From the IMG/VR virus record IMGVR_UViG_3300009500_000012: a stretch of DNA of 64,000 bases. One strand, written 5' to 3'. Of this stretch, positions 1 to 64,000 are shown one piece after another. How positions within the stretch are numbered: position 1 is the first letter of the stretch; the number at the start of each line of letters is the position of its first letter. Source of the stretch: an uncultured virus (IMG/VR IMGVR_UViG_3300009500_000012). Lineage: Duplodnaviria; Heunggongvirae; Uroviricota; Caudoviricetes. The notes below the pieces were generated by a model, which ran no database searches, was not told where the DNA came from, and saw only the letters and a program-made list of their open reading frames with translations. The position numbers and the translations under genes were made by a program.

Positions 1-137
1 CATATGGCGTTTCCATTTCACTATTATATGTTTCAGAACCATCAGCAACATTACGTTGGTCAATATCACCTGAACCAGAATAAGATTCTGCAAATTTTTG
101 GAACCAATCGCTCATATTAGCATCCTGTCTTAAATAT

Positions 138-389
138 TTAATTTGATTCAATTGTTACAACAGAAACAAAATCTTCAAATCCATTACCATCAGATTGTTC
201 TAATTCTGATTTTTCGATTAGAAGTAAAGCATCTTTACGATTCATAAAGTCTATAATTTCATTAGAGATTTTACCGACTTCATCCATATCGCCATGAATT
301 GTACAAATATCGCGTTCTATTAATAAACTTAATATAACTCTTTCAGTACGTTCAAGTTCTTCTTTGATTAAATCTAATTTTGTAATCAT
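138..389 (-). CDS. hypothetical protein (coiled-coil)
   Basis: 83 aa ORF, co-oriented with neighbours, AAGGA upstream. Confidence 0.6.
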   Translation of the reverse strand: MITKLDLIKEELERTERVILSLLIERDICTIHGDMDEVGKISNEIIDFMNRKDALLLIEKSELEQSDGNGFEDFVSVVTIESN

Positions 390-418
390 TAAATTGGAAC
401 TATCCTTGTTAAGAGAAA

Positions 419-1606
419 TTACGCAACTTGTTGTCCTTTATCAATGTTTTCTGTGTACGTGCCAGGTATACCATCAAAAGAAATGTCCAATGTATTATAA
501 GCAGAAACCCAATTTTTAATTTTATGACTTAATAAATGATTATTACCAACATAATCAAAATTATTTTTTCTTAATTCTTTTCTTAATTCCTTATTATCAA
601 TTAATAATTGAATAGATTTTTTCCAATCATTTTTTGATTCTGCCAATAAACCAACTTTATTTGTTGATTCATTTACATATTGGAGATATGGCCCAAATCG
701 TGAAGCAACAAAAGGAATGCCAGCAAGTCCATATTCAATTAATTTAATATATGATTTACAAGCATTAAAAACAAAACTTTCTAAAGGTGCTAAAGCAATG
801 TCTAAATCAAGTGATTGTAAAACTTTATAATACTTGACTGTCGGATTTTCATTGTCTTGGGAATAATTTGTTCCATGTCCGTTTTTGTCTCTTGGAAAGG
901 TATCTCCTGCAAAACTCATGCGTTGGCGAATTTCAAAAGGAAACATTCCTCTCATATCAGAACCCATAAATACAAATTCTACATTTTTATTGGTCGTAAA
1001 AATATCAATAAGAGCAGGAACAACCTTTTTAAAGTCATCAGTATGTGTGGAGGAACCTGCCCATCCAATTCTTATTTTTTCATTATCAAAATTTTTCTCT
1101 GACAATTCGAATTTTTCAAAGACATTATTATCCAAAGCATTATAACACACGTTTATATTCTTGTTAAAACGGGTATATTCCCTCAATAATTGTGGAGTTG
1201 AAACAGTAACCATATCAGCCAAATCAAGCAAAATCTCGGTATTTTTGGTTGCGATTTTTCCTCCACCATAAATTTTAGACGATGGATTTGAGTTCGGAAT
1301 CGCATGTAAGTTGTCGTCAAATTCAAAGACGACCTTTCCATGAGGTACATTTTCTTTATAAAGTTTGGCTTGCTTGATTACTCCTTCCGCATGTTGTCTT
1401 TGGAGAACAAGAACATCAAATTTCGATGTTTTATCAGGGAAAAGTATGTTCGTTATTTCAATCTCTGCCCCCAAATTTGCAAGCGCCTTATAAGGAAGCA
1501 AACAGCGATAATAGCCGCATCCTAGCAAGTCACCAACAGCAATCAAGATACGGGGATGGTTGTTCATAGAAAATTTCTCCAATTGAGTGTTGACAATAAA
1601 TGACAA
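419..1606 (-). CDS. GT-B fold glycosyltransferase (GT4-like); true start possibly 1567
   Basis: GCGYYR, FEFDDNL, TVSTPQL, IGWAGS.TH, DIALAPL..FNACKS.IKLIEY motifs. Confidence 0.85.
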   Translation of the reverse strand: MSFIVNTQLEKFSMNNHPRILIAVGDLLGCGYYRCLLPYKALANLGAEIEITNILFPDKTSKFDVLVLQRQHAEGVIKQAKLYKENVPHGKVVFEFDDNLHAIPNSNPSSKIYGGGKIATKNTEILLDLADMVTVSTPQLLREYTRFNKNINVCYNALDNNVFEKFELSEKNFDNEKIRIGWAGSSTHTDDFKKVVPALIDIFTTNKNVEFVFMGSDMRGMFPFEIRQRMSFAGDTFPRDKNGHGTNYSQDNENPTVKYYKVLQSLDLDIALAPLESFVFNACKSYIKLIEYGLAGIPFVASRFGPYLQYVNESTNKVGLLAESKNDWKKSIQLLIDNKELRKELRKNNFDYVGNNHLLSHKIKNWVSAYNTLDISFDGIPGTYTENIDKGQQVA

Positions 1607-1674
1607 ATGTGTTAGGTTCTATTCATAAAGCGGAATATAACCGCTTGAAACACTTGACTTTAAAAGGAAATAAA

Positions 1675-2301
1675 ATGGCAGCTACTGCAACAGCAACGAG
1701 CAAAACCACTACTTATAATGATATTCCAAAAGGCCGTGGTGTGCGGATTTTTGAACAAAATAAGAAGAAAATTGCCGTCGTTCCACGAAATTCTGCGCGA
1801 TTTTTAGAAGGGCTCTTAGCCCAGGGACCCTATAACCAAGAAGAATGGGTAGGTCAAAAGAACGTCTACATTATTGAAAAAGACCTCGCAAAGAAAATTT
1901 TCCCTGAAAATCCCGATACTGCTCCAAGCCTCGCAAATTCTTCACGTAGCCTTCTTGAAGACAAAAAAATTCTTGAAACTGTTCGCTCCGGCTCCCCATC
2001 AACGCGAGCCATCGTGAAGGTTCTCGTTGATGATTTTGTTCAATCAGAAACCAATCAGGGTGTTCGTCCTTCCACCAAAGGTCCACGTAAGGCTCGCGTC
2101 AAAAAGACCGCAGATAGTCGCACCACTTCTTCGCGCAGAATGACCACGGTAGGTCGTCCTTCTGTTGCTTCAAAAGTTCAAGCCAAGGACAAATTCCTTG
2201 ATAGTTTAGGAATCGAATCTGTGGCCGAATTCCGCCAAGGTATCGAAATGCTTGATTATATTGAAGCAACGTATCCAAACATTTACAAAAAAATGATTTA
2301 G
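1675..2301 (+). CDS. hypothetical basic protein, possibly DNA-binding
   Basis: AAGGA before ATG 1675; K/R-rich linker; terminator follows. Confidence 0.6.
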   Translation: MAATATATSKTTTYNDIPKGRGVRIFEQNKKKIAVVPRNSARFLEGLLAQGPYNQEEWVGQKNVYIIEKDLAKKIFPENPDTAPSLANSSRSLLEDKKILETVRSGSPSTRAIVKVLVDDFVQSETNQGVRPSTKGPRKARVKKTADSRTTSSRRMTTVGRPSVASKVQAKDKFLDSLGIESVAEFRQGIEMLDYIEATYPNIYKKMI

Positions 2302-2321
2302 TTTTAAAAACTAACTTTAAA

Positions 2322-2355
2322 AAAAGGGCTCTAGTAGCAATACTAGGCCCTTTTT
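2322..2355. terminator. bidirectional intrinsic terminator
   Basis: AAAAGGGCTCTAGTA-GCAA-TACTAGGCCCTTTTT between convergent genes. Confidence 0.75.
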
Positions 2356-3220
2356 AAATAAATTTTTCAATTTGTTTAGTGTTTTTCGCATCTGTAATTC
2401 CCCACATGCCAGATGCTTCTTTAGGAATTTCGATGTTTTGATTTTTCCCAACTTTATCCCGGTCGATTCCATGACAAAGTTTATAATATTCCGGTTTACA
2501 TTTATACATGCATTCTGGTGAACTTGGTGCTAATTTGAATTCTGGCTCTTTACCTTCCATTACATGTTTAATTAAAATTTGTGAATATTTCAATAAATCA
2601 TTTATCATTTTTTGATTTTTAGGAACTATAAACTCGGTGATTTTGTGAGAGTCTTTTTCTTCATAAAAAATTATACTTTTTGTAACTGTTCTGCCCTTTA
2701 AAATCGCTTTAATTTCTGGGTCATCTTTCATTTCATTTAAAAGATGAAAATATAATTGAGTTTGTTTTATATGTTCTTCATCAGGAGAATTATTATCTTT
2801 CATTTTCTTCATTGCATAAGATTTACATGATTTCAATTCAACAAGATAAAGTGTATTTTTTATTTCAACAAGTAAATCTAAACGAGCTTTTATTTTATTT
2901 TTAGTATCAATTAAAGTTTTTTCACATAGCTTAACAATACCTATTTTGGCTAAAACATCTTGAATGTATTCATGAAATTGATTACCAACAACTTTAGCTC
3001 TTTCATTTTCATAAGAGAATTCATCGTCTTTAACGGGTTCTAAAAATCCATTACCGCTAAATTTAAAATTAAAATATGCTTTAGTCATGCACATATAATC
3101 TATAGAAGGAGAAAGATTTTCTTTTTTTCTCCCAGCATATGATGACGCATTTATTTTAGCATAATCTATGACTTTTTCTTTTAAAAGTGGTGCTAAAATT
3201 TCTACTTGTTGAAAGTTCAT
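2354..3220 (-). CDS. Cas4-like PD-(D/E)xK exonuclease
   Basis: GNQFHEYIQ, RLDLL, VELKS, QTQLY, C-terminal Cys cluster; TATAAT-6nt-ATG leaderless start. Confidence 0.8.
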   Translation of the reverse strand: MNFQQVEILAPLLKEKVIDYAKINASSYAGRKKENLSPSIDYMCMTKAYFNFKFSGNGFLEPVKDDEFSYENERAKVVGNQFHEYIQDVLAKIGIVKLCEKTLIDTKNKIKARLDLLVEIKNTLYLVELKSCKSYAMKKMKDNNSPDEEHIKQTQLYFHLLNEMKDDPEIKAILKGRTVTKSIIFYEEKDSHKITEFIVPKNQKMINDLLKYSQILIKHVMEGKEPEFKLAPSSPECMYKCKPEYYKLCHGIDRDKVGKNQNIEIPKEASGMWGITDAKNTKQIEKFI

Positions 3221-3235
3221 GTTTCTATTATAGAA

Positions 3236-3994
3236 CTAACTTTCTGTAAAACTGTTTGCAAATTCATCGGTAAGTTTTTCTACTAATTTATATTTTTCTA
3301 TAGTTAATTTATATAAATTATATTCTTTATAAATTTCTAACCAATTGGTCATTTCTTTTTCAGGATATTTGTCATCTTTATAATATTTTTCCATATCTTC
3401 CGAAGCGAATCCATATTTTTTCTCAAATTTTTCTAATTTAGCTTTTAATAATTTGATTCTATTTTCAGCAAATGCTAATGTTTTATCGGGTTTTTGTTTA
3501 TGTTTCCATACATTAGGATGAGTTATAGTATTTAATAAAATTTTGGCTAGTGTTAACTTAGCAAAATCTCTTTCGGATAAGATTTCCATAAGTTGTTTTG
3601 TAAATTGTGAATTTTCTTTATTATCTGCTTCAATAATTTTCCATAAACCATAAGTTAAAATTAAATCCAAGAAGTTTGTAGATGCTTCACCTTGAGTTAT
3701 ATTACTTAAACTTCTCCAAGAGTAACCTAATTTAGGCATTATTGATAAAATTAAAATATCTTTTATTTCATGTTCGGGGTTCAAATCTTTTAAAATATCA
3801 TTTATAAATTTCGAATATAATTTTATAAATTTATAAATTGCATTTTCATCTGGCTCTCCATTTTTTTGTTTTAATTCTCTAGAAATAACTTTGTATTCTT
3901 TATCATCATTTAGTTTTGCTGATTTGATATCAAATTCATCTTCATTTGCAAATATTGCAAATTCACCTGTTTCTGGACTGTAATGAAAACGCAT
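3236..3994 (-). CDS. hypothetical protein
   Basis: 252 aa ORF in operon. Confidence 0.65.
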   Translation of the reverse strand: MRFHYSPETGEFAIFANEDEFDIKSAKLNDDKEYKVISRELKQKNGEPDENAIYKFIKLYSKFINDILKDLNPEHEIKDILILSIMPKLGYSWRSLSNITQGEASTNFLDLILTYGLWKIIEADNKENSQFTKQLMEILSERDFAKLTLAKILLNTITHPNVWKHKQKPDKTLAFAENRIKLLKAKLEKFEKKYGFASEDMEKYYKDDKYPEKEMTNWLEIYKEYNLYKLTIEKYKLVEKLTDEFANSFTES

Positions 3995-4294
3995 TTAAAG
4001 CACCGTATCTTCGGGCGAACTTTGCCCGTAAGACCCTTGGAAAATTACACTTGAAAACGGAATATCAACAGATACTTTCTCACCAGGAAACAAGATTGAT
4101 AAAGCCAATTGAGGCATCGTTGAATTATCTCCGTAATAAACACCCCCATACCCAAATTTTATCTCTGTAATTATTCCTTGACCATATTTAGTTAAAATAG
4201 GATTTCCAACTCTTAATGGTAATTGAGTTCCTCTAGGGCAAGGAACATTTCTGAGATATTGAGCATACGGATTACCATTAGAATTATATGACAT
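3995..4294 (-). CDS. hypothetical protein
   Basis: 99 aa ORF abutting next gene. Confidence 0.6.
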   Translation of the reverse strand: MSYNSNGNPYAQYLRNVPCPRGTQLPLRVGNPILTKYGQGIITEIKFGYGGVYYGDNSTMPQLALSILFPGEKVSVDIPFSSVIFQGSYGQSSPEDTVL

Positions 4295-4327
4295 ATCATT
4301 TACTTTTCTGAGAATGATTCTTATTTG

Positions 4328-6679
4328 TTACCATTGACGGGCTCTAAATAAACCACTTGTTGGTAATTTCTGATATTTAGTGAAGTTACTTGCTGTTTTT
4401 GCATAAAATGCGGTTCTTACAGCATCAATAACATGGTCTGGAGAAACAGTTCCTTTAGAATAAACAATTTGTCCACCGCTACCAGTAGAATATGTATGAT
4501 TTCTAAATTGATTTTCAATTGAGTCATCAAATTCTAAACCTGGCATTTGTAATAAGTTTCTTTCAGCATGGTAAATAATCATATTTGTCATTGCTTCTTT
4601 TGCTGGAGCAGTAACTTCTTTTCCATTAATTTTATCAACTACAAGTCTTCCACCAAATGGAATTGGAATCAATCTTTTATCAAAATTATGTAGAGCAAAT
4701 TTATTCCATCCTGTGCGTTTAGACATAAGAATTTGAGCAACAGCAGTACCATTACTTCCGGCATCCATTCCGAGCATTTTAAATTGATAATAATTATCTA
4801 ATAAAGCTATTAAATCTGCTTGAATATCATATGTAACATGTTCCATATGAATTCGCAAAACCATCTTCATAATTCCATTCCATTCTTCAAAAACAACGAA
4901 TTCTGAAGGGTCGGCAGAATAACCTAAATCAGCGCCAAACCAATATTTACATCCTGGATGCTTAGAAGGAAATCTTCTATTTAACCAACCGCTTAAATCA
5001 TTACCAATAGCATGAAGACTTTCTGGAGTAAGATTTAATAAACGATATTCTGGAGATTCTTTATTATCATTTTTGTATTTATAAGCAAATACTTTTTCAA
5101 AGACCAACCAGTTGAATACACCCATGTCAACAGTCCCCCAATCTGCCATGATTTCATGTTCATATTGGGTTGTATTTAATTCGGCTTTAAAAGAACGGTC
5201 TTGAATTTCATCATATTTTGGGTTTTCCCATGATGCAAACCAAAATTCTTTATAACCCCATTCTGGGTCTGTACAATTTGCAACTCCTATAAAATTAGCA
5301 ACATAGGAATGGTCATTTTCAACTTCAAGATTATATACCGATAAACTTTTTATTTCAAATTCATTGTTAGTAATAGGAAGATAAATGAATTTATCATCTA
5401 CATGACCAAAATTAATTGCTAAATCATCAAACTTACTTAAATTATAACATTGTTTTAAATTTAAAGGTATAGCAAGGAAATCTCCTGGATAAAGTTCTTC
5501 AATAGGATAATATTGTGCCTCTGGCTTTTGTACTCCATCATGTAAAGATGGAAGCAAACATTCGTTGGATGGATTCCATAACATTTGTTCACAATAATTA
5601 CAAAAGTGATTTTCTTTTTTTACTGCCATTACTCTGTGATTTGGAGTTGCTTTTATTGGCACTTCTGAGCCCATATACCATACAGAATGCATATTTCCGG
5701 TATATGGACGGTTCATTATCTTAGTGACCCTTGCAGGCTCTGCAAAGCGGTTAAAAACAACATCGTCAACTTCTATGTCTTCAATATTTTTTATAGTTCC
5801 ATCTGATAATAAAATAGGAGTGTCATTTTCAAAACATGCTTTAAAAAAGTGTGCGCGTCTTCCAGATGGTGTGGAAGATAATACTGTTAAGGCTTCATCA
5901 CCAGCATTGATTTCAGTTGCTTTTTCAGCAGCGAAGAATGATGCTGGCATATAATCTGCTTCGTCATATAATTTATAATCAAAAGTTTTAGAACGTGCTG
6001 CCTGTCCATTTGCACCAGGTCCTCTAAATACAAGAGTTGCAGGTTGACTCCAACCATCAACATGAAATTCAATTTGTGGGAATGGATTTTTTTTAACTAC
6101 AATAATTCCTTGGTCCATTGCCATACAATATTCAGGGCATTCATTCAAAAATTTCATTACGCGGTCAAAGACTGTTTTTGCTTTATCAGCATCCGCAGAA
6201 GCCAAAATAATATTAGCTCCGCGTGTGTATTGTTTTTCCCGAATTACAATGCCTTTAGGATTTTCCGGTGTAATTTTAGATTTATCTCTTACCGGAAATT
6301 TCTTTTTATATTTAATAGGTTTAACTAAAGCAAGATATAACGCGCCAAGAGCAAGAACCTCAGTTTTCCCAGATTGTCTTCCAATACGCCAAGCAAATCT
6401 TTTAATTGGTAAACCACGAAAAGCCTTGATAGGGTAATTTTTTGGATAAGTATATAATTTATCAAAACATCCAAGCAATAAAACTTGATAAAATGCTTTT
6501 GGTGACCATTTAAATTTATTTTGAGCCCAATATAAAGCATAAGAACTTCTGGCAAGTGCATAATCTCTATGTAATTGCTCTGTTCTTGTTATAATTTCTT
6601 CTTCAAAAACTTCATTTTCAGCCTTTTTTATTGCTGATTCATCAAGTAATTTACCTAAAACATTTATTGTTTCGCTCAT
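4328..6679 (-). CDS. terL: terminase large subunit containing a mini-intein
   Basis: Walker A GRQSGKT, Walker B YDEAD, SSTPSG coupling motif, RNase H-like GADLG / GMDAGSNG / DHVIDA. Confidence 0.9.
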   Translation of the reverse strand: MSETINVLGKLLDESAIKKAENEVFEEEIITRTEQLHRDYALARSSYALYWAQNKFKWSPKAFYQVLLLGCFDKLYTYPKNYPIKAFRGLPIKRFAWRIGRQSGKTEVLALGALYLALVKPIKYKKKFPVRDKSKITPENPKGIVIREKQYTRGANIILASADADKAKTVFDRVMKFLNECPEYCMAMDQGIIVVKKNPFPQIEFHVDGWSQPATLVFRGPGANGQAARSKTFDYKLYDEADYMPASFFAAEKATEINAGDEALTVLSSTPSGRRAHFFKACFENDTPILLSDGTIKNIEDIEVDDVVFNRFAEPARVTKIMNRPYTGNMHSVWYMGSEVPIKATPNHRVMAVKKENHFCNYCEQMLWNPSNECLLPSLHDGVQKPEAQYYPIEELYPGDFLAIPLNLKQCYNLSKFDDLAINFGHVDDKFIYLPITNNEFEIKSLSVYNLEVENDHSYVANFIGVANCTDPEWGYKEFWFASWENPKYDEIQDRSFKAELNTTQYEHEIMADWGTVDMGVFNWLVFEKVFAYKYKNDNKESPEYRLLNLTPESLHAIGNDLSGWLNRRFPSKHPGCKYWFGADLGYSADPSEFVVFEEWNGIMKMVLRIHMEHVTYDIQADLIALLDNYYQFKMLGMDAGSNGTAVAQILMSKRTGWNKFALHNFDKRLIPIPFGGRLVVDKINGKEVTAPAKEAMTNMIIYHAERNLLQMPGLEFDDSIENQFRNHTYSTGSGGQIVYSKGTVSPDHVIDAVRTAFYAKTASNFTKYQKLPTSGLFRARQW
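5276..5836 (-). mobile_element. mini-intein (187 aa, no homing endonuclease)
   Basis: block A CFENDTPILLSDG, block B ATPNH, end VYNLEVENDHSYVANFIGVAN followed by Cys+1. Confidence 0.9.
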
Positions 6680-6700
6680 TAAATTTAAATCCTACTATAT

Positions 6701-6734
6701 AAATAAGAGTTCTTGATAGTAAGAACTCTTATTT
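6701..6734. terminator. perfect 14-bp inverted repeat (terminator or operator)
   Basis: AAATAAGAGTTCTT-gatagt-AAGAACTCTTATTT just upstream of terL. Confidence 0.6.
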
Positions 6735-6748
6735 GAATCTTTATAAAA

Positions 6749-7603
6749 TTAAATCTTTCGGAGACTATCTTTTATTGATTTCTTACTTGCGGCTTTTGTT
6801 GCACCCATGCCTGAATTATTTGGCATTTGCGATATATCGTTGTTGTAAGTTTCTTTATCTTCATTTGTAGCACTATTAGAAACTTTACCATCTTCGCCAT
6901 AAGGTTTGAAATTTGAGTTTAGCCAAGAACAAGACTTTGCTGCTTGAACTTTTTCAACATCTAAACCAAATTTACAAGTTCCGTTAGAAACATCATAATT
7001 TGCACAAACAGAACAAGGATAATAAGGATTACTTCTATCTGAACCATTTAATTCAGTTGATGCTTGTTTCTTAGTTTTTTTATGAACATCAATTTGTTCT
7101 TTTGGTTTTAAAGATTTTTCATCGCCAACATCATTAACGTCTATACCTTCTTCTTCTTGTTCAAGAGGGTCTACAGTACCAGTTTCTTGTTGACTATATG
7201 GCTTTTCTGTATTTTCGCCGCTCATCCATTTAGCCAATTCAACTGGGTCTGCATTTGGATTTAAAGAAGTATCACTCATTGGGTCTGCTGTCGCACCAGG
7301 TGCAGCAGTTTCTGTGTTGCCTGAATCTTTCATAACAATTTCAGGCATTAATCTAACTGGAAAAGTTATTCCATTAATATCTACTTCAAATAAATTACCA
7401 GAAACTTCAGGCTCTGGCGGTGGTAAATTTTCTGGCGCAGGCGCAGTAGGAGGAGCCGTTTGCTGTTGGTCCATCATTGGATTTAAACCAGGAAGAACAC
7501 CATTAAGTTCATCTTCCGGTAATTTATCTAAAGCTTCTTTTTTTAATTTAGTTTCAAATTTTGTAAAGAATTTTTTTAACCAATTTGGTTCATGATTACT
7601 CAT
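6749..7603 (-). CDS. hypothetical Pro/acidic-rich protein with Cys cluster
   Basis: GAGGT RBS before ATG 7603; CSVC..C..C. Confidence 0.65.
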   Translation of the reverse strand: MSNHEPNWLKKFFTKFETKLKKEALDKLPEDELNGVLPGLNPMMDQQQTAPPTAPAPENLPPPEPEVSGNLFEVDINGITFPVRLMPEIVMKDSGNTETAAPGATADPMSDTSLNPNADPVELAKWMSGENTEKPYSQQETGTVDPLEQEEEGIDVNDVGDEKSLKPKEQIDVHKKTKKQASTELNGSDRSNPYYPCSVCANYDVSNGTCKFGLDVEKVQAAKSCSWLNSNFKPYGEDGKVSNSATNEDKETYNNDISQMPNNSGMGATKAASKKSIKDSLRKI

Positions 7604-7835
7604 TATTTTTACCTCTTGAAACAAGAAGTTCTCTAGCTTGCCAAAAAGCAGACATTACATTGTATTTTGCTCTGTCGTACATTCTATCGCTAGGAATTGA
7701 ACCCTCAAGAGATTGAATTGTTTCTTGCATTAATTTTGCAAGAACATAATCTGAGTATTCTTCTTCTGTTAAAGTGCTAATATCTCTGCCCTTGAATCTA
7801 TTAATAGAAAGAGCATCTTTACTTTGATTTGACAT
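7596..7835 (-). CDS. hypothetical protein
   Basis: 79 aa, overlaps next start. Confidence 0.55.
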   Translation of the reverse strand: MSNQSKDALSINRFKGRDISTLTEEEYSDYVLAKLMQETIQSLEGSIPSDRMYDRAKYNVMSAFWQARELLVSRGKNNE

Positions 7836-7856
7836 TTCTAACCTATTCTTTGTTTA

Positions 7857-10595
7857 TTAACTAACCAAAGCGATATTACCAAGAATACCAGCTTCATGTT
7901 TTTCTTTATTTACGGTAGCATATCCAATTTTTTCTGCTTCTTCTGGTGATTTTCCAGATTTTTCTTCAGATTCTTGAATATGTTCTTCTTGACGGTGTTC
8001 TTTTTTAGTGAACTTTGGGTCGGAGCAATTCGCTGCCTCACCATGAAGTCCGCGTTTATCTGCTTCAGAAGTTTCTGGAACAGGTTCTGCAACATCATCA
8101 ACTACAGTATAATCAGTAAATACTGCACTATCACCATCAGCTTCTTTCAATAAAGAAGCATCAACTTTATGTGCATAAGCGTAAAGGATTTCTTCATCCG
8201 TGTATCCTGCTTCAACAAGAGCAAGCATACCAAAATCAACAAATTCTTGCGGGGAAAGACTTGCAGTTGCATCTAATGCATCAAGTCCACCAGATGGAGG
8301 TTTTACTGCCTTTGGTCTACCTTTTGCTTTTGGAACGCCACCTGGAGTATCATATTTAGATTTGATTTCTGGAGATTCCCAATCAATTTTTTCTAAACCT
8401 TCTGGTTCTTTATCGGAAAGAGATTTCCATTCAGAACTACGGTCAACAGGTTTTGGAGGAGCAACAGGGCCAGAATTTTGATTTTGAAATTCTTTTGCTT
8501 TTTCTAAACGTAATTTTGATTCAGGAATATCGCTGTTACCCATACCTGGAAGGCTATCATTGTTAAGAGGAGCAACATTGTTTAATTTATCAACATAGCT
8601 CTTAACCGCACTATTATCATATGCGCCGCCTTGGTCACCTGAGAATTGTGGACCGGCTACGGGTTGTTCTTTTGGTCCATAATTATGAGACATGAACTGT
8701 TCAAAATCCATAGGTTGTTCACCACTTGATAATCCTGTCAAATGTTGACGATATTTTGATAAGGCTCCGGGAAATTGTGTATTAACACGATTACGATAAC
8801 CTTCATAACTTTCATTTTCTGGTGACCAATGCGGACTATTTAATTCTTGAGAAGCAGCGTACTTGGTAATATTTCCAAGATATGTTGCAGACCAAGCCAA
8901 AGCCATATTCATATGAGTTGCTTCATCTGCCATTGGGTCTAATTGTTCTGCTTCGGGTAACATATCAACAGCAACATCAACTAAAGTATCTTCTAAAGGA
9001 TTTGCTTGTTCTGTATTAGCATTTTGATTGGTGAATAAAGATTCATCATTCATCAATCCGCCGTTATCCAACATATTATCTGGTGAAGGATTTAAAACTG
9101 TTGGTTCTAATTCAGTTAAAGCAGGGTCGCCGCCTAGTTGGCTGTCTGGAGCAAAGTTGCCACTATCAGGTAATGCAATATTATCAACATTAACTTGTGG
9201 CTCTTGATTATCTTCAAAAGACATAAGTTGTGTTGGAAGTTCCGCAAATTTAACAAAGGAAGGACTTGTTGTTAAAAACTCAGCAAAATGTTTTGCACTT
9301 TTGGCAACAAAACCATTATTTTCGCCTTCTGAAGAAAATAACGTACCAACATCAGCAACATGAATATTCCATGTTTTATCGGAACCGTCGCTGTAAACTG
9401 CTGTTATAGCACCAATTGCAGGAGTATTAGCCAAAATTAATTTAGCTTTTTCATTCAAAGATACAGTTTGAACAGGTGTTGCACTAGAAACTTTTCCGGC
9501 GACACTAAATAAATTAAAATTAGAAGGTTTAACAACTTGTTTGTTAGAAGCCTTTTTTTCTAATGGACGAATACGAACTGATGCTGCTTGTTCTACGCGA
9601 TTAACAGGAGGTCTTTCTTCTGGCAAATCTTGCATATCATTAGGTTGACCATCAAAATAAGCATCTTCGGCATTTGGTGTGATACCTTCATTTAAACCAA
9701 AAGGTGGCATTTGACCATTTTCTGCTGTTGCATTTGGGTCTAAAGCACTAGCCATATCGTTATCAGGCAATTGACGAACTTCTCCGACAATATCATTTGG
9801 CATAACACTTTGTTCATCTTGATTTAAGATTTGATTATCTAAAGGTAATTGGTCTTGAGGAACAAAAGTTGAATCCGGCATAACATTTGCTGGTGCAAGT
9901 TCGCCAATTTCATTGGCATTTGCTGTTGCTTGCATTGGCATTTCTTCAGACATTTCTTCGTTTTCGCCAGATTCCATTACAGGAGAAGAAGCATCTTGTT
10001 CTGCATTACGAATATTACGTGTATAAGCAGATAAACCAACTCTACTTACAACTCCTTCAGACATTAAATCTTCAAGTGCAGTTGCGACAGATTGTTTGAT
10101 ACCTTTTGTTTTAATTGTGCCTTCTTCAAGAATTTCAGCAGTTGCATTAAGTTTTATAAGTTCTTCATGAACAATTTGACGTAATGCGGTACGAGCAATC
10201 GTTGCATCAACAAGTGGAGTAGAAATTTTTGCAGGAACAATCATGTCTGCAACTAATTCAATATCTACTGCAACACCTAATTCAGCAACAATTCCTGGTA
10301 AATACTCAAGAACTTGATTTCTAACAGTTTCAAAAGAAACTGCTGTTTGATTCATAGCATTAGTTTTTAATTTATCAAATGAACGTACAGAAGCGTCACT
10401 TGATTTGCGAGTAATTCCTCTACCTTCAAGTAATTCTTTTGCATCTTTCATTTCTGCCAAACGATTTGTTAATTTGGTTAATTCAGGAGATAAAGAATTA
10501 ACATCTGTTCTTTCAAATGCTTCGTCTCCGATATTTGCAGTTTTAGAAATAGATTTCTTAGTAAAACCGCCCATAAATTTTTTTAAAAGTGACAT
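7857..10595 (-). CDS. large acidic low-complexity protein, possible prohead core/internal head protein
   Basis: 912 aa, AGGAG RBS, near terL; function inferred only. Confidence 0.6.
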   Translation of the reverse strand: MSLLKKFMGGFTKKSISKTANIGDEAFERTDVNSLSPELTKLTNRLAEMKDAKELLEGRGITRKSSDASVRSFDKLKTNAMNQTAVSFETVRNQVLEYLPGIVAELGVAVDIELVADMIVPAKISTPLVDATIARTALRQIVHEELIKLNATAEILEEGTIKTKGIKQSVATALEDLMSEGVVSRVGLSAYTRNIRNAEQDASSPVMESGENEEMSEEMPMQATANANEIGELAPANVMPDSTFVPQDQLPLDNQILNQDEQSVMPNDIVGEVRQLPDNDMASALDPNATAENGQMPPFGLNEGITPNAEDAYFDGQPNDMQDLPEERPPVNRVEQAASVRIRPLEKKASNKQVVKPSNFNLFSVAGKVSSATPVQTVSLNEKAKLILANTPAIGAITAVYSDGSDKTWNIHVADVGTLFSSEGENNGFVAKSAKHFAEFLTTSPSFVKFAELPTQLMSFEDNQEPQVNVDNIALPDSGNFAPDSQLGGDPALTELEPTVLNPSPDNMLDNGGLMNDESLFTNQNANTEQANPLEDTLVDVAVDMLPEAEQLDPMADEATHMNMALAWSATYLGNITKYAASQELNSPHWSPENESYEGYRNRVNTQFPGALSKYRQHLTGLSSGEQPMDFEQFMSHNYGPKEQPVAGPQFSGDQGGAYDNSAVKSYVDKLNNVAPLNNDSLPGMGNSDIPESKLRLEKAKEFQNQNSGPVAPPKPVDRSSEWKSLSDKEPEGLEKIDWESPEIKSKYDTPGGVPKAKGRPKAVKPPSGGLDALDATASLSPQEFVDFGMLALVEAGYTDEEILYAYAHKVDASLLKEADGDSAVFTDYTVVDDVAEPVPETSEADKRGLHGEAANCSDPKFTKKEHRQEEHIQESEEKSGKSPEEAEKIGYATVNKEKHEAGILGNIALVS

Positions 10596-10625
10596 TTAAT
10601 TCTCCTGAAAAAATCAAAAATTTCC

Positions 10626-11750
10626 TTATTTGGTACTAAAAGTTTTAAGGAAAACATCAAAGATTTTGTCTCGTTCATTAACATTAATACGCGATAGTAT
10701 GTTTTTCGTTACTTTATAAAGCATCTTATTCTCATAAGCATTGCTACTTTTTGCACTTTTTGCTAACCATTGTGATACAACTGCAATTGTAAATTTAAAA
10801 GCACTTGCTAATAAATGTTCGACTCTTAACATTAAAGGAGTCTTTGCTACAGGTTGTTTTTTTGGTGAACGAACAGGAATTCTATTCGAATTTTGTGGTT
10901 TTGGCTGTGGTCGATTATTATTACTTGGTCTTGGAGCCGGGGATGGATTATTTATATTTTGCTTTGGATGCTTTACTTGTGGAATAGGTTGTGTTTTCGC
11001 ATTTTGACTATTATTTTGGCTATTAGATTGAGAAGAAGGATTTTGTTGCTGTGGTATAGGTTGTGTATCTTGCTCAGTTAGGGGGGTTTTTGTAAATGTA
11101 TGTTCAGAACTAGAAGTAGGACCTTTTTTAATTAATTCATTAACAGCTTCTGTTGCTACATCTATTTCATTTTCAACATCTTTAATAGATTGTTGTGGAA
11201 CAAACTTTTTCAAATCATGTAAAAGAGCAACTTTATCTCTGTACCAAATAACCTGTTCTTCGAAAGAACCTTTTAAAGGAAAATTACCATAACTAGAAAA
11301 ATCTTTAGCAAGTTGATTTAAGAATTCTTTATGCTCTGGATTTTTGCCTAAAAATATACAATAATATTCATCTTCCACAACCATCTTGTTCCAAATTTTT
11401 TCAACAGCAGCATTACGACGACTTTTGTCTTTAATTTGTTTAGCTTCCATCATTTCGGGCATATATTTTTGAGTAACTTCTTCTCTATTTTTATGTCCTT
11501 CAGGTAATGGTGATTCTAATTTACGGTCCATCTTATCCCAATGTAAATCTTCGGGTTTATGACCGATAGTATCATAAGGACCAGCCTGAATTGTTCCATC
11601 AACAAGAAATACATGGACACCATTTGGCATAGTTTTCCATGTTCCTTTTTTTAATTGATTGTCAATGAAAACAAAATCATAATCGTTATTAGCCGCTATA
11701 ACTAATAAGTCTCGGGAAAGATAATCAAGAAAATTTGGATTATTTAACAT
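10626..11750 (-). CDS. hypothetical protein with Q/N/P-rich linker
   Basis: 374 aa; N-terminal W.T.PNG.HVF..DG.I.AGP segment. Confidence 0.6.
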   Translation of the reverse strand: MLNNPNFLDYLSRDLLVIAANNDYDFVFIDNQLKKGTWKTMPNGVHVFLVDGTIQAGPYDTIGHKPEDLHWDKMDRKLESPLPEGHKNREEVTQKYMPEMMEAKQIKDKSRRNAAVEKIWNKMVVEDEYYCIFLGKNPEHKEFLNQLAKDFSSYGNFPLKGSFEEQVIWYRDKVALLHDLKKFVPQQSIKDVENEIDVATEAVNELIKKGPTSSSEHTFTKTPLTEQDTQPIPQQQNPSSQSNSQNNSQNAKTQPIPQVKHPKQNINNPSPAPRPSNNNRPQPKPQNSNRIPVRSPKKQPVAKTPLMLRVEHLLASAFKFTIAVVSQWLAKSAKSSNAYENKMLYKVTKNILSRINVNERDKIFDVFLKTFSTK

Positions 11751-11752
11751 AA

Positions 11753-11992
11753 TTACAACTTTGGACTAGAATATTTGTATAATTCAGTAGGACTATTCCA
11801 ATCAAATATAAAACCTTGGTCAATATTGATTCCTATTCTTCTGTTTTTAATTGCAGGATATTTAACAAGCATATTGTGCCAGAATTTTGTACGAGCATCA
11901 TAATATTCAGCCGTTAAACCTTGTTTAGCCATTTTAGCTATTGCGCGCATACATTGTTTATCTTCTTCGTCTATAATTACTAATATTTCCAT
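11753..11992 (-). CDS. hypothetical protein
   Basis: 79 aa in operon. Confidence 0.5.
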   Translation of the reverse strand: MEILVIIDEEDKQCMRAIAKMAKQGLTAEYYDARTKFWHNMLVKYPAIKNRRIGINIDQGFIFDWNSPTELYKYSSPKL

Positions 11993-12326
11993 GAAAAAAC
12001 CACCTAAATATCCTCAAACCCCGATGCGAAATTGTCTTTATTGTAATCACTTCAATAAGGTCGCTGTTTCCTGTGATTCACCTAAAGCACATCTTATTGC
12101 TACTTTCAATCCTAATCAAGAAAAAGATTGTATTTTATTTAAATATGATAGAACAGAAAATCCTGAAGTTCCTGAGAAGTTATTTGCTGAAAAATTTTGT
12201 ATCGGTAAAAAGTGTCCTTATTATTTTGCATCTAAAAGAATTTGTACAAGACCAAGTTTGTGCCCCTATAAAGATGAAGAACCAGATATTTTTAATTCTA
12301 TACAATTAAAAGAAGATAAATCTTAA
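11991..12326 (+). CDS. Cys-rich hypothetical protein
   Basis: CLYC, CPY x2; fills gap on opposite strand. Confidence 0.5.
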   Translation: MKKPPKYPQTPMRNCLYCNHFNKVAVSCDSPKAHLIATFNPNQEKDCILFKYDRTENPEVPEKLFAEKFCIGKKCPYYFASKRICTRPSLCPYKDEEPDIFNSIQLKEDKS

Positions 12327-12967
12327 ATTTTTTCAGGTTTTTCTTCTTCAAAAGTTACATCAACATCTGTATAATTTGGTCTTTCTCCAGGTGCGGGAGT
12401 CCTTAAAACTAACGGTGGAACATTTTCTGGATTGCTTGCCCAAGCCTTGAAATTTTGTACATCTGAATTTGATTCTTCAGCATCCAAAGAGTCCTTAGCA
12501 AGCAATTGTTTGATATCTGATGATGCACTATCACCTTTAGCTGTTTTTTCTGGAAGCAATCCTAATGCTTTTAATGACGCATGTATTTGTCCATGCGGGT
12601 CTTGTGAAGCAACTCGGTCAAAAAATCTTCCAAAAAAAGATTCTAAACGACTTTTACGTTGAACTCTAACAAGCCCATTACATAAAAGAATAAGTTCAAT
12701 TTCCATTGCTGTTGAAAATTCACCATATTTATCTAATAAATCTTTTTTTAATCTATTAAAATATTCAGAAGCAACATCTTTATCTTCACGTTTAAAATAC
12801 ATTGTATCTGGACGTAAAGCATATTTAGGTTCTTTTCTTAATTTATTTTTTGTTTTTTCTAAATTTTCAAGATTTTTTTGTTTAGTTTTACGACGGTCTT
12901 TTCCATCATTATCATTCATCTTGCGAACTTTTTCGTCTAAAAACTCATCTTCGTCTTCAAATAACAT
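12323..12967 (-). CDS. hypothetical, possible terminase small subunit
   Basis: helical, LILLC...LKALGL pattern reminiscent of TerS; weak. Confidence 0.4.
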   Translation of the reverse strand: MLFEDEDEFLDEKVRKMNDNDGKDRRKTKQKNLENLEKTKNKLRKEPKYALRPDTMYFKREDKDVASEYFNRLKKDLLDKYGEFSTAMEIELILLCNGLVRVQRKSRLESFFGRFFDRVASQDPHGQIHASLKALGLLPEKTAKGDSASSDIKQLLAKDSLDAEESNSDVQNFKAWASNPENVPPLVLRTPAPGERPNYTDVDVTFEEEKPEKI

Positions 12968-12974
12968 TTAAATT

Positions 12975-13448
12975 TTAACCTTTACCTGTTTTATCTAAAT
13001 AATTTAAATAATCTAAGGCTGCTTTTACTTCTTCAGGCATATTAACTGGTAAATTAGTATTTGAACCAATAGGTTTGCCTTTTTCTTTTTTATAAACTTC
13101 TGGCAAATTAGTAACTGCTGCAAAAGGAGCATCTTCATGAGCTTTTTCAAGTTCTTTTGAAACTTCTTTTTCAACATTCATACCCTGATTATTACGAATG
13201 TTTGCCATTGGGATATCTTTGTCATTTGTTGTATCTTTATATGTTTCTGGAAGTGGTTTAACAGGCTTGTAAGGAACTTTTTCCATTCTACCGCCTTTAT
13301 CTGAATTAAATAATAATGTTTTAGTATCACGCATTTCATATGATTCTAAATCATCTAATAATTCATTAAGTTTATTTGGATGTGAAAAAATTTCTTCTGC
13401 TTTAGGGGTAGAAACGTGATGCGTGTCCATATTATCTTTATCAGCCAT
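12975..13448 (-). CDS. hypothetical protein
   Basis: 157 aa, AAGGAG RBS. Confidence 0.65.
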   Translation of the reverse strand: MADKDNMDTHHVSTPKAEEIFSHPNKLNELLDDLESYEMRDTKTLLFNSDKGGRMEKVPYKPVKPLPETYKDTTNDKDIPMANIRNNQGMNVEKEVSKELEKAHEDAPFAAVTNLPEVYKKEKGKPIGSNTNLPVNMPEEVKAALDYLNYLDKTGKG

Positions 13449-13577
13449 TATATTTAGACTCCTTTTAAGGGTTTACAAATTTAAAATATGCATTTATACT
13501 ATGAAAGAAGCAGAATGAACAATAAAATAGGACGCTCCTAAAAGCATCCTATAATATTTTAACTAAATTATACTTGA

Positions 13578-13778
13578 TTATGAACTTGAAAGAAGGTATA
13601 TTTCTTTTGCTCCACCAATAATAACTTGAACTAGTGTCCAATTAACACCATGTAAATATGTTAATGCTGGTGCAGTATCAATTATAGTAGTCGGCGAAGC
13701 AGCAACACTTTTACCACCAATTTCTTTACCATTAGCAAAATCAATCAATTGTTGATAGTCTAATTCTAAATATGTCAT
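13578..13778 (-). CDS. hypothetical protein
   Basis: 66 aa, AGGT RBS. Confidence 0.5.
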   Translation of the reverse strand: MTYLELDYQQLIDFANGKEIGGKSVAASPTTIIDTAPALTYLHGVNWTLVQVIIGGAKEIYLLSSS

Positions 13779-13803
13779 TGCTTACCTATATCAATCTTTT
13801 AAC

Positions 13804-14034
13804 TTAAGCCTTTGAAACTACAATAAGAGTGCTACCAATTTGGAATGATAAATTGGTAAAGTTAGATAAAACTAATTCTTCTAATGCTGCTAATGCTGAA
13901 GCAAAAGTAAATTTAACAGGCGCACCATTATTAGTTGCAGTAATTGAATAACCATCAAAACTGATTGTATCTTTTCCAGATGCAACTGCGGTAATAGCTG
14001 TTGATAATAATTGAAGATATTGTAAAACGCTCAT
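13804..14034 (-). CDS. hypothetical protein
   Basis: 76 aa, AGGAG RBS. Confidence 0.6.
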   Translation of the reverse strand: MSVLQYLQLLSTAITAVASGKDTISFDGYSITATNNGAPVKFTFASALAALEELVLSNFTNLSFQIGSTLIVVSKA

Positions 14035-14103
14035 TGTAATTCTCCTAAAGGGAAGTGTACAAATATATACTACGCAAAGGAGAATTATTAGTAACTTAGA
14101 ATA

Positions 14104-14442
14104 TTACGAAGACAATAAAATTTTACTTTTCTCTTGATACTGTAACAAAGAATTACATTTTGCATTGAAAAGTTGATTTCCTAATTGAGTTGTTACATCA
14201 TAACTAAACTTTTCAATACCAGCCAATGTATCTTCGACATTATTTTTTGATAAAAATGACAAATCTAAAACAAAATTTACTGCAATTGCTTGGGCATCAG
14301 TTGCAATATCAGCAATTTGATAAACAAAACTCAATGCATCTTGTTTACCAAAAGAAACATTTAAACCTGCTTGGCGCATAAATGCAAATAATGCAACCGC
14401 AACTCTTTCAATAAAAATATCGTTATTATTTGATTCTTCCAT
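14104..14442 (-). CDS. hypothetical protein
   Basis: 112 aa, AGGAG RBS. Confidence 0.6.
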   Translation of the reverse strand: MEESNNNDIFIERVAVALFAFMRQAGLNVSFGKQDALSFVYQIADIATDAQAIAVNFVLDLSFLSKNNVEDTLAGIEKFSYDVTTQLGNQLFNAKCNSLLQYQEKSKILLSS

Positions 14443-14450
14443 ATATTCTC

Positions 14451-14681
14451 CTAAACTATTCTAAATTGAAATCTCAAATAAGGTTTTTTGCTGTTTTCTT
14501 TTTGAACATTTTCAATTTCTTTAGCATATTCTTGCTTCTTCTTTATTCTAGTAATATTTGAAGAAAGTTGCTCATAAGTTTTGAAGCCACTAACAATATT
14601 TTCACAACTAACACAAATCAATGTCTCGGAATCGAATTGTTTTAAATTTTTACTAGAACATATTGGACATTTTAACTTCAT
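14451..14681 (-). CDS. zinc-ribbon protein
   Basis: CPIC...CVSC; TAATG coupling. Confidence 0.6.
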   Translation of the reverse strand: MKLKCPICSSKNLKQFDSETLICVSCENIVSGFKTYEQLSSNITRIKKKQEYAKEIENVQKENSKKPYLRFQFRIV

Positions 14682-14899
14682 TAATAAGTAAAACCAAAAG
14701 ATGTGTCAGGTAAAAATGCCAAACAAAATATACCAGATTCTTTTTGTTCCTCTGTGGCATAAGGAACATAGGTTCCATCATCAAGAAAAAATACTACACG
14801 ACCTGCTTTTTTAAATTCATGTTCGAACTTAGCCATACGTTCCATAGTTTTTTCAAAGGTAAGTTCTTCTTGATTACGATTATTGTCTTCAAAATCCAT
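14681..14899 (-). CDS. hypothetical protein
   Basis: 72 aa, coupled. Confidence 0.55.
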   Translation of the reverse strand: MDFEDNNRNQEELTFEKTMERMAKFEHEFKKAGRVVFFLDDGTYVPYATEEQKESGIFCLAFLPDTSFGFTY

Positions 14900-14910
14900 G
14901 ATTACACCCT

Positions 14911-15210
14911 TTACATAGAATCTACCGATGTTGAAAGTAGCAATGATTTATATTCTTCAATCATATCTTCGTTTTCAATAAAATAATATGTAATTTGACT
15001 CATCTTTGTTTGACGAGCAAGTTCTTTTAAGAACAATTCTGTATCAGAAGGCACAACATGTCCGTAAACACTAACCATTGTTGCATTATAAGGGCGATGA
15101 GCATTATTTGTTAAAACCCAAATCCTACCATCATCTTGTAAAGTAAAAATACCTACAACTTCTGGTTTGGATTTAGGTTCTTTTTGAAACATTGCTATTG
15201 TTGCGCTCAT
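14911..15210 (-). CDS. hypothetical protein
   Basis: 99 aa, AGGAG RBS. Confidence 0.6.
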   Translation of the reverse strand: MSATIAMFQKEPKSKPEVVGIFTLQDDGRIWVLTNNAHRPYNATMVSVYGHVVPSDTELFLKELARQTKMSQITYYFIENEDMIEEYKSLLLSTSVDSM

Positions 15211-15211
15211 T

Positions 15212-15751
15212 TTAAACTCCTAAGTGTTTACAAACGGTATCCAAAATCTCTTGAGGAGAAAGATTGTCTGTATTCACAAACAAATTTGGTTCTTCTTTTA
15301 AAGAATATTTGCTGGAATCATAAAAAGCACGTTCTGGCATTTGAAAAGGAACTTTATTTCCTTTTTCATCAATTGTCCAGCGGTCAGACCTCATAAGTTC
15401 GCGATTTTTCCAAGTATCATAACTACAAGCAAGTCTAATAACCTGAGAAGAATACTTAGAACGAAATTCCTCTACCATCTTGCGAAAATCTTCAGACATA
15501 CCAGTAGAATTAGCAATAACTTTACGACCCGCAGAAAGTTCATTTTCTACGCGCCTACGTAAGGTTGCAAAAGTATCAAAGAATTTACCATCACGACCAA
15601 TTCCTTTTGATTTTCCTCCTGGTTGACCACTTAATTCAGTACGAATGGCATCAGAAGAAAAAACCTTACAACCAAGTTTTATGGCTAAGGCATCGCAAAG
15701 AGTGTCTTTTCCTGAAGAAACATTACCTACAACTACTAAAAGTTCGTTCAT
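15212..15751 (-). CDS. P-loop kinase (AAA_33 / polynucleotide kinase-like)
   Basis: VVGNVSSGKDT Walker A, SSDAIR, R...R lid. Confidence 0.75.
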   Translation of the reverse strand: MNELLVVVGNVSSGKDTLCDALAIKLGCKVFSSDAIRTELSGQPGGKSKGIGRDGKFFDTFATLRRRVENELSAGRKVIANSTGMSEDFRKMVEEFRSKYSSQVIRLACSYDTWKNRELMRSDRWTIDEKGNKVPFQMPERAFYDSSKYSLKEEPNLFVNTDNLSPQEILDTVCKHLGV

Positions 15752-15777
15752 ATTTTTAGTCCTCTCTTAGTAGTATA

Positions 15778-16926
15778 CTATACTCCGAAAGTATTTTCAA
15801 ATTCAACCAAAGCCTTTTTAAGTTTTTCAAAATTTGAATCGAAAGATTCTCTTTTATTATCAAAAGAAGGCTTGTTCAAATTGTTTGCTACTTCATCATG
15901 ACATTCTATCATTTCAGGTGATATAGAAGAAAAAACAATATCTGCTAAATCTCTATCGCCAATTCTTAACATCAAATCTTTAATTGGCGTATAGTTTTCT
16001 CTAGTTATTCTTAATCTAACCATAAGAGCAGTTGTCATTTGTTCTGGAGTTAAGAACGTTGCAAATTCATGTTGAGAAAGAAAAACATTTCCATTGGAAT
16101 CAATAAAATGACGTTCAAATCTTTCGCGGACTTGATTATTTACAAGAGCATAGGCTGTCCAATGTTGGATTAAAAAATAAAATGCTCTTTTTTGTTCGGA
16201 TTGATAATCATAATTACTAGTCATAGGATAAAGTTGAAATGTTTGATTTTCCAATAAAGTTACTGCATCATGGAAAGCCGTTGCAGTAACTAATTTATCA
16301 TTTAAATGACCAAAAAATACTTCCTCACATTGCAATCCTAAAAGTTTACCAGCTTGTGCAGCCAAGACTCTATTAACTGCTGAATAAGCATCATCAACGT
16401 ATCCATTAATCAAAAATGGGACACCATTAATATCTTTCCATAATTTCATAGGAATAGTATTGAAAGATACCGGACTTTTTATGGTTTTATAAACGCTTAA
16501 ATCGCCTAAATCTAATTGGTCATATGACATAAATGGAAAACGGAAAAGACCAAATTTTTTAACATTAATTTTAGGCGCTTTATAATCAGACTTAGGTTCC
16601 GTAGAATTTTGACTAAGTTGTTGCTCATCATTTATAAATACAGATTGTTTTAATTTATTTAATAAATCAATATTAGATTGTCCGTAAGACTTTAAGAATG
16701 CTTGCATTTTTGGGTCTATTGGACGATATTCGTTTACAAATTTCAAAAATTCAAGGACTGCATTTTGAGCATTTTTAATATTTTTGCTTTGTTGTATTGC
16801 TTGAGTTAATTGTTCTAATCTAGTTTGCAATCTTGGATAAGAAGCGGTATTAGCAGCAATAAGGCCAGCTATAATTGGCATAACTACATTAGCATCTAAT
16901 TTAGGTTGTACGGTTCCATTAGCCAT
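15778..16926 (-). CDS. hypothetical protein, C-half weakly HipA/PI3K-kinase-like
   Basis: AVNRVLAAQAGKLLGL segment; catalytic residues not evident. Confidence 0.5.
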   Translation of the reverse strand: MANGTVQPKLDANVVMPIIAGLIAANTASYPRLQTRLEQLTQAIQQSKNIKNAQNAVLEFLKFVNEYRPIDPKMQAFLKSYGQSNIDLLNKLKQSVFINDEQQLSQNSTEPKSDYKAPKINVKKFGLFRFPFMSYDQLDLGDLSVYKTIKSPVSFNTIPMKLWKDINGVPFLINGYVDDAYSAVNRVLAAQAGKLLGLQCEEVFFGHLNDKLVTATAFHDAVTLLENQTFQLYPMTSNYDYQSEQKRAFYFLIQHWTAYALVNNQVRERFERHFIDSNGNVFLSQHEFATFLTPEQMTTALMVRLRITRENYTPIKDLMLRIGDRDLADIVFSSISPEMIECHDEVANNLNKPSFDNKRESFDSNFEKLKKALVEFENTFGV

Positions 16927-17277
16927 TTATATTTGCCTCAAATAATTTAAAACTTCATCTTTACAGATTGTTTCATACTCATCCATAATATTTTGAAATA
17001 TAGATGGTGTAAAATTTTCATCATAAGGTTCAATTTTTAAATTAATTAGTTTATTTAAAACATCTTGATATTTATTAACATTATTTTTATCAAGAAGATT
17101 TTGAATTTTTTTGATTCTATCTTCTATCTTATCAAGAACTGACTTTTTAAAATTCTTTGATTTTTTTGACTTAATATTTTTTGGTTCAATTCCGTAATAT
17201 TCTCTTATTTGTTCCATAAAATCGTGACTTGCGCCACGCTCACTAACATTTACAATGTTTTTGCATAGACGGCACAT
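16927..17277 (-). CDS. hypothetical protein
   Basis: 116 aa, GGAG RBS. Confidence 0.55.
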   Translation of the reverse strand: MCRLCKNIVNVSERGASHDFMEQIREYYGIEPKNIKSKKSKNFKKSVLDKIEDRIKKIQNLLDKNNVNKYQDVLNKLINLKIEPYDENFTPSIFQNIMDEYETICKDEVLNYLRQI

Positions 17278-17302
17278 TTCGATTCTCCATGATTTTAAAT
17301 TT

Positions 17303-17629
17303 TTAGATAGGTCTATTTATGTATTCACCTTTATCTAAGCGTTTAATTAATTCATTTTGACATTCGAAATGTACTTCAAGTAAAATATTAGGGATTCTAA
17401 GATAATCAGGTAGCCCACCAACATAAGCGCGCGTATCTAATACTTTATAACCTATAAGCCAATTGTTACCATTTTGTCGTACCCACATAAAGTCATCACA
17501 AATGCAGCATTTTATTGAACTTCTAGTTTCTTTAATTCGACCATATTCGCCTTCGGTATAACGTGTTGTTTCGGTATCCAAAGTTGATTCAATGAAAGAA
17601 TTAGAGCGAGTCATAGTAAGATGATTCAT
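17303..17629 (-). CDS. hypothetical protein
   Basis: 108 aa. Confidence 0.5.
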   Translation of the reverse strand: MNHLTMTRSNSFIESTLDTETTRYTEGEYGRIKETRSSIKCCICDDFMWVRQNGNNWLIGYKVLDTRAYVGGLPDYLRIPNILLEVHFECQNELIKRLDKGEYINRPI

Positions 17630-17706
17630 GGTGATTACCTTTCAATTTTTTAGGGAGGTAACTTCTTCTATCAAATAAAATATGAAAGTAGAAGTAGATA
17701 ATAGTT

Positions 17707-17994
17707 TTATTTCCCGTATCCCATTGGACAATCATTTGGAGCAGGATTATCCATATGTGATACTTCATTTGTTAATTCATATGTACAACCCAATTTGTTA
17801 GGAAAAGAATTATATTTACAAGTCGAACAAACAAAGGGAATCCATGTCTCGAATGGTATCAAATCTAGACGCTCAACGTGCGGAATCGAATCTAAAATTT
17901 GATTTGCTAATTTTTGTTTAGAAAATATATTACCTTCACTATCAAAAAGTCTCGGTAATATATTTTCTATCATTTTAGTTAATTTTTTTCTCAT
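17707..17994 (-). CDS. hypothetical protein
   Basis: 95 aa, GGAG RBS. Confidence 0.5.
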   Translation of the reverse strand: MRKKLTKMIENILPRLFDSEGNIFSKQKLANQILDSIPHVERLDLIPFETWIPFVCSTCKYNSFPNKLGCTYELTNEVSHMDNPAPNDCPMGYGK

Positions 17995-18066
17995 TCATTC
18001 GCTCCATTTTCTGTCGTTAATTAGTATCATAATAAAAGAAGCAAAACAAAAAATAGGAAACATATT

Positions 18067-18411
18067 ATGGAAGATGAAGAAAAATTTGAAGAGAAAAATC
18101 TTGACAATCAATTATACAGGATAACACCTTCAAATAAAACAACAATTTTAACAGCATTAAAAATTTATAGCCAACTTCCGCTGAATATAAATAAAGCAAA
18201 TGTTGAGCAAATTTTAAAAGATTTAGAAACACCAATTCAAATTAATTCAGAGACGAATATTGAAATAAAAAATACTATGCAAAACGAAACTTTAAAAAAT
18301 AAATTACAAGTCTTGAAAAGAGCTATGACCGAAACAAAAGAAAAAACAACAAACCCTGAAAATAAAAAACTAATTGAACGCCTAATAGATATGATTCCTG
18401 AAGTTGTATAA
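18067..18411 (+). CDS. hypothetical protein
   Basis: 114 aa, first of plus-strand block. Confidence 0.6.
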   Translation: MEDEEKFEEKNLDNQLYRITPSNKTTILTALKIYSQLPLNINKANVEQILKDLETPIQINSETNIEIKNTMQNETLKNKLQVLKRAMTETKEKTTNPENKKLIERLIDMIPEVV

Positions 18412-18451
18412 TCTATAGAGAATCATTCCTATTTAACCTTGATGAAAGACT

Positions 18452-18859
18452 ATGAATACACGAACTCATTTGCTAGATAAATTGCAATCAGATTTGCGAT
18501 TTAAAAATTTTTTCGAAGAACAAGCCAGCAATACAGATTATGAATTGACATTAACTATTCTTGAGTTATTTGAACCATATATGACTATATTGAAAGACCA
18601 AATAACAAAAGAAGGTTATGAATTAGCAGTTCATGCGTTTGTTTCTAAACCAAAATTATTGTCCTTAGACCTACAAAAAATGGATGAAGATATTATTCTT
18701 TTTGATTTTTGTTGGGAGCCTTTAAACAAAAGAAAAGAATTTATACCTCATGAATTTAATCCAAAATCACTTTCTAAAAAAATTATAGATTCATGTTTGG
18801 CCGAATTTAGTAGAGACATTGGCATTACTGCGGAGCTTTTTACAGATGCAAGATTTTAG
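18452..18859 (+). CDS. hypothetical protein
   Basis: 135 aa. Confidence 0.6.
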   Translation: MNTRTHLLDKLQSDLRFKNFFEEQASNTDYELTLTILELFEPYMTILKDQITKEGYELAVHAFVSKPKLLSLDLQKMDEDIILFDFCWEPLNKRKEFIPHEFNPKSLSKKIIDSCLAEFSRDIGITAELFTDARF

Positions 18860-19349
18860 TTCTAAGATTGAAATTGCAACTAAAGAAATTCTAAAACCCG
18901 CAATTCATAAATTTATAACTAAAATCCAAAATGATGTTGATAAAATAACAGTAGAAATTTCTGAATTTCTAAAACCTTATTTTTACATGAATATTCCAGA
19001 ATCAGCAATATGTGGTTTAGTACATCCTGTTCTAGAAATTCAATCTAAAGATATTGCGCCAGATTATCAAATTCAAGCAATGCCTGAATGGTATGCCTAT
19101 TATTTTCACAAAGATGGAACAACATCAGATATTATGGGTAATGACCTTGATAATTACTATAATCTTTTAGTAAAAGTTAATAAAGAATTTACTGATAAAA
19201 ACAATATATTAATAAATCTTTATGCTGTGCGTTCAAGTATTCATAAAAAATTGATTTTTTCTTATATTGATAAAAATAAAATGGCAGATAAGTTTTCCAT
19301 TATGGGCCTAAAAGTTTTTGGTCAAAATCCATTAACTTTGATAGAATAG
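18846..19349 (+). CDS. hypothetical protein
   Basis: ATG 18846 preferred over TTG 18819. Confidence 0.55.
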   Translation: MQDFSSKIEIATKEILKPAIHKFITKIQNDVDKITVEISEFLKPYFYMNIPESAICGLVHPVLEIQSKDIAPDYQIQAMPEWYAYYFHKDGTTSDIMGNDLDNYYNLLVKVNKEFTDKNNILINLYAVRSSIHKKLIFSYIDKNKMADKFSIMGLKVFGQNPLTLIE

Positions 19350-19358
19350 AGGACAATT

Positions 19359-19751
19359 TTGATAGAAAGAAAAAATAGTGGCAAAAGATTCACGGGTCTT
19401 GAACAATGGAAATCTGAATTTTTTCAAAAGAATTATGTTAAAGTAATTGATATACAATCAATAGATTGTAATACTAAAACCAAACTTTACCGCTTTTATA
19501 TTTTGGTTAATTATACAAAACGTACTTCTGAAGAAAAAAAATCATCATTAACACTTCTTGAACAAGTTATAGAAATTCGTGATATTGAAGACTCAAGAGA
19601 CATACGGCGCGCAAGGAGAGCATTTGAATATCGTGCCAATGCCGCCATTAATAAAACAAAAGCAAAGAATCCAAATTTTCAAAAAATGTTTGCGGAAATA
19701 CCGCTTACAAAACTAGACTGGGGTCATTTTTACCCAGATGGTTTTAACTAA
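19359..19751 (+). CDS. hypothetical protein
   Basis: GAGGA RBS, TTG start. Confidence 0.55.
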   Translation: MIERKNSGKRFTGLEQWKSEFFQKNYVKVIDIQSIDCNTKTKLYRFYILVNYTKRTSEEKKSSLTLLEQVIEIRDIEDSRDIRRARRAFEYRANAAINKTKAKNPNFQKMFAEIPLTKLDWGHFYPDGFN

Positions 19752-19772
19752 ATAATAATAAGGAAAAGCACA

Positions 19773-20537
19773 ATGAAACCTAAAAGATTAAGCGATGAAT
19801 CTGAGATTACCGCAAATCAAAAGTTGTCAAATGCTATTGAATTATTAACAGATGTTGCGAATGAAGTTAAAGATAACAGAATAGCAAATTATGCACGTTC
19901 TGCATCCTTAACAACAACCTCTTTAGATTCACAAGCACTTAATTATGCAGCAACAAGCGTTGCTCAACCAGCAACTTTTGGAACAAACAACAACTCACAC
20001 TATGTTGGTGATGTTGTATTACCATCTTCACCTTTACCATTTCCTCAACAAAAAGACCTTGCTCTTCAAAATTTTCAATGGGGTTCAACACATACTTTAC
20101 CTCAATTTTTTGAAGCATATGACCTTGGTAAATATCCAGTTGTTGATATTTCAGAAACAAATATTAAAACTATGGGCTGGGAAGATGGCAAAACTATTTA
20201 TAAAGAATCTAAAGGGTATTTAGTAAATATTTTTGTTCCGGGAGTTAATAAAGAATTAATTGAAATTGAACTTAAAGAGGGTGGATATGCAGGGGTGGCA
20301 TTTTTTCCTCCTAAAATGCAAATTCGTGTTCGTAAAAATTCAACAGATGAAAAAGTTTATATTTTAAAAGAATCAAAAACATCATTCGCACATCGAATTG
20401 TTAGTTTACCTGCCGATGCAGATATTACTACAATTACATCTGGAAAAATGTCGGATGGAGTTTTAAGTTTTACAATTCTCAAAGATGAAAAACCTGAACA
20501 ACCTGTTATTCAAAAGAAAAAAGTTCAAATAAAATAA
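19773..20537 (+). CDS. Hsp20/alpha-crystallin family protein with N-terminal extension
   Basis: VPGVNKELIEI, RIVSLPADAD, MSDGVLSFTILK, C-terminal VQI. Confidence 0.8.
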   Translation: MKPKRLSDESEITANQKLSNAIELLTDVANEVKDNRIANYARSASLTTTSLDSQALNYAATSVAQPATFGTNNNSHYVGDVVLPSSPLPFPQQKDLALQNFQWGSTHTLPQFFEAYDLGKYPVVDISETNIKTMGWEDGKTIYKESKGYLVNIFVPGVNKELIEIELKEGGYAGVAFFPPKMQIRVRKNSTDEKVYILKESKTSFAHRIVSLPADADITTITSGKMSDGVLSFTILKDEKPEQPVIQKKKVQIK

Positions 20538-20567
20538 AAAAGAGGGCGGAAAAATGCCGCCTTCTTT
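20537..20567. terminator. bidirectional terminator
   Basis: AAGAGGGCGG-AAAAATG-CCGCCTTCTT between convergent genes. Confidence 0.65.
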
Positions 20568-21065
20568 CTATTTTTCAAATTTACGTTGTTTTGAACCACC
20601 AACACTCTCCTCGTTAATGGCTCGCTCAAAAAATCCTACAGGCAATCGAATTTCAGGATTTGAAAAAACCCACATGTGATATTGATTTGCGGTATCAACC
20701 TTACGCGATTCAGCAGGGTAAATTTCAAATCCTTCATTTTCTTCGCCAACAAGAGCATTCTTAATATCTTGCATTATCCGCCAGTCACGAATTGGTTCTT
20801 TATCTGTACGTTTAATAGAGAGCCAAATAACTTCAGGAAAGGTGGAACCTTCTGGTTGTTCTGCTATACGAACATTTACTTGATATTCTTTATTTTCATC
20901 TAAATAAACTTTATCATTTTTAATGATTTCCTCATCCATAAGAGTTACTGCTTTTAGAGCATCATCAAATGATATAGGATTTTTAGATGTTTTTACTACA
21001 ACCTTAGCACGTTCTATTCTTTGTTCTATAGAAGATGGATATAAGAATGCTTTAGAAAATTTCAT
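20568..21065 (-). CDS. conserved phage protein (DUF7694-like)
   Basis: WLSIKR.D, DW..MQ.IKN, EIYPAES..VD.ANQYHMW. Confidence 0.65.
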   Translation of the reverse strand: MKFSKAFLYPSSIEQRIERAKVVVKTSKNPISFDDALKAVTLMDEEIIKNDKVYLDENKEYQVNVRIAEQPEGSTFPEVIWLSIKRTDKEPIRDWRIMQDIKNALVGEENEGFEIYPAESRKVDTANQYHMWVFSNPEIRLPVGFFERAINEESVGGSKQRKFEK

Positions 21066-21127
21066 TTTACTCTTCTTCTTTTGAGAATCATTTTTTATCT
21101 ATTGACTAGTCTGATATACTATACCAC

Positions 21128-21472
21128 ATGAAGTCCGAATATGTCTACCTCATTGAAAATTCAGCCACTAAATCCTTAAAAATTGGCTATTCAAACAATC
21201 CTACAAAAAGATTTAAAGCACTACAAACAGGAAGTTCTACTCCCTTGAGATTGGTTGCCACCATAAAAGGCGATAGACATAAAGAAACTGAATTACATCA
21301 CCAATTCAAACATCTTCGACTTGGCGGTGAGTGGTTTCGTTATGACAAACGTATTATTAAGGCTTTTCAAAAAAGAATTCCATTATGGAAATATGTTTTT
21401 CTGTGGATAGTAATTCCTCCTATAATTGTATTATCCATAATTGCTATGGGTAGAACAGTTATAGCCAATTAA
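21128..21472 (+). CDS. T5orf172/GIY-YIG-like nuclease with C-terminal TM helix
   Basis: YVYLI, KIGYS.NP..R...LQTGS, E..LH..F, GEWF. Confidence 0.8.
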   Translation: MKSEYVYLIENSATKSLKIGYSNNPTKRFKALQTGSSTPLRLVATIKGDRHKETELHHQFKHLRLGGEWFRYDKRIIKAFQKRIPLWKYVFLWIVIPPIIVLSIIAMGRTVIAN

Positions 21473-21677
21473 TGAAAGAAGACGAAGACTTTTATTTTTG
21501 TGATTATTGCTTAGAACCAACAATTCATTCTCATGAAATTATTTTCAATGAGAAAAAAGATTTTATTGATGTTGTTTGTTGTTCTTGCTTTGATAGTTAT
21601 AAAAATTTAAATATAATTCCCGTTGAACAACGAATAGAATTTTATTTCCGTTAATTTAATTTATAATAATAGGAGTT

Positions 21678-22073
21678 ATGCAAAATGATTCTTATTTTTA
21701 TTATGACCCGCTTTTTTGTTCAAGATGCCATAAAGTTATTCGGGAAATTAACGAAATTCACTTCAATAATCAAATGAAACCTTGCAAAGCTTCAAAACTT
21801 GCTAAAGGTGCTTTTGTATATTTAATTCATGATGAAGATAAAAACTTATTAAAAATTGGTTTTACGGAAAATCCTACAAGAAGATTTAAAGAAATAAAAA
21901 ATGCCAATAATAATAAAACTAAAATTATTGGTTATATCATAGGAACTAAAACAAATGAAGCCAATCTCCATCGTAAATGGAAACGGCTTCATGCAAAATT
22001 AGAATGGTTTAATTATGACGAAGAAATAATTGATTATTTCTTAAATCATCCTAGTTTTAAAAATTTAAATTAA
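21678..22073 (+). CDS. T5orf172/GIY-YIG-like nuclease
   Basis: FVYLI, KIGFT.NP.RR, EA.LH, EWF. Confidence 0.8.
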   Translation: MQNDSYFYYDPLFCSRCHKVIREINEIHFNNQMKPCKASKLAKGAFVYLIHDEDKNLLKIGFTENPTRRFKEIKNANNNKTKIIGYIIGTKTNEANLHRKWKRLHAKLEWFNYDEEIIDYFLNHPSFKNLN

Positions 22074-22423
22074 TTTTTCTTTTTCTTTGAATTAGAAAAA
22101 CTTGTTAATGTAGGTGTTGTTGTAATTACTCTCGGAGGCTTAATAAATGGAGCCGCTACAGATACAGATAAAATTTTAATGTATTCTGGTACATGAAAGA
22201 AATATTCACCAGTTGGCGGATTTATTGCAGCACTTGGCGCAGGTGTAAAAGAAACAACATAATCAGTATTCGTTTCTAAAACATTAGTGATGATAGAGCC
22301 ATCAATTACCGTTTTTGTGTCTAGAACTTCAGAACTATCAACACGTTTAATATAAGCTAAAGAACCATTTGGAACAGGATTACGAGCAATTGAATAATTA
22401 ACAAAATTCAAAGTATAAAACAT
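22070..22423 (-). CDS. paralogue of the N-terminal domain of 28574-29395 and 29423-30643
   Basis: TLNFVN..PVPNG..LDTKTV..Y.VSF..PTGEYFF. Confidence 0.6.
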   Translation of the reverse strand: MFYTLNFVNYSIARNPVPNGSLAYIKRVDSSEVLDTKTVIDGSIITNVLETNTDYVVSFTPAPSAAINPPTGEYFFHVPEYIKILSVSVAAPFIKPPRVITTTPTLTSFSNSKKKKN

Positions 22424-22763
22424 TTTAATCTTCTTTTTTAATTCGCCGAATTCTTTTGGGTTTAGTTTTGTCAGGAATTCCAGCAATTAATACACCGGGA
22501 ACATCAATTTGTTCAAAATCAACATATTCTTCAACTTCTGCCCATATTTCTTCTTCTGATAATAAAAAATTTTTTGAACTACTACTAGTTTCTATATCTT
22601 CTATAATCGAAGTATTAATATCAGCCGATTCTTGTTGAAGTGCTATTCCATCTAAATATCTATCCATATATTTATAATATACAATTTTTTGACAAAGATA
22701 ACGCAAATTTACCAAACCGCCACCGCGCAAATTAATTGTTTATATCTGTAAAAGAGACATAAA

Positions 22764-23423
22764 ATGACTAGTAAAAAAATTAAATTTGTTGAAGATAGTT
22801 CTTTATTTCCTCCAGGTTTCTTTTTATTAAAGAAGTTTATAAACGAAGAAAAGTGTAAAGAAATCGTAGAAATCATTGATACACAGATAACAAAGGTTAC
22901 ACCATTCGACATATATAGTATGTATAATGGTAAGACGTTTAATTGTTTTATGACAAATTGTGGAGAATATGGATGGATAAGTGATGGTGCCAATGGTTAT
23001 AGTTACAGAAAAGAAAATCTAAAAGGTATAAAATGGCTACCAATGCCTGAATTATTTAAAAGAATATCTTTAGATGCTTTAAAAGAAACAATAAAAATTA
23101 TACCCGAAGGTTATGAACCTCAATCTTGTTTAATTAATTTGTATCCACCAGGAAATAGTGGGAAATTAGGTTCTCACGTTGATAATACAGAATTTTGTTC
23201 TATGCCAATTATTTCTTTTTCTATTGGTGCTTCTGCGGTATTTAAAGTAGAAAATATTGGAAATATATTGTTAGAAGAAGGGGATGTATGTATAATGAGT
23301 GGAGAATCAAGATTTGTACGACATTCAATAACAAAGATATTAGATTTTAAAAAACCAAGAATAGCATTAACAATACGTCAAGTATATAATGGAGTACCCG
23401 TTTCATATAGACATATGAAATAA
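22764..23423 (+). CDS. alkB: AlkB-family 2OG-Fe(II) dioxygenase
   Basis: MTNCGEYGW, CLINLY, HVD, IISFSIG, distal H, RIALTIR. Confidence 0.9.
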   Translation: MTSKKIKFVEDSSLFPPGFFLLKKFINEEKCKEIVEIIDTQITKVTPFDIYSMYNGKTFNCFMTNCGEYGWISDGANGYSYRKENLKGIKWLPMPELFKRISLDALKETIKIIPEGYEPQSCLINLYPPGNSGKLGSHVDNTEFCSMPIISFSIGASAVFKVENIGNILLEEGDVCIMSGESRFVRHSITKILDFKKPRIALTIRQVYNGVPVSYRHMK

Positions 23424-23437
23424 GGATATATAAAAAA

Positions 23438-23800
23438 ATGAATGATGAAGATTATGACTATGAAAAAAATAGGAAATTAGAACCTGAAGTAGTAACTAGA
23501 GAGTTATTAACTCGTTTAGGGCAAGTATTTTCCAAAGGTAATCATATAGAAAATTCTCTAAATCAATTGTCTGCTTCGGATTTAGCAAGATTGAATTGGG
23601 ATAATGAGTTTGCATGTCTATTAAAGACATTTTTTAATGCAAGGGATGCTGTTTATTTATGGCCTAAAAAGAAATTTATTGAACTTGGTGGAAAGCCAGA
23701 AGAATATGGTATTGCTTTACATGGTGAAGAGAGTTGGAATAAATTAAAAGATTTTTTTAAAGATGAGATACAAAGACAGCATGACCGCCAAGAAGATTGA
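23438..23800 (+). CDS. hypothetical protein
   Basis: 120 aa. Confidence 0.55.
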   Translation: MNDEDYDYEKNRKLEPEVVTRELLTRLGQVFSKGNHIENSLNQLSASDLARLNWDNEFACLLKTFFNARDAVYLWPKKKFIELGGKPEEYGIALHGEESWNKLKDFFKDEIQRQHDRQED

Positions 23801-24584
23801 TAATAATTTATTTATTTTATATCGAAAAAGTTTAACTGATAAAGAAGAACTAGAAGTTATTAAAAAATATTTTCCTGATAAAAATTCAGATTGTATGGTA
23901 GGTATTCAAAATAAGGTTGTTTTGGGGCGTTATTCTTGTGTACCATTTTATTCAGAAGTCCAACAAGGTCTTGCTGTTCAAAATTCTAGATTAATAAATT
24001 CTTTATCTGAGCATTTATATATAGCCAACTTTGATTATTATTGGGATATAGAAAATTATACTCCTAAAACTTGGTTTTCTTTAGTTGGTTTGCAAGATTC
24101 AGATGGTCCATTTATTGTTAAAGGACAAACAAATTCTAAGAAACATCAATGGAATACAATGATGTTTGCTCCAACAAAAGCAGATGCTATTCGTATTTCT
24201 ATTGATTTAAAAAATGATTATTATTTAGGTTCTCAAGATATAATTATTAGAAAATATGAACCTTTAATTAAGTTAGGTGATTCCATAAATGGTTTATCTT
24301 TTACTAATGAATGGAGATTCTTTTTTTATAAAGAAGAACTATTAAGTTATGGCTTCTATTGGTCAGAATGTGATATAAAAGGTAGTATAGATGAGGCTGG
24401 AATAGATTTTGCTAAAAAAATATCAAAGATAGTAAGCAAAAGAACCAGTTTTTACACAATAGATATTGGTCAAAAAGAAAATGGTGAATGGACTGTTATT
24501 GAATTAAATGATGGTCAAATGGCTGGATTTTCTGATAATGACCCACACAAATTATATTCTGGACTTTCGAAATTAAAAATATAA
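23781..24584 (+). CDS. ATP-grasp protein (DUF4343/R2K-like)
   Basis: FIVKG, EWRFF, FYTIDIG, VIELNDGQMAG. Confidence 0.75.
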   Translation: MTAKKIDNNLFILYRKSLTDKEELEVIKKYFPDKNSDCMVGIQNKVVLGRYSCVPFYSEVQQGLAVQNSRLINSLSEHLYIANFDYYWDIENYTPKTWFSLVGLQDSDGPFIVKGQTNSKKHQWNTMMFAPTKADAIRISIDLKNDYYLGSQDIIIRKYEPLIKLGDSINGLSFTNEWRFFFYKEELLSYGFYWSECDIKGSIDEAGIDFAKKISKIVSKRTSFYTIDIGQKENGEWTVIELNDGQMAGFSDNDPHKLYSGLSKLKI

Positions 24585-24850
24585 TGCATAAAACCTGCAT
24601 TTTATGTAAACGTTCTGGGCCAACACCTGATAAATTAGATTATCTTTGTTCCAAGGGTCGTTGCAGTAGCCTTAAACCACCGCCTGATGGCAGAGAGCCT
24701 ATGATAAAAGCAGTAAGCACATATGAGTGTGAATGCGGTTATGATTGCTGTTATCCATCTTATTGTAGCAATTGTGGTGCCCATTGCTTTCCTAGTCATT
24801 ATAAATATTTAGAAGAACAACAAGGAAATCATAATAATAATGATTATTAA
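24584..24850 (+). CDS. Cys-rich hypothetical protein
   Basis: multiple CxxC; coupled. Confidence 0.55.
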   Translation: MHKTCILCKRSGPTPDKLDYLCSKGRCSSLKPPPDGREPMIKAVSTYECECGYDCCYPSYCSNCGAHCFPSHYKYLEEQQGNHNNNDY

Positions 24851-25046
24851 ACTTGAAAAAAGACACTATATATACATAGTTGCAAGCATAATTGGTATAT
24901 TAGTTTGCTTATTAAGTGGATATATGATTGCAATTGGTAATGCCATTGGAATTTTTACATTTTTATTAGGAATGGTAACTTTAGGAGTTGGCCGTTCATA
25001 CCTTCAAGGATTACCTAATTCTAGAGGACAAGTTGAAGATGACTAA
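24840..25046 (+). CDS. small 2-TM membrane protein
   Basis: two hydrophobic segments. Confidence 0.55.
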   Translation: MIIKLEKRHYIYIVASIIGILVCLLSGYMIAIGNAIGIFTFLLGMVTLGVGRSYLQGLPNSRGQVEDD

Positions 25047-25446
25047 GGTTGAAAAAGATAAACTTTTTTCATTAATGAATTCTTCTATTAAAGCCAAAAT
25101 TCGTCAAGAAAAAGCGAACTTAGAAAAAAACAAGTTAGATAAAGCCTTACAAAAAGCATGTAAGCACCCGTATATTGGTTCGCAATGGAGGCCAAGTCTT
25201 TCATCTGGTTATGATTGTAATGGTGGAAGTAACTATAACCCTGGGCATTTAATTTGTTTAGTATGTGGCCTTCAACATTTTAATGAATATGATGCAGGCC
25301 CTTTATATAATCTTCACTATAAAAATGAAGTTATAAGAGACAAAGATATAAATAATCTTTGGAAAATAGTGGGTTCTAAATTAATTAAAAGCATGATTCT
25401 TCAAGATATACCGGCAACAGAAGTAAAATATTTATTAGGAAAATGA
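25039..25446 (+). CDS. hypothetical protein
   Basis: ATG 25039; CKH..CLVCG. Confidence 0.55.
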   Translation: MTKVEKDKLFSLMNSSIKAKIRQEKANLEKNKLDKALQKACKHPYIGSQWRPSLSSGYDCNGGSNYNPGHLICLVCGLQHFNEYDAGPLYNLHYKNEVIRDKDINNLWKIVGSKLIKSMILQDIPATEVKYLLGK

Positions 25447-25447
25447 T

Positions 25448-26584
25448 ATGGCAGAATTTAAAGTAATAGCAGATAAAATAAGATTATTTCCACACCCAGG
25501 AGCAGATAAATTACTTCTTGGTAAGGTTGGTCCATTTCAAGTAGTTGTTGGTAAAGACAATGATTACAAAGAGGGAGACATTGTAATTTTTGCTCCTGAA
25601 CGTAGTATTCTTCCTGATGAAATTAAAGGAGACTATTGTAATACAGAAACTGGTGTTTCTTATTTGAGCGGTCCTGATTCTAACCGTGTTAAACGTGTAC
25701 GCTTACGTGGAGAATACTCTGATGGTGTCACGCTTAATAGAGATTGGGTTGTAGAAAAACTTGGTCTTCCTGTACTTGAAGATATTGCTTTAAATTATGA
25801 TTATTCAGAAGCATTAGGAATAAAAAAATACGAACCACCTATTCCATTTAATATGAGTGGACAACTTGAACGTATTGAAGATGTTTCTTTTGCGGTCAAT
25901 CATGATGTTGAACAATTTCGTCTTTATGTTGATGAATTCATTGATGGTGAACCTGTAATTGCAACCGAAAAAATTCACGGTTCTCAAGTAAACATTCAAC
26001 GTACAAGTAAAGGACGTTGGTATGTTACTTCCAAAGGTATTGGTAAAAATGGTCTTGCTATTCAAGAATCAGAAGGCAATCTTTATTGGCAAGCATTAAA
26101 TAATTCTGGTTTGAGAGAATTACTTGATGAATCACTAGGAACAGATGAAAAGAACCAAGAATATCAATTCTTTGGTGAAGTTTTTCCATGTCAAAAAGGT
26201 TATAATTACGGACAAGATAAGGCTACACTAAGATTATTTAGATTGAGAATTGACGGAAGAGAAATCCCTTTTTATGAAGTAAAGACAACTTCTAAAATAT
26301 TAAACGATGAAAATGCTTCTTTCCATGAAACATCAAACATATTTGGTAAATTTTGGGAGAAAATAATTGAACTTTGGGTTCCAGTCATTTATATGGGTCC
26401 ATTTAATGTAGAAAAATTAGTTGAAGCATCAAAAGGTTTAGAACAAGTTTCTGGTAAACAATTACACATACGCGAAGGCGTTGTTGTCTCGCCACAAGAT
26501 ACTCGTAGAAGTAAAGAAGGATTTCCTTTACTTTTAAAAATAATTAATCCTAAATACAAAGATACTGATGAAAGTTTCTCATAA
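25448..26584 (+). CDS. RNA ligase, DRB0094/Rnl5 family
   Basis: N-terminal OB HPGADKL, motif I TEKIHG, FFGE, REGVV, KIINP. Confidence 0.88.
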   Translation: MAEFKVIADKIRLFPHPGADKLLLGKVGPFQVVVGKDNDYKEGDIVIFAPERSILPDEIKGDYCNTETGVSYLSGPDSNRVKRVRLRGEYSDGVTLNRDWVVEKLGLPVLEDIALNYDYSEALGIKKYEPPIPFNMSGQLERIEDVSFAVNHDVEQFRLYVDEFIDGEPVIATEKIHGSQVNIQRTSKGRWYVTSKGIGKNGLAIQESEGNLYWQALNNSGLRELLDESLGTDEKNQEYQFFGEVFPCQKGYNYGQDKATLRLFRLRIDGREIPFYEVKTTSKILNDENASFHETSNIFGKFWEKIIELWVPVIYMGPFNVEKLVEASKGLEQVSGKQLHIREGVVVSPQDTRRSKEGFPLLLKIINPKYKDTDESFS

Positions 26585-26586
26585 AA

Positions 26587-26916
26587 ATGACAGATGAAGA
26601 ATTACGTAAAAAATTAAAAGATACATTTGAATCACTTTTAAATCAAACCGAAAATAATTTATTTTATGCAAAATTATCTTTAAATAAAAGTGATATTACT
26701 GAAGAAAAAAAGAAAGAATTAAAAAATATTATTGCGATTAATAATATTCAATTAATTTGCACTAAATCATATCTTACTGAAATTGAAAATTTTGACCGTG
26801 AAGTAATGGAAGTTCTTGTTGAATCTTTAGAACATTTTACTCCTCTACTTAAAGAAGCTTCTAATGAAATTCTTAATAAGACTCAAGAACTTTACAATAA
26901 AGAACTAAATTCATGA
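26587..26916 (+). CDS. hypothetical protein
   Basis: 109 aa. Confidence 0.55.
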   Translation: MTDEELRKKLKDTFESLLNQTENNLFYAKLSLNKSDITEEKKKELKNIIAINNIQLICTKSYLTEIENFDREVMEVLVESLEHFTPLLKEASNEILNKTQELYNKELNS

Positions 26917-27365
26917 CAAAAAAACAAAAATTAGATTCTTGTCCTTCCTGTCATCATCCTTGGGCTTGGCGTTCATTTGGATGGGGCGGTTCTAGAACTG
27001 GATGCTCTGAAGAAACTAGTTCTGGACCTTGTAATTCTGATTATTCATATTGTGAATGCAAACATGAATTTCATTGGATAACTAGATGTACCTTTGTAAA
27101 TAAAAACATTAACAAACAAAATTATATTTATAGAGGTCGCGATTATGACCAAAATGGTAGATGTACTATTGAATCATATCTTATGACTCCAAACATGGAA
27201 TGTGAAAAACATATATCTCCTCTTGACAAAGCACAAATAGATTTACTAATGGCAAATAAAAAAACAAAAGTCGAAGCTATTAGAAATAAAAAAGAATTAG
27301 ATTTTAAAATAAAAGAAGCTAAAAATTTACTTAAAGAAAACGGCTACAAAATAGTAAAAACATGA
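26913..27365 (+). CDS. Cys-rich hypothetical protein
   Basis: ATGA overlap. Confidence 0.55.
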   Translation: MTKKQKLDSCPSCHHPWAWRSFGWGGSRTGCSEETSSGPCNSDYSYCECKHEFHWITRCTFVNKNINKQNYIYRGRDYDQNGRCTIESYLMTPNMECEKHISPLDKAQIDLLMANKKTKVEAIRNKKELDFKIKEAKNLLKENGYKIVKT

Positions 27366-27613
27366 AATATAAGTGGGAACAAAAACAAAAAACAACAACT
27401 TGGGCAGAACTTCGAATAAATAACGATGAAGTTCGAGTTTGTGATTTTAATATGACGGATGCTAAACCCGAAAAATGTAAAAATGGTATACATAGTGGTG
27501 TTTATCATTCAGACAGAATTTACTATGATGATGGCGGGTCTTGCTCATATATCAGAGTTTGTAGTAGGTGTCATGCAGAAGTCAAATCAGATATTTTGGA
27601 TTTATTATATTAA
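27362..27613 (+). CDS. hypothetical protein
   Basis: ATGA overlap. Confidence 0.55.
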   Translation: MKYKWEQKQKTTTWAELRINNDEVRVCDFNMTDAKPEKCKNGIHSGVYHSDRIYYDDGGSCSYIRVCSRCHAEVKSDILDLLY

Positions 27614-27773
27614 ATGAAAAAATTTCTTCAAAAAATATTCTGCAATTTTCAATTTCATTGGTGGATGACAAATGAATATTTTTTAAACCAAAAGTTTAAA
27701 ACCGTAACAGCATATTGTTACTCAATAAAAAGAACTTGTAGAATTTGTGATATCAAAGGAGAGTTAATAATAT

Positions 27774-28079
27774 ATGACTGCTAATAATAATAAAACAGTT
27801 TGGGTTGTTGAATATCGAGAAATAGATGCAGTAGATAATTGTGTTGCACATATTGCTTCAACAAAATCTAAAGCTATTAAATTTATATTAGATAATCCCA
27901 ATTTTAGCACAATAGAAACTAAATGGTATTGGTGGTTAGCAGAATATAATGTTGATTCTAATGATACCGTTTTTCCTTTTGATTTTAGCACGTATGTTTC
28001 ACGTAATGGCTTTGAATCAAAAGAATTATGGCAAGTTTTAAATAATAATACACCCAAGAAAGTAAAAAATGAAGAATAA
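27774..28079 (+). CDS. hypothetical protein
   Basis: AGGAG RBS. Confidence 0.55.
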   Translation: MTANNNKTVWVVEYREIDAVDNCVAHIASTKSKAIKFILDNPNFSTIETKWYWWLAEYNVDSNDTVFPFDFSTYVSRNGFESKELWQVLNNNTPKKVKNEE

Positions 28080-28257
28080 AGAAGATTTTAATTATGTAAT
28101 TGCTCGTCAATGGGAATCTGGAGCTTTAAATTGTTATGCTTATCATACTCAAGTTAAATTTGGTAATCAAGAAGATGCTGAATATTTCTTGAATTATGTT
28201 AAAGAACAAGAGCCAAATTATGAATGGAGAATTATTAAACTTAAATGGGATGAATAA
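28069..28257 (+). CDS. hypothetical protein
   Basis: coupled. Confidence 0.5.
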   Translation: MKNKEDFNYVIARQWESGALNCYAYHTQVKFGNQEDAEYFLNYVKEQEPNYEWRIIKLKWDE

Positions 28258-28577
28258 TGTCAAAATTAAATACAATCAAAGTTAGTTTTGTTGACATAAT
28301 GCCCGAAAAATTAGAAAATGGCATCGTTTATATTTCTGAAAAATTTGCTTTGGCAATTCATAAATGTTGTTGTGGAGAATGTGGCTGGGAAACGGTAATG
28401 CCTTTTAATTTACCAAATTGTGATAGCCAAGCAAAAAATCCACATGCATGGGAAATAATATTGAAAAAAACAGAAGGCGCAGAAGATATTGTATCTTTCA
28501 CGCCTTCAATTGGTAATTTTCAATATCCGTGTAAATCACATTACTACATTACAGATAATAATATTATTTGGATTTAA
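28257..28577 (+). CDS. DUF6527-like protein
   Basis: IHKCCCGECG, SFTPSIGN, CKSHYYI. Confidence 0.65.
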   Translation: MSKLNTIKVSFVDIMPEKLENGIVYISEKFALAIHKCCCGECGWETVMPFNLPNCDSQAKNPHAWEIILKKTEGAEDIVSFTPSIGNFQYPCKSHYYITDNNIIWI

Positions 28578-29395
28578 GGAATAGAATTTATAGTTACATA
28601 AACAAATAATGAAAAAGGAAATTGCAAACTAACAGGTGTATCTGTTAAAAATTGAAAATCTAAATTAATTGCTGTGGTACTTATCGGTACAATTAAGGTT
28701 GAATTTGAAGTATATGGTAAACCAAGATTAGTTAATGGATTAACATAACTTGTTGATTCAGAAGTAAAAACCGGAACAGAACCGCCATTATAAAATTGTG
28801 TTTGGAATTGTATAAATTCAACAGAAGATTCAATCGTAACATCACTACAAAAAGCTTGGACTATACATTCTAAATTTTGGTCGGTACAACCTTCTGGTAC
28901 TGGTGGCGGAACTATTTGTAAAGATGCTTGAGGTGATGAAACTACACTTGCAGTTATTCCTCCGCTTGCAAATCTTTCAGTAATGGAAATACCTCCAGCA
29001 AAAAAATAACTATTTGTATTTTGACTACCAAATACAAATACATGACTTCCTAAATATCTAGATACTATATGAGAACTGCCGCTGTTGCTTCCACTATTAT
29101 TACTACTAGTTTGAGGAGGATTAATTGAAATAACAATAGTATTTCCAATAGCATATCCAGTAGAAAAATAAAAATTACCTGTTGGAGCGCCAGAACCACT
29201 AAACGTAATATAATAATTATTTGATATATTTAATGATAATACTGAAGTAGAAATTTCATTGTTATTTACTGTTTTTGTATCTAATAAAGTATTATTTTCG
29301 CCATCATAAATTTTAGCAGTTGTACCATTAGGAATAACTGATTGATTAATGTCACTAGACGCAAAATTTACAAAGAGAAGCGTAAAAGTAGACAT
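28574..29395 (-). CDS. Ser/Thr-rich putative virion surface/fibre protein
   Basis: beta-rich, shared N-domain with neighbour, AAGGA RBS. Confidence 0.6.
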   Translation of the reverse strand: MSTFTLLFVNFASSDINQSVIPNGTTAKIYDGENNTLLDTKTVNNNEISTSVLSLNISNNYYITFSGSGAPTGNFYFSTGYAIGNTIVISINPPQTSSNNSGSNSGSSHIVSRYLGSHVFVFGSQNTNSYFFAGGISITERFASGGITASVVSSPQASLQIVPPPVPEGCTDQNLECIVQAFCSDVTIESSVEFIQFQTQFYNGGSVPVFTSESTSYVNPLTNLGLPYTSNSTLIVPISTTAINLDFQFLTDTPVSLQFPFSLFVYVTINSIP

Positions 29396-29422
29396 TTTGT
29401 TATTCCTTTAAAAATAAATTTA

Positions 29423-30643
29423 TTAATTATTAAATACACCAAAAGGTGTTACTTTAACAACAACTGAAGGAATACTAATTGAAGTGGCACTTGAATCAGC
29501 ATAACCAAATTGTACAGGAATACTTGATGGTATACTTGTTCCATTACCAATACAGGTTGAACCAGTAATACTATAAATAACTTTTGAACCACTTGCGTAT
29601 GTGTAAGTAGATGTTGTTGGTGCAAAAGATATAACCATAGTATCTACCGATGTAACACCATTAATACTGATTGTTGGTGTCGTTGTTGGAACACTTCCTA
29701 AAGTTAATTCTATGATTGCAGTTACTTCTACTAAAACATCAGCAATATCATTAAGATTTGGTGCAATAGAGGTGGCATTAGTAACACCAAAAGCACTTGC
29801 TCCAGGTAGACTTAATGTTCCATTTCCACTAGTCCATGTAAGTTGACCACCGCCAGCGTTTGTAGAAGATGCACTATCACTTTGGAACCAAGTTCCACCA
29901 ACGATATTATTTGAACTAATACTAAAATTAGTGCCAAAATCAGCTAACAATCCTCTGGCATAATAACCATTAGATTGAAGTGCAGTTTGAGAAATATAAT
30001 CAAATCCAGTTAAACTATTTCCAAATGTAACATAACTTCCACCAGGAATAGTAGAAGCATTACTAAAGGTTGGAGTTACAGTTAATTCTGTAGAACTTGG
30101 AACAGCAGTAACAAGTACAATGGCATAAGCAGAAGTTGAAGAATATACAACCAATGCAGAACCAGGTAAAAATTGTGAACTGTCAGTAACCATTAATGTT
30201 CCAGATACACCTAAACCAAAATTATCATCTTCAGCAGAAGGATTAATAGTTCCAGAAGTAAATGCAGGAAATACGGGACTATATGCAGCCGTTGTTTTTA
30301 CAGGAAGACTAGCAATTGCAGTTGATGTTGTTGCATTATACAAAGATGGAGGAAGAACAGAAACACTCAAATTATTCGCATTGTTTGCATAATAAAGGGT
30401 GCTAGTATTGAAAAAATATGTTCCACTAGGCGCACCAGAACCACTAAATTTTACAGAATATTCAGCAGGGCCAGCAGTAAGAACAACAGCAGTTGTTGGT
30501 GCTACCCCATTTTGAACGGTTTGAGTATCAACTAATTGATTTGAACCATTATAAATCATACAAGTAGAACCATCTGGTACAACTGGTGTCTCGCTAGATG
30601 TAGCATAATTTATAAAATTTAATACGGTTGGTAAAACTGCCAT
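29423..30643 (-). CDS. Ser/Thr-rich putative virion surface/fibre protein
   Basis: GAGGA RBS at ATG 30643; FSGSGAP.G.YFF shared with neighbour. Confidence 0.65.
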   Translation of the reverse strand: MAVLPTVLNFINYATSSETPVVPDGSTCMIYNGSNQLVDTQTVQNGVAPTTAVVLTAGPAEYSVKFSGSGAPSGTYFFNTSTLYYANNANNLSVSVLPPSLYNATTSTAIASLPVKTTAAYSPVFPAFTSGTINPSAEDDNFGLGVSGTLMVTDSSQFLPGSALVVYSSTSAYAIVLVTAVPSSTELTVTPTFSNASTIPGGSYVTFGNSLTGFDYISQTALQSNGYYARGLLADFGTNFSISSNNIVGGTWFQSDSASSTNAGGGQLTWTSGNGTLSLPGASAFGVTNATSIAPNLNDIADVLVEVTAIIELTLGSVPTTTPTISINGVTSVDTMVISFAPTTSTYTYASGSKVIYSITGSTCIGNGTSIPSSIPVQFGYADSSATSISIPSVVVKVTPFGVFNN

Positions 30644-30752
30644 TTTATATTCCTCTTTTAAAAAAGATATTCTACATAAAATTATGCAATATTCATAAAA
30701 TTTTAACTTATAAATAGACAATTTTCTTACTTTACTATATAATCCATTTACT

Positions 30753-31073
30753 ATGAAAATATTCGCTATACAAAATCCAAAGAAAAAAATCATAAATAAA
30801 TGGCATATTTTTTCACATCTTGAAGATAATATTTTATATAGACCAAACTCAACGGTTTATTATGCTTCGTGCGGTTCGAGTTATGAATATAATCCTAAAC
30901 ATGAAGATTCTATCTATACAAAATTTAAAATAAAACCGATTATACAAGAATATACCAAAGATGATGAAAAACTTCTTTGTCCATCCTGTGTAATGCAAGC
31001 ATGGAAAAGTGGTATAATTATGGTAGTACCCGTACCAGAAAAAGATGAATTTTACAATGAAGACGACTATTGA
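30753..31073 (+). CDS. hypothetical protein
   Basis: TAGACA-17-TATAAT directly upstream. Confidence 0.6.
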   Translation: MKIFAIQNPKKKIINKWHIFSHLEDNILYRPNSTVYYASCGSSYEYNPKHEDSIYTKFKIKPIIQEYTKDDEKLLCPSCVMQAWKSGIIMVVPVPEKDEFYNEDDY

Positions 31074-31288
31074 TATTTCATGTCCAAATACGCATGGCTC
31101 TCAAGAAGATTGGAATGGATTTAAATGAAATATAAAAAACCAAAAGTTAAACCATATAAAGATGCAAAAGAACCTGAAAGGATTATTCTTTCTAGAAAAT
31201 CAAAATTAATTTTGCATAATTTAAATCAAGATGTGCATGAATATTTAAAAGAAAATCCTGTGCCCGAAATAGAAGTGGAATAATAATA

Positions 31289-31813
31289 ATGAAACGTAAT
31301 TTATTTTTAAAATCAACAGCCGCTACAGCAGGACTAGTAGCAATATCTCCTATAACTGCTTTAGCAAATAATAATAAACCCTCAAAATTATTTGAAGGTA
31401 TGTATAGAACAGAATATCAAGACCCTAATTCTTCTTATAAAGAATATTTAAAATATGATGTTTATTTTAATGATGAAAAATTAGACCTTTTATCTATCGT
31501 AAATGATAAAAGTAATATATATTTTTTAATTTCTGATGGAGAAAATGGGCACAAATTTTTGGAAACCGCAATAGATAATCATGTTAATGTTTCTTTAGAT
31601 ATGGATTTTATTAAAAATAAAAAACTTAAAAATATTAAATGTTATTTATCAAAATTTATAGACCATACTAACAAGACATATCATCCTTATTGGTTTTCAA
31701 ATCAATATCCTTCTATGAAACTTCCTCTTAAAGGAATAAGCAATGATGGTGTTATCTTTGCAGAATATGTTGATATTTTTACCCCAATACCTAAAGGATA
31801 TATACCAGATTAA
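31289..31813 (+). CDS. exported protein with Tat-like signal; paralogue of next gene
   Basis: MKRNLFLKSTAATAGLVA; shared YFNDE, DGE.GHKFL.TAI, DH.NKTY.P.W. Confidence 0.6.
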   Translation: MKRNLFLKSTAATAGLVAISPITALANNNKPSKLFEGMYRTEYQDPNSSYKEYLKYDVYFNDEKLDLLSIVNDKSNIYFLISDGENGHKFLETAIDNHVNVSLDMDFIKNKKLKNIKCYLSKFIDHTNKTYHPYWFSNQYPSMKLPLKGISNDGVIFAEYVDIFTPIPKGYIPD

Positions 31814-31833
31814 TAATAATTTCTTAAAAGATT

Positions 31834-32358
31834 ATGAAAAATTTTAAATATTTAAATCAATTTTGTAAATTGACTGTCTCATCTTTATTTAAACAAAACA
31901 AAAAATATTCTGAATTATTTAAAGATTTGTTTGAAATAATACCTTGGGAAACCAAACATGTTTTTGGTAATAGTGAAAGACTAGCCTGGCATTTTTATTT
32001 TAATGATGAAGTTGTAAACGTTCTACCATTTACAAAATCAAATAGCTTTTGTTTTACAATGACAGATGGAGAAGGTGGCCATAAATTTTTAAAAACAGCA
32101 ATTACAAATAATATAGTTGTAAAAACTGATATCACCTGGAAAATGAAAACAACACCTTATAAATTTACTACTGAAACTTATACAATGGGACAACTATTTG
32201 ACCATAAAAATAAAACATATCAACCACATTGGATTTCAGAAAAAATTTTATCTATTGGTACAATTGTTTATCCAGGTTATGAATTTGCTAAAATGACAAA
32301 CTCTATTCCAGAAAATTATAAACCAGTTGATTGGAAGACAAATACCTTCGTTATCTAA
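31834..32358 (+). CDS. paralogue of 31289-31813 without signal peptide
   Basis: shared motifs. Confidence 0.6.
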   Translation: MKNFKYLNQFCKLTVSSLFKQNKKYSELFKDLFEIIPWETKHVFGNSERLAWHFYFNDEVVNVLPFTKSNSFCFTMTDGEGGHKFLKTAITNNIVVKTDITWKMKTTPYKFTTETYTMGQLFDHKNKTYQPHWISEKILSIGTIVYPGYEFAKMTNSIPENYKPVDWKTNTFVI

Positions 32359-32915
32359 TTTTTACTATCAGATGAATAAAAATAAAAATTATTCTTCAAC
32401 CAACTATCCATTTCAATAGCCTTATCAGATGCACCATCATAATCAATCTTCCGAAATAAATCACGTAAAGATAAGCCATAACGATATAACCAAGGGTCAT
32501 GAGGATATTTAATAGCCCAATCCATAAATGAATCCTCTACCCAAATAGCCTTATTAAAAAGATAATGTCCATCATTAGGATAACCATAATCAGCACGAAT
32601 ATTTAAATCCTTTAACTCATTCCTAATCCCTAATATGGACTTCTTCATATGACCAAAATATGCATCCGCAGCAGCCATATCAGATAAATGAGAATTGTTA
32701 GTAGTAGTTGTTTCTTGGGCTAAAACCTTATTGCTTGTCAAAAATTCTAAACAGAAAAATATAGCAATAAGTGTAGTAATAAAAATAACAACGACTTTTT
32801 TTGTTCTTTTCAAAATTTCCCTTCCCTTTCTACGGGCAATATAATAAATACCATAAACATTGACTATTGTCAATAGAAGAATAATAATAAGAAGAAGAAG
32901 AAGAAGAAATATCAA
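32355..32915 (-). CDS. exported/membrane protein (start uncertain)
   Basis: signal-like segment then AADAYFGHMKKSILGIRN..KYPHDPW. Confidence 0.55.
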   Translation of the reverse strand: MIFLLLLLLIIILLLTIVNVYGIYYIARRKGREILKRTKKVVVIFITTLIAIFFCLEFLTSNKVLAQETTTTNNSHLSDMAAADAYFGHMKKSILGIRNELKDLNIRADYGYPNDGHYLFNKAIWVEDSFMDWAIKYPHDPWLYRYGLSLRDLFRKIDYDGASDKAIEMDSWLKNNFYFYSSDSKN

Positions 32916-32916
32916 T

Positions 32917-33201
32917 ATGCCCTACATACATCAAACAAAACGTCATAATCATCATGAAATAGGAAAAATCTATAAAGTAGAATTTAACCCGGATATTACA
33001 AAAGAAGAAGAGAAAAAACAAAAATTACTCATAGATGAATATTATTACTATGACCAAGAACAAGGTAAAGTCTTAATAGATGAAGAGTCCTTCTATAAGA
33101 AGAAAAAGGTGGTAGAACAAGAACCATCATCATCACTATTATCCTTTGAAGAAAAATTCCATCAATTTAAAACCAAAAATAATACACATAACAAAAAATG
33201 A
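32917..33201 (+). CDS. hypothetical protein
   Basis: ATG 32917 after AAG run. Confidence 0.45.
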   Translation: MPYIHQTKRHNHHEIGKIYKVEFNPDITKEEEKKQKLLIDEYYYYDQEQGKVLIDEESFYKKKKVVEQEPSSSLLSFEEKFHQFKTKNNTHNKK

Positions 33202-33449
33202 CATTAAAAACAGAAGATTTAATAATAGACCAAACCTCTCTTGTCCATGTAGACCCACATAATAGAACCCCTAAATCTATTGTATTTGTAGTTAAAGAAA
33301 TCTTTAAATCTCAAGATGATGAAAAAGTTTATGTCAATGGTAATTTTGTAGGATGGGTACTCTTGTCTTCATGTTATGATATCTATGATTTATGTGAAGT
33401 AGAAATTACAAAAGGTATTAAAAAAGCCGTTTCTAAAAAAATTTCATAA
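33198..33449 (+). CDS. hypothetical protein
   Basis: ATGA overlap; last gene of AT-rich half. Confidence 0.55.
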   Translation: MTLKTEDLIIDQTSLVHVDPHNRTPKSIVFVVKEIFKSQDDEKVYVNGNFVGWVLLSSCYDIYDLCEVEITKGIKKAVSKKIS

Positions 33450-33700
33450 GAGAAAAAAAGACCGGGGTATTTTTAGAAAATCCTATTCGGCGATGCCGGA
33501 ATTGAAAAAGCCTATACCCGATTTTTGAAAAATTTGCATATAGAGAAAATAGGCTTGGCTCTTTACGGCATAGGGCATAGCATCAGGATTTACCCCCCCT
33601 CCTCTTTACAAAAATTTTACAGAGAAATGTCAAGTCTTTTTTGTAAAGAAATCTATGTATTATACACAATAAAAGAGGGAGGACCTTTCGGCCCTCCCCT
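33450..33700. other. compositional junction with inverted repeats; converging transcription
   Basis: CTTTACAAAAA/TTTTTGTAAAG IR, AAGCCTAT/ATAGGCTT, GCATAG repeats. Confidence 0.55.
33668..33700 (-). terminator. intrinsic terminator ending the cassette array
   Basis: GGGGAGGGCC-GAAA-GGTCCTCCCT-CTTTTATT. Confidence 0.85.
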
Positions 33701-33708
33701 TTGTGCTT

Positions 33709-34377
33709 TTACTTATCGAATCCTGGCACGACCCATTCAATGTGGGCCGTGCGCGCTTGCTTTGATTCGTTGGGGGTCACGACGGCGTAGAGGGTGCCCG
33801 AATGGTCCGGCTGGTCGGAGACATAGATGCGACCCCCGTAGCGGGCACGAAGGGCGTTCGGCCCGTCGCTACGTGCGCCGCGCGTCACGGCATTGGGTTG
33901 ATAGCGAATGAAGAGGGTTTCCTCCGAAGCCTGGGCCAAGCGCGCAGCCTGTTTGGCAGCATATTCGATGGCCTCGGTAAGGGCCTCCCCGTTGACGTCA
34001 TCCTCCGTGACCAGGACCGGCATTTGGAGGAACCGTTGCTTTTGGGCCGGTTCACCGCAGGGGAGGATACCCTGGGCTTGAACCTCGGGGGATTCTTTAA
34101 CTTCCGCTTCTTCCTTCTCGGTCATCGGACGGCGCAGGGCCGCGACGGCGATATATCCCGCCACGGGGTCCCGGTCATACGCCTCGCGCATAAGTTTAAC
34201 CATCCCGACCGAGGAAACGACCTCCTCAAAGGACCGGCGTAACTTCGCGCCACGGCCGGTCCGGTTCAGGGTGGCCTCATATGCTGCCCGCAGGGCGATG
34301 GTCATGTTCGTGACGCGAACGCCAAGCGCGACCTGTGCAGGGGTGGGGGCGGTGGTGACTTTTTGCATCGTTTCCAT
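33709..34377 (-). CDS. early hypothetical protein
   Basis: leaderless promoter, terminator downstream. Confidence 0.8.
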   Translation of the reverse strand: METMQKVTTAPTPAQVALGVRVTNMTIALRAAYEATLNRTGRGAKLRRSFEEVVSSVGMVKLMREAYDRDPVAGYIAVAALRRPMTEKEEAEVKESPEVQAQGILPCGEPAQKQRFLQMPVLVTEDDVNGEALTEAIEYAAKQAARLAQASEETLFIRYQPNAVTRGARSDGPNALRARYGGRIYVSDQPDHSGTLYAVVTPNESKQARTAHIEWVVPGFDK

Positions 34378-34408
34378 GTTCTAATTATATCGAATTAGAA
34401 GGGTTATG

Positions 34409-34555
34409 TCAAACCGCTTGCGCGATATTGACGTAAGCGAAAGCAATCATTTTGCCTCGCGAATTGTTGAGGGTCACTTGGAGGCACCCTTCGCCCCAGG
34501 GGGTAAAGGTGCAATAGTAGCCGCGCTTGATGGTGAAGTTCTTAAACGGTTCCAT
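34409..34555 (-). CDS. 48 aa leaderless protein (MEPFKNFTIK...)
   Basis: TATAAT-6-ATG; TGA inside next -35. Confidence 0.7.
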   Translation of the reverse strand: MEPFKNFTIKRGYYCTFTPWGEGCLQVTLNNSRGKMIAFAYVNIAQAV

Positions 34556-34690
34556 GTCCTGATTATACAGAACAGAAGGGGTTATGTCAAATACATTAAA
34601 AAGGGAATACCTCGCATTCTCACTTCCTTCGCCCTACGGCGGGAAGGGGACCAACCTTCCCGCTTATTATAGAGTTAAAGGGTCGTTTTG

Positions 34691-35299
34691 TCAAATGGCC
34701 CCGCAGGGGTAATGGGTTGTCCTGGTCATCGGCGCGCACCCATAGGCGACCAGAACACCAGAGAAGGCCCGTTCTGAATCCGTTAGGCCATCCAAACCGA
34801 TTTGGTGGGGTTTGCGGCGTCCTTTGTGTTGGCCCTCTTTGTAGGCCCGTTTTTGGGCCTTCTTGTCGATACGTTGGGCCGCAAGGTCCGCTTCCAATTC
34901 TGCAAGGTGGGCCGCTTCCTCCTGGTCCTCTTCGACGGGAGCGGTTTGGGGAGCGGGTTTGACGGCGGACGCAATTTGACGAGAATACTTCGCCAATTTT
35001 CGGGCAACGAAGCGCGCTTGCTTCGGGGTTAAGGTTTGATACTTTTCGGAACCTTCCGCAATATCGGAGAGAATTTGCGCGTCGGTGCCATTGAACCCGG
35101 TTCCGTTATTATAGGCTGTCGCTTGGGCCATTTGTTCATCGGCCGTTTGGTTCGCATAAACGACTCGGAGCGCGCGGTACGTTACCTTCCGTTGAAACGG
35201 GTTGATAAGGGTCGGTTCCGTTTGTGCAACTTCTTGCAGGAAGGATTTAATACCTTCTTGTGTTTTGAGGTCATGCACGGTCGTCGTCGTGTTATTCAT
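34691..35299 (-). CDS. phage hypothetical protein
   Basis: leaderless; QTADEQ..NGTGFNGTDA..LTPKQ..KYSRQ. Confidence 0.8.
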   Translation of the reverse strand: MNNTTTTVHDLKTQEGIKSFLQEVAQTEPTLINPFQRKVTYRALRVVYANQTADEQMAQATAYNNGTGFNGTDAQILSDIAEGSEKYQTLTPKQARFVARKLAKYSRQIASAVKPAPQTAPVEEDQEEAAHLAELEADLAAQRIDKKAQKRAYKEGQHKGRRKPHQIGLDGLTDSERAFSGVLVAYGCAPMTRTTHYPCGAI

Positions 35300-35335
35300 A
35301 ACCTAATTATACATATTAGGTGGAGTTATTGCAAA

Positions 35336-35651
35336 TGAGGTTCCCCCAAAGTGACCAACCTCGGGAGAACCTCTTTGCGCCTAATCAATACACTTGAAGA
35401 GAGGTTTTGCTTTTCTTTCGTTTTTTCTTTCGTTAGTGTCTAACCTTGTCGGATTCGGCGCGCAGTTCGCCTATCTCATACATTCAAGGTTTAAGACTCT
35501 AGGTGATTCGCTTTCTCCTTTCTTTTGGAGGAGACTCGACAAGGGCCAAGGTTACTCAGGGGAGGTGAACGTATCCCGCTAGTTCCTTGTCTCTTTCAAA
35601 CCCTTGTCGATATACGTCGTAGGTGTATTCCTACGTTCCGCTTTCTCCTAC
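35336..35651 (-). ncRNA. putative structured ncRNA (~315 nt)
   Basis: promoter 35658-35686, no ORF, several stems incl. 10-bp TCGACAAGGG/CCCTTGTCGA. Confidence 0.6.
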
Positions 35652-35660
35652 CCTTTAAGT

Positions 35661-35930
35661 TTAATGCTTTTCGGGAGTTATGTCAAATGTCGAAGCGTAA
35701 TACTTCTTTCCGACCGTATACGTTTCATAGGCGAGGCCATCGAAGTAATCGGCCAAGGAACAGAATCCTAGCCCGAAGTCTACAAGTAGCCAAAGGTCCG
35801 ACTCCATGAAGTAAAGGCCCATACATTCGCAAATATCGCGCACGTACACTTCTCCGGTGAAGAGGAGACGGAGCGCATTGTTGATGAGAAGGAAGGTGAT
35901 AACTTTGAAGAGGTCGCAGTAAAGTTTCAT
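35661..35930 (-). CDS. early hypothetical protein
   Basis: TATGCT-7-ATG 35930. Confidence 0.7.
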   Translation of the reverse strand: MKLYCDLFKVITFLLINNALRLLFTGEVYVRDICECMGLYFMESDLWLLVDFGLGFCSLADYFDGLAYETYTVGKKYYASTFDITPEKH

Positions 35931-35973
35931 CTTCGTTAGCATACACCTTTCAATTTATTATGTCAAATGCCTT

Positions 35974-36138
35974 TTAGTCGGCAACCTTTACGCGAGCGTT
36001 GCGACGATGGTTCTTGTATTTGCCTTTCCCGCGCTTCTTATTGTAGGGGGAGTGCCAATCTTCGTGATACATCGTTCCGCGCTTGGTTTTGCGCGAGACT
36101 TCCAATTCGTAACGGAGGTTTGCTTCTCGAACATCCAT
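35974..36138 (-). CDS. 54 aa basic leaderless protein
   Basis: TATACT-6-ATG; MDVREANLRY...KKRGKGKYKNHRR. Confidence 0.7.
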   Translation of the reverse strand: MDVREANLRYELEVSRKTKRGTMYHEDWHSPYNKKRGKGKYKNHRRNARVKVAD

Positions 36139-36225
36139 GCGTTAAGTATAAACCTTCTTTTTAGTTAATGCAAACCAAGAGGAGGGGGTTCTATTTATTA
36201 TAGTGCAAGAAAAGAGAAAGGACCC

Positions 36226-36537
36226 CTACCCTCGGGGGTCCGCTATTTCTCCCTTTTGGATGAGGTAGTCCGTCATTAGGTCCCCCGTAGACTTGAAGGG
36301 CGGAACATATGTCCGGTATGCTTCTCGACCCTCTTCCATCCAAGCGTCATAGCCATCTTGGTCGAGGATTGCATCGCATCGCATACAGGAGAGGAAACGG
36401 CCCTCATCGGTGGCATCATCACGCTTAATCGGTTTCTTCGGGTTGCCATACTCGAACTTTTCCATCGCGCAATCGACGCAGAGGCGTCTCTCGGATTGGT
36501 CGCTGTTGACTCGGTAGCCAACGATATCGTTTTCCAT
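36226..36537 (-). CDS. Zn-finger hypothetical protein
   Basis: leaderless; CVDC, CMRC. Confidence 0.75.
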   Translation of the reverse strand: MENDIVGYRVNSDQSERRLCVDCAMEKFEYGNPKKPIKRDDATDEGRFLSCMRCDAILDQDGYDAWMEEGREAYRTYVPPFKSTGDLMTDYLIQKGEIADPRG

Positions 36538-36573
36538 GTCCTAACTATACACCTAACTTTTGGTTATTGCAAG

Positions 36574-36825
36574 TTACCAATCGAATTTAGTGCAAACGGG
36601 GCCGCATTTTTCGCGACATTCTCCAGAAGCATAGTGGTGGCGAATATGTTCCGACCGTTTCGCTTCTCGTTGGGCCTCGCGTTGACGACGAACCTTCTCT
36701 GCTTGCGGGTCATAGGTCCGACCGAATCGGTTCACCGGGAGGGCACCGTTGGCGAGTTCATCACACCGGAGGCATCCTTCAACCTTCTTACCGAAGTTCG
36801 GGCCGTGATTGTGTTGCGTTCCCAT
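36574..36825 (-). CDS. Cys/His-rich hypothetical protein
   Basis: leaderless; CLRC, CGPVCT.FDW. Confidence 0.75.
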   Translation of the reverse strand: MGTQHNHGPNFGKKVEGCLRCDELANGALPVNRFGRTYDPQAEKVRRQREAQREAKRSEHIRHHYASGECREKCGPVCTKFDW

Positions 36826-36851
36826 AACCCTATATTACATTTAATTAGGAG

Positions 36852-37127
36852 TTATGTCAAGGGATTTAGAAGTGCGAGAAGCCTTCTCAATTCCTTGATT
36901 TGTTCTTCTTTTGCTTCGATAGCCTTTTCCAGGGCCTTCTCGAACGCTAGGATGGCCTCTTCTCCATCGGTGTAGAAGTCTTTGCGCGCGACGGAGTAGA
37001 CTGTTCCGCAGGCAATTCTCCGACCATTATCGCGAACCTGTGAAACAGTAACTTCCCGAAGGTAAGGAATACCTTCGTGGTTACTGTCGATAATGAAACC
37101 TTCGGTTCCTTTGCGAATATCTTCCAT
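36852..37127 (-). CDS. early hypothetical protein
   Basis: ends LT-stop inside next -35. Confidence 0.75.
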   Translation of the reverse strand: MEDIRKGTEGFIIDSNHEGIPYLREVTVSQVRDNGRRIACGTVYSVARKDFYTDGEEAILAFEKALEKAIEAKEEQIKELRRLLALLNPLT

Positions 37128-37237
37128 CCTTTATATTTTAATTTAATCCCACAGTTATGTCAAGGAATAAGCCTATGATAAGTAGAAAGCAAAGAATGGA
37201 ATAGAGGAGGGCTTGAAAAGCGCCCTCCTCTTTTTGG

Positions 37238-37417
37238 TTAATCACCTTCGGTTCCCGTTGCTTGCAGAAACCGTTCCCGGTTGAAACGGGGGTTCGTTAT
37301 CGCCAACGAATCGGCGAAGGCAAGGGCCGCAGAACGTCGAGCGGAACGGAGACTTGCCGAATGGGAAGGCATCCCTTTGATGGTGTCGGCAATCAGTTGA
37401 AAGTCTTTCTTCGTCAT
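37238..37417 (-). CDS. 59 aa phage protein (MTKKDFQLIA..NPRFNRERF)
   Basis: leaderless; terminator 37204-37230 follows. Confidence 0.8.
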   Translation of the reverse strand: MTKKDFQLIADTIKGMPSHSASLRSARRSAALAFADSLAITNPRFNRERFLQATGTEGD

Positions 37418-37456
37418 GTGCTTACTATAAACCTATAACGAAGTTTTGTCAAAGAC

Positions 37457-37855
37457 TTACTTTCTCCGCTTGTTGTGATTTCCCCATCCCACAGTTTTCC
37501 AAGAATGAGGGAAAATTTCTTCAATGAACATAGCGACCTTAACAGGTATACCATACGAACGGTAGAGAGACTCCACTATGAGGGTTTGAAAGGTATCATG
37601 CCTTCCCCCTTCTCTTCCGTGATATACGTGGTCGATATAGTGCCCTAATTCGTGCAAGAGGGCCGCAGTATGTTCTGTCGTGGAACCATTTTTGCGGAAG
37701 TGTAGATAAATGATTTTGCTACGGGAAAAGTACCTTCCCGTATCTTTGTGGGCATCACGAAGCGAAGCAACTATGACCCGAGGAGCGGGTATGCCATAAT
37801 CTTTACAGACTATGTTTGCATATTCTTGTGCCCATGTGGTCAAAGAAATGTTCAC
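37457..37855 (-). CDS. HExxH zinc metallopeptidase-like (SprT-like)
   Basis: LLHELGHYID..H; leaderless GTG. Confidence 0.7.
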   Translation of the reverse strand: MNISLTTWAQEYANIVCKDYGIPAPRVIVASLRDAHKDTGRYFSRSKIIYLHFRKNGSTTEHTAALLHELGHYIDHVYHGREGGRHDTFQTLIVESLYRSYGIPVKVAMFIEEIFPHSWKTVGWGNHNKRRK

Positions 37856-37963
37856 TTGATAAGTATAACCTTTTTTAAGTAGTTATGTCAAAGGCTTGTT
37901 CTCTTTAATTTATTATAGAGTAAAAGAAAGAGAGGCTCCCAGGGCAAGAACCTCCTCTTCGCT

Positions 37964-38221
37964 TTACTTTTTCTTGCCTTTCTTGGGTTCCATGTTGCGT
38001 TGACCCTTGGAGGCACGGATTTGTGCCCGCGTCATCTTCTTACGCTTGCGGGGTTGCTTGTCCACGGGGAGGGCCACAGGTGCCAGGATGGACAAACCCT
38101 GTTCCTCGGCGCGTTTATGCCCTTCCAGGACCCATTCGATATTGACCGGAACGGTGTTCGGATTTTGCGAGAAGTTCTTCGCAGCGAAGGGGGCGAAGGT
38201 GGTCGTCATTTGCTGTTCCAT
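37964..38221 (-). CDS. basic hypothetical protein
   Basis: leaderless. Confidence 0.7.
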   Translation of the reverse strand: MEQQMTTTFAPFAAKNFSQNPNTVPVNIEWVLEGHKRAEEQGLSILAPVALPVDKQPRKRKKMTRAQIRASKGQRNMEPKKGKKK

Positions 38222-38230
38222 GAATTAAGT

Positions 38231-38404
38231 TTATACCTTCTCGGAAGTTTTTGCAAGCGAACCTTTGTTTTTATAGGCCGTTGTCCACTTGTGCCACTTG
38301 GTTCCAAAGTGTATCCCCATATGGTAGGAGACAACTCCACGATTTTGTTTCAACGCATGAGCATAGCAGAAACGGTAAAGGCGTTGCTTCTGAAACTCTT
38401 TCAC
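38231..38404 (-). CDS. 57 aa protein, GTG start
   Basis: TTGCTT-17-TAGAGT-6-GTG. Confidence 0.5.
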   Translation of the reverse strand: MKEFQKQRLYRFCYAHALKQNRGVVSYHMGIHFGTKWHKWTTAYKNKGSLAKTSEKV

Positions 38405-38501
38405 CTTCTTACTCTATCATAAACTGAAAGATAAAGCAAATATAGTTTTAAGATATTATAGCATTAAAGGAAGAAAAGAACCCCCGGAGGGGGTCTAGTT
38501 G

Positions 38502-38528
38502 TTAGCCGAAAAGTTTGTCAAGTTTCAT
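38502..38528 (-). CDS. 8 aa micro-ORF MKLDKLFG
   Basis: consensus promoter, TATAAT-6-ATG, terminator follows. Confidence 0.45.
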   Translation of the reverse strand: MKLDKLFG

Positions 38529-38564
38529 AACCTGATTATACCTTTTTGTTGATGTTATTGCAAA

Positions 38565-38650
38565 TGAGAGGAGTTTTCAATTAACGGGAAGAAAACTCTT
38601 AACAACTCCCGGCCTTTTCTGTGTCCCATTCGACCACGGGGGCCAACCTT
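38565..38650 (-). ncRNA. putative small RNA
   Basis: promoter 38657-38685, no start codon at TSS, hairpins. Confidence 0.45.
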
Positions 38651-38665
38651 AATTTAAGTATAAAA

Positions 38666-38845
38666 CTATTTGGTAGTTTTGTCAAACTTCCAGGTTGGCA
38701 TGACTTCTTCGCGAGCCTGTTCTAGGCACAGGATGCACGTATATTCGTCCGCAACGATGCGAACCGTATCCCGAGGGCGAAAGTCTGTTACCTTCGCACC
38801 ACAACGAATTGATTCTGTTTTCTTGTCGAAAAGGTGGTTTAGCAT
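38666..38845 (-). CDS. hypothetical protein
   Basis: coupled to upstream stop; C..CILC. Confidence 0.55.
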   Translation of the reverse strand: MLNHLFDKKTESIRCGAKVTDFRPRDTVRIVADEYTCILCLEQAREEVMPTWKFDKTTK

Positions 38846-39114
38846 GAAAGTGCGAGAAGCCTTTCTTTCCAATCCGAGGAAAGTTTATCCCCTTCTGCTT
38901 TTTCTTGAAGAAGTTCGTACAGTTCGGGATAGGTAACATAATCCCGAGTATCACCTTCATCGGAGCAGAGAACCTCTACTGATTCACCTGCAACCGAATG
39001 AATCATGGGATTCGGTCCCATAAGAATTGAAACTTCCTTCCCATTCTCGAAAGAGATTACCGCATGACGTACACCACGCGAGGTCAAGAAGTGTGGTTTG
39101 ATTTCAACTCTCAT
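38839..39114 (-). CDS. early hypothetical protein
   Basis: leaderless. Confidence 0.75.
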   Translation of the reverse strand: MRVEIKPHFLTSRGVRHAVISFENGKEVSILMGPNPMIHSVAGESVEVLCSDEGDTRDYVTYPELYELLQEKAEGDKLSSDWKERLLALSC

Positions 39115-39200
39115 GCACTAATTATATCTTAAATTGAAAGATAATGCAAGAAGAAAAGAAGAAGCCTTGGGATGCTTGATTCCAAGGCTTTTCTAATATG

Positions 39201-39464
39201 TTATCCGTTATATTCGGAGAAACAACGCCCCTCGTCTAGTGCGACTTGATAGCGTTCGATGGATTCGATACAACTTTCTAATTGTAGACGCGCCATCAGT
39301 AGGTCGCGATGAATCCCGCGATTATAGGATTTTTCGATGTTGACTTTATCAATAGTATCACAGGAATCATATCGCGCATGATACTCTTGAAGTTTGTTCT
39401 TCATCGCTTCTAATGAAGTGATTACATCAGAAGTGTTAAAGTTAGAAACCTTCGATTTAGCCAA
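39201..39464 (-). CDS. hypothetical protein (leadered)
   Basis: AAGGAG + TTG start. Confidence 0.65.
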   Translation of the reverse strand: MAKSKVSNFNTSDVITSLEAMKNKLQEYHARYDSCDTIDKVNIEKSYNRGIHRDLLMARLQLESCIESIERYQVALDEGRCFSEYNG

Positions 39465-39584
39465 AATTTTCTCCTTAGAAGAGTAAGCCCTAGAAGGGCA
39501 AAATTAGTTTTTACAAACCAAAACATATCAAATTACCAAAGTTATGTCAAATGTAGGTTGTTCTATATATAATAGTGTTGAAAA

Positions 39585-39811
39585 TAAGAAGAAGGAGAGG
39601 TTAATTACTCCTCTCCTACTTTCCGCAAGGCGTCCCTTACTTGCCCGTTTTACATTCAGGTGGTGCCATACCTACACCATTCCGACAGGTGTTGTGGTTC
39701 TAAGTTTTTTAGTCCCTGGAAGTCAAACCCTAGACTTAAAAGCCTCCAGCGGGATTGTTTCCGTATCATCGCTTTTGTATCACGGTAAGGACGAACAATC
39801 AATTTCCTTAC
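39585..39811 (-). ncRNA. putative structured ncRNA (~225 nt) with 5' pseudoknot
   Basis: promoter 39818-39846; GTAAGGA/TCCTTAC stem from +1; loop GATTGTT pairs AACAATC; 3' terminator. Confidence 0.65.
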
Positions 39812-39911
39812 AACCAAAGTATATCAAAGCATTGAAGTTATGTCAAATGGAGTTTTATTCTATGTATAATATACTTGAAAAGAGGAAGGGGAACCGGAGT
39901 TCCCCATTCTT

Positions 39912-40196
39912 CTACTTAATCCCGAGGCGGCGTTTGATTTCCGCTTTAACGAGGCGGGCTTGTTCGCCCTTGTAGGTGGTGGCGTTGGAGAGGAAATACA
40001 TTCCAATGGACCGACCGGAGTCCGCACCATAGGCATCCTCGAATGAGGCCATATCGGACATGGCCTCTAAGTAGGGAACCGCACCGAAGTAGATTTTGGG
40101 CTTCCAGGACTTGCGAACGATATACGCAAGTTCGTTGACCGTCTTGCTTTTGAGTTCTTCCGCCGAAACGACGTTGTTGTTGTTGCTGATTTCCAT
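39912..40196 (-). CDS. phage hypothetical protein
   Basis: leaderless; YFGAVPYLEAM..YFLSNA. Confidence 0.8.
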   Translation of the reverse strand: MEISNNNNVVSAEELKSKTVNELAYIVRKSWKPKIYFGAVPYLEAMSDMASFEDAYGADSGRSIGMYFLSNATTYKGEQARLVKAEIKRRLGIK

Positions 40197-40482
40197 AAAC
40201 CTATTATACCTTTCGATAGAAGTTATTGCAAGAAAAAGAGCCTATCAGATTTCCGATAGACTCTCCAGACTTAATCCTCTGTTTCGATTTCAAACATATC
40301 ATTTCCTAGATAACGCACAGGCGTATCCGAAATGATATTGGCGACAATTTCCAAACCTTTTCCAGACGCCTCTCTAAGGGTTTCGGTTAATTGATTCAAA
40401 AGGTCTTGAAAAGAAATAACTTCTTTTGCCATGTTTATATCATTCTCTCTTTCTTGAAGAATCCCTTTAGACTTGTGAAAAT

Positions 40483-40740
40483 TTAATAATCTTCCGCTCG
40501 CCGCGCATCGGTTTCGTCTTGGTTGACGCCACTTGCAATAGTTCGACCAGAATCTTCGTCGTTGAACGTATCGACTTCGGTTCCATCCGGTAATTCGATA
40601 TATTCACGAACGAGGCATTCATCATCAACGTCAACATCGACTGTTTCGATATTACTCACGTTGAGGGTAGAAGGAAAGAAGTCGCAGGAGGAGCGCACTT
40701 CGGTGCCACCATCCCATACCGAAACGTATGTTGCTTTCAT
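40483..40740 (-). CDS. hypothetical protein
   Basis: GGAG RBS, MKATYVSVWDGG. Confidence 0.65.
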   Translation of the reverse strand: MKATYVSVWDGGTEVRSSCDFFPSTLNVSNIETVDVDVDDECLVREYIELPDGTEVDTFNDEDSGRTIASGVNQDETDARRAEDY

Positions 40741-40744
40741 GTTT

Positions 40745-40945
40745 TTATTCTCCGAATCTATCGGGAACGATTTCCCACTTGCCGACTTTGTTTCCGTTGC
40801 TATCCAAGATATTCTCTTGGTCCCCGACGTATTGAGTGCTTTCATCGGAGGAATAACCCCGGAAAGAATTGGCGATAGCCGTCTTGACTTCACCGAAGGT
40901 TTGCATCGCATCGTTGTCGAGATTGATTTCGAGCGTCATCTTCAT
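40745..40945 (-). CDS. phage hypothetical protein
   Basis: leaderless; ILDSNGNKVG. Confidence 0.75.
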   Translation of the reverse strand: MKMTLEINLDNDAMQTFGEVKTAIANSFRGYSSDESTQYVGDQENILDSNGNKVGKWEIVPDRFGE

Positions 40946-40982
40946 GCTTTAAGTTTAACAACTTTCGGCAGTTATTGCAAAC

Positions 40983-41213
40983 CTAATGAACAATAGGAAA
41001 ATGAATCGCCGGAACCCACGTTAATACCCACAGAACAAGCCAACAGGGGTAAACGAATGGGCAGAAAATACCGAATATCGCGGCGACGTACCAAGGAGCC
41101 CAAACTCCAAAAACCCAGAAGAGAATAAACTCTGCCAGGAGACAAGAAACGAGGTATATCACCGAAAGGAATAATAATTGTATACCATAGAAAAACTTAA
41201 TAAATTCATCCAT
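40983..41213 (-). CDS. small membrane protein
   Basis: leaderless; hydrophobic. Confidence 0.7.
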   Translation of the reverse strand: MDEFIKFFYGIQLLFLSVIYLVSCLLAEFILFWVFGVWAPWYVAAIFGIFCPFVYPCWLVLWVLTWVPAIHFPIVH

Positions 41214-41328
41214 ACTGTTATTCTACAACTTTGGGGAGGATTCTGCAAGGGTTCTGATTATTATAGTTTAATAAAAAGAAAGGCAGGCTTTTTCTCCTTA
41301 GCCTGTCTCTCTTTTTTTGAGGAGGGTT

Positions 41329-41646
41329 TCAGTATTGAATCCGAACAGCCCCGCCGATGGTCAACTCTTTCCCTTGAACCGGATTCATCGCTTCCCGAAC
41401 GAGGGAGAGGAGTTCCGGGAAGGAAGCGACCTTGGCCCCGTATTGGGTGTTAAGCATCCAAGTGCCGGGATGGCTTTTGGTCACGTTGTATAGTGCCAAA
41501 GCACTTTGTTTGTGAAGGGCGATGATTGCGTCATCTGATTGGAGGATGAAGTCGATATCCTCTTCTTTCGAGGGATAGATGACGAAGTTTCGCACCTTGC
41601 GGGCACCAGGGAGTTTGAAGTCAACGCTTGGAATGATGTTCTTCAT
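41329..41646 (-). CDS. early hypothetical protein
   Basis: leaderless. Confidence 0.75.
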   Translation of the reverse strand: MKNIIPSVDFKLPGARKVRNFVIYPSKEEDIDFILQSDDAIIALHKQSALALYNVTKSHPGTWMLNTQYGAKVASFPELLSLVREAMNPVQGKELTIGGAVRIQY

Positions 41647-41681
41647 GTCCTAAGTATAAACTAATAACGAAGATTTGTCAA

Positions 41682-41906
41682 CTAATAGTCTTCTTCTTCG
41701 TCCTCGTTATCCTCCTCTAGGTTTACGTCGTCCATAACATCTTCGGTCGAATAGCCCAAGACGTAAGCCTCTGGAAGAATTTCTTTCCCATTCCAAACTT
41801 CTACCTTATCAGAAATAAGGTGATTGAAGTAAAGGTGTTTAACATCTACTACTACTTCATCGGGAACGCTAACATTGACCCAGGTGACAAAGGTTAAAGT
41901 TTTCAT
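41682..41906 (-). CDS. acidic-tail hypothetical protein
   Basis: TATGAT-6-ATG 41906. Confidence 0.7.
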   Translation of the reverse strand: MKTLTFVTWVNVSVPDEVVVDVKHLYFNHLISDKVEVWNGKEILPEAYVLGYSTEDVMDDVNLEEDNEDEEEDY

Positions 41907-42011
41907 GTGCTTATCATACACCTTTCAGAAAGTTATTGCAAATAGGGTTATTCAATTTATTATACACCAAAAGAGAGAAGAGAGAGCCGGAGCCCTCTAC
42001 TTCAATCTTCC

Positions 42012-42434
42012 TTACACTTCCTTGACTTTGTACCCGAAGTTATTGAACACCTTAAGCACGTTCTCGGCGGTGCCGAGTCCGGGATTGCTATAATCACGTT
42101 GGCGGTTGTAAAGGGTTTGAGCCATAACGAGACTGATTTTGTTACGCGAAACCGTGAAGATGTAACCTTCGGTTTCGACAGCCTTCTTCGTTTCGGTCAA
42201 ACCCATGCTGGTCAATTCGCGAAGGAATTTGATAGCCCCGATTTTATCGTAATCCCCATAAGGGCCGATAATGATAAACTTCAACGAAAGCGGGTCTTGC
42301 TTGCCTTCGATACGCAATTCGAGCAAACCCCGAAGGGCCATGTCGGTCACAATCGAAACGAAGGAGGTGCCATCCACCTTGTTATGGGGGATGAGGATTT
42401 CTTGGTCGCCTTGCTTCAAAACAATGTTCATCAT
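42012..42434 (-). CDS. ribosomal protein L7/L12 C-terminal-like domain protein
   Basis: KIGAIKFLRELTSMGLTETKKAVE. Confidence 0.75.
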   Translation of the reverse strand: MMNIVLKQGDQEILIPHNKVDGTSFVSIVTDMALRGLLELRIEGKQDPLSLKFIIIGPYGDYDKIGAIKFLRELTSMGLTETKKAVETEGYIFTVSRNKISLVMAQTLYNRQRDYSNPGLGTAENVLKVFNNFGYKVKEV

Positions 42435-42479
42435 GTTTTTATTCTACCTTTTTCTTGAAGTTATTGCAAGAAAGAATTA

Positions 42480-42665
42480 TTAGGGAACGTAGAAAACAGG
42501 TGAACCATAATCAGGATTGTATTCCTGAACAGTTTTCCATTCGATGAGATTTTGTTCTTCCAAAGCCCGAATGGCTTGAAGTGCAGCAACGCGAGTCACA
42601 CCCGGCAAGAAATGAATGACCGCCCCAACTTGCCGAGGTTCTTTGTTCTCATTGTTATTGTTCAT
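42480..42665 (-). CDS. early hypothetical protein
   Basis: leaderless. Confidence 0.7.
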   Translation of the reverse strand: MNNNNENKEPRQVGAVIHFLPGVTRVAALQAIRALEEQNLIEWKTVQEYNPDYGSPVFYVP

Positions 42666-42753
42666 ACTTCTATTATCAACCTTTAGGGTAGTTTTGTCAA
42701 AAATTATTCAATTTATTATAGCATAAGAAAAGAAAGAGGGCCAAAGCCCCCTT

Positions 42754-42957
42754 TTAGTCCGGGTCGTACTCTTCCCCAGGCGCTTCGTCGTGCATATAGC
42801 GCATGACTTCAACATCTTCGACCTCCGCGAATTTGATTCGAGGAGTCTGCTTATATGCGGCGTCCCGAATCTCATCAATATCGGGGTTCGCATTATCCAG
42901 ATTAACTTGATATTTGCGAACCTCCGTAACAGTTTCTGTTAGAACGAACAGGGGCAT
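42754..42957 (-). CDS. hypothetical protein
   Basis: GGAGG RBS. Confidence 0.6.
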   Translation of the reverse strand: MPLFVLTETVTEVRKYQVNLDNANPDIDEIRDAAYKQTPRIKFAEVEDVEVMRYMHDEAPGEEYDPD

Positions 42958-43139
42958 CCGTAGTCCTCCTCTTCTTCCCATTCTTCATAGTCGATATTCT
43001 CGTCAAAGAAGTCCTCTTCTTCGACAAATTCGCCATTCGCTTCGGAAGCGAGGCAGTTTTCCTCGAAACGGATGGCATCCCCGAAGGGCATCGAGTCGTA
43101 GGGGTCGTAAGATTCGTAACCGCTGTAATCTTCATCCAT
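42939..43139 (-). CDS. highly acidic small protein
   Basis: leaderless; D/E-rich. Confidence 0.7.
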   Translation of the reverse strand: MDEDYSGYESYDPYDSMPFGDAIRFEENCLASEANGEFVEEEDFFDENIDYEEWEEEEDYGCPCSF

Positions 43140-43161
43140 AAACTAATTATAGACCTTCTCT

Positions 43162-43344
43162 TTAGTTACTGCAAGCGGAGAGAGGATACCAACGGCCACC
43201 ATCTTTCCCTCCGCTTGCATGATAGCGAGGCAACTGCGGGACGCAGAAGATTTCCCCTTCCCGCTTCTTGGTAACGTAGCAAGGAACGTCTTTCAAGCGA
43301 CCACGACGAGGTGTAGCGGCCTGAAGAAGGTTGGCATCTTTCAA
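43162..43344 (-). CDS. hypothetical protein
   Basis: TTGA overlap. Confidence 0.45.
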   Translation of the reverse strand: MKDANLLQAATPRRGRLKDVPCYVTKKREGEIFCVPQLPRYHASGGKDGGRWYPLSACSN

Positions 43345-43592
43345 CTAATCCACACCTTGTAGGCATCGGCAAGGTCGTAAAGATAGTCGAGCGAATCATT
43401 AAAGTCATCTACCGACCCATTTACAGATGACTTGTAAAAATCGTTTGATAAGTCCGTAGTGTCAAGAACATTGAAAGGTGAATTTACTCGAAGCCTTTCC
43501 ATGATTTGATTTGCAGCGGCCTTGACTGAATCTTCATCTTCAGAAGTGTCAAGAAGGTCTTTGATTTGGAATTGAGACAGCCATTTACCCAT
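43341..43592 (-). CDS. hypothetical protein
   Basis: GGAG RBS; LYDLAD..VWI. Confidence 0.65.
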   Translation of the reverse strand: MGKWLSQFQIKDLLDTSEDEDSVKAAANQIMERLRVNSPFNVLDTTDLSNDFYKSSVNGSVDDFNDSLDYLYDLADAYKVWIS

Positions 43593-43593
43593 A

Positions 43594-43770
43594 TTATTTC
43601 TCCAGCAAAGCGACAAGGAACCCATGTTGATAGATGAAGGGTAAATTATCGAAGAGAGCCTTCTGGTTCTTCGTTGCCAGGGAGAGAGCAAACTCCTTCG
43701 CCTTGTTATAGGCGCTCAACTCCACAAAGGAGGAGGTCAAAAGTTCTTTCGCTTCATCTTTCGTCATCAT
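43594..43770 (-). CDS. 58 aa leaderless protein
   Basis: TATACT-6-ATG. Confidence 0.65.
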   Translation of the reverse strand: MMTKDEAKELLTSSFVELSAYNKAKEFALSLATKNQKALFDNLPFIYQHGFLVALLEK

Positions 43771-43796
43771 GCTCTAAGTATAAACTTATTGCGGAG

Positions 43797-44012
43797 TTAT
43801 GTCAAAGGAAGCGGAATTGTAGACTCGAACCAAACTTCTTTGTCGTAATCATTATACGTGATTTTAACATGGCTGTATTCTACGGCATGGCGATGAATAA
43901 GATTTTTCGCAAGATTCAATGCGCCTTGCTTTGAGTCCCGAGTCCAGAATTGGACTTGTGCGGGATATTCACGTAGGGTTGCAATGATGACAAATGGTTC
44001 GGTATACTTCAT
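43797..44012 (-). CDS. early hypothetical protein
   Basis: leaderless; ends LT-stop. Confidence 0.7.
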   Translation of the reverse strand: MKYTEPFVIIATLREYPAQVQFWTRDSKQGALNLAKNLIHRHAVEYSHVKITYNDYDKEVWFESTIPLPLT

Positions 44013-44027
44013 GCTATGAATATAAAC

Positions 44028-44297
44028 CTATTCAGGAGTTTTGTCCAACAATGGGAGGAAAGAAACGATATTCTTTCTTAATTTATCATAAACAACTCGA
44101 ACAGTCTGACCCTGCCATTCGAGCGTATGAATAGTGACCCGATTTGATTGGGTCACAACATTTTGACTTCGACCGGACATAATATGACGCTTTAATTCTA
44201 TCATATTTTGATGGTTGAAGTCAATTCCGTAACGCTCCAATGCCCTCCGCTTGGCATGTTTACGTTGGCACTTCCCTTTGCTAACTCGCTTTCCCAT
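44028..44297 (-). CDS. hypothetical protein
   Basis: HAKRRALERYG motif. Confidence 0.65.
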   Translation of the reverse strand: MGKRVSKGKCQRKHAKRRALERYGIDFNHQNMIELKRHIMSGRSQNVVTQSNRVTIHTLEWQGQTVRVVYDKLRKNIVSFLPLLDKTPE

Positions 44298-44319
44298 TAT
44301 TGTTGTTCCCTTAAATAAT

Positions 44320-44407
44320 TGGTGGGGAAGGTGGGACTCGAACCCACATGAGATTTCTCCCGTCGCGTTTTAAGCGCGATGCTTCTGACCAATTTAGCCA
44401 CTTCCCC
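44320..44407 (-). tRNA. trnL: tRNA-Leu(UAA), CCA encoded
   Basis: GGGGAAG/CTTCCCC acceptor, TCGCG-CTTAAAA-CGCGA anticodon arm, long variable arm, GTGGG-TTCGAGT-CCCAC, ACCA. Confidence 0.93.
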
Positions 44408-44819
44408 GAATAGATGGATGACTATAATATCCTCCGCATTTTCGAGAACAATAATTTTCTTTTGTTACTTTATTTTTTTGTCTGTCTTGGCGCTCACGTT
44501 GACTAACTTCTGCTTGAAACTCTTTTCCGCAAGGGCAAGTATATGTTTTATATTTTCTTTGCCTTCCGTGGTCAACCCAAACGGATTTTCTTCTATTTTC
44601 TATTCCGCTCAAAACTTGCAAGTTCGACAGTTCATTGTTTCTTATGTTTCCATCCTTGTGGTCAACTTCTTCCCAATCCTCAAGTTTCCTTCCTAATGCT
44701 TCTTCCATGAGGTAACGAGGATAAGAAATAGTTATCAGGGATTTATCGTCTAATTGCTTGACAATTCTGCTTCTGCCGTCCTTGGCAGTATATGGTCCGT
44801 ATATCTTCATGGCTAACAA
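44394..44819 (-). CDS. HNH homing endonuclease
   Basis: EVDHKDGNIRNNELSNL; CPCG..YCSRKC. Confidence 0.85.
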   Translation of the reverse strand: MLAMKIYGPYTAKDGRSRIVKQLDDKSLITISYPRYLMEEALGRKLEDWEEVDHKDGNIRNNELSNLQVLSGIENRRKSVWVDHGRQRKYKTYTCPCGKEFQAEVSQRERQDRQKNKVTKENYCSRKCGGYYSHPSIRGSG

Positions 44820-44847
44820 CCTCTTTGTTAACCATTATATTAAAAAG

Positions 44848-45090
44848 TTATTTGGTTCGACCAGCAATAGCCTCTACATAATTTTCAAGGCAACGACGAG
44901 TATGATATTCTGGATTTTTGTTATTAAATTGACTGTAGTAATTCAACAGCCCTTGCTTTTGACTGTCACCTGGTTTAACTGTAACAGTAAACTCGTTAAA
45001 CACAAATGAAACCGGATTGCCTAGCCGGTTTGCAAACTCGCGAGCATATTCAACTGCTCCGTTAATATGATGAATGCTGTTTATTGACAT
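44848..45090 (-). CDS. early hypothetical protein
   Basis: leaderless. Confidence 0.7.
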   Translation of the reverse strand: MSINSIHHINGAVEYAREFANRLGNPVSFVFNEFTVTVKPGDSQKQGLLNYYSQFNNKNPEYHTRRCLENYVEAIAGRTK

Positions 45091-45133
45091 ACTCCTATTC
45101 TATCAACTTTCTTTAGTTATTGCAAAAAAATGA

Positions 45134-45364
45134 CTAAAGAGGACCAGAACCTAAAAAGTAGTCCTCTTCCTCTTCTTCATCTTCTTCTACGGCGAAGGTG
45201 GCACTCAGTCCTGGATGACTTGTGCTAATAGTGTTATAGCGTTCTTCGGTAAGCCGAACCTCGCGTTCATAGATAGCAGAAGCGATGCGCGCAAGGCTAC
45301 GTCCGTCGCTATGTTCGATACGTTGCACCAAGTCACGAATGAGGTCCTCGCGTTCAATCTTCAT
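45134..45364 (-). CDS. early hypothetical protein
   Basis: leaderless. Confidence 0.7.
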   Translation of the reverse strand: MKIEREDLIRDLVQRIEHSDGRSLARIASAIYEREVRLTEERYNTISTSHPGLSATFAVEEDEEEEEDYFLGSGPL

Positions 45365-45449
45365 GACCTTATTTTATCAACTAATTGGAGTTCTTGCAAC
45401 TCATACTATTTATTATATAACTAAAAGAAAAAAGGAGGACGAACCTCCT

Positions 45450-45746
45450 TTAGACAGGGAATCGAGGAAGAGGTTTTTCGGTTTGAGGGCTTGCTTTGAG
45501 AAACTCTACGTGCCCCTTTAGGTCCTCTGCTGCCTTCAAGTAATCACCACGCTTATACTTGCGGCCGGTGTATTCTGAAGCCATCTTGAGCATTTGAACA
45601 GGTCCAACGCCTCGGGTCGGAATCATCTTCAACTTTGCATAGCCGATGAGACTTTGTGCCAGGATAGCGGCCCGGAAAATATCCACATCCCCTTTGGCAA
45701 GGACTCGGCCGTTGTGGGTGCGTTCGGCAAATGATTGATTATCCAT
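45450..45746 (-). CDS. early hypothetical protein
   Basis: leaderless. Confidence 0.75.
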   Translation of the reverse strand: MDNQSFAERTHNGRVLAKGDVDIFRAAILAQSLIGYAKLKMIPTRGVGPVQMLKMASEYTGRKYKRGDYLKAAEDLKGHVEFLKASPQTEKPLPRFPV

Positions 45747-45855
45747 GACTTTATATTATCAACTTTAAGAAGATATTGCAAGTCATTTTATTATTTATTA
45801 TATCATTATTCCACAACGAGGACCGGCGCTAGGCTCGGCCCTCCTTGGGATAACG

Positions 45856-46014
45856 CGCTAGGTCCCGGATTTGAACCGGAAACGCCACCTATTTGCTTAG
45901 GTCCGAACCTAGATGAAGTAAGAGGATGCTCGCACAACTTTTATATGCTGCCGGTCAAGAGAGTCTTATCTCTCACGCTTTGTTTAGGCGGTCCTACTTG
46001 TCCACCTACCTAGA
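45856..46014 (-). ncRNA. tRNA-like RNA with ~90 nt domain replacing the anticodon loop
   Basis: CTAGGT/ACCTAG acceptor, TCCGG-TTCAAAT-CCGGG T arm, CCGCCTA/TAGGTGG stem, own promoter, no CCA. Confidence 0.6.
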
Positions 46015-46075
46015 ACCTTAGTTTGTCACTCTGTGATTAGATTATATCTTCTTGAAGAAGTTTTGTCAAAACCCT

Positions 46076-46264
46076 TTAGTTAGAAGGGTCAACAGATTGG
46101 AGTCTAAAGGACCGTGCGGCTTCACGCATTTCGGCAAGCATATTCTCTGCTTCACGATAGTCGCTAGGTCCTGGCGCATCCTTTGTATGGTCGCCAAGGA
46201 TAACTTCAAGGGCAGCAATACGGTTCGGCGTGACCTTTACTGTTGCTTGGTTAGAAGTATCCAT
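46076..46264 (-). CDS. hypothetical protein
   Basis: follows 46270-46689. Confidence 0.55.
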   Translation of the reverse strand: MDTSNQATVKVTPNRIAALEVILGDHTKDAPGPSDYREAENMLAEMREAARSFRLQSVDPSN

Positions 46265-46269
46265 TATTT

Positions 46270-46689
46270 TTAGATGGTTGCCTTGAAAGAAACCAGGTTG
46301 TAAGAGTAGGGCGAGTTCTTGACCAACTCTTCATATTGCGGACGAGTAAGGATACCCGCAGCAAGAAACTTTTTGGCGACCTCTACATCGGCCGTAAGTT
46401 TCTCGGGAACCTCCACAAAGTTAATCTTGAAGTTCCCCCGCTTGTTACGGAAGGTGCCGGAAATGAAGGTTTCTTTGTTCTCACCCAGGGCCTTGCGAAT
46501 GGCCTTAATCTTGGGCTTGAGGTCTTTCTCCAACTTCGTTTCCGCAGCGGATTTCAGTTCGGAGGTAAGGATATAGTCCCGAAGAACGGCAACGATTTCG
46601 GTTTGCGTATCTTCGGTAAGTGCGGTGACACCTTCTGCGGTCACGGGCACGATGACTGTTTGGGCGTTTTCGAGAAGTGTGTTGCTCAT
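46270..46689 (-). CDS. early hypothetical protein
   Basis: leaderless. Confidence 0.75.
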   Translation of the reverse strand: MSNTLLENAQTVIVPVTAEGVTALTEDTQTEIVAVLRDYILTSELKSAAETKLEKDLKPKIKAIRKALGENKETFISGTFRNKRGNFKINFVEVPEKLTADVEVAKKFLAAGILTRPQYEELVKNSPYSYNLVSFKATI

Positions 46690-46835
46690 GTATAAACTAT
46701 AGACCTTTCAGAGAGTTATTGCAAGCAGCGGTTGTACCCGCTTTGCCTACGGTGAAGCGAGTATAACATATAAAAAACAAAAAGTCAAGTGCATTCTATT
46801 TATTATAGCGTTGAATAAAGAAAAAGGAGGATTTT

Positions 46836-47048
46836 TTATTTCCCCTTCTTCTCCTGTTGAAGAAAATAGTTAATGACTTCTGCTACCCGATACTTATGAT
46901 TGACCCAGGTAATAGTCTCTCTGAAGATAATTTGATACCCTGCGGGGTATTCTACGATGACAAGGTTTGCATTATCAGTAGGTAAACCTGCTTTAGCAAA
47001 CTCTTGCTTGATATAGTTTTTTGAGAATTTTACTTGACTAGGATTCAT
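46836..47048 (-). CDS. hypothetical protein
   Basis: ATG 47048 overlapping upstream stop. Confidence 0.5.
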   Translation of the reverse strand: MNPSQVKFSKNYIKQEFAKAGLPTDNANLVIVEYPAGYQIIFRETITWVNHKYRVAEVINYFLQQEKKGK

Positions 47049-47271
47049 TGACAGTAGAAGGTAGAACGATTCGACCATCCCCCACGGCTTCGACCAGCGT
47101 GGCAAACATTTCGTTAGATGCCTTCTGTCGGTCAAGGTGACGCTGCCACGATTCCTGAAAGGCTTTGCTTTCTGCATCGCGATAACCTTTTCGATACTCA
47201 GCATCGAGCATTTCATCGAGTTCCGATTGCTTCATCATAACAATCGGGTTTTTGTCTGTGTGAATAAGCAT
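47038..47271 (-). CDS. early hypothetical protein
   Basis: leaderless. Confidence 0.7.
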   Translation of the reverse strand: MLIHTDKNPIVMMKQSELDEMLDAEYRKGYRDAESKAFQESWQRHLDRQKASNEMFATLVEAVGDGRIVLPSTVNES

Positions 47272-47297
47272 ATTCTATTTATAGACCTTTCAAGGAG

Positions 47298-47666
47298 TTA
47301 AGTCAAATCTCCATCATGCCCGACAGTAAACATGACAATCTCAAACATATCACGGGCTTTGATTGCTTTAATTGCTTCGCGTTCTCCTGTGTCGAACCAA
47401 ATGCAAACCGGAAAAGTTTGTGGAACCTCCATCAAACAATCAAGTAATTCCCCAACGGTCAAGGCTTGGCTTTCATCGGCCGGTTCTTCATCATAGAGGG
47501 GAGGTTCAATCGACTGAGCATTGATTGTAACCATTGACAAAGACGGCGAACCCTCTACAGTTTCATAAGAAACATTTGTAAAGAAAGAACCATCATCCAC
47601 CCGGCATTCAAACTCCGGGTTAGTGTAGAGATTGCGAAGCGTTTCTCGCAGTTCGCTAACTTTCAT
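47298..47666 (-). CDS. hypothetical protein
   Basis: TAATG coupling; ends LT-stop. Confidence 0.65.
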   Translation of the reverse strand: MKVSELRETLRNLYTNPEFECRVDDGSFFTNVSYETVEGSPSLSMVTINAQSIEPPLYDEEPADESQALTVGELLDCLMEVPQTFPVCIWFDTGEREAIKAIKARDMFEIVMFTVGHDGDLT

Positions 47667-47857
47667 TAGCCTTGCAGAACCCCCAAGGTGCCGCAGCCCT
47701 TGCAAATATCATCCGGTTCTGGGGGATGACCAAAGTCCTCGAAAAACATTTCGATTGCTTCTGGGTCATAGTCAAGAGTGATTGTGTTAATCACTTGTCC
47801 CTGGTTTTCGCATCCCTTGGTTTCACAAACCACAGAGAAAGTCACTTCTTCTAGCAT
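47666..47857 (-). CDS. Cys-containing small protein
   Basis: leaderless. Confidence 0.7.
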   Translation of the reverse strand: MLEEVTFSVVCETKGCENQGQVINTITLDYDPEAIEMFFEDFGHPPEPDDICKGCGTLGVLQG

Positions 47858-47883
47858 GACCTTATTCTATCAATCTTAAAGAG

Positions 47884-48081
47884 TTATTGCAAATAAGGAG
47901 GCGGAGTTAGTCCCCGCTTGTGAAGCAATCCCAATTCGTTTAGAACCGCAATAGCAGTAGCCTGCATCCGATACTCATTCCAATCCTTAAAATCAAGTCG
48001 ATTCTGCGGGGTGCTATTGCGAATGGCTCTCGCAGTTCGTTCGATAAGGGCAACTTCTTCATCGGTATAATCCATAGTCAA
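47884..48081 (-). CDS. early hypothetical protein
   Basis: promoter upstream; ends LQ-stop. Confidence 0.6.
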   Translation of the reverse strand: MTMDYTDEEVALIERTARAIRNSTPQNRLDFKDWNEYRMQATAIAVLNELGLLHKRGLTPPPYLQ

Positions 48082-48160
48082 AACATTATATCAAGAATTA
48101 GAAGTTATTGCAAGGGTTGTTATTCAATTTATAATAGAGTAATAGTAAAAAAAGAGGCCC

Positions 48161-48655
48161 TTAGAAGGCCCCTGGGGTTAGTTGAGACTTCACAGGTGCA
48201 TATACTACAACCTGTTCATTTCCGACCATTCCAAGGCGATTCTTGACCGCTTGGGATACATCTATGATTCGATGCGTCCATAGGTTTGGTCCTCTATCTT
48301 CTACTTTACAAGTAGCATACTTATGGGTCTTTACATTCTTGATAATGACCCGAGTATGAAGAGGGAAGTACCAGGAAGCGCACATATTTTTGTGGGTATC
48401 GAATATGATTCCTGAAGCAGTAGGCTTCCCTTGTGTATTGTCATCCCCCCAAGGGCATAGATTGCGGTTTCCGGCGCATCCATACCAAGAGGCTTCACCG
48501 CGAGCCTGTTGACGAAAGTGATTGTTTTGCTGCCCATGATGAGCAGCAATTCGTCGCGTATGCTTTAGGTGAGATTGTTCACTTCGCGGATGTTCTGTGC
48601 ATCCGAAGAGGGAGACTCCAATCAATATGATTGAAAGATAAACTCTTTTCGTCAT
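48161..48655 (-). CDS. rlpA: RlpA-like double-psi beta-barrel lipoprotein (lytic transglycosylase family)
   Basis: lipobox LFGC; GEASWYG, TASG..FD, VEDRGP, RIIDVS. Confidence 0.85.
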   Translation of the reverse strand: MTKRVYLSIILIGVSLFGCTEHPRSEQSHLKHTRRIAAHHGQQNNHFRQQARGEASWYGCAGNRNLCPWGDDNTQGKPTASGIIFDTHKNMCASWYFPLHTRVIIKNVKTHKYATCKVEDRGPNLWTHRIIDVSQAVKNRLGMVGNEQVVVYAPVKSQLTPGAF

Positions 48656-48848
48656 GAATTAAGTTTATCATCTTCAATCAGTTAAATCAAATTATTGCTG
48701 ATATATTACTACTACGGGAGTATGTCCCGGAACAGGGTGATACTGAGAAAGACTTGCATCTTGCTTCAGCATTAACATAACACCCCAGAGAATGATAAGT
48801 CCGGTGACTCCACATTGAACTAGAATACCTGCAAGTTTTCTATTCATG

Positions 48849-49097
48849 TCAAAAGCGCCCGTGATAATGCTTTTCCACTCGCGTAATCAACTTGACGCGC
48901 TGACCATCCTGGGTCATTTCTTTTTCTTGTTCGGACCAAGCAGGACGAGATTCACCAATGATACAATCCGTGCAACCGCAATCGCTTGGGTCAATATATT
49001 CGGTCGTTTCCTCAAAATAAAGGACCACACTTCTACGCTTATTATTCATGATTATTAAACCTCCTCTTTTTCCAAAGATTTTTGAGATTGTAGCCAT
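48849..49097 (-). CDS. hypothetical protein (start possibly 49049)
   Basis: CGCTDC. Confidence 0.5.
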   Translation of the reverse strand: MATISKIFGKRGGLIIMNNKRRSVVLYFEETTEYIDPSDCGCTDCIIGESRPAWSEQEKEMTQDGQRVKLITRVEKHYHGRF

Positions 49098-49327
49098 TTT
49101 TGATATTCGTGGTGACTATCATTAATGCCCCAATGACGTTTGAGGTCACGATAATTATGCCCTGTGCGAAAGCCTTGGTCAACTAATTGTTGTAAGATAT
49201 TAGCGCGCATCTTACAAATGTCGCAATCAAGACCCCAATCACAAGAACTAAGTCCTACAAATAAACTATCTGTAATGTGTGAGGCTTCTCGGTCGCTAAG
49301 ATTTAATTGAATGTTCTTCTTTTCCAT
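49055..49327 (-). CDS. early hypothetical protein
   Basis: leaderless. Confidence 0.7.
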   Translation of the reverse strand: MEKKNIQLNLSDREASHITDSLFVGLSSCDWGLDCDICKMRANILQQLVDQGFRTGHNYRDLKRHWGINDSHHEYQKWLQSQKSLEKEEV

Positions 49328-49382
49328 ACAAAGATTATATCGAAATCTTTTAGTTATTGCAAAAAATACTTTTATTTATTAT

Positions 49383-49554
49383 AAACAATAATGCCTACTA
49401 GGAACTTCCGTGTTCCGTTCGGCATTATTATGGTGTTTTATTATGGTGTTTTATTATGATGTTGTAAGGGTAGGAAAACCCCCGCCTACCCTCGGGGTTT
49501 TGTAGGATGGCAAGCCCGGCCATCACGGGGTTCTTGTAGTGGTTGTCAGCCGAC
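49383..49554 (-). ncRNA. putative ncRNA with pseudoknot/switch and 3x13-nt repeat
   Basis: promoter 49561-49589, no ORF, interleaved 8-bp stems, 3' hairpin. Confidence 0.65.
49425..49463. repeat. tandem repeat TTATTATGGTGTT x3 (third copy with one mismatch)
   Basis: read directly. Confidence 0.9.
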
Positions 49555-49568
49555 TATCTTAGTATACC

Positions 49569-49901
49569 TTATTGGGAGAGTAATTGCAAGACTTCTTCTG
49601 TTAAGGTTTTGCCTCGAAACTCAATCCAAATATCATCCCCAGGCCAAAACTCAAAAGTAGCAGTAACATTGTTTGTAATGAATACATCAATGTTAGAAGA
49701 ACCCTTAGCAGGAACAATCTTCACAAAAGCAGGATTCTTTTTGATTTCCCTCTTTGAAGAGAAGAACCCAAAGTGAAGCAGAATCTTCCAGAGAGGAACC
49801 ATGTAAGTCCCTGCATATAATTGAACAGGAGAAGGTTCTAGTACCCATACATTCTTTATCTGCGTAGGCATTAGAATAACCTTCTCCTCTACTTGTTCCA
49901 T
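49569..49901 (-). CDS. hypothetical protein
   Basis: TAATG coupling. Confidence 0.6.
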   Translation of the reverse strand: MEQVEEKVILMPTQIKNVWVLEPSPVQLYAGTYMVPLWKILLHFGFFSSKREIKKNPAFVKIVPAKGSSNIDVFITNNVTATFEFWPGDDIWIEFRGKTLTEEVLQLLSQ

Positions 49902-50344
49902 TACTTGAACGCCTTGGAACCCACAATCCGGTAGTATTCGTCTGCCGTTTGACTCATTCGATTGAGGTCGGAAAGTCCACGAACCTTCTCAAAAGGAGAG
50001 GGACAGGAGCAACCAGAGTCATGGCCCCAATAGACTTCCTTGGTTTCCAAATCTTCCCAAACTACAACCATATCAAATTGATAGGCTTCCTCGGAAAGGT
50101 GAATGACTTTGAGAATCTTCAAACCAACATTCTCAGGACTATAGTAAGGGTTAAAATCAGAATCAATCGTCCAATCGAAGGGTATCTTTTTGATAAATTT
50201 CGTATTATCAAAATCCCACTCGCCCTTTTCATTCAGGGTCATAACGGAACCATCCGCAAAGGTGGCACTTACAATCTGTGATTCCCTGAAACTATCAGTA
50301 CCGATGTTGCAGTTCCCGAAGTTTTCTGCTTGACTAATAATCAT
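49901..50344 (-). CDS. phage hypothetical protein
   Basis: start 50344 after promoter; DSGCSCPSPFE. Confidence 0.7.
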   Translation of the reverse strand: MIISQAENFGNCNIGTDSFRESQIVSATFADGSVMTLNEKGEWDFDNTKFIKKIPFDWTIDSDFNPYYSPENVGLKILKVIHLSEEAYQFDMVVVWEDLETKEVYWGHDSGCSCPSPFEKVRGLSDLNRMSQTADEYYRIVGSKAFK

Positions 50345-50373
50345 AACAAAGACATTATATCGAATTTTTGAAG

Positions 50374-50607
50374 TTATTGCAAGCCCGTATAGACACAAAC
50401 AAAGACAGGTTGGTGCCATAAATTAGAGAAATAGTTGGCAGCAAATTGCGCTTGTGTTGCTATACGAAAAGCATACAAAAGATTCCCTTGTTGAGCAGGA
50501 CACCACAAAATGAAAAAGGTATCAGTTGGGCTTAAAGCGTCAAGAGGAATAAAAGATTCATCAAGCGACACAAAACCAGGAAGATTCTCAGGGAACATAT
50601 TCTTCAA
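50374..50607 (-). CDS. hypothetical protein
   Basis: ends LQ-stop. Confidence 0.5.
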   Translation of the reverse strand: MKNMFPENLPGFVSLDESFIPLDALSPTDTFFILWCPAQQGNLLYAFRIATQAQFAANYFSNLWHQPVFVCVYTGLQ

Positions 50608-50669
50608 TCCTATAATAAATTAGAGTAGTATTGGCATTTGTATACTACTCTAATCTATTCAAGATTGTA

Positions 50670-50843
50670 CTAATCTACTGCTATATGAACGACCTGGACA
50701 CCATTCTTTTCAGCAAGGTTGACACTTACTTCGTAACTCTTCTTTGCCTTGAAAAGAGCAGCAGCCTTTAACTGCGCTTGGTAGGAAGTCTCTGCATAGA
50801 CTTCAATGCGCTTCCCTTTATAGAAACAAATGTAGCCGTTCAC
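50670..50843 (-). CDS. 57 aa phage protein (MNGYICFYKGKRIEVYAETSYQAQ)
   Basis: GGAGGAGG RBS, GTGA overlap. Confidence 0.7.
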   Translation of the reverse strand: MNGYICFYKGKRIEVYAETSYQAQLKAAALFKAKKSYEVSVNLAEKNGVQVVHIAVD

Positions 50844-51109
50844 CATTCTTCCTCCTCCTCAAAGTAATCTTCGTCATACTGTGAATCTTCTAGAAGAGAG
50901 TCGATAACATCTTGAGGTACAGGACTTGCAAGGAGGTCGATATTGATAGCCGACTTTGCAACATTGTAGAGGTCCATTACCTTGAAAGCGATAAGACCAC
51001 CTTTCTCTCCGTAATCGACAACAAGTAACGCCTGTTGTTCTGGACCTTCAGAAAGAAAGGTATCATTATCTCCAAGGAAGGTGTAGATTGCTTCGGGTTC
51101 ATCAGTCAT
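50840..51109 (-). CDS. acidic hypothetical protein
   Basis: coupled. Confidence 0.6.
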   Translation of the reverse strand: MTDEPEAIYTFLGDNDTFLSEGPEQQALLVVDYGEKGGLIAFKVMDLYNVAKSAINIDLLASPVPQDVIDSLLEDSQYDEDYFEEEEEW

Positions 51110-51332
51110 TTAGGGCCAGCACTTCCTTAATTTCGGCATCGAGTTCTTCATCGGTAAAGTTGTCATATCCCTTGAAGCCGTGACGCAACAGCATTTCGAT
51201 GAAGTCCCATTCACCCGTGAGGATACACTTCTCAACCGTATTCGCATCACGGTTGACAAGGAGTTCGACCTTCTCTTCTCTGTTCAATGCGCCTGCGGTG
51301 GCAAGAATGTAGTGGGCTTCTTCTATGTTCAT
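51102..51332 (-). CDS. early hypothetical protein
   Basis: leaderless. Confidence 0.7.
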   Translation of the reverse strand: MNIEEAHYILATAGALNREEKVELLVNRDANTVEKCILTGEWDFIEMLLRHGFKGYDNFTDEELDAEIKEVLALND

Positions 51333-51358
51333 GTATTGATTATACCTTCTCCTTGAAG

Positions 51359-51670
51359 TTAATGCAAACGTCCTAAAGCCAAACCTTCCATAATTTTGTT
51401 TGCCCCATTACGCAAGGTTGCAGCCATTTCCGGGTCTGCGGGAGGTCGCACGTACTGCTTACCAAGGTATGGACGATGTTCATACGTATACACTCTAGGA
51501 GTAGGGTTTTCTAACTCCTTAGCAAGCCCAAAAGCAGCCATAAACACTTCAGCCCAAAGTTTTGCCGTTTTAGCATCACGACGCGCCTTGGCAATACGTT
51601 TACGGCGACCAGAGAGTTTTCTCTGCCATCGTCCTTGCGAATTCTGTTTGATAAACTGTGAGGCTGTCAT
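51359..51670 (-). CDS. basic early protein
   Basis: promoter upstream; ends LH-stop (TTGCATTAA). Confidence 0.7.
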   Translation of the reverse strand: MTASQFIKQNSQGRWQRKLSGRRKRIAKARRDAKTAKLWAEVFMAAFGLAKELENPTPRVYTYEHRPYLGKQYVRPPADPEMAATLRNGANKIMEGLALGRLH

Positions 51671-51769
51671 AACTGAATCATTATATCATGAGAATGAAGT
51701 TATTGCAACCATCATTCAATTTATAATAGAAACGAAAAAGAAAGAGGACCGATGAAGGCCCTCTTAAGT

Positions 51770-51970
51770 TTATGCTACGGCTGCTTCTTCTTGGACGATT
51801 ATGATGGGTTCTGCCGGAATGACTTTGATACCCTTGGGCAGGCTAGAGAAGTTGAATCCATTGGGGAGAGGCTTATGAAACCCCTCGCACTTGGTGAGGT
51901 CTTTGCGGGTCGTGGTGGTGCCTGCAAGAACGCCACGAATGAAGATTTTCTGAATCTTGGTGGTAGCCAT
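51770..51970 (-). CDS. hypothetical protein
   Basis: GAGGAG RBS. Confidence 0.6.
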   Translation of the reverse strand: MATTKIQKIFIRGVLAGTTTTRKDLTKCEGFHKPLPNGFNFSSLPKGIKVIPAEPIIIVQEEAAVA

Positions 51971-51989
51971 CTAATTTATTCTCCTCTAG

Positions 51990-52211
51990 TTAGAAACAGC
52001 ATTCTTCCGTGCAACCTTCACGGTGAAATGCAATGAAGTAATAATGGTCATTAAGTTTTTCTTCTGAAAAGTGTTCAGAATAGGGATTGTAATATCGAGA
52101 ACCCCCACTACGGTAACTCCCAAAATTTTCAATCCAGCGAAGAAGTGCTTTAACTTTTTGCACTTCGGTAAGACCTTCGCCTCGGCGAATAGTATATTTG
52201 ACTTCTTCCAT
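51990..52211 (-). CDS. early hypothetical protein
   Basis: leaderless. Confidence 0.7.
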   Translation of the reverse strand: MEEVKYTIRRGEGLTEVQKVKALLRWIENFGSYRSGGSRYYNPYSEHFSEEKLNDHYYFIAFHREGCTEECCF

Positions 52212-52252
52212 AAACCTATCTTATCAAGTTTTTGAAGTTATTGCAAGCCGAC

Positions 52253-52615
52253 TTACTTGCGCTTGGACTTCTGTTTAGAAACCGATTCGATGAAGGAATG
52301 TTTGAACTTTGTGCTGTTATTACATTCCTTCTTAAAAGCATTGACCAAGAATTCATAGAATTCCATAATGGTCATTTTCTTAATCTCTTCTACTCGGGGT
52401 AGAATTAGTCTAAACATGAAGTCATGAGAAATCAGGTAATCATACATTTCGTCAAAATCAAAACGCATATTACCTTTGGTAGTTGTTACATTGAAATCTT
52501 GTAGATATGAACTACCAAAGTCACAAGTTTCACAACCTGAATACTGGCTATGTTCCTCAGAGAAGTTGAGAATGTCACCATCTACTAGTGACAACAAGGG
52601 TTTATCATCTTGCAT
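52253..52615 (-). CDS. hypothetical protein
   Basis: GCETCDFGS. Confidence 0.65.
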   Translation of the reverse strand: MQDDKPLLSLVDGDILNFSEEHSQYSGCETCDFGSSYLQDFNVTTTKGNMRFDFDEMYDYLISHDFMFRLILPRVEEIKKMTIMEFYEFLVNAFKKECNNSTKFKHSFIESVSKQKSKRK

Positions 52616-52616
52616 C

Positions 52617-52874
52617 TTAATTCTTACTCACAAATGGAAGGCAGGAAGGAATATATTCATCTGCAATGTTACCATTCATGATGAATTTTGTTTTATGCAC
52701 CTTCGTCAAATATGCTTTTTGCATAAGTTGATAGATGCGCTGTTGCACAAGAATTTGGAGGTCCTCATGCTTATCAAAGTCTGCATCGGAGCAACGGCCC
52801 ACACGAATAGCAGCCTCTTTTATTTCTTGGTAGGCTTGAGCAGTAATCTTGCGCTGTTCTTGTATGCTTAACAT
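52617..52874 (-). CDS. early hypothetical protein
   Basis: leaderless. Confidence 0.65.
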   Translation of the reverse strand: MLSIQEQRKITAQAYQEIKEAAIRVGRCSDADFDKHEDLQILVQQRIYQLMQKAYLTKVHKTKFIMNGNIADEYIPSCLPFVSKN

Positions 52875-52900
52875 ATACTGATAATAAACCTTTCTTGAAG

Positions 52901-53278
52901 TTAAGTCAAACGCCTTCGGCCTGCTCCACCTTCGCGACGAACCAAAACTTTCCTACCAATCTCTTGCCGAATTACCAAACCATCCGGGGTAAGTTTGTCT
53001 AAAAATTCAACCTTATGTTCACGGGCAGCAGCAAATTCTTCAAGCCCTGGTTTATTAAACTTATGAGCCCTATTATGAGAAGCATTACAGAACCATTCTG
53101 TTTGGTGATATGCACCACCATTCTTGGTGTTCCGAATGATAATTTTCTTACATTTCCACCATGCACATCGGCGAACAATAAACCTAGTCCCAAGAGCATT
53201 ACTACATTGTACGCAAAGCAGTTTGCATGAAGTGTAATGCTTACCGCAGTAGAGACAGGTTCTATGTTTAGAGGGCAT
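52901..53278 (-). CDS. Cys-rich Zn-finger protein
   Basis: CLYC, CVQC; ends LT-stop. Confidence 0.6.
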   Translation of the reverse strand: MPSKHRTCLYCGKHYTSCKLLCVQCSNALGTRFIVRRCAWWKCKKIIIRNTKNGGAYHQTEWFCNASHNRAHKFNKPGLEEFAAAREHKVEFLDKLTPDGLVIRQEIGRKVLVRREGGAGRRRLT

Positions 53279-53504
53279 AGTGGTACTACTATTATTGTTC
53301 TATAATAAATTGAAACAGTTATTTCTTTTTTTCAGAAATAATTCCGATGTATTTCCCGGTGTTCTCATCAAAGCGCACTTCTTTGACTTGAATCAATCCA
53401 TTCATACAAATTTGTTGGAGTTGCTTCTGAAGAGTATAGAAGTCATGGTAGTCATCCACAGCGACTTCGGTTCCGTCTTTAATTGTCATTGCCATAAGAT
53501 AACT

Positions 53505-53696
53505 CTACACCTTTTCTTTAGAAAAAGCAAACCCTGCAAGGAAGGCTTCGGCAAGGTCCTCCTCCGTATAGACCATAGCAAGGTTGCTATTCATGAAGTC
53601 CCAAGGAGCCCGCTTCTTCAAAGCGAATCGGCGGGCTTGGGCAGCAACTTCCTTGGATGGAGCCTTCTTCAAGGCTCGCAATTCATCGAGAGGCAT
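53505..53696 (-). CDS. hypothetical protein
   Basis: 63 aa. Confidence 0.5.
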   Translation of the reverse strand: MPLDELRALKKAPSKEVAAQARRFALKKRAPWDFMNSNLAMVYTEEDLAEAFLAGFAFSKEKV

Positions 53697-53747
53697 GAAT
53701 CAACTTTCTGATAAATTGCTTGAAGCAGTAGTCACATTTGCACATTG

Positions 53748-54578
53748 TTAGTTCCCCGTCAAGGCGAGTCGATTGTTACCGAACTCATGCTGAATCTTCA
53801 TAGACTTACCACGTTCTTGACCACCAGCATAACCATTCCAACTCAGGTTACGCTTGGGGGGTTTAGCAGAGCCAGCCGAAGTGAAGGCAGCATTAAAGGC
53901 GTCATTTAACTTCTTTTCTTTGACGATAACTAAGGCATTGCCCCGTTCTTCGTCATCGGCAATATCATTGCGACGGCCAGCCTCAAACCTTGCAAGAATA
54001 GTTGCCACGATACCATACCGATAGGAGCGTTTCCAATCATTCTCGTTCGTGAAGGGGTTAAGGTCTTTCTCAACCTTCCAAGCATTGCGGGTAGCGACAA
54101 TGATTTCGTTCTCAAGATACTTGTAAAGCGCCTTGACAACTTCAACATTAGTAGGTTGACCCACGATGCCAATGAAGCCCGAACTTTTAGCAGCACCGTT
54201 CTTGCGAACTTCACCATTCTTCTTCTTGGAAGGGCCTTGGCTAATCAAACGGATAATCTTGCAGAAGTTATACTTCGCGATGACGCCAACCAACTGTTCA
54301 CGCCAACCAACAGCATCATAAGAAGGCTTATTATTGCGTTGGTTCTTGCTACGTTTAGGACGGAGGTCCCATTCTTCAGCCGTGAAGGGTTCTTCGTACA
54401 ACTCTTCAATGTCGGGAATATCCGCCATGTCGATATTATGCTTGAAGAGTAGACGAGAGATAGCAGCCGCCGCAGCCGCTGCTTCACCTTCAGACTTCGC
54501 GCCTTCCTTCAATGCGTTGAGTTTCGCAATGCGGGCACGAATTTCGTTCATCTGGTCGTTTAGTGCGCTATTATTCAT
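53748..54578 (-). CDS. DUF2786-domain protein
   Basis: RIAKLNAL..EGEAAAA..RLLFKHNI; SYRYG; GY.GG..RG. Confidence 0.8.
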   Translation of the reverse strand: MNNSALNDQMNEIRARIAKLNALKEGAKSEGEAAAAAAAISRLLFKHNIDMADIPDIEELYEEPFTAEEWDLRPKRSKNQRNNKPSYDAVGWREQLVGVIAKYNFCKIIRLISQGPSKKKNGEVRKNGAAKSSGFIGIVGQPTNVEVVKALYKYLENEIIVATRNAWKVEKDLNPFTNENDWKRSYRYGIVATILARFEAGRRNDIADDEERGNALVIVKEKKLNDAFNAAFTSAGSAKPPKRNLSWNGYAGGQERGKSMKIQHEFGNNRLALTGN

Positions 54579-54604
54579 AAACCCATTCTATCAAGAATAG
54601 AAAG

Positions 54605-55147
54605 TTATTGCAAGCCGGTTGTCGCTTCTACTCCACTCATAATCTTGCCATTGGCAATAATCATGCTAGGAGCATAGCCTCCTTTGCAAACATTCAACCA
54701 TTGTTCATAGGTAGCAGTAGAGTAAGCCCCTGCATTGGCCCCGGTTTCTGCAAGCCATTTAGCCAAGGCTTCTGCGGTTGGAAACACAGGTGAAATAGGG
54801 GTCCCTTCAGTAACAGTTTCAAACATCATGTAATGAGTTTGCTGTTCCTTGGGAATCAACATATAATCAGAGGCTTGAGGCGGTTCACCATACCATTCTG
54901 AAAATGTTGCACAACTCTCTTCTACAGACTTAGGAACAAAATCCCCGCTAACCCAATCAAGTGTATAGCCTTTTTTCCATTGCGCCTTTTGTAATTTATA
55001 CTGTGCAACGGTTTCGGCAAATTTTTCAGGGGTTGCATAAAAAAGAGGTTTAAATCGACCTCGTAAACGTGGGTGTTCCCAAGTCTCCTCTTCACTATAA
55101 ACAGGATGAACGTAATCTGCGGGCACCATTCGTACTTCTCTTCCCAT
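54605..55147 (-). CDS. phage hypothetical protein
   Basis: MGREVRMVP..ETVTEGTPISPVF; ends LQ-stop. Confidence 0.75.
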   Translation of the reverse strand: MGREVRMVPADYVHPVYSEEETWEHPRLRGRFKPLFYATPEKFAETVAQYKLQKAQWKKGYTLDWVSGDFVPKSVEESCATFSEWYGEPPQASDYMLIPKEQQTHYMMFETVTEGTPISPVFPTAEALAKWLAETGANAGAYSTATYEQWLNVCKGGYAPSMIIANGKIMSGVEATTGLQ

Positions 55148-55214
55148 GATTTTATCCTACACCTTTTCTAAAGAAATTACAAATTGGGATTTAGTATATT
55201 ATAAATTGAATCCA

Positions 55215-55562
55215 CTAATTGCGGGTTGCCGTAACAAGCAAGCCGCGAACATCGGGAATTCTAACAGAAATATTCGGATTCCAAAGAGTCAACTGATTGC
55301 CATGTTTGAGGTAATCAGGAGTTTCTTCAGAATAGCGAAACCTTGGATATTTGTTTCTGTTGCTTTTACAGTCAAAGCAAATGCTATTCGCTTGTCTATC
55401 TTGAGCGGTGTAGGAACCTGTAGTAAGGTAGTCCTCTCGGTCGCAAGTATCACAGAACCCGAAGGTAGCAGTAACCCCAGAAACATGAGATACCATCTTT
55501 GTGTGATAATTGATAACTGTTTTCATTATGACCAAGGACATTCCTTCCAGGCTTTGAGCCAT
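55215..55562 (-). CDS. hypothetical protein (start uncertain)
   Basis: CDTC, CFDC. Confidence 0.5.
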   Translation of the reverse strand: MAQSLEGMSLVIMKTVINYHTKMVSHVSGVTATFGFCDTCDREDYLTTGSYTAQDRQANSICFDCKSNRNKYPRFRYSEETPDYLKHGNQLTLWNPNISVRIPDVRGLLVTATRN

Positions 55563-55909
55563 GCTTCCATCGGTTTACCATTGCCAATGGTTTGAGGAAG
55601 TTTCATGCTTTCTTTGTAGCAATCCTTACAGTATGGTTGCCCGAATTGGGGAGGATTCGGATGCGCTTTACAATGCATAGGCATTTTTGCTTCAAATGCA
55701 CAAGAGAGAATGAACCATTTATCAGGATTCCCATTCTCACTCATCATACATTTTTCGGGACTCAGAGTTAGTTGAAGGTGATAGCCAACTTTATATAGTT
55801 CGGCCTTCGTCTCTTCATACTTCTGAGGGGAAACAATAAGAGCATCTACCCAATACTCATTGTTCATTCCGCCCCACTTCTTTTTAACTAATTGAATGTC
55901 CATACTCAA
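55526..55909 (-). CDS. early hypothetical protein (start likely 55903)
   Basis: promoter upstream. Confidence 0.65.
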   Translation of the reverse strand: MSMDIQLVKKKWGGMNNEYWVDALIVSPQKYEETKAELYKVGYHLQLTLSPEKCMMSENGNPDKWFILSCAFEAKMPMHCKAHPNPPQFGQPYCKDCYKESMKLPQTIGNGKPMEAWLKAWKECPWS

Positions 55910-56064
55910 ATTATAGCATTCATTTTTAGTTTAATCAAATGAATGGGGTATGATACCGACCGCTGAAAGGTCCTTATTATGGAGAACCGTAGTCTTTTCA
56001 GGGTATGCTTCCCATGCTGCCTTGAATGCTACATAGGCCCACAGAAATCTGCGAATTATATCGG

Positions 56065-56358
56065 TCATTTGCCGACGTTATCGCCAAAGAGTTTCTTGAG
56101 GGTTTCGATAGGACCGAAGGCGCTGAAATAATTATCTTTGTATGAGCCCTTGTAATCCCATACACCACAACGCACTCCGTCAACTGTAAAGCCCCAGGAG
56201 TATTTAACTTTGTAGGGGTCATCCTTGCAATTAGCAGGGAAACCAATAATACTTTTGATTTGTGAGGCACTCAAACCTTTAATGGTATATTGAGCGTGGT
56301 CCCCGGCTTCATCTACAGGGAGGACGACAGGTTTTTTATCATCGGTATTATTATTCAT
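56065..56358 (-). CDS. early hypothetical protein
   Basis: TATAAT-6-ATG 56358; DPYKV..W..WDYK. Confidence 0.75.
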   Translation of the reverse strand: MNNNTDDKKPVVLPVDEAGDHAQYTIKGLSASQIKSIIGFPANCKDDPYKVKYSWGFTVDGVRCGVWDYKGSYKDNYFSAFGPIETLKKLFGDNVGK

Positions 56359-56439
56359 GTACCCATTATATCTTTTAGTGAGAGTTTTTGCAAATTCTTC
56401 CAAAGATTTTGATATATGTTCCATTTATTATAGCCTTTA

Positions 56440-56557
56440 TGGTGGAAATAGAAGGATTCGAACCTTCATATAGTTGACACAAGTATCGCGAATACCTGGT
56501 GAGAAGAGACTAGTATTCTCTGTCAACCTGTTTTAATACCACTTAAACTATATTTCC
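56440..56557 (-). ncRNA. tRNA-like RNA (118 nt, CCA encoded) with branched two-hairpin domain instead of an anticodon loop
   Basis: GGAAATA/TATTTCC, D arm GTTT..AAAC, GGTTGACA/TGTCAACT, GAAGG-TTCGAAT-CCTTC, ACCA. Confidence 0.85.
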
Positions 56558-56906
56558 CATAAAGAGGGCATCATGTCCTTTCCCCTCAGTCTTGCATTGA
56601 AATACAACCCGGTAAGATTGCCCTCGCGTTTCTTGCGGTCATGGGGCGTCTTATCTTAGTAGCAAGTCTTAAAAATTTGGGGCAATCCGGTAACGCCAAG
56701 AGGTTGCAACCCCTTTTTGCTTCCCATACGTAGCACATACGATTCGGGTTCCTCACAAGCCGCATTGCCATGCCTTGTGAGTCCTGCCTGCCCTGGTTTG
56801 TCCGAGAGCCGTAAGAATTCTTGAATGGACAGGAATCATTCAAGTTGAGTTACGCAGAGGACCAGGATGTAAGGACTTCCGTTTCATGAACCGGCTAGAA
56901 CCTTAC
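56558..56906 (-). ncRNA. putative large structured ncRNA (~350 nt)
   Basis: promoter 56913-56941; stems GTAAGG/CCTTAC, CTTGAATG/CATTCAAG, CTCACAAG/CTTGTGAG, GATTGCCC/GGGCAATC. Confidence 0.65.
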
Positions 56907-56944
56907 AAACTCATTATACTATTTGAATTTAGTTTTGTCAATTT

Positions 56945-57119
56945 AGATAATCGCCTCGGTGGAGGTTAGGCTCCTCCAATATCCCTTAACTCTCGCCATG
57001 TTTTTCCTTGCGGAACCCATCTGCTTCAAACGAGCGCAGGCTGATAGACTTCGGTTGTCTATCTTAGGGCCTCTTTATTTTATTATCCGATACTACCGAA
57101 TTTATTCCGGCGACCATCT
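56945..57119 (-). ncRNA. putative 175-nt ncRNA closed by 11-bp terminal stem
   Basis: promoter 57126-57154; AGATGGTCGCC/GGCGATTATCT; internal hairpins. Confidence 0.7.
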
Positions 57120-57213
57120 AAAACTATTATGCCATTTTCATTTAGTTTTGTCAAGTACGGTTCCAACAGTAGGCGTGGAGAAAAAGTAGACGCCTAGTTT
57201 TACTATGATACGC

Positions 57214-57396
57214 TAGGGCATACAGGGCTCGAACCTATATTTCCCGATGTTCCCCCAAGCACAAACCGCCAAGTCTGAGCCACCTAATCATTCTCTTGCT
57301 TACTTTTTCGTAGTTGGCGCTAGGAATTTCAGCATGGATTGATTCAGATTCAAGGGGTACTAGTCAAGGCGTTTTGTCCATTTAAACGAATGCCCC
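57214..57396 (-). ncRNA. tRNA-like RNA (183 nt) with ~100 nt insertion in anticodon arm
   Basis: GGGGCAT/ATGCCCT, D arm GTTT-AAATGGACA-AAAC, ATAGG-TTCGAGC-CCTGT. Confidence 0.75.
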
Positions 57397-57631
57397 ATTC
57401 CCGTATCACGCCCATTGGACTGATTACTACACCTTCTGTAGTTTGATTTGAGAAGGTTTTCCTACTTCTCACCGGGTCGAGACATGTCCCGGAGGCTAGT
57501 TGTAGCGTCCCATTTAAGGGATACCAATGAACTCGAAGCACCGTGGGAGTATCTCATTGGCTGTCAGCAACGTCGTCTTGGGTGCTACCTGCTTCTCGGT
57601 TATTTTGTGACCAAGCGTTTCCGCTCACCAC
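57397..57631 (-). ncRNA. putative multi-hairpin ncRNA (~235 nt)
   Basis: promoter 57638-57666; GAGCG-GAAA-CGCTT, CCAATGA/TCATTGG, CCGGG/CCCGG, TGAGAAG/CTTCTCA, ACTACA/TGTAGT. Confidence 0.6.
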
Positions 57632-57752
57632 ATTTATATCTTATACTATTTGGAGAGTTTTGTCAAATCCTTTTTGTTTAATTCAAAAAAGAATCTCCTG
57701 CCATGACGCCATGAAACTTTATGACTCTTGCAGGAGCAATAATTGAAACGCT

Positions 57753-58037
57753 TCAAACTGTCCCCTTCTCAACTGCATAAATATACGCAGCAGAATCTTT
57801 ACGACTTGAAGTAGGAGAAGAATCTGAATACAACTCTTTATAATCCGCAGGACGCCCAGCAGCAAGGTTCTCTGCTCGTCTACGCTTGATTAAGGCTTTC
57901 TGTCTAGCAATAGCCTCCGCATCTTCAGGACCCAACAGAGCGGCAAGGAAGCCATCTACAATGCCATTTGCAGCATCTTCTTCAATGGTAGTCTCTCGCT
58001 TTGGTTGAAGGTCTACTTCGATATATTTCATTTTCAA
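57753..58037 (-). CDS. early hypothetical protein
   Basis: promoter at 58042-58070; terminator downstream. Confidence 0.65.
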   Translation of the reverse strand: MKMKYIEVDLQPKRETTIEEDAANGIVDGFLAALLGPEDAEAIARQKALIKRRRAENLAAGRPADYKELYSDSSPTSSRKDSAAYIYAVEKGTV

Positions 58038-58232
58038 AAGTAGTGTATCAATCTCTTACAGTTATTGCAAACAACAACAACAACAACATTCTATTTATTA
58101 TATACAGCAGAACAGGAAACCAAGCGTATACTCTTGGCTCCCTATCTGTGTAGTAGTCCTCATGGAGTGAGCGACTTGCATTTAGTATACCAAAGAGGAG
58201 CAGTTTTGTCAAGAACTGCCCCTCCCTGTATT

Positions 58233-59204
58233 CTAGACCTCTACGAGGTACTTGAGGACTTCATCCTTCAAGGGTTCATCAAAGGTGCGGATATACTTGC
58301 GTTCGAGCGCACCGTTCGGGTTGTCCTTGGTTTGGTTAGTAGCCCGGTCATGGTCGAGGTAATCAACCGTGGCATTCCAGAGGCCGTAGGCGGTATCACG
58401 CACGTTCGCGATATCGGCAGCATTGAGCGCCTTATTGAACAGGTTACGACCCTTTTCAATTTCGGTTTCCTTGCGCTTACCAATCGACATTTCGGGAAGA
58501 GGAAGGAGGATTTGGTCACGAACGAATTCGATTTCCTTCGTGGTGACAGGCTTCTTGAGAAGGCCATTCATCACATCTTCAAACTTCGTGAAGTAATCTC
58601 CCGAGATTTTCAGAACGTCACGGGCCGCAAGAACCAGAGTGTTGGTATCCATTTGGTTCCCGATATGCTTGACACGGAAGGTATTCTTTGCACCTTGCAA
58701 GGCAGCAGTAAGGGTATTTTGGCAAACCACCCGAACCGGAGTAATCACGCAGATAAAGGAACCTTTGCCGTCGTGATGATTCAGAAGCAGGATGTAACGA
58801 GAGATTTCATCCCCGGCAATTTTAGTGATGTTAGGAAGGCGCATCAGAATCCATACGCGCTGCCCATTATCGAACGTGCCCGCCGTTTCAAAGAGGGACT
58901 CGTTCTGGATGCCCGTAATCGCCTCTGCGAGATTAAAGGCTTCTTCATTCTGAAGAGGTTTGTAGCGTTTCGTAACCGTACCGAGGATACGCTTCTCATC
59001 CATACGCACGACATTGAATGCGCCGTGATTCGGGATGAATTCTTCGCCGACTTTGGCATAAGAAGGATGGAGTTCTACAGTCCAATCAAGGCCACCAAGA
59101 ACGCGGGCTTGAAGGGCGTTTAAGTCATGGTCGGGCACAACGCCAAGACCATGCCACGGGGTTTCACGAACGGAGACGATGGAAGTGATATTTCCAGCCG
59201 ACAT
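58233..59204 (-). CDS. DUF932/DUF945 phage/plasmid-like protein
   Basis: PWHGLG, YKPLQNEEAF, ETAG, NHHDGKGS, VRVVCQNTL, AYGLWNA. Confidence 0.85.
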   Translation of the reverse strand: MSAGNITSIVSVRETPWHGLGVVPDHDLNALQARVLGGLDWTVELHPSYAKVGEEFIPNHGAFNVVRMDEKRILGTVTKRYKPLQNEEAFNLAEAITGIQNESLFETAGTFDNGQRVWILMRLPNITKIAGDEISRYILLLNHHDGKGSFICVITPVRVVCQNTLTAALQGAKNTFRVKHIGNQMDTNTLVLAARDVLKISGDYFTKFEDVMNGLLKKPVTTKEIEFVRDQILLPLPEMSIGKRKETEIEKGRNLFNKALNAADIANVRDTAYGLWNATVDYLDHDRATNQTKDNPNGALERKYIRTFDEPLKDEVLKYLVEV

Positions 59205-59425
59205 ACTTTGTTCTTTATTCCTTTCAGGAGTTGGGGAGAACAAAATGATAGTACCAACTTCTGGTAGATAATGCAAGTGCCAATTTTTAGAGTGGTCCTA
59301 TTTATTATAAGACTGAACAGGTTTTCAAGGATTTTACTCCTCGAAAACCTCAGACTCATCTACTCCATGATACATGAAGTAAACAAGCGTACTACAAACC
59401 AGAATCCACAACAAAGTCATCATGA

Positions 59426-59728
59426 TTAAATTTGTTGAAACTTCTTATTGAATTTTTGACTATAGTGTTCCAACTTCATGTCCAAATAGGGCTTACCTTC
59501 GGGGGTATTATACCAATTTGGAATTCCTGCCAGGTTGTCATTCTTACAACGAACCATTAATTCTGCAAGTTCATCGGCAGTTAGGACTTGCGAAGTAGGC
59601 GTAAAGAATTCTACGCGGTCCGAAGAAATAAATTCTGCTTGGCAGATGAAAGTTCCAGGTTTAAATGGATAGACGTTTTCTCCATCCATGATAAGGAAAT
59701 TCCAACCATTTTCAAATTTCAATTCCAT
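59426..59728 (-). CDS. hypothetical protein
   Basis: 100 aa. Confidence 0.55.
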   Translation of the reverse strand: MELKFENGWNFLIMDGENVYPFKPGTFICQAEFISSDRVEFFTPTSQVLTADELAELMVRCKNDNLAGIPNWYNTPEGKPYLDMKLEHYSQKFNKKFQQI

Positions 59729-59730
59729 AT

Positions 59731-59913
59731 TTAAATTGTACCATCCTTTTTAGGTTTTTGCAAACGCTGGTTCTCTTCTTCTTCTGCTGCATATTCAGGA
59801 ATCTCAAACCGCTGTTCGTAAAGCCTTTGATACAGTTTATTATAATTAAAAGCCGGATACGTACCCCTGTAGGGGTTATAGCAAGGCTTACCTGTTGGCG
59901 AAATGATTTTCAA
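59731..59913 (-). CDS. hypothetical protein
   Basis: 60 aa. Confidence 0.45.
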   Translation of the reverse strand: MKIISPTGKPCYNPYRGTYPAFNYNKLYQRLYEQRFEIPEYAAEEEENQRLQKPKKDGTI

Positions 59914-59918
59914 TGGAA

Positions 59919-60251
59919 TTAACTACTAGTTTTTTTGTAGTCATCAAAATCTTTGAAAGGACCTTGAGGACGCAAAGCCTCGCGCACGATATATTCCATT
60001 TCTGAAATGGCTGCGTCATCAGGAGTTTCATCAGCATCTTCGCCACGTTGACGAATGGCTTCCTTAACAAACCTTTTAGAAGGTTTGATTCCTGCTACAT
60101 CAATTAAAGTAGCAACGACAATCTGAGCAATATCTTCGGGTTCCATAGTAACGAGGTTTGTTTCTTCGTTGTATTTTGGAGCAAATTCGATATCTTCTGT
60201 GTTTTCCATATCCTCATTATACCATTTGAGTTCAGAAAAATCAAGCCGCAA
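59919..60251 (-). CDS. hypothetical protein (start likely 60209)
   Basis: TATAAT and GAGGA before ATG 60209. Confidence 0.55.
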   Translation of the reverse strand: MRLDFSELKWYNEDMENTEDIEFAPKYNEETNLVTMEPEDIAQIVVATLIDVAGIKPSKRFVKEAIRQRGEDADETPDDAAISEMEYIVREALRPQGPFKDFDDYKKTSS

Positions 60252-60873
60252 TCTTCAAAGGAATAGCAGGCTGACGCTTTAGTTTTTCAACCCTATGAGA
60301 CTTTGTAAGACGAATCCATGCCAACCAGCATATTGCCTGCAATTCATAGGGACGCAAACCAAACTTCTTGGCAGCAATCTTATATGCACTAGCAATAGTG
60401 TCATAATCAGTATCAGTTAGGGACCAAGGTTCAGAACGCTTGCCCATATAGATTGAAAATGCATGAATGTCTACAGTAACTTCTTTTGATTCTGTATAGC
60501 CAATATTATGACAGAATGAACGCACCTTCTTGCTAGTATACGCAAGCGAAGGATTGTTCTCACGAAGAATTCTAAAGGCTTTTTCCTTATTCTTTGTGAA
60601 AGTCCCAACTCGAATAGATTCTGGACCTCGACCTTCTGAATTTGCTTGGAGAACCGTAACCAAATCCTTTAGGTTCTGTTTCCATTTATTTCGCGGAGAA
60701 AGGGCCGCAAGAACCGCAATAGCAGTATCAAGAGGAACATTAAACTTACCTGCGGCTTCAGCACAATATGCGCGAGCCACAAGATACCAATTCAATCCAT
60801 CAATTTTTTCTGCTGCGGTGGCCTGTTCATAGACCTTTAGAATATTGGCAATTCCTGTACGCTTATTTTTCAT
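60241..60873 (-). CDS. phage protein, possible HhH-GPD glycosylase-like (DUF7178-type)
   Basis: GLNWY, AVLAALSPRNKW.QN, KVRSF..NI, VTVDIHA, LQAICW. Confidence 0.65.
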   Translation of the reverse strand: MKNKRTGIANILKVYEQATAAEKIDGLNWYLVARAYCAEAAGKFNVPLDTAIAVLAALSPRNKWKQNLKDLVTVLQANSEGRGPESIRVGTFTKNKEKAFRILRENNPSLAYTSKKVRSFCHNIGYTESKEVTVDIHAFSIYMGKRSEPWSLTDTDYDTIASAYKIAAKKFGLRPYELQAICWLAWIRLTKSHRVEKLKRQPAIPLKIAA

Positions 60874-60987
60874 ATCGAAAAGATTATATCAGATTGAAAA
60901 AGTTATCGCAAGGGCTTGCTCGCTTCTGTTTTATTTATAATATATTTAATTAAAAAGAGGGCTCCTTGTTGTAAGGAGCCCCCTTTA

Positions 60988-61647
60988 TTAAAGTGAACAG
61001 TAAATCGGTTCTTTCATTTTGATTGCCCTCTTCAAGAAGGTAACCAACGCTTTTTGACGAGACTTGAAGTAAGCAGAATTCTTCTCAAACTCTTTCTGAT
61101 ACTCTTCTGCTTGTTCTTTGGCATACTTTTGATAGGTTGTATTATCTTTAAGTTTACGTTCAATGACCTGTTTAAGGTCAATTTCGAAGTCTAACTTTTT
61201 GAGAAGTTCTTTTGCTTGTTCAGGATGAAGATAATTTGCAGAATGTTCATCCCCATCAAAAGGGCATTCTTTATCTTCACGCAAAGGGCAAGGCGTTCCA
61301 TCTTCGTGACGGAGCATCGGAGACACATCTTGCCACCAAGAGAAGTAACCAAGGCTAGAAAGTCCCCAACTATTGTAGGGGTCTCGGAAATATCCGCCAC
61401 CATCATTCATGGCTTTATAGTATTTATTAACTTTCTTCTGAGCATCATTCAGAAGTTTAACTTTTTCCCGAAGTGCTGCGGGAGGTCGTGGAGTAGGACG
61501 AATTCCCCAAACATCTTTCATGTAAGGTTGGACTTCAGGAAATTTATTCGCTATATCATCGCGCGTTTTGACCGCAATATTGAAAAGAGGTTTGTACTTT
61601 GCATCCTGCTTTTGAGAAATGCTTTCGATATAAAGGTCCGCTCCCAA
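60988..61647 (-). CDS. phage hypothetical protein (leadered)
   Basis: AAGGAG + TTG; GADLY..YFRDPYN. Confidence 0.7.
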   Translation of the reverse strand: MGADLYIESISQKQDAKYKPLFNIAVKTRDDIANKFPEVQPYMKDVWGIRPTPRPPAALREKVKLLNDAQKKVNKYYKAMNDGGGYFRDPYNSWGLSSLGYFSWWQDVSPMLRHEDGTPCPLREDKECPFDGDEHSANYLHPEQAKELLKKLDFEIDLKQVIERKLKDNTTYQKYAKEQAEEYQKEFEKNSAYFKSRQKALVTFLKRAIKMKEPIYCSL

Positions 61648-61726
61648 ATCTTTCTCCTTGAATTCTTGTGAAGTAGTTGTGGACTAATTATAGCAATGAT
61701 TTTTAGTTATTGCAAACCACAACTAC

Positions 61727-62212
61727 TTACCAAGAAGCCTGGTAGTAGAAACTACAGTCGCGGGCTGCTTCATCTTCAAGAAGGAATTTAAGACGGTCCC
61801 TAGTGTATTCCAAGTCATGGAGATAGTATTCGTCAATTTCGGTACTACCAAAAAAGAACCCAGACTGAGGAGTAAGAAGTTCCTCTGCCTTTTCAAAATC
61901 TCCAGCCTTATAGGCTTCGATTGCTTGAACACAGGTATCCCGAAGTTTTTCGAGTTGTTCTCTTTCAACATACGAACGTTGACATTCATCCTTACCATCT
62001 TGAACATTTTGGACAAACCAAGAATGAATCGCATTCGCTTTACGCCAATAAGCAACAGTCACTTCGACATAAATGCTAGGCGTAGACTTCTCAAGAAGAT
62101 GAGTCATGTTGGATGCTTCTAAAACAAGAGGAACCATCTTCTTGTCTGTCTCACTTGAGAACTCGTAGTTCGAGGCGTATTTTTCCGCCATGAGGTACAT
62201 ATCTAATCCCAT
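61727..62212 (-). CDS. phage hypothetical protein
   Basis: MGLDMYL, YWRKANAIH.WF, GFFFGS, YYQASW. Confidence 0.8.
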   Translation of the reverse strand: MGLDMYLMAEKYASNYEFSSETDKKMVPLVLEASNMTHLLEKSTPSIYVEVTVAYWRKANAIHSWFVQNVQDGKDECQRSYVEREQLEKLRDTCVQAIEAYKAGDFEKAEELLTPQSGFFFGSTEIDEYYLHDLEYTRDRLKFLLEDEAARDCSFYYQASW

Positions 62213-62319
62213 GTACGTACTATATCAAAACCTGTAAGTTATTGCAAATACATACATGCGCGTTCAATTTATTATATTTATGAAAAAAATCAGCCTGCTT
62301 ATTAGGCAGGCTGCTGTGT

Positions 62320-63051
62320 TTACAACTTCTCAGTTTTGATAAGGTCGTTTTCGAGAAGAAGTCTCAAAACTTCCGGGAGAGGTTCTTCACCTTCATAGGC
62401 ATTTAGAGGGTCCCCAGGAGTCTTGAAGCGAGTATACAACTTCTCATAATTAGACTTTACATTATTAATTTTACGAAGAAAGAAGGTTTGAAGATATTTA
62501 TTTTCCCAAATAGTGGCGTCTACATTGTAGATTGCATTTGAGTATTCGTTGTTAATATACGAACTCAAAATTTGAGTGGCATTATCTTGAATATCTGCCC
62601 CATCCATTTCACCATCATCGCCAAATTCTTCACCCCGCCAGCGAACACTTCCAGAAACTTTATACCCCCAGGGTGTCAAGAAGTTGTGGCAAATGTAGGC
62701 AAACCATTCCTTGTATCTGTAGAATTTTTCTCCGCCATCCCATTCAATACCTTGAAGGTCTTGTGTAGGAACCCATTGACACCAAAGGCCAGGTTGAGTA
62801 CGAGGAGGTTCATTGTAGTCAATAACGCTAGTTAATATTGCTTCATTAATATCATCGCCTACATAAAATTCTCCATCAATACCTGGAGGCAAATGAACGG
62901 CAATTCGAACTTCATCAGGAAGAATAGCAGTTGCTTTCTGACTACGAAACATTCTTCGGGTATCAGCAAACTTTTTTAAATAAAGTGCTTGGTTTTGAGT
63001 TAAAGGTCTGTCTAAATCAAACCGACCACGGAATTGAGTGTCATAACCCAT
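62320..63051 (-). CDS. phage hypothetical protein
   Basis: MGY.T.F.G.F, QPGLWCQW, WDGGEKFY. Confidence 0.75.
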   Translation of the reverse strand: MGYDTQFRGRFDLDRPLTQNQALYLKKFADTRRMFRSQKATAILPDEVRIAVHLPPGIDGEFYVGDDINEAILTSVIDYNEPPRTQPGLWCQWVPTQDLQGIEWDGGEKFYRYKEWFAYICHNFLTPWGYKVSGSVRWRGEEFGDDGEMDGADIQDNATQILSSYINNEYSNAIYNVDATIWENKYLQTFFLRKINNVKSNYEKLYTRFKTPGDPLNAYEGEEPLPEVLRLLLENDLIKTEKL

Positions 63052-63398
63052 TATAAATTAAAAACCTTTGCCCTTTCAGGATTTACAGGAAGTTTAATAC
63101 CCTTGACCGTTACATGGATATCTTCAGAGATATCCTGGCAGATAAATCCAGGCGAACAAGGACACGCACAGCCTGCGTAGTGCGACCATCGAATGCCCTT
63201 TATAGGCACATCAATGTTTAGTTGCTTAAAAACCTCTGGAAGAAGTTTTCGGTATTCCTTGTGAGGTTCGACACCCCGAGCCACAAGCATATCAAAGACG
63301 CCTGCGCCTTGTACAAAGAAGTAAATTCGACCATTTCTCTTTCGATAATTGCGCCGATTGGCAGGAGAAAAGAATTTCGCTTTCACAATTTCTAACAT
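63051..63398 (-). CDS. phage hypothetical protein
   Basis: leaderless; WS.YAGC.CPCSPGF. Confidence 0.75.
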   Translation of the reverse strand: MLEIVKAKFFSPANRRNYRKRNGRIYFFVQGAGVFDMLVARGVEPHKEYRKLLPEVFKQLNIDVPIKGIRWSHYAGCACPCSPGFICQDISEDIHVTVKGIKLPVNPERAKVFNL

Positions 63399-63483
63399 AT
63401 GAGTATCTTACATTATTTTTGAAGTTATTGCAAATGCTGATTAGTCCCTACTACATTAAGAGACAGGTTCAATGTAGTAGAGA

Positions 63484-63792
63484 CTAAATCTTATAAACTT
63501 CTTCGGGACGCACTTCATGGACATAGGACATAGCCCGGCGAACGGTTCTATCCGTTTCGTCCACAAGATGGCATATTGTGAAATGAATGTCTGATTCAAA
63601 TAACGAAGCCTTCAACTTCTGAATCATAGAAGGAGGACCCTGCAACTTCTCTAAGAAGGAGGGTTTTAGTAAGGGCGTGTTAGCCCTATGAGAGGTCGTA
63701 CAGCAACCTCTCCGGCAGCGAAGTTCCTTCTCATATGTTACATCAATATGATTGGGAGTGAGTAATTCGGAATCAACATGTTCTAAAAACAT
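63484..63792 (-). CDS. early hypothetical protein
   Basis: TTGACT-17-TATAAT-6-ATG. Confidence 0.7.
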   Translation of the reverse strand: MFLEHVDSELLTPNHIDVTYEKELRCRRGCCTTSHRANTPLLKPSFLEKLQGPPSMIQKLKASLFESDIHFTICHLVDETDRTVRRAMSYVHEVRPEEVYKI

Positions 63793-64000
63793 ATTGACAT
63801 TATATCATATTTGAAGTGTTTAGTCAAAGAATGAAGCATAAGATAATTGATAAGAATACCACAGCAATCTGTCCATCTTATCAAGAACTCCTACATTATG
63901 ACCGCGCTTCTTCATTTCGTTGAAGAAGTGACCCTTGTAGCGTTCAGTATCTGTAATGGCATCTTCAACACCAAGTATCTTGGCATCGTTAATAGCCTTG

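Follow-up and report, generated by a model that had tools for sequence, protein, structure and literature searches.

A phage block of repeated promoter cassettes with predicted leaderless starts

A long block of promoter cassettes, all reading in one direction, was found in a large, uncultured phage sampled from moss, and in about two thirds of the cassettes the start codon falls on the predicted transcription start. The window analysed here is a stretch of 64,000 nucleotides within a 130-kb record of this phage (G001), whose sheath, portal and terminase genes place it in a contractile-tailed context; metagenomes are its only source so far, and the window sequence was absent from all RNA runs searched. 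Judging from sequence, we consider it probable, at roughly 70%, that the block is an early, hyperplastic region, dependent on host RNA polymerase, in which leaderless units of promoter and ORF turn over by recombination.

The region is built from a single promoter family of about 76 members, 63 of them in the window. Two thirds of these promoters are welded to a small ORF, with the transcript predicted to start at the A of the ATG, so that the mRNA would have neither a leader nor a Shine-Dalgarno (SD) site and would be bound via its 5'-terminal AUG. Genes that follow and have no promoter of their own rely on SD sites or on stop/start coupling, and an upstream terminator with an AT-rich box belongs to a minority of units. 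Since a 5' AUG would be exposed only on the transcript from the unit's own promoter, synthesis would be tied to that promoter despite read-through. We infer that the block is transcribed early.

A promoter family confined to one block

The family was surveyed with a matrix built on positions -36 to -7 of 38 units, which is circular for these training units yet blind to the ATG, as it holds no start-codon information. At 12 bits or more it gave 64 minus-strand matches in the window, 63 of them within 33.7-64 kb and 1 in the other 33.7 kb, and 0 plus-strand matches; shuffled controls gave a mean of 0.08 and a maximum of 1 (50 shuffles). An untrained scan for TTGACA/TATAAT (three mismatches at most in total, spacer of 16-18) placed the first ATG exactly 6 nt past the -10 at 39 of 107 minus-strand and 2 of 58 plus-strand sites in 33,701-64,000, and at 4 of 154 and 0 of 141, respectively, in 1-33,700. 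All 36 occurrences of the extended -35 word TTGMMAWAACT in the window lay on the minus strand, and the plus strand had 0. Pattern and matrix scans of G001 gave 76 sites inside 46 kb and 0 in the structural 60 kb. Promoter cassettes are thereby confirmed on the minus strand from 33676 to the window end (33676..64000). The earlier note had ended the array at 63,827, but it runs about 16 kb past the window in the parent record; the roughly 60 cassettes claimed there hold as 63 minus-strand sites, but only about 49 of roughly 75 candidate ORFs in the block are headed by a promoter. All ten starts that it named carry the pattern (34377, 34555, 35299, 36138, 37417, 39114, 40196, 41646, 56358 and 63792). 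Outside the block, TANNNT lay 5-7 nt before the start in 3 of 29 ORFs, which equals chance expectation, so the leaderless layout is not a genome-wide habit of the phage.

Among 76 block proteins, 17 matched a PHROG, all but two of these with the annotation 'unknown function', and 59 had no PHROG family. With the promoter family confined to 46 kb of 130 kb, this makes the proposed early or host-takeover role plausible.

The block is closed by a strong hairpin resembling an intrinsic terminator (33676..33699; 10-pair stem, 7 GC, and a T-run), which, like all features described below, is on the minus strand. It sits where GC content jumps from 0.30 to 0.49-0.51, and this junction was bridged by contigs from two further runs. 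The model unit (33709..34412) consists of TTGACA-TAAC, 17 nt, TATAAT, 6 nt and the ATG of a 222-aa ORF with a GC3 of 0.72. In the unit at 34409..34590, a matrix match with a perfect-consensus promoter and a leaderless 48-aa ORF, the promoter and first codons duplicate those of the neighbouring unit (repeat D16, 74%, 61 nt). A further perfect-consensus promoter (34596..34694) is followed by about 65 nt that hold no ORF and end in a T-run; this may be a small RNA or an emptied unit, and its predicted fold was not significant (z = -1.1). At 34691..35334 a TTGCAA-TAACT promoter heads a leaderless 202-aa ORF (phrog_21015), the N-terminus of which is the same in five of six homologues. The same promoter type precedes a leaderless 276-aa gene at 53748..54613, with DUF2786 and DUF7168 and a Pfam domain that begins at residue 13.

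Promoter geometry and translation starts

The family consensus reads T-TTG(CA/AC)A-(T/A)AACT, a 17-nt spacer and TAtAaT, with TTGCAA as the -35 word at 26 and TTGACA at 20 of the 63 sites. When the A of the ATG is taken as +1, the hexamers lie at -35 to -30 and -12 to -7, which are the canonical places. Conservation across the 38 aligned units was strongest at the (near-)invariant TTG, at T-12 (37/38), A-11 (38/38) and T-7 (37/38), and beside the -35 at A-28 (36/38), A-27 (32/38), C-26 (38/38) and T-25 (32/38); the spacer was 17 nt throughout, with 18 nt at 37855. Position -1 was a pyrimidine (C/T) and +1 an A in all 38, and promoters lacking an ORF showed the same register, with a pyrimidine at position 6 and a purine at position 7 past the -10 in 10 of 14 cases (p = 1.3e-4; background rate 0.225). 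The hexamers, the spacer of 17 ± 1 bp and the purine start support assignment of the promoters to a sigma-70 type. The (T/A)AACT beside the -35 matches none of the known sigma-70 contacts and may point to another sigma factor or to a regulator.

A start codon followed the -10 after a gap of 6 nt at 41 of the 63 sites (40 ATG and 1 GTG; ORFs of 48-276 aa); the probability that a fixed position carries an ATG by chance is 0.018. Gaps of 7 nt were seen at three sites, one of which (37855) becomes a gap of 6 if its spacer is 18 nt, and gaps of 9-10 nt at five; with these five and 14 sites that had no adjacent ORF, the 6-nt rule is not universal. The geometry predicts leaders of 0 nt in 41 units, 1 nt in two or three and 3-4 nt in five. 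Given sigma-70 geometry and a predicted +1 on the A of the ATG, as the earlier note had proposed and as the pyrimidine at -1 and the promoters lacking an ORF also indicate, leaderless mRNAs would be the natural reading. Its rule for correcting starts and exposing small genes had a limited yield: the longest-ORF start was altered in only 4 of 41 units, and 6 of 41 ORFs were shorter than 60 aa.

The absence of SD sites from these units was borne out, with a 5-mer SD core within -22 to -4 in only 2 of 41. A weak 4-mer (AAGG/AGGT) was present 12-20 nt before the ATG in 18 of 41, and might serve read-through transcripts. Predicted mRNAs were less structured over their first 40 nt than internal windows were (mean of -3.6 vs -6.9 kcal/mol, p about 1e-5); weak 5' structure is typical of most start regions and not just of leaderless ones. 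Promoter-less genes of the block are served by an SD site or by stop/start coupling, with an SD-like core in at least 11 of 24 candidate ORFs; outside the block, such cores were present in 11 of 29. A strong site (GAGGAGG) precedes the promoter-less gene at 48849..49049, with further examples at 51970, 50846, 61647, 39464, 40740 and 43592, and an SD site accompanies each of the two TTG starts in the block. An HNH endonuclease gene that is not promoter-headed (44394..44810) has a leader with an SD-like GAGGT. Two DUF genes depart from the 6-nt layout. The DUF932 gene (58233..59276) is leadered, with about 35 nt separating its promoter at 59276 from the likely ATG at 59204, and the DUF7178 gene (60241..60911) has a promoter gap of 9 nt and a predicted leader of 3 nt. 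Promoters with gaps of 9-10 nt like the latter also occur at 58031, 51670, 50344 and 48075.

Composition, repeats and probable turnover

The block is compositionally foreign to the rest of the genome. GC3 is 0.46 in the block and 0.16 elsewhere, with a range of 0.28-0.72 inside the block and a gradient along the array from 0.72 at the terminator end down to about 0.3 over 46 kb. TTA makes up 57% of leucine codons outside the block and 10% inside. A tRNA-Leu(UAA) gene that reads TTA lies at 44320..44407; TTA is the main leucine codon of the AT-rich remainder of the genome. A tRNA-like gene whose anticodon loop is enlarged by a 47-nt insert (56443..56557; Rfam tRNA, 44.9 bits) was missed by ARAGORN. 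At 56560..57666, 1.1 kb poor in ORFs carries three TTGACAAAACT promoters (57666, 57154 and 56941), and this segment showed no Rfam family and fold z values of -0.2 and -0.4.

Neighbouring promoters are duplicated together with their flanks as repeat families. Two promoters lacking an ORF (39550 and 39846) lie in 82-nt direct repeats at 39511..39888 (D19). The composite module at 42672..42754 is made up of a terminator hairpin, a T-run, the AT box cTATAATAAATTGAA and then the promoter (repeats D7, D9 and D14), and about 10-13 copies of this type are present. A terminator-like hairpin was found within 90 nt upstream at only 13 of the 63 promoters, at a distance of 32-47 nt with two closer; long polycistronic RNAs are therefore likely.

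The comparison with run X3 covered one contig at depth 3 and 40 of its 668 differences. In the ORF of 33709..34412, 18 of the 19 listed differences from a 93%-like relative were on third codon positions, and indels within ORFs were 3 and 6 nt among the differences listed. This third-position bias, these indel lengths, the 17 PHROG matches and the shared N-terminus of the 202-aa protein indicate that the ORFs are coding. In X3, 297 nt between the promoter repeats at 39550 and 39846 are missing (joint 39510 to 39808), a two-gene indel of 502 nt has an end at a promoter, and 264 nt are inserted at a terminator. Since the units are direct repeats at which relatives gain or lose segments, the block probably turns over by recombination. 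The foreign composition and the GC gradient would fit repeated import of genes that were then headed by a resident promoter.

Related systems and competing explanations

The array has its closest counterpart in the early-gene promoter cassettes of T4-type phages, of which it would be a leaderless variant. These promoter-early stem-loops (PeSLs) occur in the T4-type phages phi1 and RB49 (Arbiol et al. 2010, PMC2839356). As in the block studied here, strong early promoters of a sigma-70-like type, about 50 in each genome, stand before ORFans in hyperplastic regions, with AT-rich DNA above the -35 and with terminator hairpins nearby. Recombination between PeSL motifs, with mini-circles, causes indels whose ends coincide with the repeats, and the X3 indels suggest ends of the same kind here. 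PeSLs finish in an SD before the start codon, whereas transcription of the welded units here is predicted to begin on the start codon itself, leaving no room for a leader; every PeSL has a stem-loop, whereas here one is found at 13 of 63 promoters and always upstream; and this block, unlike PeSLs, differs in composition from the rest of its genome.

The earlier note had gone further and proposed that the array titrates host RNA polymerase and that leaderless starts keep translation going after SD-dependent initiation is shut off. Many near-consensus promoters are indeed packed into one block, and leaderless mRNAs of the Thermus phage phiYS40 have been proposed, according to the review PMC3594737, to gain from a shift in IF2/IF3 levels; however, about 50 strong early promoters are usual for T4-type phages (PMC2839356), and the SD-led and coupled genes in the same block, with SD-like cores outside it as well, indicate that the phage relies concurrently on SD initiation. 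We consider this improbable, and the interpretation of the earlier note is partly supported overall. It is also improbable that the promoters serve a phage or alternative sigma factor, or a regulator binding (T/A)AACT, with starts elsewhere and mRNAs that are not leaderless. The conserved positions -28 to -25 do fall outside known primary-sigma contacts, but both hexamers are primary-sigma consensus at optimal spacing, and a further uncultured phage (G002) has the same weld with a different extension (TTGACT-TTCTNTAAAA, 22 copies), which fits homogenisation of repeats within a genome better than a shared factor. The repeats could instead be primarily sites of recombination and capture, as in integrons, with their likeness to promoters secondary. 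Integron arrays likewise hold small, unrelated ORFs in series, all in the same orientation and with a repeat between them, the indels in the relative end at repeats, and the heterogeneity and gradient of GC3 suggest serial import. Here, however, each unit has its own promoter, the repeats are not palindromic and show no attC-like imperfect palindrome, no integrase family was found among the 76 + 25 proteins scanned, and recombination alone would be insufficient for conservation of two hexamers at 17 nt and a pyrimidine-purine step; we regard this as very improbable.

A different possibility is that the layout is the host's ordinary mode of expression, copied by the phage and in no way phage-specific. 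Leaderless genes of Actinomycetota were reportedly described by Zheng et al. in 2011. In Deinococcota, according to PMC12340547, a -10 motif (TANNNT) adjoins about 30% of ORFs and, lying a few bp before the ORF as it does here, gives leaderless expression that is raised by a -35 at 17 bp; this is also an experimental precedent for the leaderless reading of our units. That is a genome-wide habit of single genes in a cell, whereas here a repeat family fills one phage block. The layout is limited to that block within the phage, it was absent from the distant DUF7178 homologues of five of five other viral contigs, and two scans of species genomes gave no relative, only single chance matches. We consider a host habit possible though unlikely as the explanation; it is compatible with the early, recombining region that we favour and does not exclude it.

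Leaderless middle and late genes of the Thermus phage phiYS40 were reportedly described by Sevostyanova et al. in 2007, and its leaderless classes are said to be middle and late, with promoters that lack a -35. The units here have a full -35/-10 pair and are located in an ORFan block, and a search for a sequence relation to phiYS40 found none. Like our phage on the reading favoured here, phiYS40 is large and AT-rich, depends on host RNA polymerase and makes many leaderless mRNAs (reviewed in PMC3594737).

We put forward tentatively, as a rather unlikely extension, that the weld of promoter and ATG is an 'expression adaptor' of a gene-capture platform, in which foreign genes are placed behind a resident promoter at +1. 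If so, captured genes would need no ribosome-binding site of their own, would be translated solely from the transcript of their own promoter and could be of any composition, and the GC3 gradient would record the order of acquisition and the decay towards an AT-rich composition. A bolder side reading is that host-like GC in the block expressed first may allow escape from xenogeneic silencers that target AT-rich DNA. The GC3 split inside one genome may also offer a way to date cassette import, and the start rule may be of use to gene finders in phage ORFan regions. Should the mRNAs begin where predicted, one promoter family would yield some 50 that are leaderless, a set among the densest in nature, and the phage would provide a system for testing the benefit of leaderless initiation beside SD-led genes; candidate benefits are insulation from read-through, independence from ribosome-binding sites for imported genes and timing through the IF2/IF3 balance. 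The welded arrays in G002 suggest that this may be a common, undescribed design of phage early regions.

Promoter-ATG units on the minus strand

The minus strand of the window between 33.7 and 64 kb (the block, which continues in the 130-kb virus record G001) reads as a series of units in which TTGACA/TTGCAA-TAACT, 17 nt, a TATAAT-like hexamer, 6 nt and an ATG follow one another. This pattern was present at 10/10 of the example starts listed in an earlier note, and the promoter-ATG array reported there was confirmed using a consensus scan, a word count and a matrix with controls. In the untrained consensus scan, the first ATG lay exactly 6 nt past the -10 hexamer in 39 of 107 promoter-like sites on this strand, and in 2/58, 4/154 and 0/141 sites of three control compartments. 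The minus strand of the window contained 36 copies of the word TTGMMAWAACT, the plus strand none. A log-odds matrix built from 38 units over positions -36 to -7, which excludes the ATG but is circular for those 38, matched 63 sites within the block, one at 15,800 and none on the plus strand, with 0.08 matches in each shuffle. At 41 of the 63 promoters a start codon at 6 nt (40 ATG, one GTG) opened an ORF, 48-276 aa long with a median of 85; the start lay at 7 nt in three and at 9-10 nt in five, and 14 had no adjacent ORF. An AACT-N6-8-AGTT palindrome in the spacer was visible by eye in some units and missing from the logo. The sole match outside the block (15,771-15,800, minus strand) heads a leadered, Shine-Dalgarno (SD)-bearing gene for a polynucleotide-kinase-like protein.

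The ORFs were compared with a contig of about 93% identity from a further sequencing run, X3, which spans 33,436-39,510. Among the 40 of 668 differences that were listed, 18 of the 19 in the 222-aa ORF fell at the third codon position, the two indels within ORFs were of 3 and 6 nt, and the intergenic ones were of 1-4 nt. Pfam families found in the block were DUF932, DUF2786 with DUF7168, DUF7178, DUF7574, DPBB and HNH, and 17 of 76 proteins matched PHROGs, all of unknown function save HNH and a DPBB 'lipoprotein'. A 202-aa protein had six cluster representatives, five with a common N-terminus (MNNTT, MQTTT, MTK). An 87% identical protein (P0004) is encoded on a contig of 274,834 bp. No match was found for three large unknown proteins in a PDB sequence search, and the protein atlas gave no usable match for the 222-aa protein. 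A 140-aa protein with a predicted leaderless start (42,012-42,434, minus strand) showed a weak, short likeness to the region around the first helix in the C-terminal domain of ribosomal protein bL12 (26.2 bits against a Pfam cut-off of 25.9; PDB 7pao_W, E = 0.0024).

Predicted transcription starts and Shine-Dalgarno use

With the ATG as the alignment point, the units had their -35 hexamer at -35 to -30 and their -10 hexamer at -12 to -7, counted from the A, positions that would be canonical if this A were +1. Position -1 was a pyrimidine in 38/38 aligned units (C in 21, T in 17); RNA polymerase prefers a pyrimidine-purine step at transcription starts. Also conserved were T/C at -36, (T/A)AACT at -29 to -25 with C-26 in 38/38, G or T at -14, and G at -4 in 23 units. 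The ORF-less promoters provided an independent check, since a pyrimidine-purine step was found at positions 6-7 past the -10 in 10 of 14 (background 0.225, p = 1.3e-4). All five promoters with a 9-10-nt gap had a pyrimidine-preceded purine at or beside position 7, and leaders of 3-4 nt are therefore predicted for them. The 41 predicted mRNAs had much weaker folds in their initial 40 nt (-3.6 kcal/mol) than internal windows had (-6.9 kcal/mol; Wilcoxon p about 1e-5), as expected of ribosome entry sites, though not peculiar to them. No RNA run carrying the sequence was listed among the sequencing runs searched.

Only two of the 41 units with a predicted leaderless start had a 5-mer SD core, and 18 had a weak AAGG/AGGT 12-20 nt upstream. 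Interspersed among the units are about 24 candidate ORFs with no promoter, 11 of which have an SD-like core 3-13 nt before the start, such as GAGGAGG at 49049, GAGGAG at 51970 and 50846, and, in two genes with TTG start codons, AAGGAG at 61647 and 39464. Several further promoter-less ORFs (63051, 55526, 49901, 47666) abut or overlap the preceding stop. These SD-like cores and stop overlaps indicate that the host reads SD sites and that the phage combines both modes. Outside the block, TANNNT was found 5-7 nt before the start in 3 of 29 ORFs, which is the chance rate; other genes therefore need other signals, and we infer that the block belongs to an early class read by the unmodified host polymerase.

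Extent, composition and probable turnover of the block

The window corresponds to positions 46,523-110,638 of G001 (130,281 bp, linear, CheckV 78%), with a length difference of about 115 nt inside a GAA-rich repeat at 32,886-33,014. The first 46 kb of G001 encode a tail sheath, a Mu-type portal and a 1,212-aa SLT+M23 protein, and the phage is therefore contractile-tailed. Encoded in the left part of the window are an RNA ligase, an AlkB-like oxygenase, Hsp20, a Cas4-like nuclease and a large terminase (phrog_2; 4,328-6,679, minus strand) that is split by an intein, with Hint and intein-splicing matches below the Pfam cut-offs. On the minus strand of G001 the matrix gave 77 matches, 76 of them at 80-126.3 kb and none in 0-60 kb, and on the plus strand four at 118.4-121.7 kb. 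The exact promoter pattern was found 45 times in reverse, always within 81,022-126,328, and once forward. From this distribution the block takes up one third of G001, about 46 kb, and two thirds of the block lie within the window. Its continuation (L330; G001 110,500-130,281) encodes a protein with a cREC_REC receiver-like domain, as well as the second DPBB protein and the second AlkB-like 2OG-Fe(II) oxygenase.

G+C content is 29-38% in the first 33.7 kb of the window vs 40-51% from 33.7 to 64 kb, and pooled GC3 is 0.156 in the left part (19 genes) vs 0.461 in the block (62 genes, range 0.28-0.72). TTA makes up 57% of Leu codons outside the block and 10% inside, and a tRNA-Leu(UAA) gene in the block reads the codon dominant in the remaining genome. 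This single phage genome thus has two codon dialects, and we know of no described parallel. An assembly chimera was considered as the origin of the G+C jump at 33.7 kb and rejected, because contigs from two further runs also bridge the jump. The junction is spanned by an independent assembly of run X1 and crossed by the X3 contig, and a 500-nt contig of run X2, from another sample and study, covers 33,535-34,034 with no difference. Within the block GC3 correlates negatively with coordinate (Spearman -0.62, p = 6e-8), climbing toward the terminator end, and the G+C of G001 declines smoothly along the 46 kb (0.49 at 80-85 kb, 0.32 at 125-130 kb). TTGACA-type promoters gather at the GC-rich end (15/29 below 44.1 kb vs 5/34 above).

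The promoters form direct-repeat families, and some neighbours have flanks and first codons in common. Absent from X3 were the 297 nt that separate promoters 39550 and 39846, which are repeats, and 502 nt with two promoter-less genes beside promoter 40231; X3 also carried a 264-nt insertion at a terminator (38,495). Promoters standing alone and a stump of eight codons (38563) resemble units that have been emptied. A terminator-like hairpin precedes 13 of the 63 promoters, at 32-47 nt in eleven, and the hairpin-promoter modules have in common an AT box, cTATAATAAATTGAA, between hairpin and promoter. Rfam found two tRNA matches and nothing else in the block, and fold z-scores of three ORF-less transcripts were not significant. 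A tRNA-like gene (56,443-56,557, minus strand; Rfam 44.9 bits), not called by ARAGORN and with no assignable anticodon, carries 47 extra nt in its anticodon loop, fewer than a group I intron would need. The 1.1 kb just upstream (56,560-57,666, minus strand) contains three consensus promoters, no convincing ORF, no Rfam family and a T-arm-like GGTTCGAGCCC near 57,240 (fold z -0.2, -0.4).

Relatives and known systems

Megablast, and tblastn with the 912-aa protein, found no near relatives among annotated phages, where the terminase had only three matches, distant and partial. The 912-aa protein had no relative in IMG/VR, where the promoter pattern matched only twice, singly and in unrelated sequences. 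A metagenome scan with the pattern returned at least 119 loci, mostly single matches; among the loci listed, several matches were seen only in L028, another part of the same phage, and in a contig identical to window 34,170-45,684. In species genomes the 222-aa protein had no relative, and the pattern had at least 120 single matches in many phyla, with no array among the matches listed, so that no host is indicated. Phage phiYS40 produces leaderless mRNAs of the middle and late classes, according to a review (PMC3594737). This phage or a close relative was rejected as the source, as the 912-aa protein had only two homologues, both metagenomic.

G002, a record of 107.7 kb (completeness 31%) from another uncultured phage, has a homologue of the 202-aa gene with its own promoter at 6 nt. 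In G002, TTGACKTTYTNNNAAA occurs 22 times (0 in the control) upstream of small ORFs, at a distance of 6-10 nt; 14 copies are forward (29.9-51.9 kb) and eight reverse (7.3-40.2 kb; loci L255/L256), forming two diverging promoter-cassette arrays. In five other viral contigs, distant homologues of the DUF7178 gene had no promoter head. The promoter flavours welded to ORFans differ among phages, which is why a shared factor fits less well than homogenised repeats.

Full-text literature outside subscription journals yielded no account of phage arrays of leaderless promoter cassettes. No leaderless transcript was seen in phiKZ, and AR9 has leaders of 26-491 nt (PMC8244752, PMC5312081); a -10 element adjoining the ORF yields leaderless expression in Deinococcota, by experiment (PMC12340547). 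The nearest described system is the promoter-early stem-loops (PeSLs) of T4-type phages, in which stem-loops accompany about 52 early promoters of sigma-70-like type that precede ORFans and drive modular shuffling; PeSLs end in an SD, whereas the units of the block do not (PMC2839356).

The proposals of the earlier note that the block titrates RNA polymerase and may escape translational shut-off are guesses. The best reading of the block is an array of leaderless early-gene cassettes, to which we give a probability of about 0.72.

Follow-up and report, generated by a model that had tools for sequence, protein, structure and literature searches.

The minus strand of an uncultured phage carries, between 56425 and 57752, an island that we tentatively read as the non-protein-coding front of an early operon. 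The best explanation for the island as a whole (probability about 0.4) is that it yields stable, non-decoding tRNA-shaped RNAs, and that the tRNA-processing enzymes which excise them punctuate the early transcript as well. We analysed a window of 64,000 nt, taken from a 130-kb record with 35.6% G+C and an estimated completeness of 78%. The features discussed below are collected in Table 1.

Table 1. Features of the island and its surroundings, in order of transcription.
Feature	Position	Strand	Description
Fourth promoter, same class, upstream of island	58184..58212	(-)	11/12
Promoter P_A	57638..57666	(-)	TTGACAAAACT, 17-nt spacer, TAAGAT; 10/12
Unit A leader, ~235 nt, upstream of element #2	57397..57631	(-)	may hold leaderless GTG frame 57631-57554
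tRNA-like #2	57214..57396	(-)	acceptor GGGGCAT/ATGCCCT, 7 bp, G1.U72; discriminator A; CCA not encoded
Insert of #2, 109 nt, at 37/38	57249..57357	(-)	anticodon-like loop CTAGTA|A at 5' edge
Trailer past element #2	57160..57213	(-)	hairpin AGGCGT..ACGCCT (inverted repeat), no U-tract terminator
Promoter P_B	57126..57154	(-)	TTGACAAAACT, 17-nt spacer, CATAAT and upstream TG; 11/12
Unit B RNA, ~178 nt	56942..57119	(-)	11-bp closing stem 57119-57109 / 56955-56945 (inverted repeat)
Promoter P_C	56913..56941	(-)	TTGACAAAACT, 17-nt spacer, TATAAT; 12/12
Unit C leader, ~349 nt, upstream of element #1	56558..56906	(-)	holds 85-aa ORF 56586-56843
tRNA-like #1 with encoded CCA	56440..56557	(-)	acceptor GGAAATA/TATTTCC, D arm, T arm GAAGG-TTCGAAT-CCTTC
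Insert of #1, 40 nt	56484..56523	(-)	ARAGORN boundaries
119-aa gene	56065..56424	(-)	start 16 nt past CCA of element #1

Promoters and coding potential of the island

A sigma-70 scan of the island gave three tandem promoters with scores of 10 to 12 out of 12. All three contain the exact 11-mer TTGACAAAACT and conform to the phage's own promoter motif, TTGACA[A/T]AACT, which bears out the three promoters claimed in an earlier, sequence-only reading of this DNA. Allowing up to one mismatch, TTGACAAAACT occurs at 20 sites in the window, every one of them on the minus strand (3.7 expected; maximum of 9 in 100 shuffles). The fourth promoter of this class, upstream of the island, leads into a ~120-nt leader that is followed by a second promoter of the TTGCAATAACT type and a 94-aa gene. 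Our sequence scan found no terminator within the island, so transcripts are expected to continue into the 119-aa gene, and since the sigma-70 scan placed no strong promoter-like site between element #1 and the ATG of that gene, the island promoters most likely express it. The 119-aa protein has five relatives in IMG/VR (47-69% identity), with no island upstream in any of the five and no DNA similarity. Among the neighbouring proteins, the 94-aa product and a DUF932 protein have no relatives in IMG/VR; the latter has two matches in metagenome_contigs, both distant and partial, and a protein atlas offered no usable function for two of these neighbours.

Of 21 such promoters in the entire 130-kb record, 11 are followed by an ATG or GTG 35-36 bases past the start of TTGACA, and these starts open ORFs of 58-299 codons, so that the 11 promoters look leaderless. 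The island promoters had been described as having no usable start codon at +1. This is partly borne out: P_C has no start codon at that offset, P_A has a GTG at the canonical offset of 35 that opens 25 codons (57631-57554), and P_B an ATG at offset 37 that opens 17 codons (57117-57064). The broader description of the island as coding-free is supported within the tests we ran. Neither the five ORFs nor 16 stop-to-stop frames matched a Pfam or PHROG family (best PHROG E = 0.16), the 85-aa ORF had no homologue in a large protein collection, and the codon score was negative in all 180-nt windows starting at 56300-57620 except one at +0.05. Pseudogene remnants were rejected on the lack of any PHROG in the 16 stop-to-stop frames.

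Two tRNA-like elements with enlarged anticodon arms

The island contains two genuine tRNA-like elements. ARAGORN in intron mode made two intron calls in 130 kb, one on each element, and no call of any kind in ten dinucleotide shuffles; in its default mode it called neither. T-arm motifs are found at 10 sites in the phage, where 0.12 are expected. Both elements keep acceptor, D and T arms together with U8, A14, G18G19, A21, A15-U48 and a TTCGA-type T-loop. A 7-bp acceptor, a G18G19 D arm, a TTCRANY T-loop and the core tertiary bases are present in #1 (Rfam) and in #2 (ARAGORN, T-arm scan and reading of the sequence), but in neither element is a 5-bp anticodon stem closed by a 7-nt loop placed at the usual distance from this core.

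Element #1 (56443-56557, minus strand) matches the Rfam tRNA family RF00005 with 44.9 bits against a cut-off of 29, and the alignment leaves 47 nt where a 7-nt anticodon loop is expected. ARAGORN identifies it as tRNA-Thr(UGU) interrupted by 40 nt. The insert and the loop CTTGTGT are predicted to form an 8-bp stalk (GGTTGACA/TGTCAACT) that bears two hairpins, one of 5 bp with a 7-nt loop (AGAGA-ATACTAG-TCTCT) and one of 8 bp; in an alignment with tRNA-Ser(GCU), the first of these falls on the anticodon arm. The fold of #1 has a z-score of -2.18. Phage tRNA-Ser(GCU) has 8 + 24 bases in common with #1, acceptor and T arm being identical, and a 21-mer spanning the T arm and acceptor of #1 was found at 10 loci in IMG/VR, all of them ordinary tRNA-Ser(GCU) genes.

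Element #2 has no match in Rfam and is called by ARAGORN solely when introns are allowed, as tRNA-Thr(AGU) with a 109-nt insert at 37/38; ~116 nt thus stand where a 7-nt anticodon loop is expected. Its GG-containing D arm reads GTTT-AAATGGACA-AAAC and its T arm ATAGG-TTCGAGC-CCTGT. The insert is predicted to fold into a stalk (CCCC/GGGG) with two hairpins. Forcing #2 into a cloverleaf costs no more than 1 kcal/mol relative to the minimum free energy, and the element folds no better than its shuffles (z = +0.27).

When the inserts are excised, both elements are left with a 7-nt loop (CTTGTGT in #1, CTAGTAA in #2) that has U33 and, at position 37, a purine. The label of anticodon-less mimics was not borne out: both are remodelled tRNA genes with a 7-base anticodon-like loop beside the insert, which would read UGU in #1 and AGU in #2 upon excision. 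In the predicted folds, the anticodon arm of each is rebuilt as a longer stalk ending in two hairpins. Such a swollen anticodon arm (+40 and +109 bases) is a rare, barely described kind of phage RNA. The palindromic loop ACUAGU is common to #1 and #2.

The same phage has further tRNA-derived RNAs. The layout of an RNA followed by a tRNA-like module, which had been noted twice in the island, is indeed present there and recurs in the P46069 unit, which has a T-arm/acceptor element, and in a second ORF-free island outside the window, again with a tRNA-shaped module. Also outside the window lies a 61-nt minihelix with G3:U70 and ACCA, which follows a promoter of its own. Its local match to the Rfam tmRNA model reaches 26.5 bits (cut-off 47), and over 26 nt its T arm and 3' acceptor have the same sequence as a phage tRNA-Ala(UGC).

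Leader RNAs and searches for relatives

The RNAs of units A, B and C had been taken for large structured RNAs, a view that fold stability supports weakly and in one of the three. Unit B has a z-score of -3.06 for its minimum free energy, and none of 200 shuffles equals or betters it; unit A (z = -1.46; 16/200 shuffles equal or better) and unit C (z = -0.74; 23/100) show no stability beyond that of shuffled sequence. Internal paralogy of the large RNAs was rejected, the promoters being the sole repeats, and the 66 pairs among 12 candidate RNAs of the phage revealed no sequence paralogy (top z = 2.8). Unit A and the insert of #1 have a 13-nt complementarity, which we estimate to be at chance level.

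A suggested likeness to GOLLD and ROOL was not upheld, as neither model matched in the window at gathering score or in 55900-58300 at E up to 10, and no part of the island matched an Rfam family other than tRNA; the positive control, GOLLD in a related phage locus (L002), scored 161 bits. Also rejected, since Rfam gave nothing for them even at E up to 10, were RNase P RNA (of which a GGAAGUCC-like string is seen), tmRNA, 6S RNA, Y RNA, T-box and self-cleaving ribozymes. A blastn search of 56300-57800 against 50,697 phage records gave no match, and a 20-mer of #2 occurs at no locus in IMG/VR. A degenerate D-arm pattern common to #1 and #2 hit 2 IMG/VR loci and another 16 in genome_contigs, which are coding or chance matches, none of them tRNA-like at the match.

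RNA from the island

We compared 2,401 bases with four runs, for which the data are contigs rather than reads. Contigs from two metatranscriptomes cover 56695-57104 and 57193-57379, and the island is thus transcribed, as had been proposed. No RNA contig lies on the remaining 1,804 bases, which include the flanking genes, 56440-56694 (with #1) and 57380-57640 (unit A), although at contig level such absence is not evidence. RNA depth is ~9 over the #2 contig and 0 on the neighbouring genes. Contigs of two runs stop at 57104, within what is proposed to be the closing stem of unit B, and one of them runs into adapter; this is the sole defined RNA end seen. P_C lies inside the contig 56695-57104, which indicates that transcripts from P_B read through P_C. 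Unit C is covered over 56695-56906 only.

The contig on #2 begins 17 nt inside the 5' end of the element and extends 21 nt into the trailer past the tRNA 3' end. Across the two junctions of the 109-nt insert it follows the DNA without a break, and no joint is reported in the four runs; the insert is therefore retained in this RNA. On our assumption about library preparation, mature or spliced tRNAs of ~77 nt are probably lost from such libraries, in which case the colinear contig is compatible with splicing.

A model for the production and use of the RNAs

In the model that we favour, the three tandem phage-type sigma-70 promoters would fire into the island on the minus strand, and host tRNA-end enzymes would excise the tRNA-shaped modules from the long transcript. 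RNase P would cut 5' of the G at 57396 and at 56557; a U precedes both, giving each element U at -1 and G at +1. The 3' ends would then be trimmed, with #1 bringing its own CCA. We infer modules that persist as stable tRNA-shaped RNAs unable to decode, and the same cuts would release the leader RNAs on the upstream side and the mRNA on the downstream side. The acceptor/T half may act on a host factor, for which an anticodon-ignoring synthetase, EF-Tu, the CCA enzyme and a tRNA-directed defence nuclease are candidates. The MALAT1/mascRNA principle offers a precedent in which a tRNA-like fold within a long transcript directs RNase P and RNase Z and the tRNA-like piece can be stable; Rfam found no mascRNA-menRNA match in the island.

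Several observations favour this model. These are the tRNA anatomy (Rfam score, ARAGORN intron calls, T-arm count and the cheap cloverleaf fold of #2), the insert kept in the RNA of #2, the poor fit of both elements to decoding tRNAs (detailed below), the phage's further tRNA-derived RNAs without a normal anticodon arm, and the operon context, with no terminator in the island and no strong promoter ahead of the 119-aa gene. Against it, no homologue was found, so that no covariation or conservation stands behind any fold; #2 folds no better than shuffles; the ends of the #2 contig differ from the predicted processed ends; and #1 has no RNA contig in these contig-level data. In summary, tRNA-shaped modules that act as processing signals, as effectors or as both remain the most economical reading.

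Alternative explanations

The main rival, possible but on the unlikely side, holds that #1 and #2 are working tRNA-Thr(UGU) and tRNA-Thr(AGU) genes with non-self-splicing introns of 40 and 109 nt, removed by a protein endonuclease and the phage RNA ligase. It draws on the canonical 7-nt loops obtained upon excision and on the canonical 37/38 position of the #2 insert. Complete U33/purine-37 loops, NGU anticodons that stand for Thr and match the phage's commonest Thr codons (ACA 43%, ACT 38%), and the lack of any other tRNA-Thr found in 130 kb all fit spliced tRNAs better than non-decoding modules. The phage's other tRNAs likewise serve codons that end in A (Leu UAA, Arg UCU, Lys UUU, and one with the anticodon UAU), and the phage encodes both an RNA ligase (PF09414) and a P-loop kinase (AAA_33). 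In addition, in two phages related through the 119-aa protein, tRNA-like genes are interrupted at 37/38 by a conserved insert of 62 nt; the anticodon triplets of these genes differ (TAA and CGA), and their acceptor and T stems carry compensatory changes.

Such introns would be of the "enigmatic" kind reported in tRNA genes of Lak megaphages (Devoto et al. 2019, PMC6784885). As described there, the Lak introns, including one in a Thr(TGT) gene, are short non-group-I inserts in the anticodon loop of phage tRNA-type genes, and in ARAGORN intron mode the island elements likewise carry anticodon-loop inserts that leave a canonical loop on removal. Lak boundaries are fixed by intron-less alleles in related genomes, whereas no relative of the island was found; its inserts match no found sequence, the body of #1 is Ser-type and the sole RNA seen is unspliced.

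Further evidence speaks against splicing. A group I intron has ~200 nt or more, a P3-P9 core and a guanosine-binding site, whereas these inserts measure 40 and 109 nt, lack a group I core and match none of the Rfam intron or ribozyme families, even at E up to 10. An archaeal- or eukaryal-type intron finds no support either, since inspection revealed no bulge-helix-bulge (a pair of 3-nt bulges around a 4-bp helix) and Pfam found no splicing-endonuclease family in the 120 phage ORFs scanned. The two elements also differ in their junction geometry. Read as spliced tRNAs, both would be a poor fit to decoding: #1 would have its insert past position 31 and carry G37 and U38, which are unsuited to an ANN-decoding tRNA, on a body of Ser(GCU) rather than Thr type, and #2 would lack CCA and have A34, G1.U72 and a connector of two bases from the D stem to the anticodon stem. 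The RNA seen is unspliced, in contigs that drop short or rare forms.

It is decidedly unlikely, to our mind, that the island forms part of a battery of early tRNA-derived RNAs serving as decoys or sponges for host factors that recognise tRNA, such as synthetases, EF-Tu and defence enzymes that cleave or modify tRNAs. The acceptor/T halves would then come from anticodon-blind identity systems (Ser(GCU)-type in #1, Ala with G3:U70 in the minihelix), with the anticodon half deleted or rebuilt as a forked stalk. These RNAs could be processed, CCA-tailed and perhaps charged, and would never decode; #1 and #2 could also pair through their common palindromic loop.

We likewise consider it improbable that the island is debris, that is, tRNA genes disabled by insertions and long untranslated operon leaders, whose RNAs have no function of their own and are made by strong promoters. 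The lack of homologues anywhere, the shuffle-like folds of units A and C and element #2, the absence of paralogy among the 12 candidate RNAs and the homing-type HNH and GIY-YIG-like (T5orf172) genes in or near tRNA regions agree with such an origin. However, all tRNA core positions checked are intact in both elements, which argues for selection or a very recent origin, and three consensus-grade promoters are kept within 750 bp. Island RNA is also far commoner than RNA of the neighbouring genes, the fold of unit B beats 200 of 200 shuffles, and the same design appears again in the phage's second island.

Finally, units A and B are very unlikely to be mRNAs whose products are micro-peptides, a reading compatible with the others: the starts of the 25-codon (57631) and 17-codon (57117) frames lie near the offsets of the leaderless genes (35 and 37, against 35-36 in the phage's 11), and an 18-codon frame at 56999 sits at good Shine-Dalgarno spacing behind AAGGA, but frames of 17-25 codons have the lengths expected in random sequence, the defined RNA 5' end at 57104 lies past the ATG at 57117 and so leaves an abundant RNA without that start, the codon score is negative throughout, family matches are lacking, and P_C has no start codon at all.

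Relation to known tRNA-like RNAs and significance

The non-decoding, tRNA-shaped modules that we propose have partial counterparts elsewhere. Plant mitochondrial t-elements are non-decoding tRNA-like folds at which RNase P and RNase Z generate termini of adjacent RNAs (Forner et al. 2007, PMC1920247). Where t-elements and mascRNA are organellar or nuclear and have reduced cloverleaves, the island elements have a complete core and an enlarged anticodon arm and lie in a phage early operon, with cleavage predicted. In the "tRNA scaffold" engineered for recombinant RNA in E. coli, a structured insert replaces the anticodon stem-loop, and processing and protection of the chimera are those of a tRNA (Ponchon et al. 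2013, PMC3753655). The island elements likewise keep acceptor, T and D arms and have the anticodon arm swapped for other structure. The scaffold is a laboratory design, and a counterpart arising naturally in a phage would be new; for the island, stability and processing are predictions.

YrlA-type Y RNAs, known from bacteria and phages, have tRNA-like D, T and acceptor modules with conserved tertiary pairs, and one is cut by RNase P and receives CCA (Chen et al. 2014, PMC4201824). By the same account these RNAs end at the "anticodon" side and bind a Ro60 protein encoded next door, whereas in the island elements the acceptor stem holds the ends; the 120 ORFs scanned contain no TROVE/Ro60 family, and Rfam gave no Y RNA match. 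The domain of tmRNA offers another likeness, an acceptor/T-arm module on a long helix that replaces the anticodon arm. Unlike tmRNA, the island lacks G3:U70 (position 3:70 is A-U in #1 and G-C in #2), a tag frame and pseudoknots, and neither ARAGORN nor Rfam found a tmRNA in the window. The 61-nt minihelix outside the window is the sole piece that resembles the tmRNA domain.

Phage tRNA genes are usually explained as helpers for codon usage or as substitutes for tRNAs that host defences have cleaved, and tRNA-shaped RNAs with rebuilt anticodon arms, made from the strongest early promoters, fit neither account. The locus is small, expressed in nature and has clear predicted ends. If the inserts are introns, they would point to protein-based tRNA splicing in bacteria-infecting viruses, which is not known to have been demonstrated. 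If the elements are instead mimics, they would be natural "tRNA scaffolds" that serve as effectors and punctuate the early transcript, which would also be new.

Two tRNA cores with an enlarged anticodon arm

In the island at about 56440-57666, tRNA is the sole Rfam family recovered, and all other matches at E up to 10 lie far under the cut-off. The first tRNA-like element (element 1; see table) scores 44.9 bits against a cut-off of 29, with acceptor, D and T arms aligned and 47 nt where the 7-nt anticodon loop would stand. Default ARAGORN calls neither this element nor the second one (element 2). When introns are allowed, it reports tRNA-Thr(tgt) at c[56440-56557], interrupted by 40 nt immediately past the 5' strand of the anticodon stem, and tRNA-Thr(agt) at c[57212-57397], interrupted by 109 nt at 37/38; this mode gives six calls over the whole phage, two of them with introns, and none in ten dinucleotide shuffles. 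By direct reading, both elements have U8, A14, G18G19, A21 and an A15-U48 pair. They share a variable loop of 4 nt and a T-loop of canonical form, and in both, position -1 is U and +1 is G. The 3' end of element 1 is ACCA; in element 2 the final A precedes GCG. Scanning the phage for a strict T-arm motif (5-bp stem with G53-C61 plus a TTCRANY loop) gives 10 matches, versus 0.12 in 50 shuffles.

In the predicted fold of element 1 (z = -2.18), the anticodon stem runs on into an 8-bp stalk (GGUUGACA/UGUCAACU) capped by two hairpins, the first with a 5-bp stem and a 7-nt loop (AGAGA-AUACUAG-UCUCU) and the second with an 8-bp stem and a 3-nt loop. That of element 2 leads through a stem CUUGA/UCGGG, a loop region with some pairing and a CCCC/GGGG helix to a long hairpin and a short one; a fold constrained to the cloverleaf is 1 kcal/mol less stable, and the overall z is +0.27. 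As modelled, both elements are tRNA cores carrying a forked, lengthened anticodon arm. The palindrome ACTAGT stands on the minus strand in the 7-nt loop of element 1's first hairpin (56509) and in the anticodon-like loop of element 2 (57359), and is found only 19 times in the 130 kb, where composition alone predicts 44; the two RNAs could conceivably pair through these loops, though this is a post-hoc observation.

A 21-mer over the T arm and 3' acceptor of element 1 is found at 10 IMG/VR loci, all 10 of them ordinary tRNA-Ser(GCU). The first 8 bases and the last 24 before the discriminator are identical to tRNA-Ser(GCU), the D-loops resemble each other, and the insert's first hairpin can be aligned with the anticodon arm of the Ser tRNA; the similarity ranking against these loci is partly circular, because the same 21-mer had fetched them. 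The body of element 1 is therefore Ser-type, and its Thr label comes only from the loop beside the insert. Element 2 had no close relative in an IMG/VR scan with a 20-mer.

Features of the island, its transcripts and related loci (window positions unless a locus is named)
Feature	Location	Strand	Detail
Element 1	56443-56557	-
Element 2	57214-57396	-
P56941 (unit C)	56941-56913	-	12/12
P57154 (unit B)	57154-57126	-	11/12
P57666 (unit A)	57666-57638	-	10/12
P58212, fourth promoter	58212-58184	-	11/12
RNA contig, run X3	56695-57104		depth 9.3
RNA contig, run X3	57193-57379		depth 8.8
RNA contig, run X4	56954-57104
P46069 unit	45790-46069	-	no start codon at +1; RNA ~240 nt (about 46033-45790)
P35686 unit			no start codon at +1; ~340 nt
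P38685 unit			no start codon at +1; ~90 nt
P39846 unit			no start codon at +1; ~220 nt
RNA ligase	25448-26581	+	PF09414 with OB domain
P-loop kinase	15212-15748	-	AAA_33
AlkB-like oxygenase	22764-23420	+	2OG-Fe(II)
AlkB-like oxygenase	L020 14285-14839	-	2OG-Fe(II)
tRNA cluster	L020 3400-4278	-	Arg(UCU), Met(CAU), UAU-anticodon tRNA, two atypical tRNA-Lys(UUU)
Second ORF-free island	L020 9640-11110		~1.5 kb; window-equivalent about 73600-75070
61-nt minihelix RNA	L020 10621-10681		GGGACCG...CGGUUCC-ACCA
110-nt tRNA-like fold	L020 10872-10981
tRNA-like gene	L042 2546-2680		62-nt insert
tRNA-like gene	L043 10422-10557		62-nt insert

Promoters, coding potential and operon context

All genes surrounding the island are on the minus strand. 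The three promoters that the sequence-only reading had placed in it are real matches, and the exact 11-mer TTGACAAAACT is present in each as well as in the fourth promoter, P58212. With at most one mismatch, the motif has 20 copies in the window, every one on the minus strand, compared to 3.7 expected from 100 shuffles (highest shuffle, 9); a slightly wider motif has 21 copies over the whole record, again all minus-strand. At 11 of these 21 promoters, an ATG or GTG 35-36 bases past the TTGACA start opens 58-299 codons, and the phage therefore appears to use leaderless mRNAs. The other 10 lack a leaderless ORF; in several cases a promoter of another type (TTGCAATAAC...) comes 60-400 nt further on, together with a leaderless gene. 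The early region at 34600-46100 (minus strand) has two promoter classes, TTGACA[A/T]AACT and TTGCAATAAC, and many of its genes have an ATG 6-8 nt past the -10 hexamer, giving leaderless-looking mRNAs. A (GTT)6 repeat (AAC repeats on the plus strand) occupies 58069-58089, in the leader between P58212 and the second promoter of the neighbouring 94-aa gene.

The absence of a start codon at +1, proposed for all three island promoters, holds for P56941; P57666 has a GTG at offset 35 (25 codons) and P57154 an ATG at offset 37 (17 codons). Unit B contains an 18-codon ORF behind AAGGA (start 56999, read from sequence). Micro-ORF lengths in the island match random-sequence expectation. Five ORFs of 63-85 aa have no Pfam family and a single PHROG match (E = 0.16), sixteen stop-to-stop frames (40-87 aa) have no PHROG, and for the longest ORF (56586-56843, 85 aa) a protein collection of 5.8 billion clusters gave no homologue over the range of lengths searched. 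A codon log-odds score, for which 54 long phage ORFs served as training set, is below 0 in all 180-nt windows starting at 56300-57620, bar one at +0.05, although it is a weak measure, as the adjacent DUF932 gene is also near 0. From the Pfam, PHROG and homologue searches and the codon score, we accept the description of the island as coding-free insofar as it encodes no protein that can be recognised, subject to the caveat of the micro-ORFs.

The island had also been described as large structured RNAs. In fold stability, unit B (z = -3.06; 0 of 200 shuffles fold as well) and the RNA-supported 410 nt (z = -2.45; 1 of 100) stand out, and unit A (z = -1.46; 16 of 200) and unit C (z = -0.74; 23 of 100) do not. 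Apart from the promoters and the two T arms, the island has no internal repeats, and 12 candidate phage RNAs, compared in 66 pairs, are no more alike than expected by chance (highest z = 2.8). Because neither a terminator within the island nor a strong promoter-like site between element 1 and the 119-aa gene, which starts 16 nt further on, was found, the island is at the least the leader of the 119-aa operon.

RNA from the island

Parts of the island are present in six public runs, including two metatranscriptomes, and the runs containing it carry the label moss metagenome. We compared four runs as contigs, not raw reads, across 55900-58300. The DNA runs X1 and X2 cover 30 and 29 of 30 bins. 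Contigs from both metatranscriptomes, X3 and X4, lie inside the island, which is thus transcribed, and none falls on the other 1,804 of 2,401 bases, flanking genes included. Since the flanking genes, which serve as control, are silent in the RNA runs, uniform DNA carry-over is unlikely.

The longer X3 contig spans unit B, its downstream promoter P56941 and the initial 210 nt of unit C, which means that transcription continues past that promoter. X3 and X4 contigs both stop at 57104, where the X3 contig runs into Illumina read-1 adapter; coincident contig ends count as a weak hint only. Given the usual stranded library, 57104 would mark a 5' end of an RNA from the minus strand. This position is 15 nt past the expected start and within the closing stem proposed for unit B, so that the ATG at 57117 is upstream of it; it may be a processing site. 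The stretch around 57104 is AU-rich and single-stranded.

The other X3 contig is colinear with the DNA over the entire 109-nt insert of element 2 and both junctions, with no joint reported; it begins at G18 and runs 21 nt beyond the 3' end. This shows that unspliced element 2 with a trailer exists as RNA. The contig ends are not those of a processed element 2, and the contig is compatible with a short spliced product too, which such libraries and contigs would probably miss. The start at G18 is directly 3' of the U at position 17; dihydrouridine at this position of real tRNAs can hinder reverse transcription.

The phage and its RNA-related genes

The record to which the window belongs comprises 130,281 bp (completeness estimate 78%, CheckV; subtracting 46,638 from a record position gives the window position) at 35.6% G+C and encodes a tail sheath, a Mu-type portal and an intein-bearing large terminase. 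The terminase gene (4328-6679, minus strand) is split by an intein-like Hint domain with weak Hom_end_hint and Intein_splicing matches. The RNA ligase, AAA_33 kinase and two AlkB-like oxygenases are an RNA repair or RNA-joining tool kit; the closest cultured match of the ligase is in a Tunturiibacter (Acidobacteriota) jumbo phage (47.7% identity). In the tRNA cluster on L020, a locus of the same record, the two atypical tRNA-Lys(UUU) are not called by ARAGORN, and the ORF between them has HNH-like CxxC and histidine motifs, read by eye, and matched no Pfam family (E up to 1e-4). Directly adjoining tRNA-Leu(UAA) is a gene assigned to Pfam HNH_3 (44394-44816). A GOLLD RNA is present in L002, a locus of a phage related through the 119-aa protein (6469-6857, plus strand; 161 bits against a cut-off of 150), and none in the window.

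Possible scaffolds or intron-bearing tRNA genes

We read elements 1 and 2 as tRNA mimics or scaffolds, with a probability of about 0.4. The main rival, only somewhat less probable, is that they are intron-bearing tRNA-Thr genes whose inserts are removed by protein-dependent splicing. After the predicted excision, both loops have canonical length with U33 and a purine at 37, and both read NGU; the main Thr codons of the phage are ACA (43%) and ACT (38%), no other tRNA-Thr was found in it, its remaining tRNAs read A-ending codons, and it encodes an RNA ligase and kinase. However, element 1 has G37/U38 on a Ser-type body, and element 2 has A34, a two-base connector, G1.U72 and no CCA. The junction geometries are unlike each other: in element 1 the loop is located 3' of the insert, to which it is fully base-paired, and in element 2 it is located 5' of the insert. 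No endonuclease family was found among 120 ORFs scanned, and the RNA seen is unspliced only.

Inserts of this kind have parallels. In L042 and L043, phages related through the 119-aa protein, tRNA-like genes in large tRNA arrays carry a conserved 62-nt forked insert at 37/38, which favours the intron reading. The two genes differ in anticodon triplet (TAA versus CGA), with compensatory changes in the acceptor and T stems, and their D- and T-loops are atypical (T-loop 8 nt); they have no Rfam match, and an IMG/VR search yields these two only. Lak phage tRNAs with unexplained introns, one of them Thr(TGT), point the same way (Devoto et al. 2019, PMC6784885). Beyond that report, keyword searches of a limited collection found no paper on phage protein-dependent tRNA splicing or on phage tRNA-like RNAs with enlarged anticodon arms. 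A bulge-helix-bulge intron fits neither junction, and both inserts are far too short for a group I intron.

The nearest functional analogues found are plant mitochondrial t-elements (PMC1920247), an engineered tRNA scaffold (PMC3753655) and the YrlA Y RNAs (PMC4201824). The anatomy is real, the island is expressed and the element is an orphan; the mechanism could be that of either of two unusual readings.

Further tRNA-derived RNAs in the phage

The P46069 RNA carries a T arm (TCCGG-TTCAAAT-CCGGG) and an acceptor-like stem (CTAGGT/ACCTAG). It has TAAGGTTCTAG in common with the start of unit C. The P39846 unit ends in a terminator near 39590 and has a possible 52-codon TTG ORF. The second ORF-free island, beyond the window, has four strong promoters on both strands. 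Its 61-nt minihelix, with G3:U70, gives a local Rfam tmRNA match (26.5 bits; cut-off 47), and over 26 nt of T arm and acceptor it is identical to a phage tRNA-Ala(UGC); its 110-nt tRNA-like fold lies within a 330-nt unit ending in a terminator. The phage thus carries several tRNA-derived RNAs with the anticodon half missing or rebuilt, and it is mainly for this reason that the mimic or scaffold reading is ranked first.

What the first reader, a model, noticed from the sequence alone, without database searches (positions are those of the whole stretch)
56440..56557. Intact tRNA body with CCA whose anticodon loop is replaced by a two-hairpin junction
Seen: the acceptor (7/7 Watson-Crick), D arm with GG, T arm TTCGAAT and ACCA are all intact. 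The anticodon stem is extended to 8 bp (GGTTGACA/TGTCAACT) and encloses GAGAA/TTCTC and GGTAT/ATACT hairpins. Positions 32-33 would be AC rather than YU, so simple intron removal gives no canonical loop. Inference: a non-decoding mimic kept under selection, e.g. a decoy for tRNA-targeting defence toxins or a ligand for a synthetase, EF-Tu or RelA.
Basis: partly seen in the sequence, partly recalled or inferred. Interest (0 to 1): 0.85.

Follow-up and report, generated by a model that had tools for sequence, protein, structure and literature searches.

The report
Phage tRNA with blocked anticodon loop
An uncultured virus of bacteria from a moss sample carries a threonine-type tRNA gene whose decoding loop is interrupted by a folded 40-base insert, and sequence alone cannot settle whether the insert is cut out or turns the RNA into a non-decoding tRNA look-alike.

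Summary
The feature is real but lies on the minus strand (56440-56557). Rfam calls a full tRNA (44.9 bits) with 47 nt where the 7-nt anticodon loop belongs. Removing 40 nt at 31/32 or 32/33 leaves C/A-U-UGU-G-U, which is tRNA-Thr(UGU), the phage's commonest Thr codon.

The element sits in a 130-kb bacterial myovirus, about 350 nt downstream of a perfect sigma-70 promoter. No bulge-helix-bulge motif, group I core or splicing endonuclease was found. Both junctions lie inside helices, and every loop base is paired with the insert.

I found no homologue, so selection cannot be shown. No RNA contig covers the gene.

My reading:
- Retained, non-decoding tRNA-shaped RNA: 0.4.
- Spliced tRNA-Thr: 0.3.
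- Recent relic: 0.25.

Two leads were tested. A conserved, unannotated tRNA-like family in enterobacterial phages resembles the 3' half, but the window fails its covariance model. The acceptor and T arm are identical over 23 nt to a Ro60-linked tRNA-like module of Chryseobacterium.

This scan has noted the same kind of phage tRNA-shaped gene on other DNA before. Lak-phage 'enigmatic introns' are the closest published case.

The parts
56440..56557 (-). tRNA-shaped gene (118 nt) with encoded CCA at 56440-56442
   Evidence: Rfam RF00005 44.9 bits. ARAGORN -i calls tRNA-Thr(tgt) with i(35,40).
56524..56557 (-). 5' body: acceptor 5' strand, D arm and anticodon-stem 5' strand (gene positions 1-34)
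   Evidence: Sequence read; cmscan alignment.
56484..56523 (-). 40-nt insert (gene positions 35-74), unique in the 130-kb phage record
   Evidence: ARAGORN -i. blastn-short against the whole record finds no second copy.
56501..56520 (-). Hairpin 1 of the insert (GAGAA/UUCUC); the loop contains the palindrome CUAG
   Evidence: Folds; palindrome check.
56480..56498 (-). Hairpin 2; its 3' strand is the insert end plus would-be loop bases 32-35, and its tip contains the palindrome CGCG
   Evidence: Folds; palindrome check.
56440..56483 (-). 3' body: would-be loop CUUGUGU, anticodon-stem 3' strand, variable loop, T arm, acceptor 3' strand and ACCA
   Evidence: 23 nt of it are identical to a Chryseobacterium element.
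56913..56941 (-). Consensus sigma-70-type promoter (TTGACA-17-TATAAT, 12 of 12) about 350 nt upstream of the gene
56558..56905 (-). ORF-poor, G+C-richer leader between the promoter and the tRNA-shaped gene; part of it is present in RNA-library contigs
   Evidence: No Rfam family matches.
57212..57397 (-). Second, weaker tRNA-shaped gene with a 109-nt insert; ARAGORN -i reads Thr(AGU)
   Evidence: fold. Not called by Rfam. An RNA-library contig covers 57193-57379.
56065..56424 (-). Downstream ORF (119 aa, no family match) starting 16 nt after the CCA

Best explanation
The gene descends from a phage tRNA-Thr(UGU). A structured 40-nt insert now sits at the 5' edge of its anticodon loop. In the transcript the anticodon stem continues for three more pairs (insert ACA with U36-G37-U38). 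It then stacks on a second hairpin whose stem uses C32-G35, while a first hairpin branches off. No anticodon is therefore exposed.

My leading reading is that the insert stays in the mature RNA. On this reading, host RNA polymerase transcribes the early unit from the consensus promoter. RNase P cuts at G1 and so also frees the upstream leader RNA. The encoded CCA end is kept. The product is a stable, non-decoding, tRNA-shaped RNA whose acceptor/T-arm half can still engage proteins that recognise tRNA bodies.

Shown: the tRNA body, the insert, its fold, the promoter, and the lack of any known splicing signal. Inferred: retention of the insert, RNase P and CCA handling, and any decoy or processing role.
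For: - Intact tRNA body but 47 nt in place of the loop.
- All 7 loop bases are paired with insert bases in the minimum-energy and centroid folds.
- Positions 37-38 are G-U rather than the A-A seen in the Thr(UGU) tRNA read in phage Marfa (CUUGUAA). These are exactly the two bases that pair with the insert.
- No BHB at the productive cut sites. No Rfam intron or ribozyme family matches.
- No splicing endonuclease or RtcB in 175 ORFs scanned against Pfam (108, 67).
- The host is bacterial: tail sheath, M23/SLT and DPBB wall hydrolases; sigma-70 promoters; Shine-Dalgarno cores before 42 of 84 ORF starts against 11% at random positions.
- A second tRNA-shaped gene 650 nt upstream carries a 109-nt insert. 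One RNA-library contig runs through that insert and across its 3' junction.
- Phages do maintain non-decoding tRNA-shaped RNAs. The Marfa-type family has 9 of 23 pairs with compensatory changes and cannot be cut into a tRNA. T4 RNAC and RNAD are stable RNAs of unknown role (passage in PMC3014915).
Against: - Exact removal of 40 nt gives a loop with Y/A32, U33, UGU and R37.
- ACA is the commonest Thr codon: 629 of 1427 Thr codons in 39 long ORFs.
- The other phage tRNAs also read A-ending codons. No other tRNA-Thr was found in the record, which is estimated 78% complete.
- The phage encodes an RNA ligase and a P-loop kinase.
- No homologue exists to show that the insert is conserved.
- The fold is only about 2 sd better than shuffles.
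- No expression data for this gene.
- The contig over the second gene comes from an RNA library that may contain DNA. It has only 22 letters beyond the 5' junction, below the tool's 31-letter rule.
Confidence: 0.4

Rival explanations
1. The insert is a true mini-intron. It is cut out at 31/32 or 32/33 by an unknown host or phage nuclease, and the halves are sealed (for example by the phage RNA ligase). This yields a working tRNA-Thr(UGU) that serves the phage's ACA codons.
For: - ARAGORN -i call.
- 2 of 8 excision registers give U33-UGU-R37.
- ACA is 44% of Thr codons.
- The tRNA set is Leu-UAA, Arg-UCU, Lys-UUU (two copies), Ile-UAU and Met.
- RNA ligase (PF09414 plus PHA02142 OB fold) and an AAA_33 kinase are present.
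- Lak megaphages have conserved inserts in tRNA genes, including a Thr(TGT) gene, with no known mechanism (passages of PMC6784885).
Against: - 22% of shuffled inserts also allow a Y32-U33-R37 loop. The property is also simply inherited if an insert landed in a tRNA.
- Both junctions lie inside helices, with no BHB.
- At 40 nt the insert is far too short for a group I core, and no Rfam hit was found.
- No endonuclease candidate.
- G37-U38 is unusual for Thr. That tRNAs reading ANN codons carry A37 (t6A) is recalled knowledge; the only Thr loop I read is Marfa's.
Confidence: 0.3
2. It is a recently disabled tRNA-Thr gene. An insertion or local template-switch duplication landed in the anticodon loop, and the gene is now a neutral relic that is still transcribed.
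For: - The insert is unique in the record.
- No relatives show conservation.
- The loop bases survive intact, as expected shortly after an insertion.
- Two DNA samples carry the same sequence without variation, so there is no sign of purifying or diversifying history.
Against: - All four stems of the body are perfect and the conserved D- and T-loop bases are kept.
- Positions 37-38 differ from the usual Thr loop in just the way that pairs with the insert, which looks like co-adaptation.
- A second gene of the same build lies next to it.
Confidence: 0.25
3. It is an archaeal-type BHB intron in a virus of archaea.
For: Non-canonical intron positions such as 31/32 are known in archaea (recalled; search listing only).
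Against: - No BHB at the productive cuts.
- Peptidoglycan hydrolases, sigma-70 promoters and Shine-Dalgarno use point to a bacterial host.
Confidence: 0.01

Closest known systems
'Enigmatic' introns in tRNA genes of Lak megaphages (Devoto et al. 2019, PMC6784885; passages read)
   Same: Phage tRNA genes, including a putative tRNA-Thr(TGT), are interrupted in the anticodon region. They are found only when intron-aware prediction is used, and no mechanism is known.
   Different: The Lak Thr insert is described as possibly encoding a tRNA itself, and insert-free alleles fix its borders. Here the insert is 40 nt, forms two hairpins, and has no allele or relative. The only blastn match to Lak phages was a chance hit in a coding repeat.
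Phage T4 RNAC (species 1) and RNAD (species 2) stable RNAs (annotated in NC_000866; roles unknown per PMC3014915; co-transcribed with the tRNAs per PMC2330249)
   Same: Phage-encoded small RNAs of unknown role made with tRNAs. RNAC ends in a T-arm-like hairpin.
   Different: RNAC and RNAD are not called tRNA by Rfam, and RNAC folds mainly as a long hairpin. The window RNA keeps a complete cloverleaf body. No homology was shown.
Bacterial Y RNA YrlA, a tRNA-like domain on a Ro60-binding stem (Chen et al. 2014, PMC4201824; passages read)
   Same: A tRNA body (acceptor, D and T arms) joined to a long helix where the anticodon loop would be. M. smegmatis YrlA is cut by RNase P and receives CCA. 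The window's T arm plus acceptor strand is identical over 23 nt to a Chryseobacterium tRNA-like module lying 2.8-3.1 kb from the Ro60 gene in 2 of 3 genomes examined.
   Different: YrlA is circularly permuted, with its ends in the long stem and the acceptor closed by a loop. The window RNA has normal tRNA ends. There is no GNCGAAN0-1G Ro motif, no Rfam YrlA hit, and no TROVE gene in the phage.
Unannotated tRNA-like RNA family of enterobacterial phages, found here (Marfa, JD18, S16, CF1, Moabite, N1M2 and others)
   Same: Phage-encoded, next to tRNA genes, with an acceptor stem, a T arm and a long arm with an inner hairpin. It gives the best blastn match to the window's 3' half (86.7% over 44 nt, E 8e-3; nhmmer E 0.007).
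   Different: It has no D arm and no encoded CCA. The window scores 16.6 bits (E 0.45) with its covariance model, no better than ordinary tRNAs, whereas held-out members score 45-104 bits.
Archaeal bulge-helix-bulge introns and bacterial group I introns in tRNA anticodon loops
   Same: An intervening sequence inside the anticodon arm of a tRNA gene.
   Different: Neither defining structure is present.

Membership tests
tRNA (Rfam RF00005) | Cloverleaf body scoring above the gathering threshold | tested here: met
   44.9 bits against 29, model positions 1-71.
tRNA (decoding) | 7-nt anticodon loop with U33 and purine 37 in the transcript | tested here: not met
   47 nt lie between the stem strands. 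The criterion is met only after a notional 40-nt excision.
Archaeal/eukaryal BHB tRNA intron | Two 3-nt bulges separated by a 4-bp helix at the splice sites | tested here: not met
   My script search found no BHB-like arrangement at cuts 34/74 or 35/75. The 15 best candidates all cut elsewhere in the tRNA body.
Archaeal/eukaryal BHB tRNA intron | Host or virus with an EndA-type splicing endonuclease | tested here: not met
   No such Pfam hit in 175 phage ORFs. Host markers are bacterial. The host genome itself is unknown.
Group I intron | Conserved P1-P9 catalytic core (hundreds of nt) | tested here: not met
   The insert is 40 nt. No Rfam match at E<=1 in 56300-56700.
Lak-type phage tRNA inserts | Insert in the anticodon loop of an otherwise normal phage tRNA gene | tested here: met
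Lak-type phage tRNA inserts | Same insert conserved across relatives, with insert-free alleles | not testable with these tools
   No relative of the gene was found.
Marfa-type phage tRNA-like family (model R1) | Significant score with the family covariance model | tested here: not met
   The window scores 16.6 bits, E 0.45. Ordinary tRNAs score 16-20 bits, and held-out members score 44.8-104.2 bits.
YrlA / bacterial Y RNA | Rfam RF02553 match | tested here: not met
   No hit in the window.
YrlA / bacterial Y RNA | GNCGAAN0-1G Ro60-binding motif (as named in PMC4201824) | tested here: not met
   No occurrence on the minus strand of 56400-57700.
YrlA / bacterial Y RNA | Encoded beside a Ro60 (TROVE) gene | tested here: not met
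   No TROVE hit among the phage ORFs. The record is estimated 78% complete.
tmRNA | tRNA-like domain plus tag reading frame; Rfam RF00023 | tested here: not met
   No tmRNA call at this locus.

The most novel reading that the evidence does not exclude
The phage deliberately makes CCA-ended, tRNA-shaped RNAs whose anticodon is locked into a roughly 16-bp coaxial arm with a side hairpin. This gene would be one, and its 186-nt neighbour another.

They would act through the tRNA body alone. They could serve as decoys or sponges for tRNA-directed host factors or defence nucleases. Alternatively, they could be RNase P 'punctuation' that releases and stabilises abundant early non-coding RNAs.

The exact 23-nt identity of the acceptor/T-arm half with a Ro60-linked tRNA-like module of Chryseobacterium would then mark it as an un-permuted cousin of bacterial Y RNAs.
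Probability: 0.3. Interest if true: 0.8.

Novelty: new variant of a known kind. Interest (0 to 1): 0.55.

Why it matters
Short inserts in phage tRNA genes have been in print since 2019 without a mechanism, and bacteria have no known protein-based tRNA splicing.

- If this insert is removed, that points to an undescribed cut-and-join pathway.
- If it is retained, it adds to growing signs that phages keep non-decoding tRNA look-alikes, a class whose oldest members (T4 RNAC and RNAD) still have no function.

This example comes with a defined consensus promoter and a clean one-step excision prediction, so it can be tested directly with a cloned 600-bp fragment.

Tried and rejected
**Searches for homologues, all without a window-type relative**
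- blastn of 55800-57400 against the phage collection: no match.
- blastn of the gene alone: 91 records at E<=1 and 204 at E<=10, none covering 80% or more of the query. These were T-arm hits plus the Marfa-type element.
- Exact or degenerate patterns in viral contigs: 0, 2, 5 and 0 loci.
- The same degenerate pattern in metagenome contigs: 10 loci. Three were Marfa-type, and seven were coding or unrelated, including one tRNA-like locus (L122) that I did not follow up.
- Neighbouring DUF932 protein: no close relative in viral contigs, and the nearest of 1880 hits is 43% identical. 80 distant DUF932 loci held 12 tRNAs; 4 were ARAGORN intron calls, none alike.
- This scan's index: nothing for this genome or sequence.

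**Expression.** Of 4 runs laid, the 2 RNA-library runs gave contigs only at 56695-57104, 56954-57104 and 57193-57379. Nothing covers 56440-56557, and no joint was reported. This says nothing about splicing of this gene.

**Leads dropped**
- Lak-phage blastn hit: a chance match in a coding repeat.
- T4 RNAC homology: the shared GTCAAC lies in a hairpin loop in RNAC, and the alignment shows little beyond the T arm.
- Membership of the Marfa-type family.
- Stop-codon recoding as the cause of the short ORFs in the right half of the window: no code change lengthens the ORFs convincingly.
- Chryseobacterium as host: the phage tRNA-Leu and tRNA-Met have no match at E<=0.01 in 2 Chryseobacterium genomes. 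The phage also uses TTGACA/TATAAT promoters and Shine-Dalgarno sites. That these are atypical for Bacteroidota is recalled knowledge.

Full report
**1. The observation**

The reported stretch holds a tRNA-shaped gene, but it is on the minus strand.

- Rfam's tRNA model matches window 56443-56557(-) over all 71 model positions. The score is 44.9 bits against a gathering score of 29, with E 2.6e-6 for the whole window against all 4227 families.
- The alignment shows 47 nt between the two strands of the anticodon stem, where a tRNA has 7.
- Reading the reverse complement gives:
  - acceptor GGAAAUA/UAUUUCC, 7 of 7 Watson-Crick pairs;
  - U8-A9;
  - D stem GUUU/AAAC, with GG in the loop;
  - anticodon stem GGUUG/CAACU, one pair being G-U;
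  - variable loop AUAU;
  - T arm GAAGG-UUCGAAU-CCUUC;
  - discriminator A and an encoded CCA.
- The minimum-energy and centroid folds keep the cloverleaf. They extend the anticodon stem by ACA/UGU and place two hairpins inside.
- The fold is only modestly better than chance. For the whole gene z = -2.18, and 8 of 200 shuffles fold as well. For the arm alone z = -2.14, and 7 of 200 do.
- Default ARAGORN does not report the gene.

**2. The correction**

That conclusion is wrong.

- With introns allowed, ARAGORN calls tRNA-Thr(UGU) with a 40-nt insert after gene position 34.
- I enumerated all eight single-piece excisions that leave seven bases. Two of them (cuts at 31/32 or 32/33) give C/A32-U33-UGU-G37-U38. 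The other six lack U33.
- This property is weak evidence by itself. 22% of shuffled inserts also allow a Y32-U33-R37 loop. Any insert that lands in a tRNA loop leaves the loop bases behind.

**3. Context**

The window is part of a 130,281-bp linear viral record, estimated 78% complete.

- It is a tailed phage of bacteria. It has a terminase with a Hint/intein segment, a portal, a tail sheath, an M23 peptidase/SLT protein and two DPBB lytic transglycosylase-like proteins.
- It is far from any sequenced phage. Terminase tblastn gave 3 records, all below 30% identity.
- The left 34 kb of the window is about 30% G+C with long late genes. The right 30 kb is about 43% G+C with short ORFs.
- The right part also carries many minus-strand TTGACA(A/T)AAC sites: 28 matches against 10.7 expected.
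- Three near-perfect sigma-70 promoters lie just upstream of the gene. They are at 57666-57638, 57154-57126 and 56941-56913, the last matching 12 of 12. The gene is therefore the 3' end of an early unit with a leader of about 350 nt. A 119-aa ORF starts 16 nt after its CCA.
- Shine-Dalgarno cores precede 42 of 84 ORF starts, against 11% at random positions.
- The record's other tRNAs are Leu(UAA), Arg(UCU), two Lys(UUU), Ile(UAU) and Met(CAU). All but Met encode CCA.
- ACA is the commonest Thr codon: 629 of 1427, or 44%, in 39 ORFs of 250 aa or more. A Thr(UGU) tRNA would therefore fit the set.

**4. Can the insert be removed by a known route?**

- My scripted search for bulge-helix-bulge geometry found nothing at the two productive cut pairs. 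The best 15 candidates all cut through the tRNA body.
- The insert is 40 nt, far below a group I core. No Rfam family other than tRNA matches at E<=1.
- No splicing endonuclease, RtcB or TROVE protein appears among 175 ORFs scanned with Pfam.
- An RNA ligase (PF09414 with a PHA02142 OB fold) and an AAA_33 kinase are present. A few ORFs were re-scanned with PHROGs, which added no endonuclease candidate.
- In the fold, both junctions lie inside helices. C32-G35 form the 3' strand of hairpin 2, and U36-U38 pair with the first three insert bases.
- G37-U38 differs from the A37-A38 in the Thr(UGU) loop that I read in phage Marfa. These are precisely the bases that pair with the insert, which looks like co-adaptation of loop and insert.

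**5. A second gene of the same build**

- ARAGORN -i also calls a 186-nt tRNA-shaped gene at 57212-57397(-), read as Thr(AGU), with a 109-nt insert at 37/38.
- Its D arm is nearly the same as in the first gene, and the fold keeps the acceptor, D and T arms.
- It is weaker than the first gene. It has G-U pairs and an extra base before the anticodon stem. Rfam does not report it at E<=5, and its fold is no better than shuffles (z = 0.0).
- In one RNA-library run, a 187-nt contig identical to the window covers 57193-57379. It runs through the whole insert and across its 3' junction. Beyond the 5' junction it has only 22 letters, short of the tool's 31-letter rule. RNA libraries can also hold DNA.

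**6. Expression and variation of the gene itself**

- Two DNA runs hold the gene with its insert and show no difference. One may be the source sample.
- RNA-library contigs cover 56695-57104 in one run, with a 151-nt piece of the same stretch in a second run, and 57193-57379. They do not cover the gene, and no joints were reported. Splicing is therefore untested.

**7. Relatives**

None was found for the gene, the insert or the leader. The individual searches and their yields are listed under Tried and rejected. The insert has no second copy in the phage record.

**8. Lead one: an enterobacterial phage family**

The best blastn match to the window's 3' half (86.7% over 44 nt, E 8e-3) falls on an unannotated spacer between tRNA genes of Klebsiella T4-like phages.

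- That element occurs in 86 phage records. These are T4-like phages of Klebsiella, Salmonella, Citrobacter and Enterobacter, plus Moabite-type and N1M2 jumbo phages.
- I built a covariance model from 8 members with a hand-set structure: acceptor stem, long arm with an inner hairpin, and T arm.
- The model finds held-out members at 44.8-104.2 bits, with the jumbo-phage members at 66-72 bits. The window scores only 16.6 bits (E 0.45). That is the same as ordinary tRNAs (16-20 bits) and part of T4 RNAC (15.5 bits).
- A sequence-only profile puts the window gene first in the 130-kb record, but at just 12.8 bits, E 0.007.
- I conclude that the window RNA is not a member. The family itself is real. 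On 13 sequences, 94.8% of cells pair, against 35-42% when the 3' partners are slid. 9 of 23 pairs show compensatory changes. The alignment was fitted to the model, which favours the structure.

**9. Lead two: Chryseobacterium**

The 23-nt T arm plus acceptor strand occurs exactly in 13 loci of the 185,579-species genome set. All 13 are Chryseobacterium.

- In C. polytrichastri the match extends to 28 of 29 nt (E 1e-6 within that genome).
- ARAGORN finds no tRNA gene in 6 of the 13 loci that I tested.
- The sequence reads as a T arm, then an acceptor helix closed by a GUAA loop, then a D arm. This is a circularly permuted tRNA-like module, followed by a second such module.
- Rfam's YrlA model matches weakly, at 34.1, 33.2 and 27.7 bits in the 3 loci scanned, against a gathering score of 69.
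- A Ro60 (TROVE plus vWA) gene lies 3.1 kb and 2.8 kb away in two genomes, and 18.4 kb away in the third.
- Two RNase T-like exonucleases, a metallophosphoesterase and an MBL-fold protein lie directly upstream.
- Chen et al. 2014 describe YrlA as a tRNA-like domain on a Ro60-binding stem. They report that M. smegmatis YrlA is cut by RNase P and gains CCA (passages).
- The window RNA has the same parts in un-permuted order. It lacks the Ro motif and any Rfam YrlA hit. The phage tRNA-Leu and tRNA-Met do not resemble Chryseobacterium DNA.
- I treat the identity as a real but unexplained link of the acceptor/T-arm half. It is not evidence of host or function.

**10. Literature**

- Devoto et al. 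2019 report inserts in Lak-phage tRNA genes, including a putative Thr(TGT). They call them enigmatic and state that phage tRNA introns had not been reported before (passages).
- T4 RNAC and RNAD are annotated in the T4 record, are made from the tRNA transcript (passage), and have unknown roles (passage).
- A 2026 preprint on bacterial tRNA mimics was seen only as an abstract and outline.
- My searches for a mechanism for short phage tRNA inserts returned nothing relevant in their listings.
- Supplementary tables of the Lak and YrlA papers were not opened. They may hold insert sequences or phage YrlA lists that bear on the comparison.

**11. Earlier notes of this scan**

Unchecked AI notes describe the same kind of object in other phages. 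These include hairpin inserts of 20-59 nt in anticodon loops and two-hairpin domains with palindromic tips. Here both hairpin tips also contain 4-nt palindromes, CUAG and CGCG. I estimate, by my own arithmetic and not from a call, that this would occur by chance a few per cent of the time. It was noticed after the fact. None of those windows shares sequence with this one.

**12. Verdict**

The gene is a genuine tRNA-Thr(UGU)-derived, promoter-driven phage gene. Its anticodon loop is occupied and fully paired by a 40-nt structured insert.

- Most likely (0.4) the insert stays, and the RNA is a non-decoding tRNA-shaped molecule processed at its tRNA ends.
- A novel splicing route yielding a working tRNA (0.3) remains open.
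- A recent relic (0.25) also remains open.

It is a new variant of a kind already noted in print and repeatedly in this scan.

Noticed in passing
window 57212-57397 (-): Second tRNA-shaped gene with a 109-nt insert at 37/38, which ARAGORN -i reads as Thr(AGU). Its D arm is almost the same as in the main gene. An RNA-library contig covers 57193-57379, including the insert.
   Followed up: partly
window 56558-57700 (-): ORF-poor stretch with three consensus sigma-70 promoters (57666-57638, 57154-57126, 56941-56913). RNA-library contigs from two runs both end at 57104. No Rfam family matches, so this may be one or more abundant early non-coding RNAs.
   Followed up: partly
L013:110-195 (Klebsiella phage Marfa), L098:117-202 (Salmonella phage S16), L100:115-199 (Serratia phage Moabite), L101:106-191 (Klebsiella phage N1M2): A conserved roughly 86-nt tRNA-like RNA (acceptor stem, long arm with inner hairpin, T arm; no D arm or CCA) is present in 86 phage records across T4-like and jumbo phages. 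It is unannotated, or overlapped by a 'hypothetical protein' CDS in S16. It is not in Rfam 15, and 9 of 23 pairs show compensatory changes.
   Followed up: partly
L152:5950-6400 (Chryseobacterium polytrichastri), also L126, L131, L133: Tandem circularly permuted tRNA-like modules (T arm, closed acceptor hairpin, D arm) lie between two RNase T-like exonuclease genes and an SPFH gene, about 3 kb from a Ro60/TROVE gene. The Rfam YrlA match is weak. This is probably an undescribed Y-RNA-type locus of Bacteroidota.
   Followed up: partly
L147, L148, L149 (Chryseobacterium, about 6-8 kb from the module above): Dense arrays of 15, 9 and 13 tRNA genes within 3 kb. One array includes three tRNA-Cys copies.
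   Followed up: no
L012:10621-10681 (+), which is G001:121220-121280: A 61-nt acceptor/T-arm minihelix with encoded CCA matches the ends of Rfam's tmRNA model (26.5 bits, below the gathering score). Further T-arm-like 18-30-mers lie at G001:121553 and 122226.
   Followed up: no
L012:3400-3473, 3991-4066, 4206-4278 (-): Two tRNA-Lys(UUU) genes and a tRNA-Ile(UAU) gene are called by Rfam (39-48 bits) but missed by ARAGORN. They have mismatches in the D, anticodon or T stems.
   Followed up: no
window 4328-6679 (-): The large terminase gene carries Hint/intein-like segments (PF05203, PF14890; both below their Pfam cut-offs).
   Followed up: no
window 34000: Sharp composition change from about 30% to about 43% G+C, coinciding with the switch from long late genes to short early ORFs and an array of TTGACA(A/T)AAC promoter-like sites on the minus strand.
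   Followed up: partly
window 44320-44819 (-): An HNH endonuclease gene (44394-44819) overlaps the 5' end of tRNA-Leu(UAA) (44320-44407).
   Followed up: no
L122:570-637 (-): A metagenome contig carries a tRNA-like gene with a long segment between the D arm and the T arm. It was picked up by the degenerate pattern. It was only read by eye.
   Followed up: no
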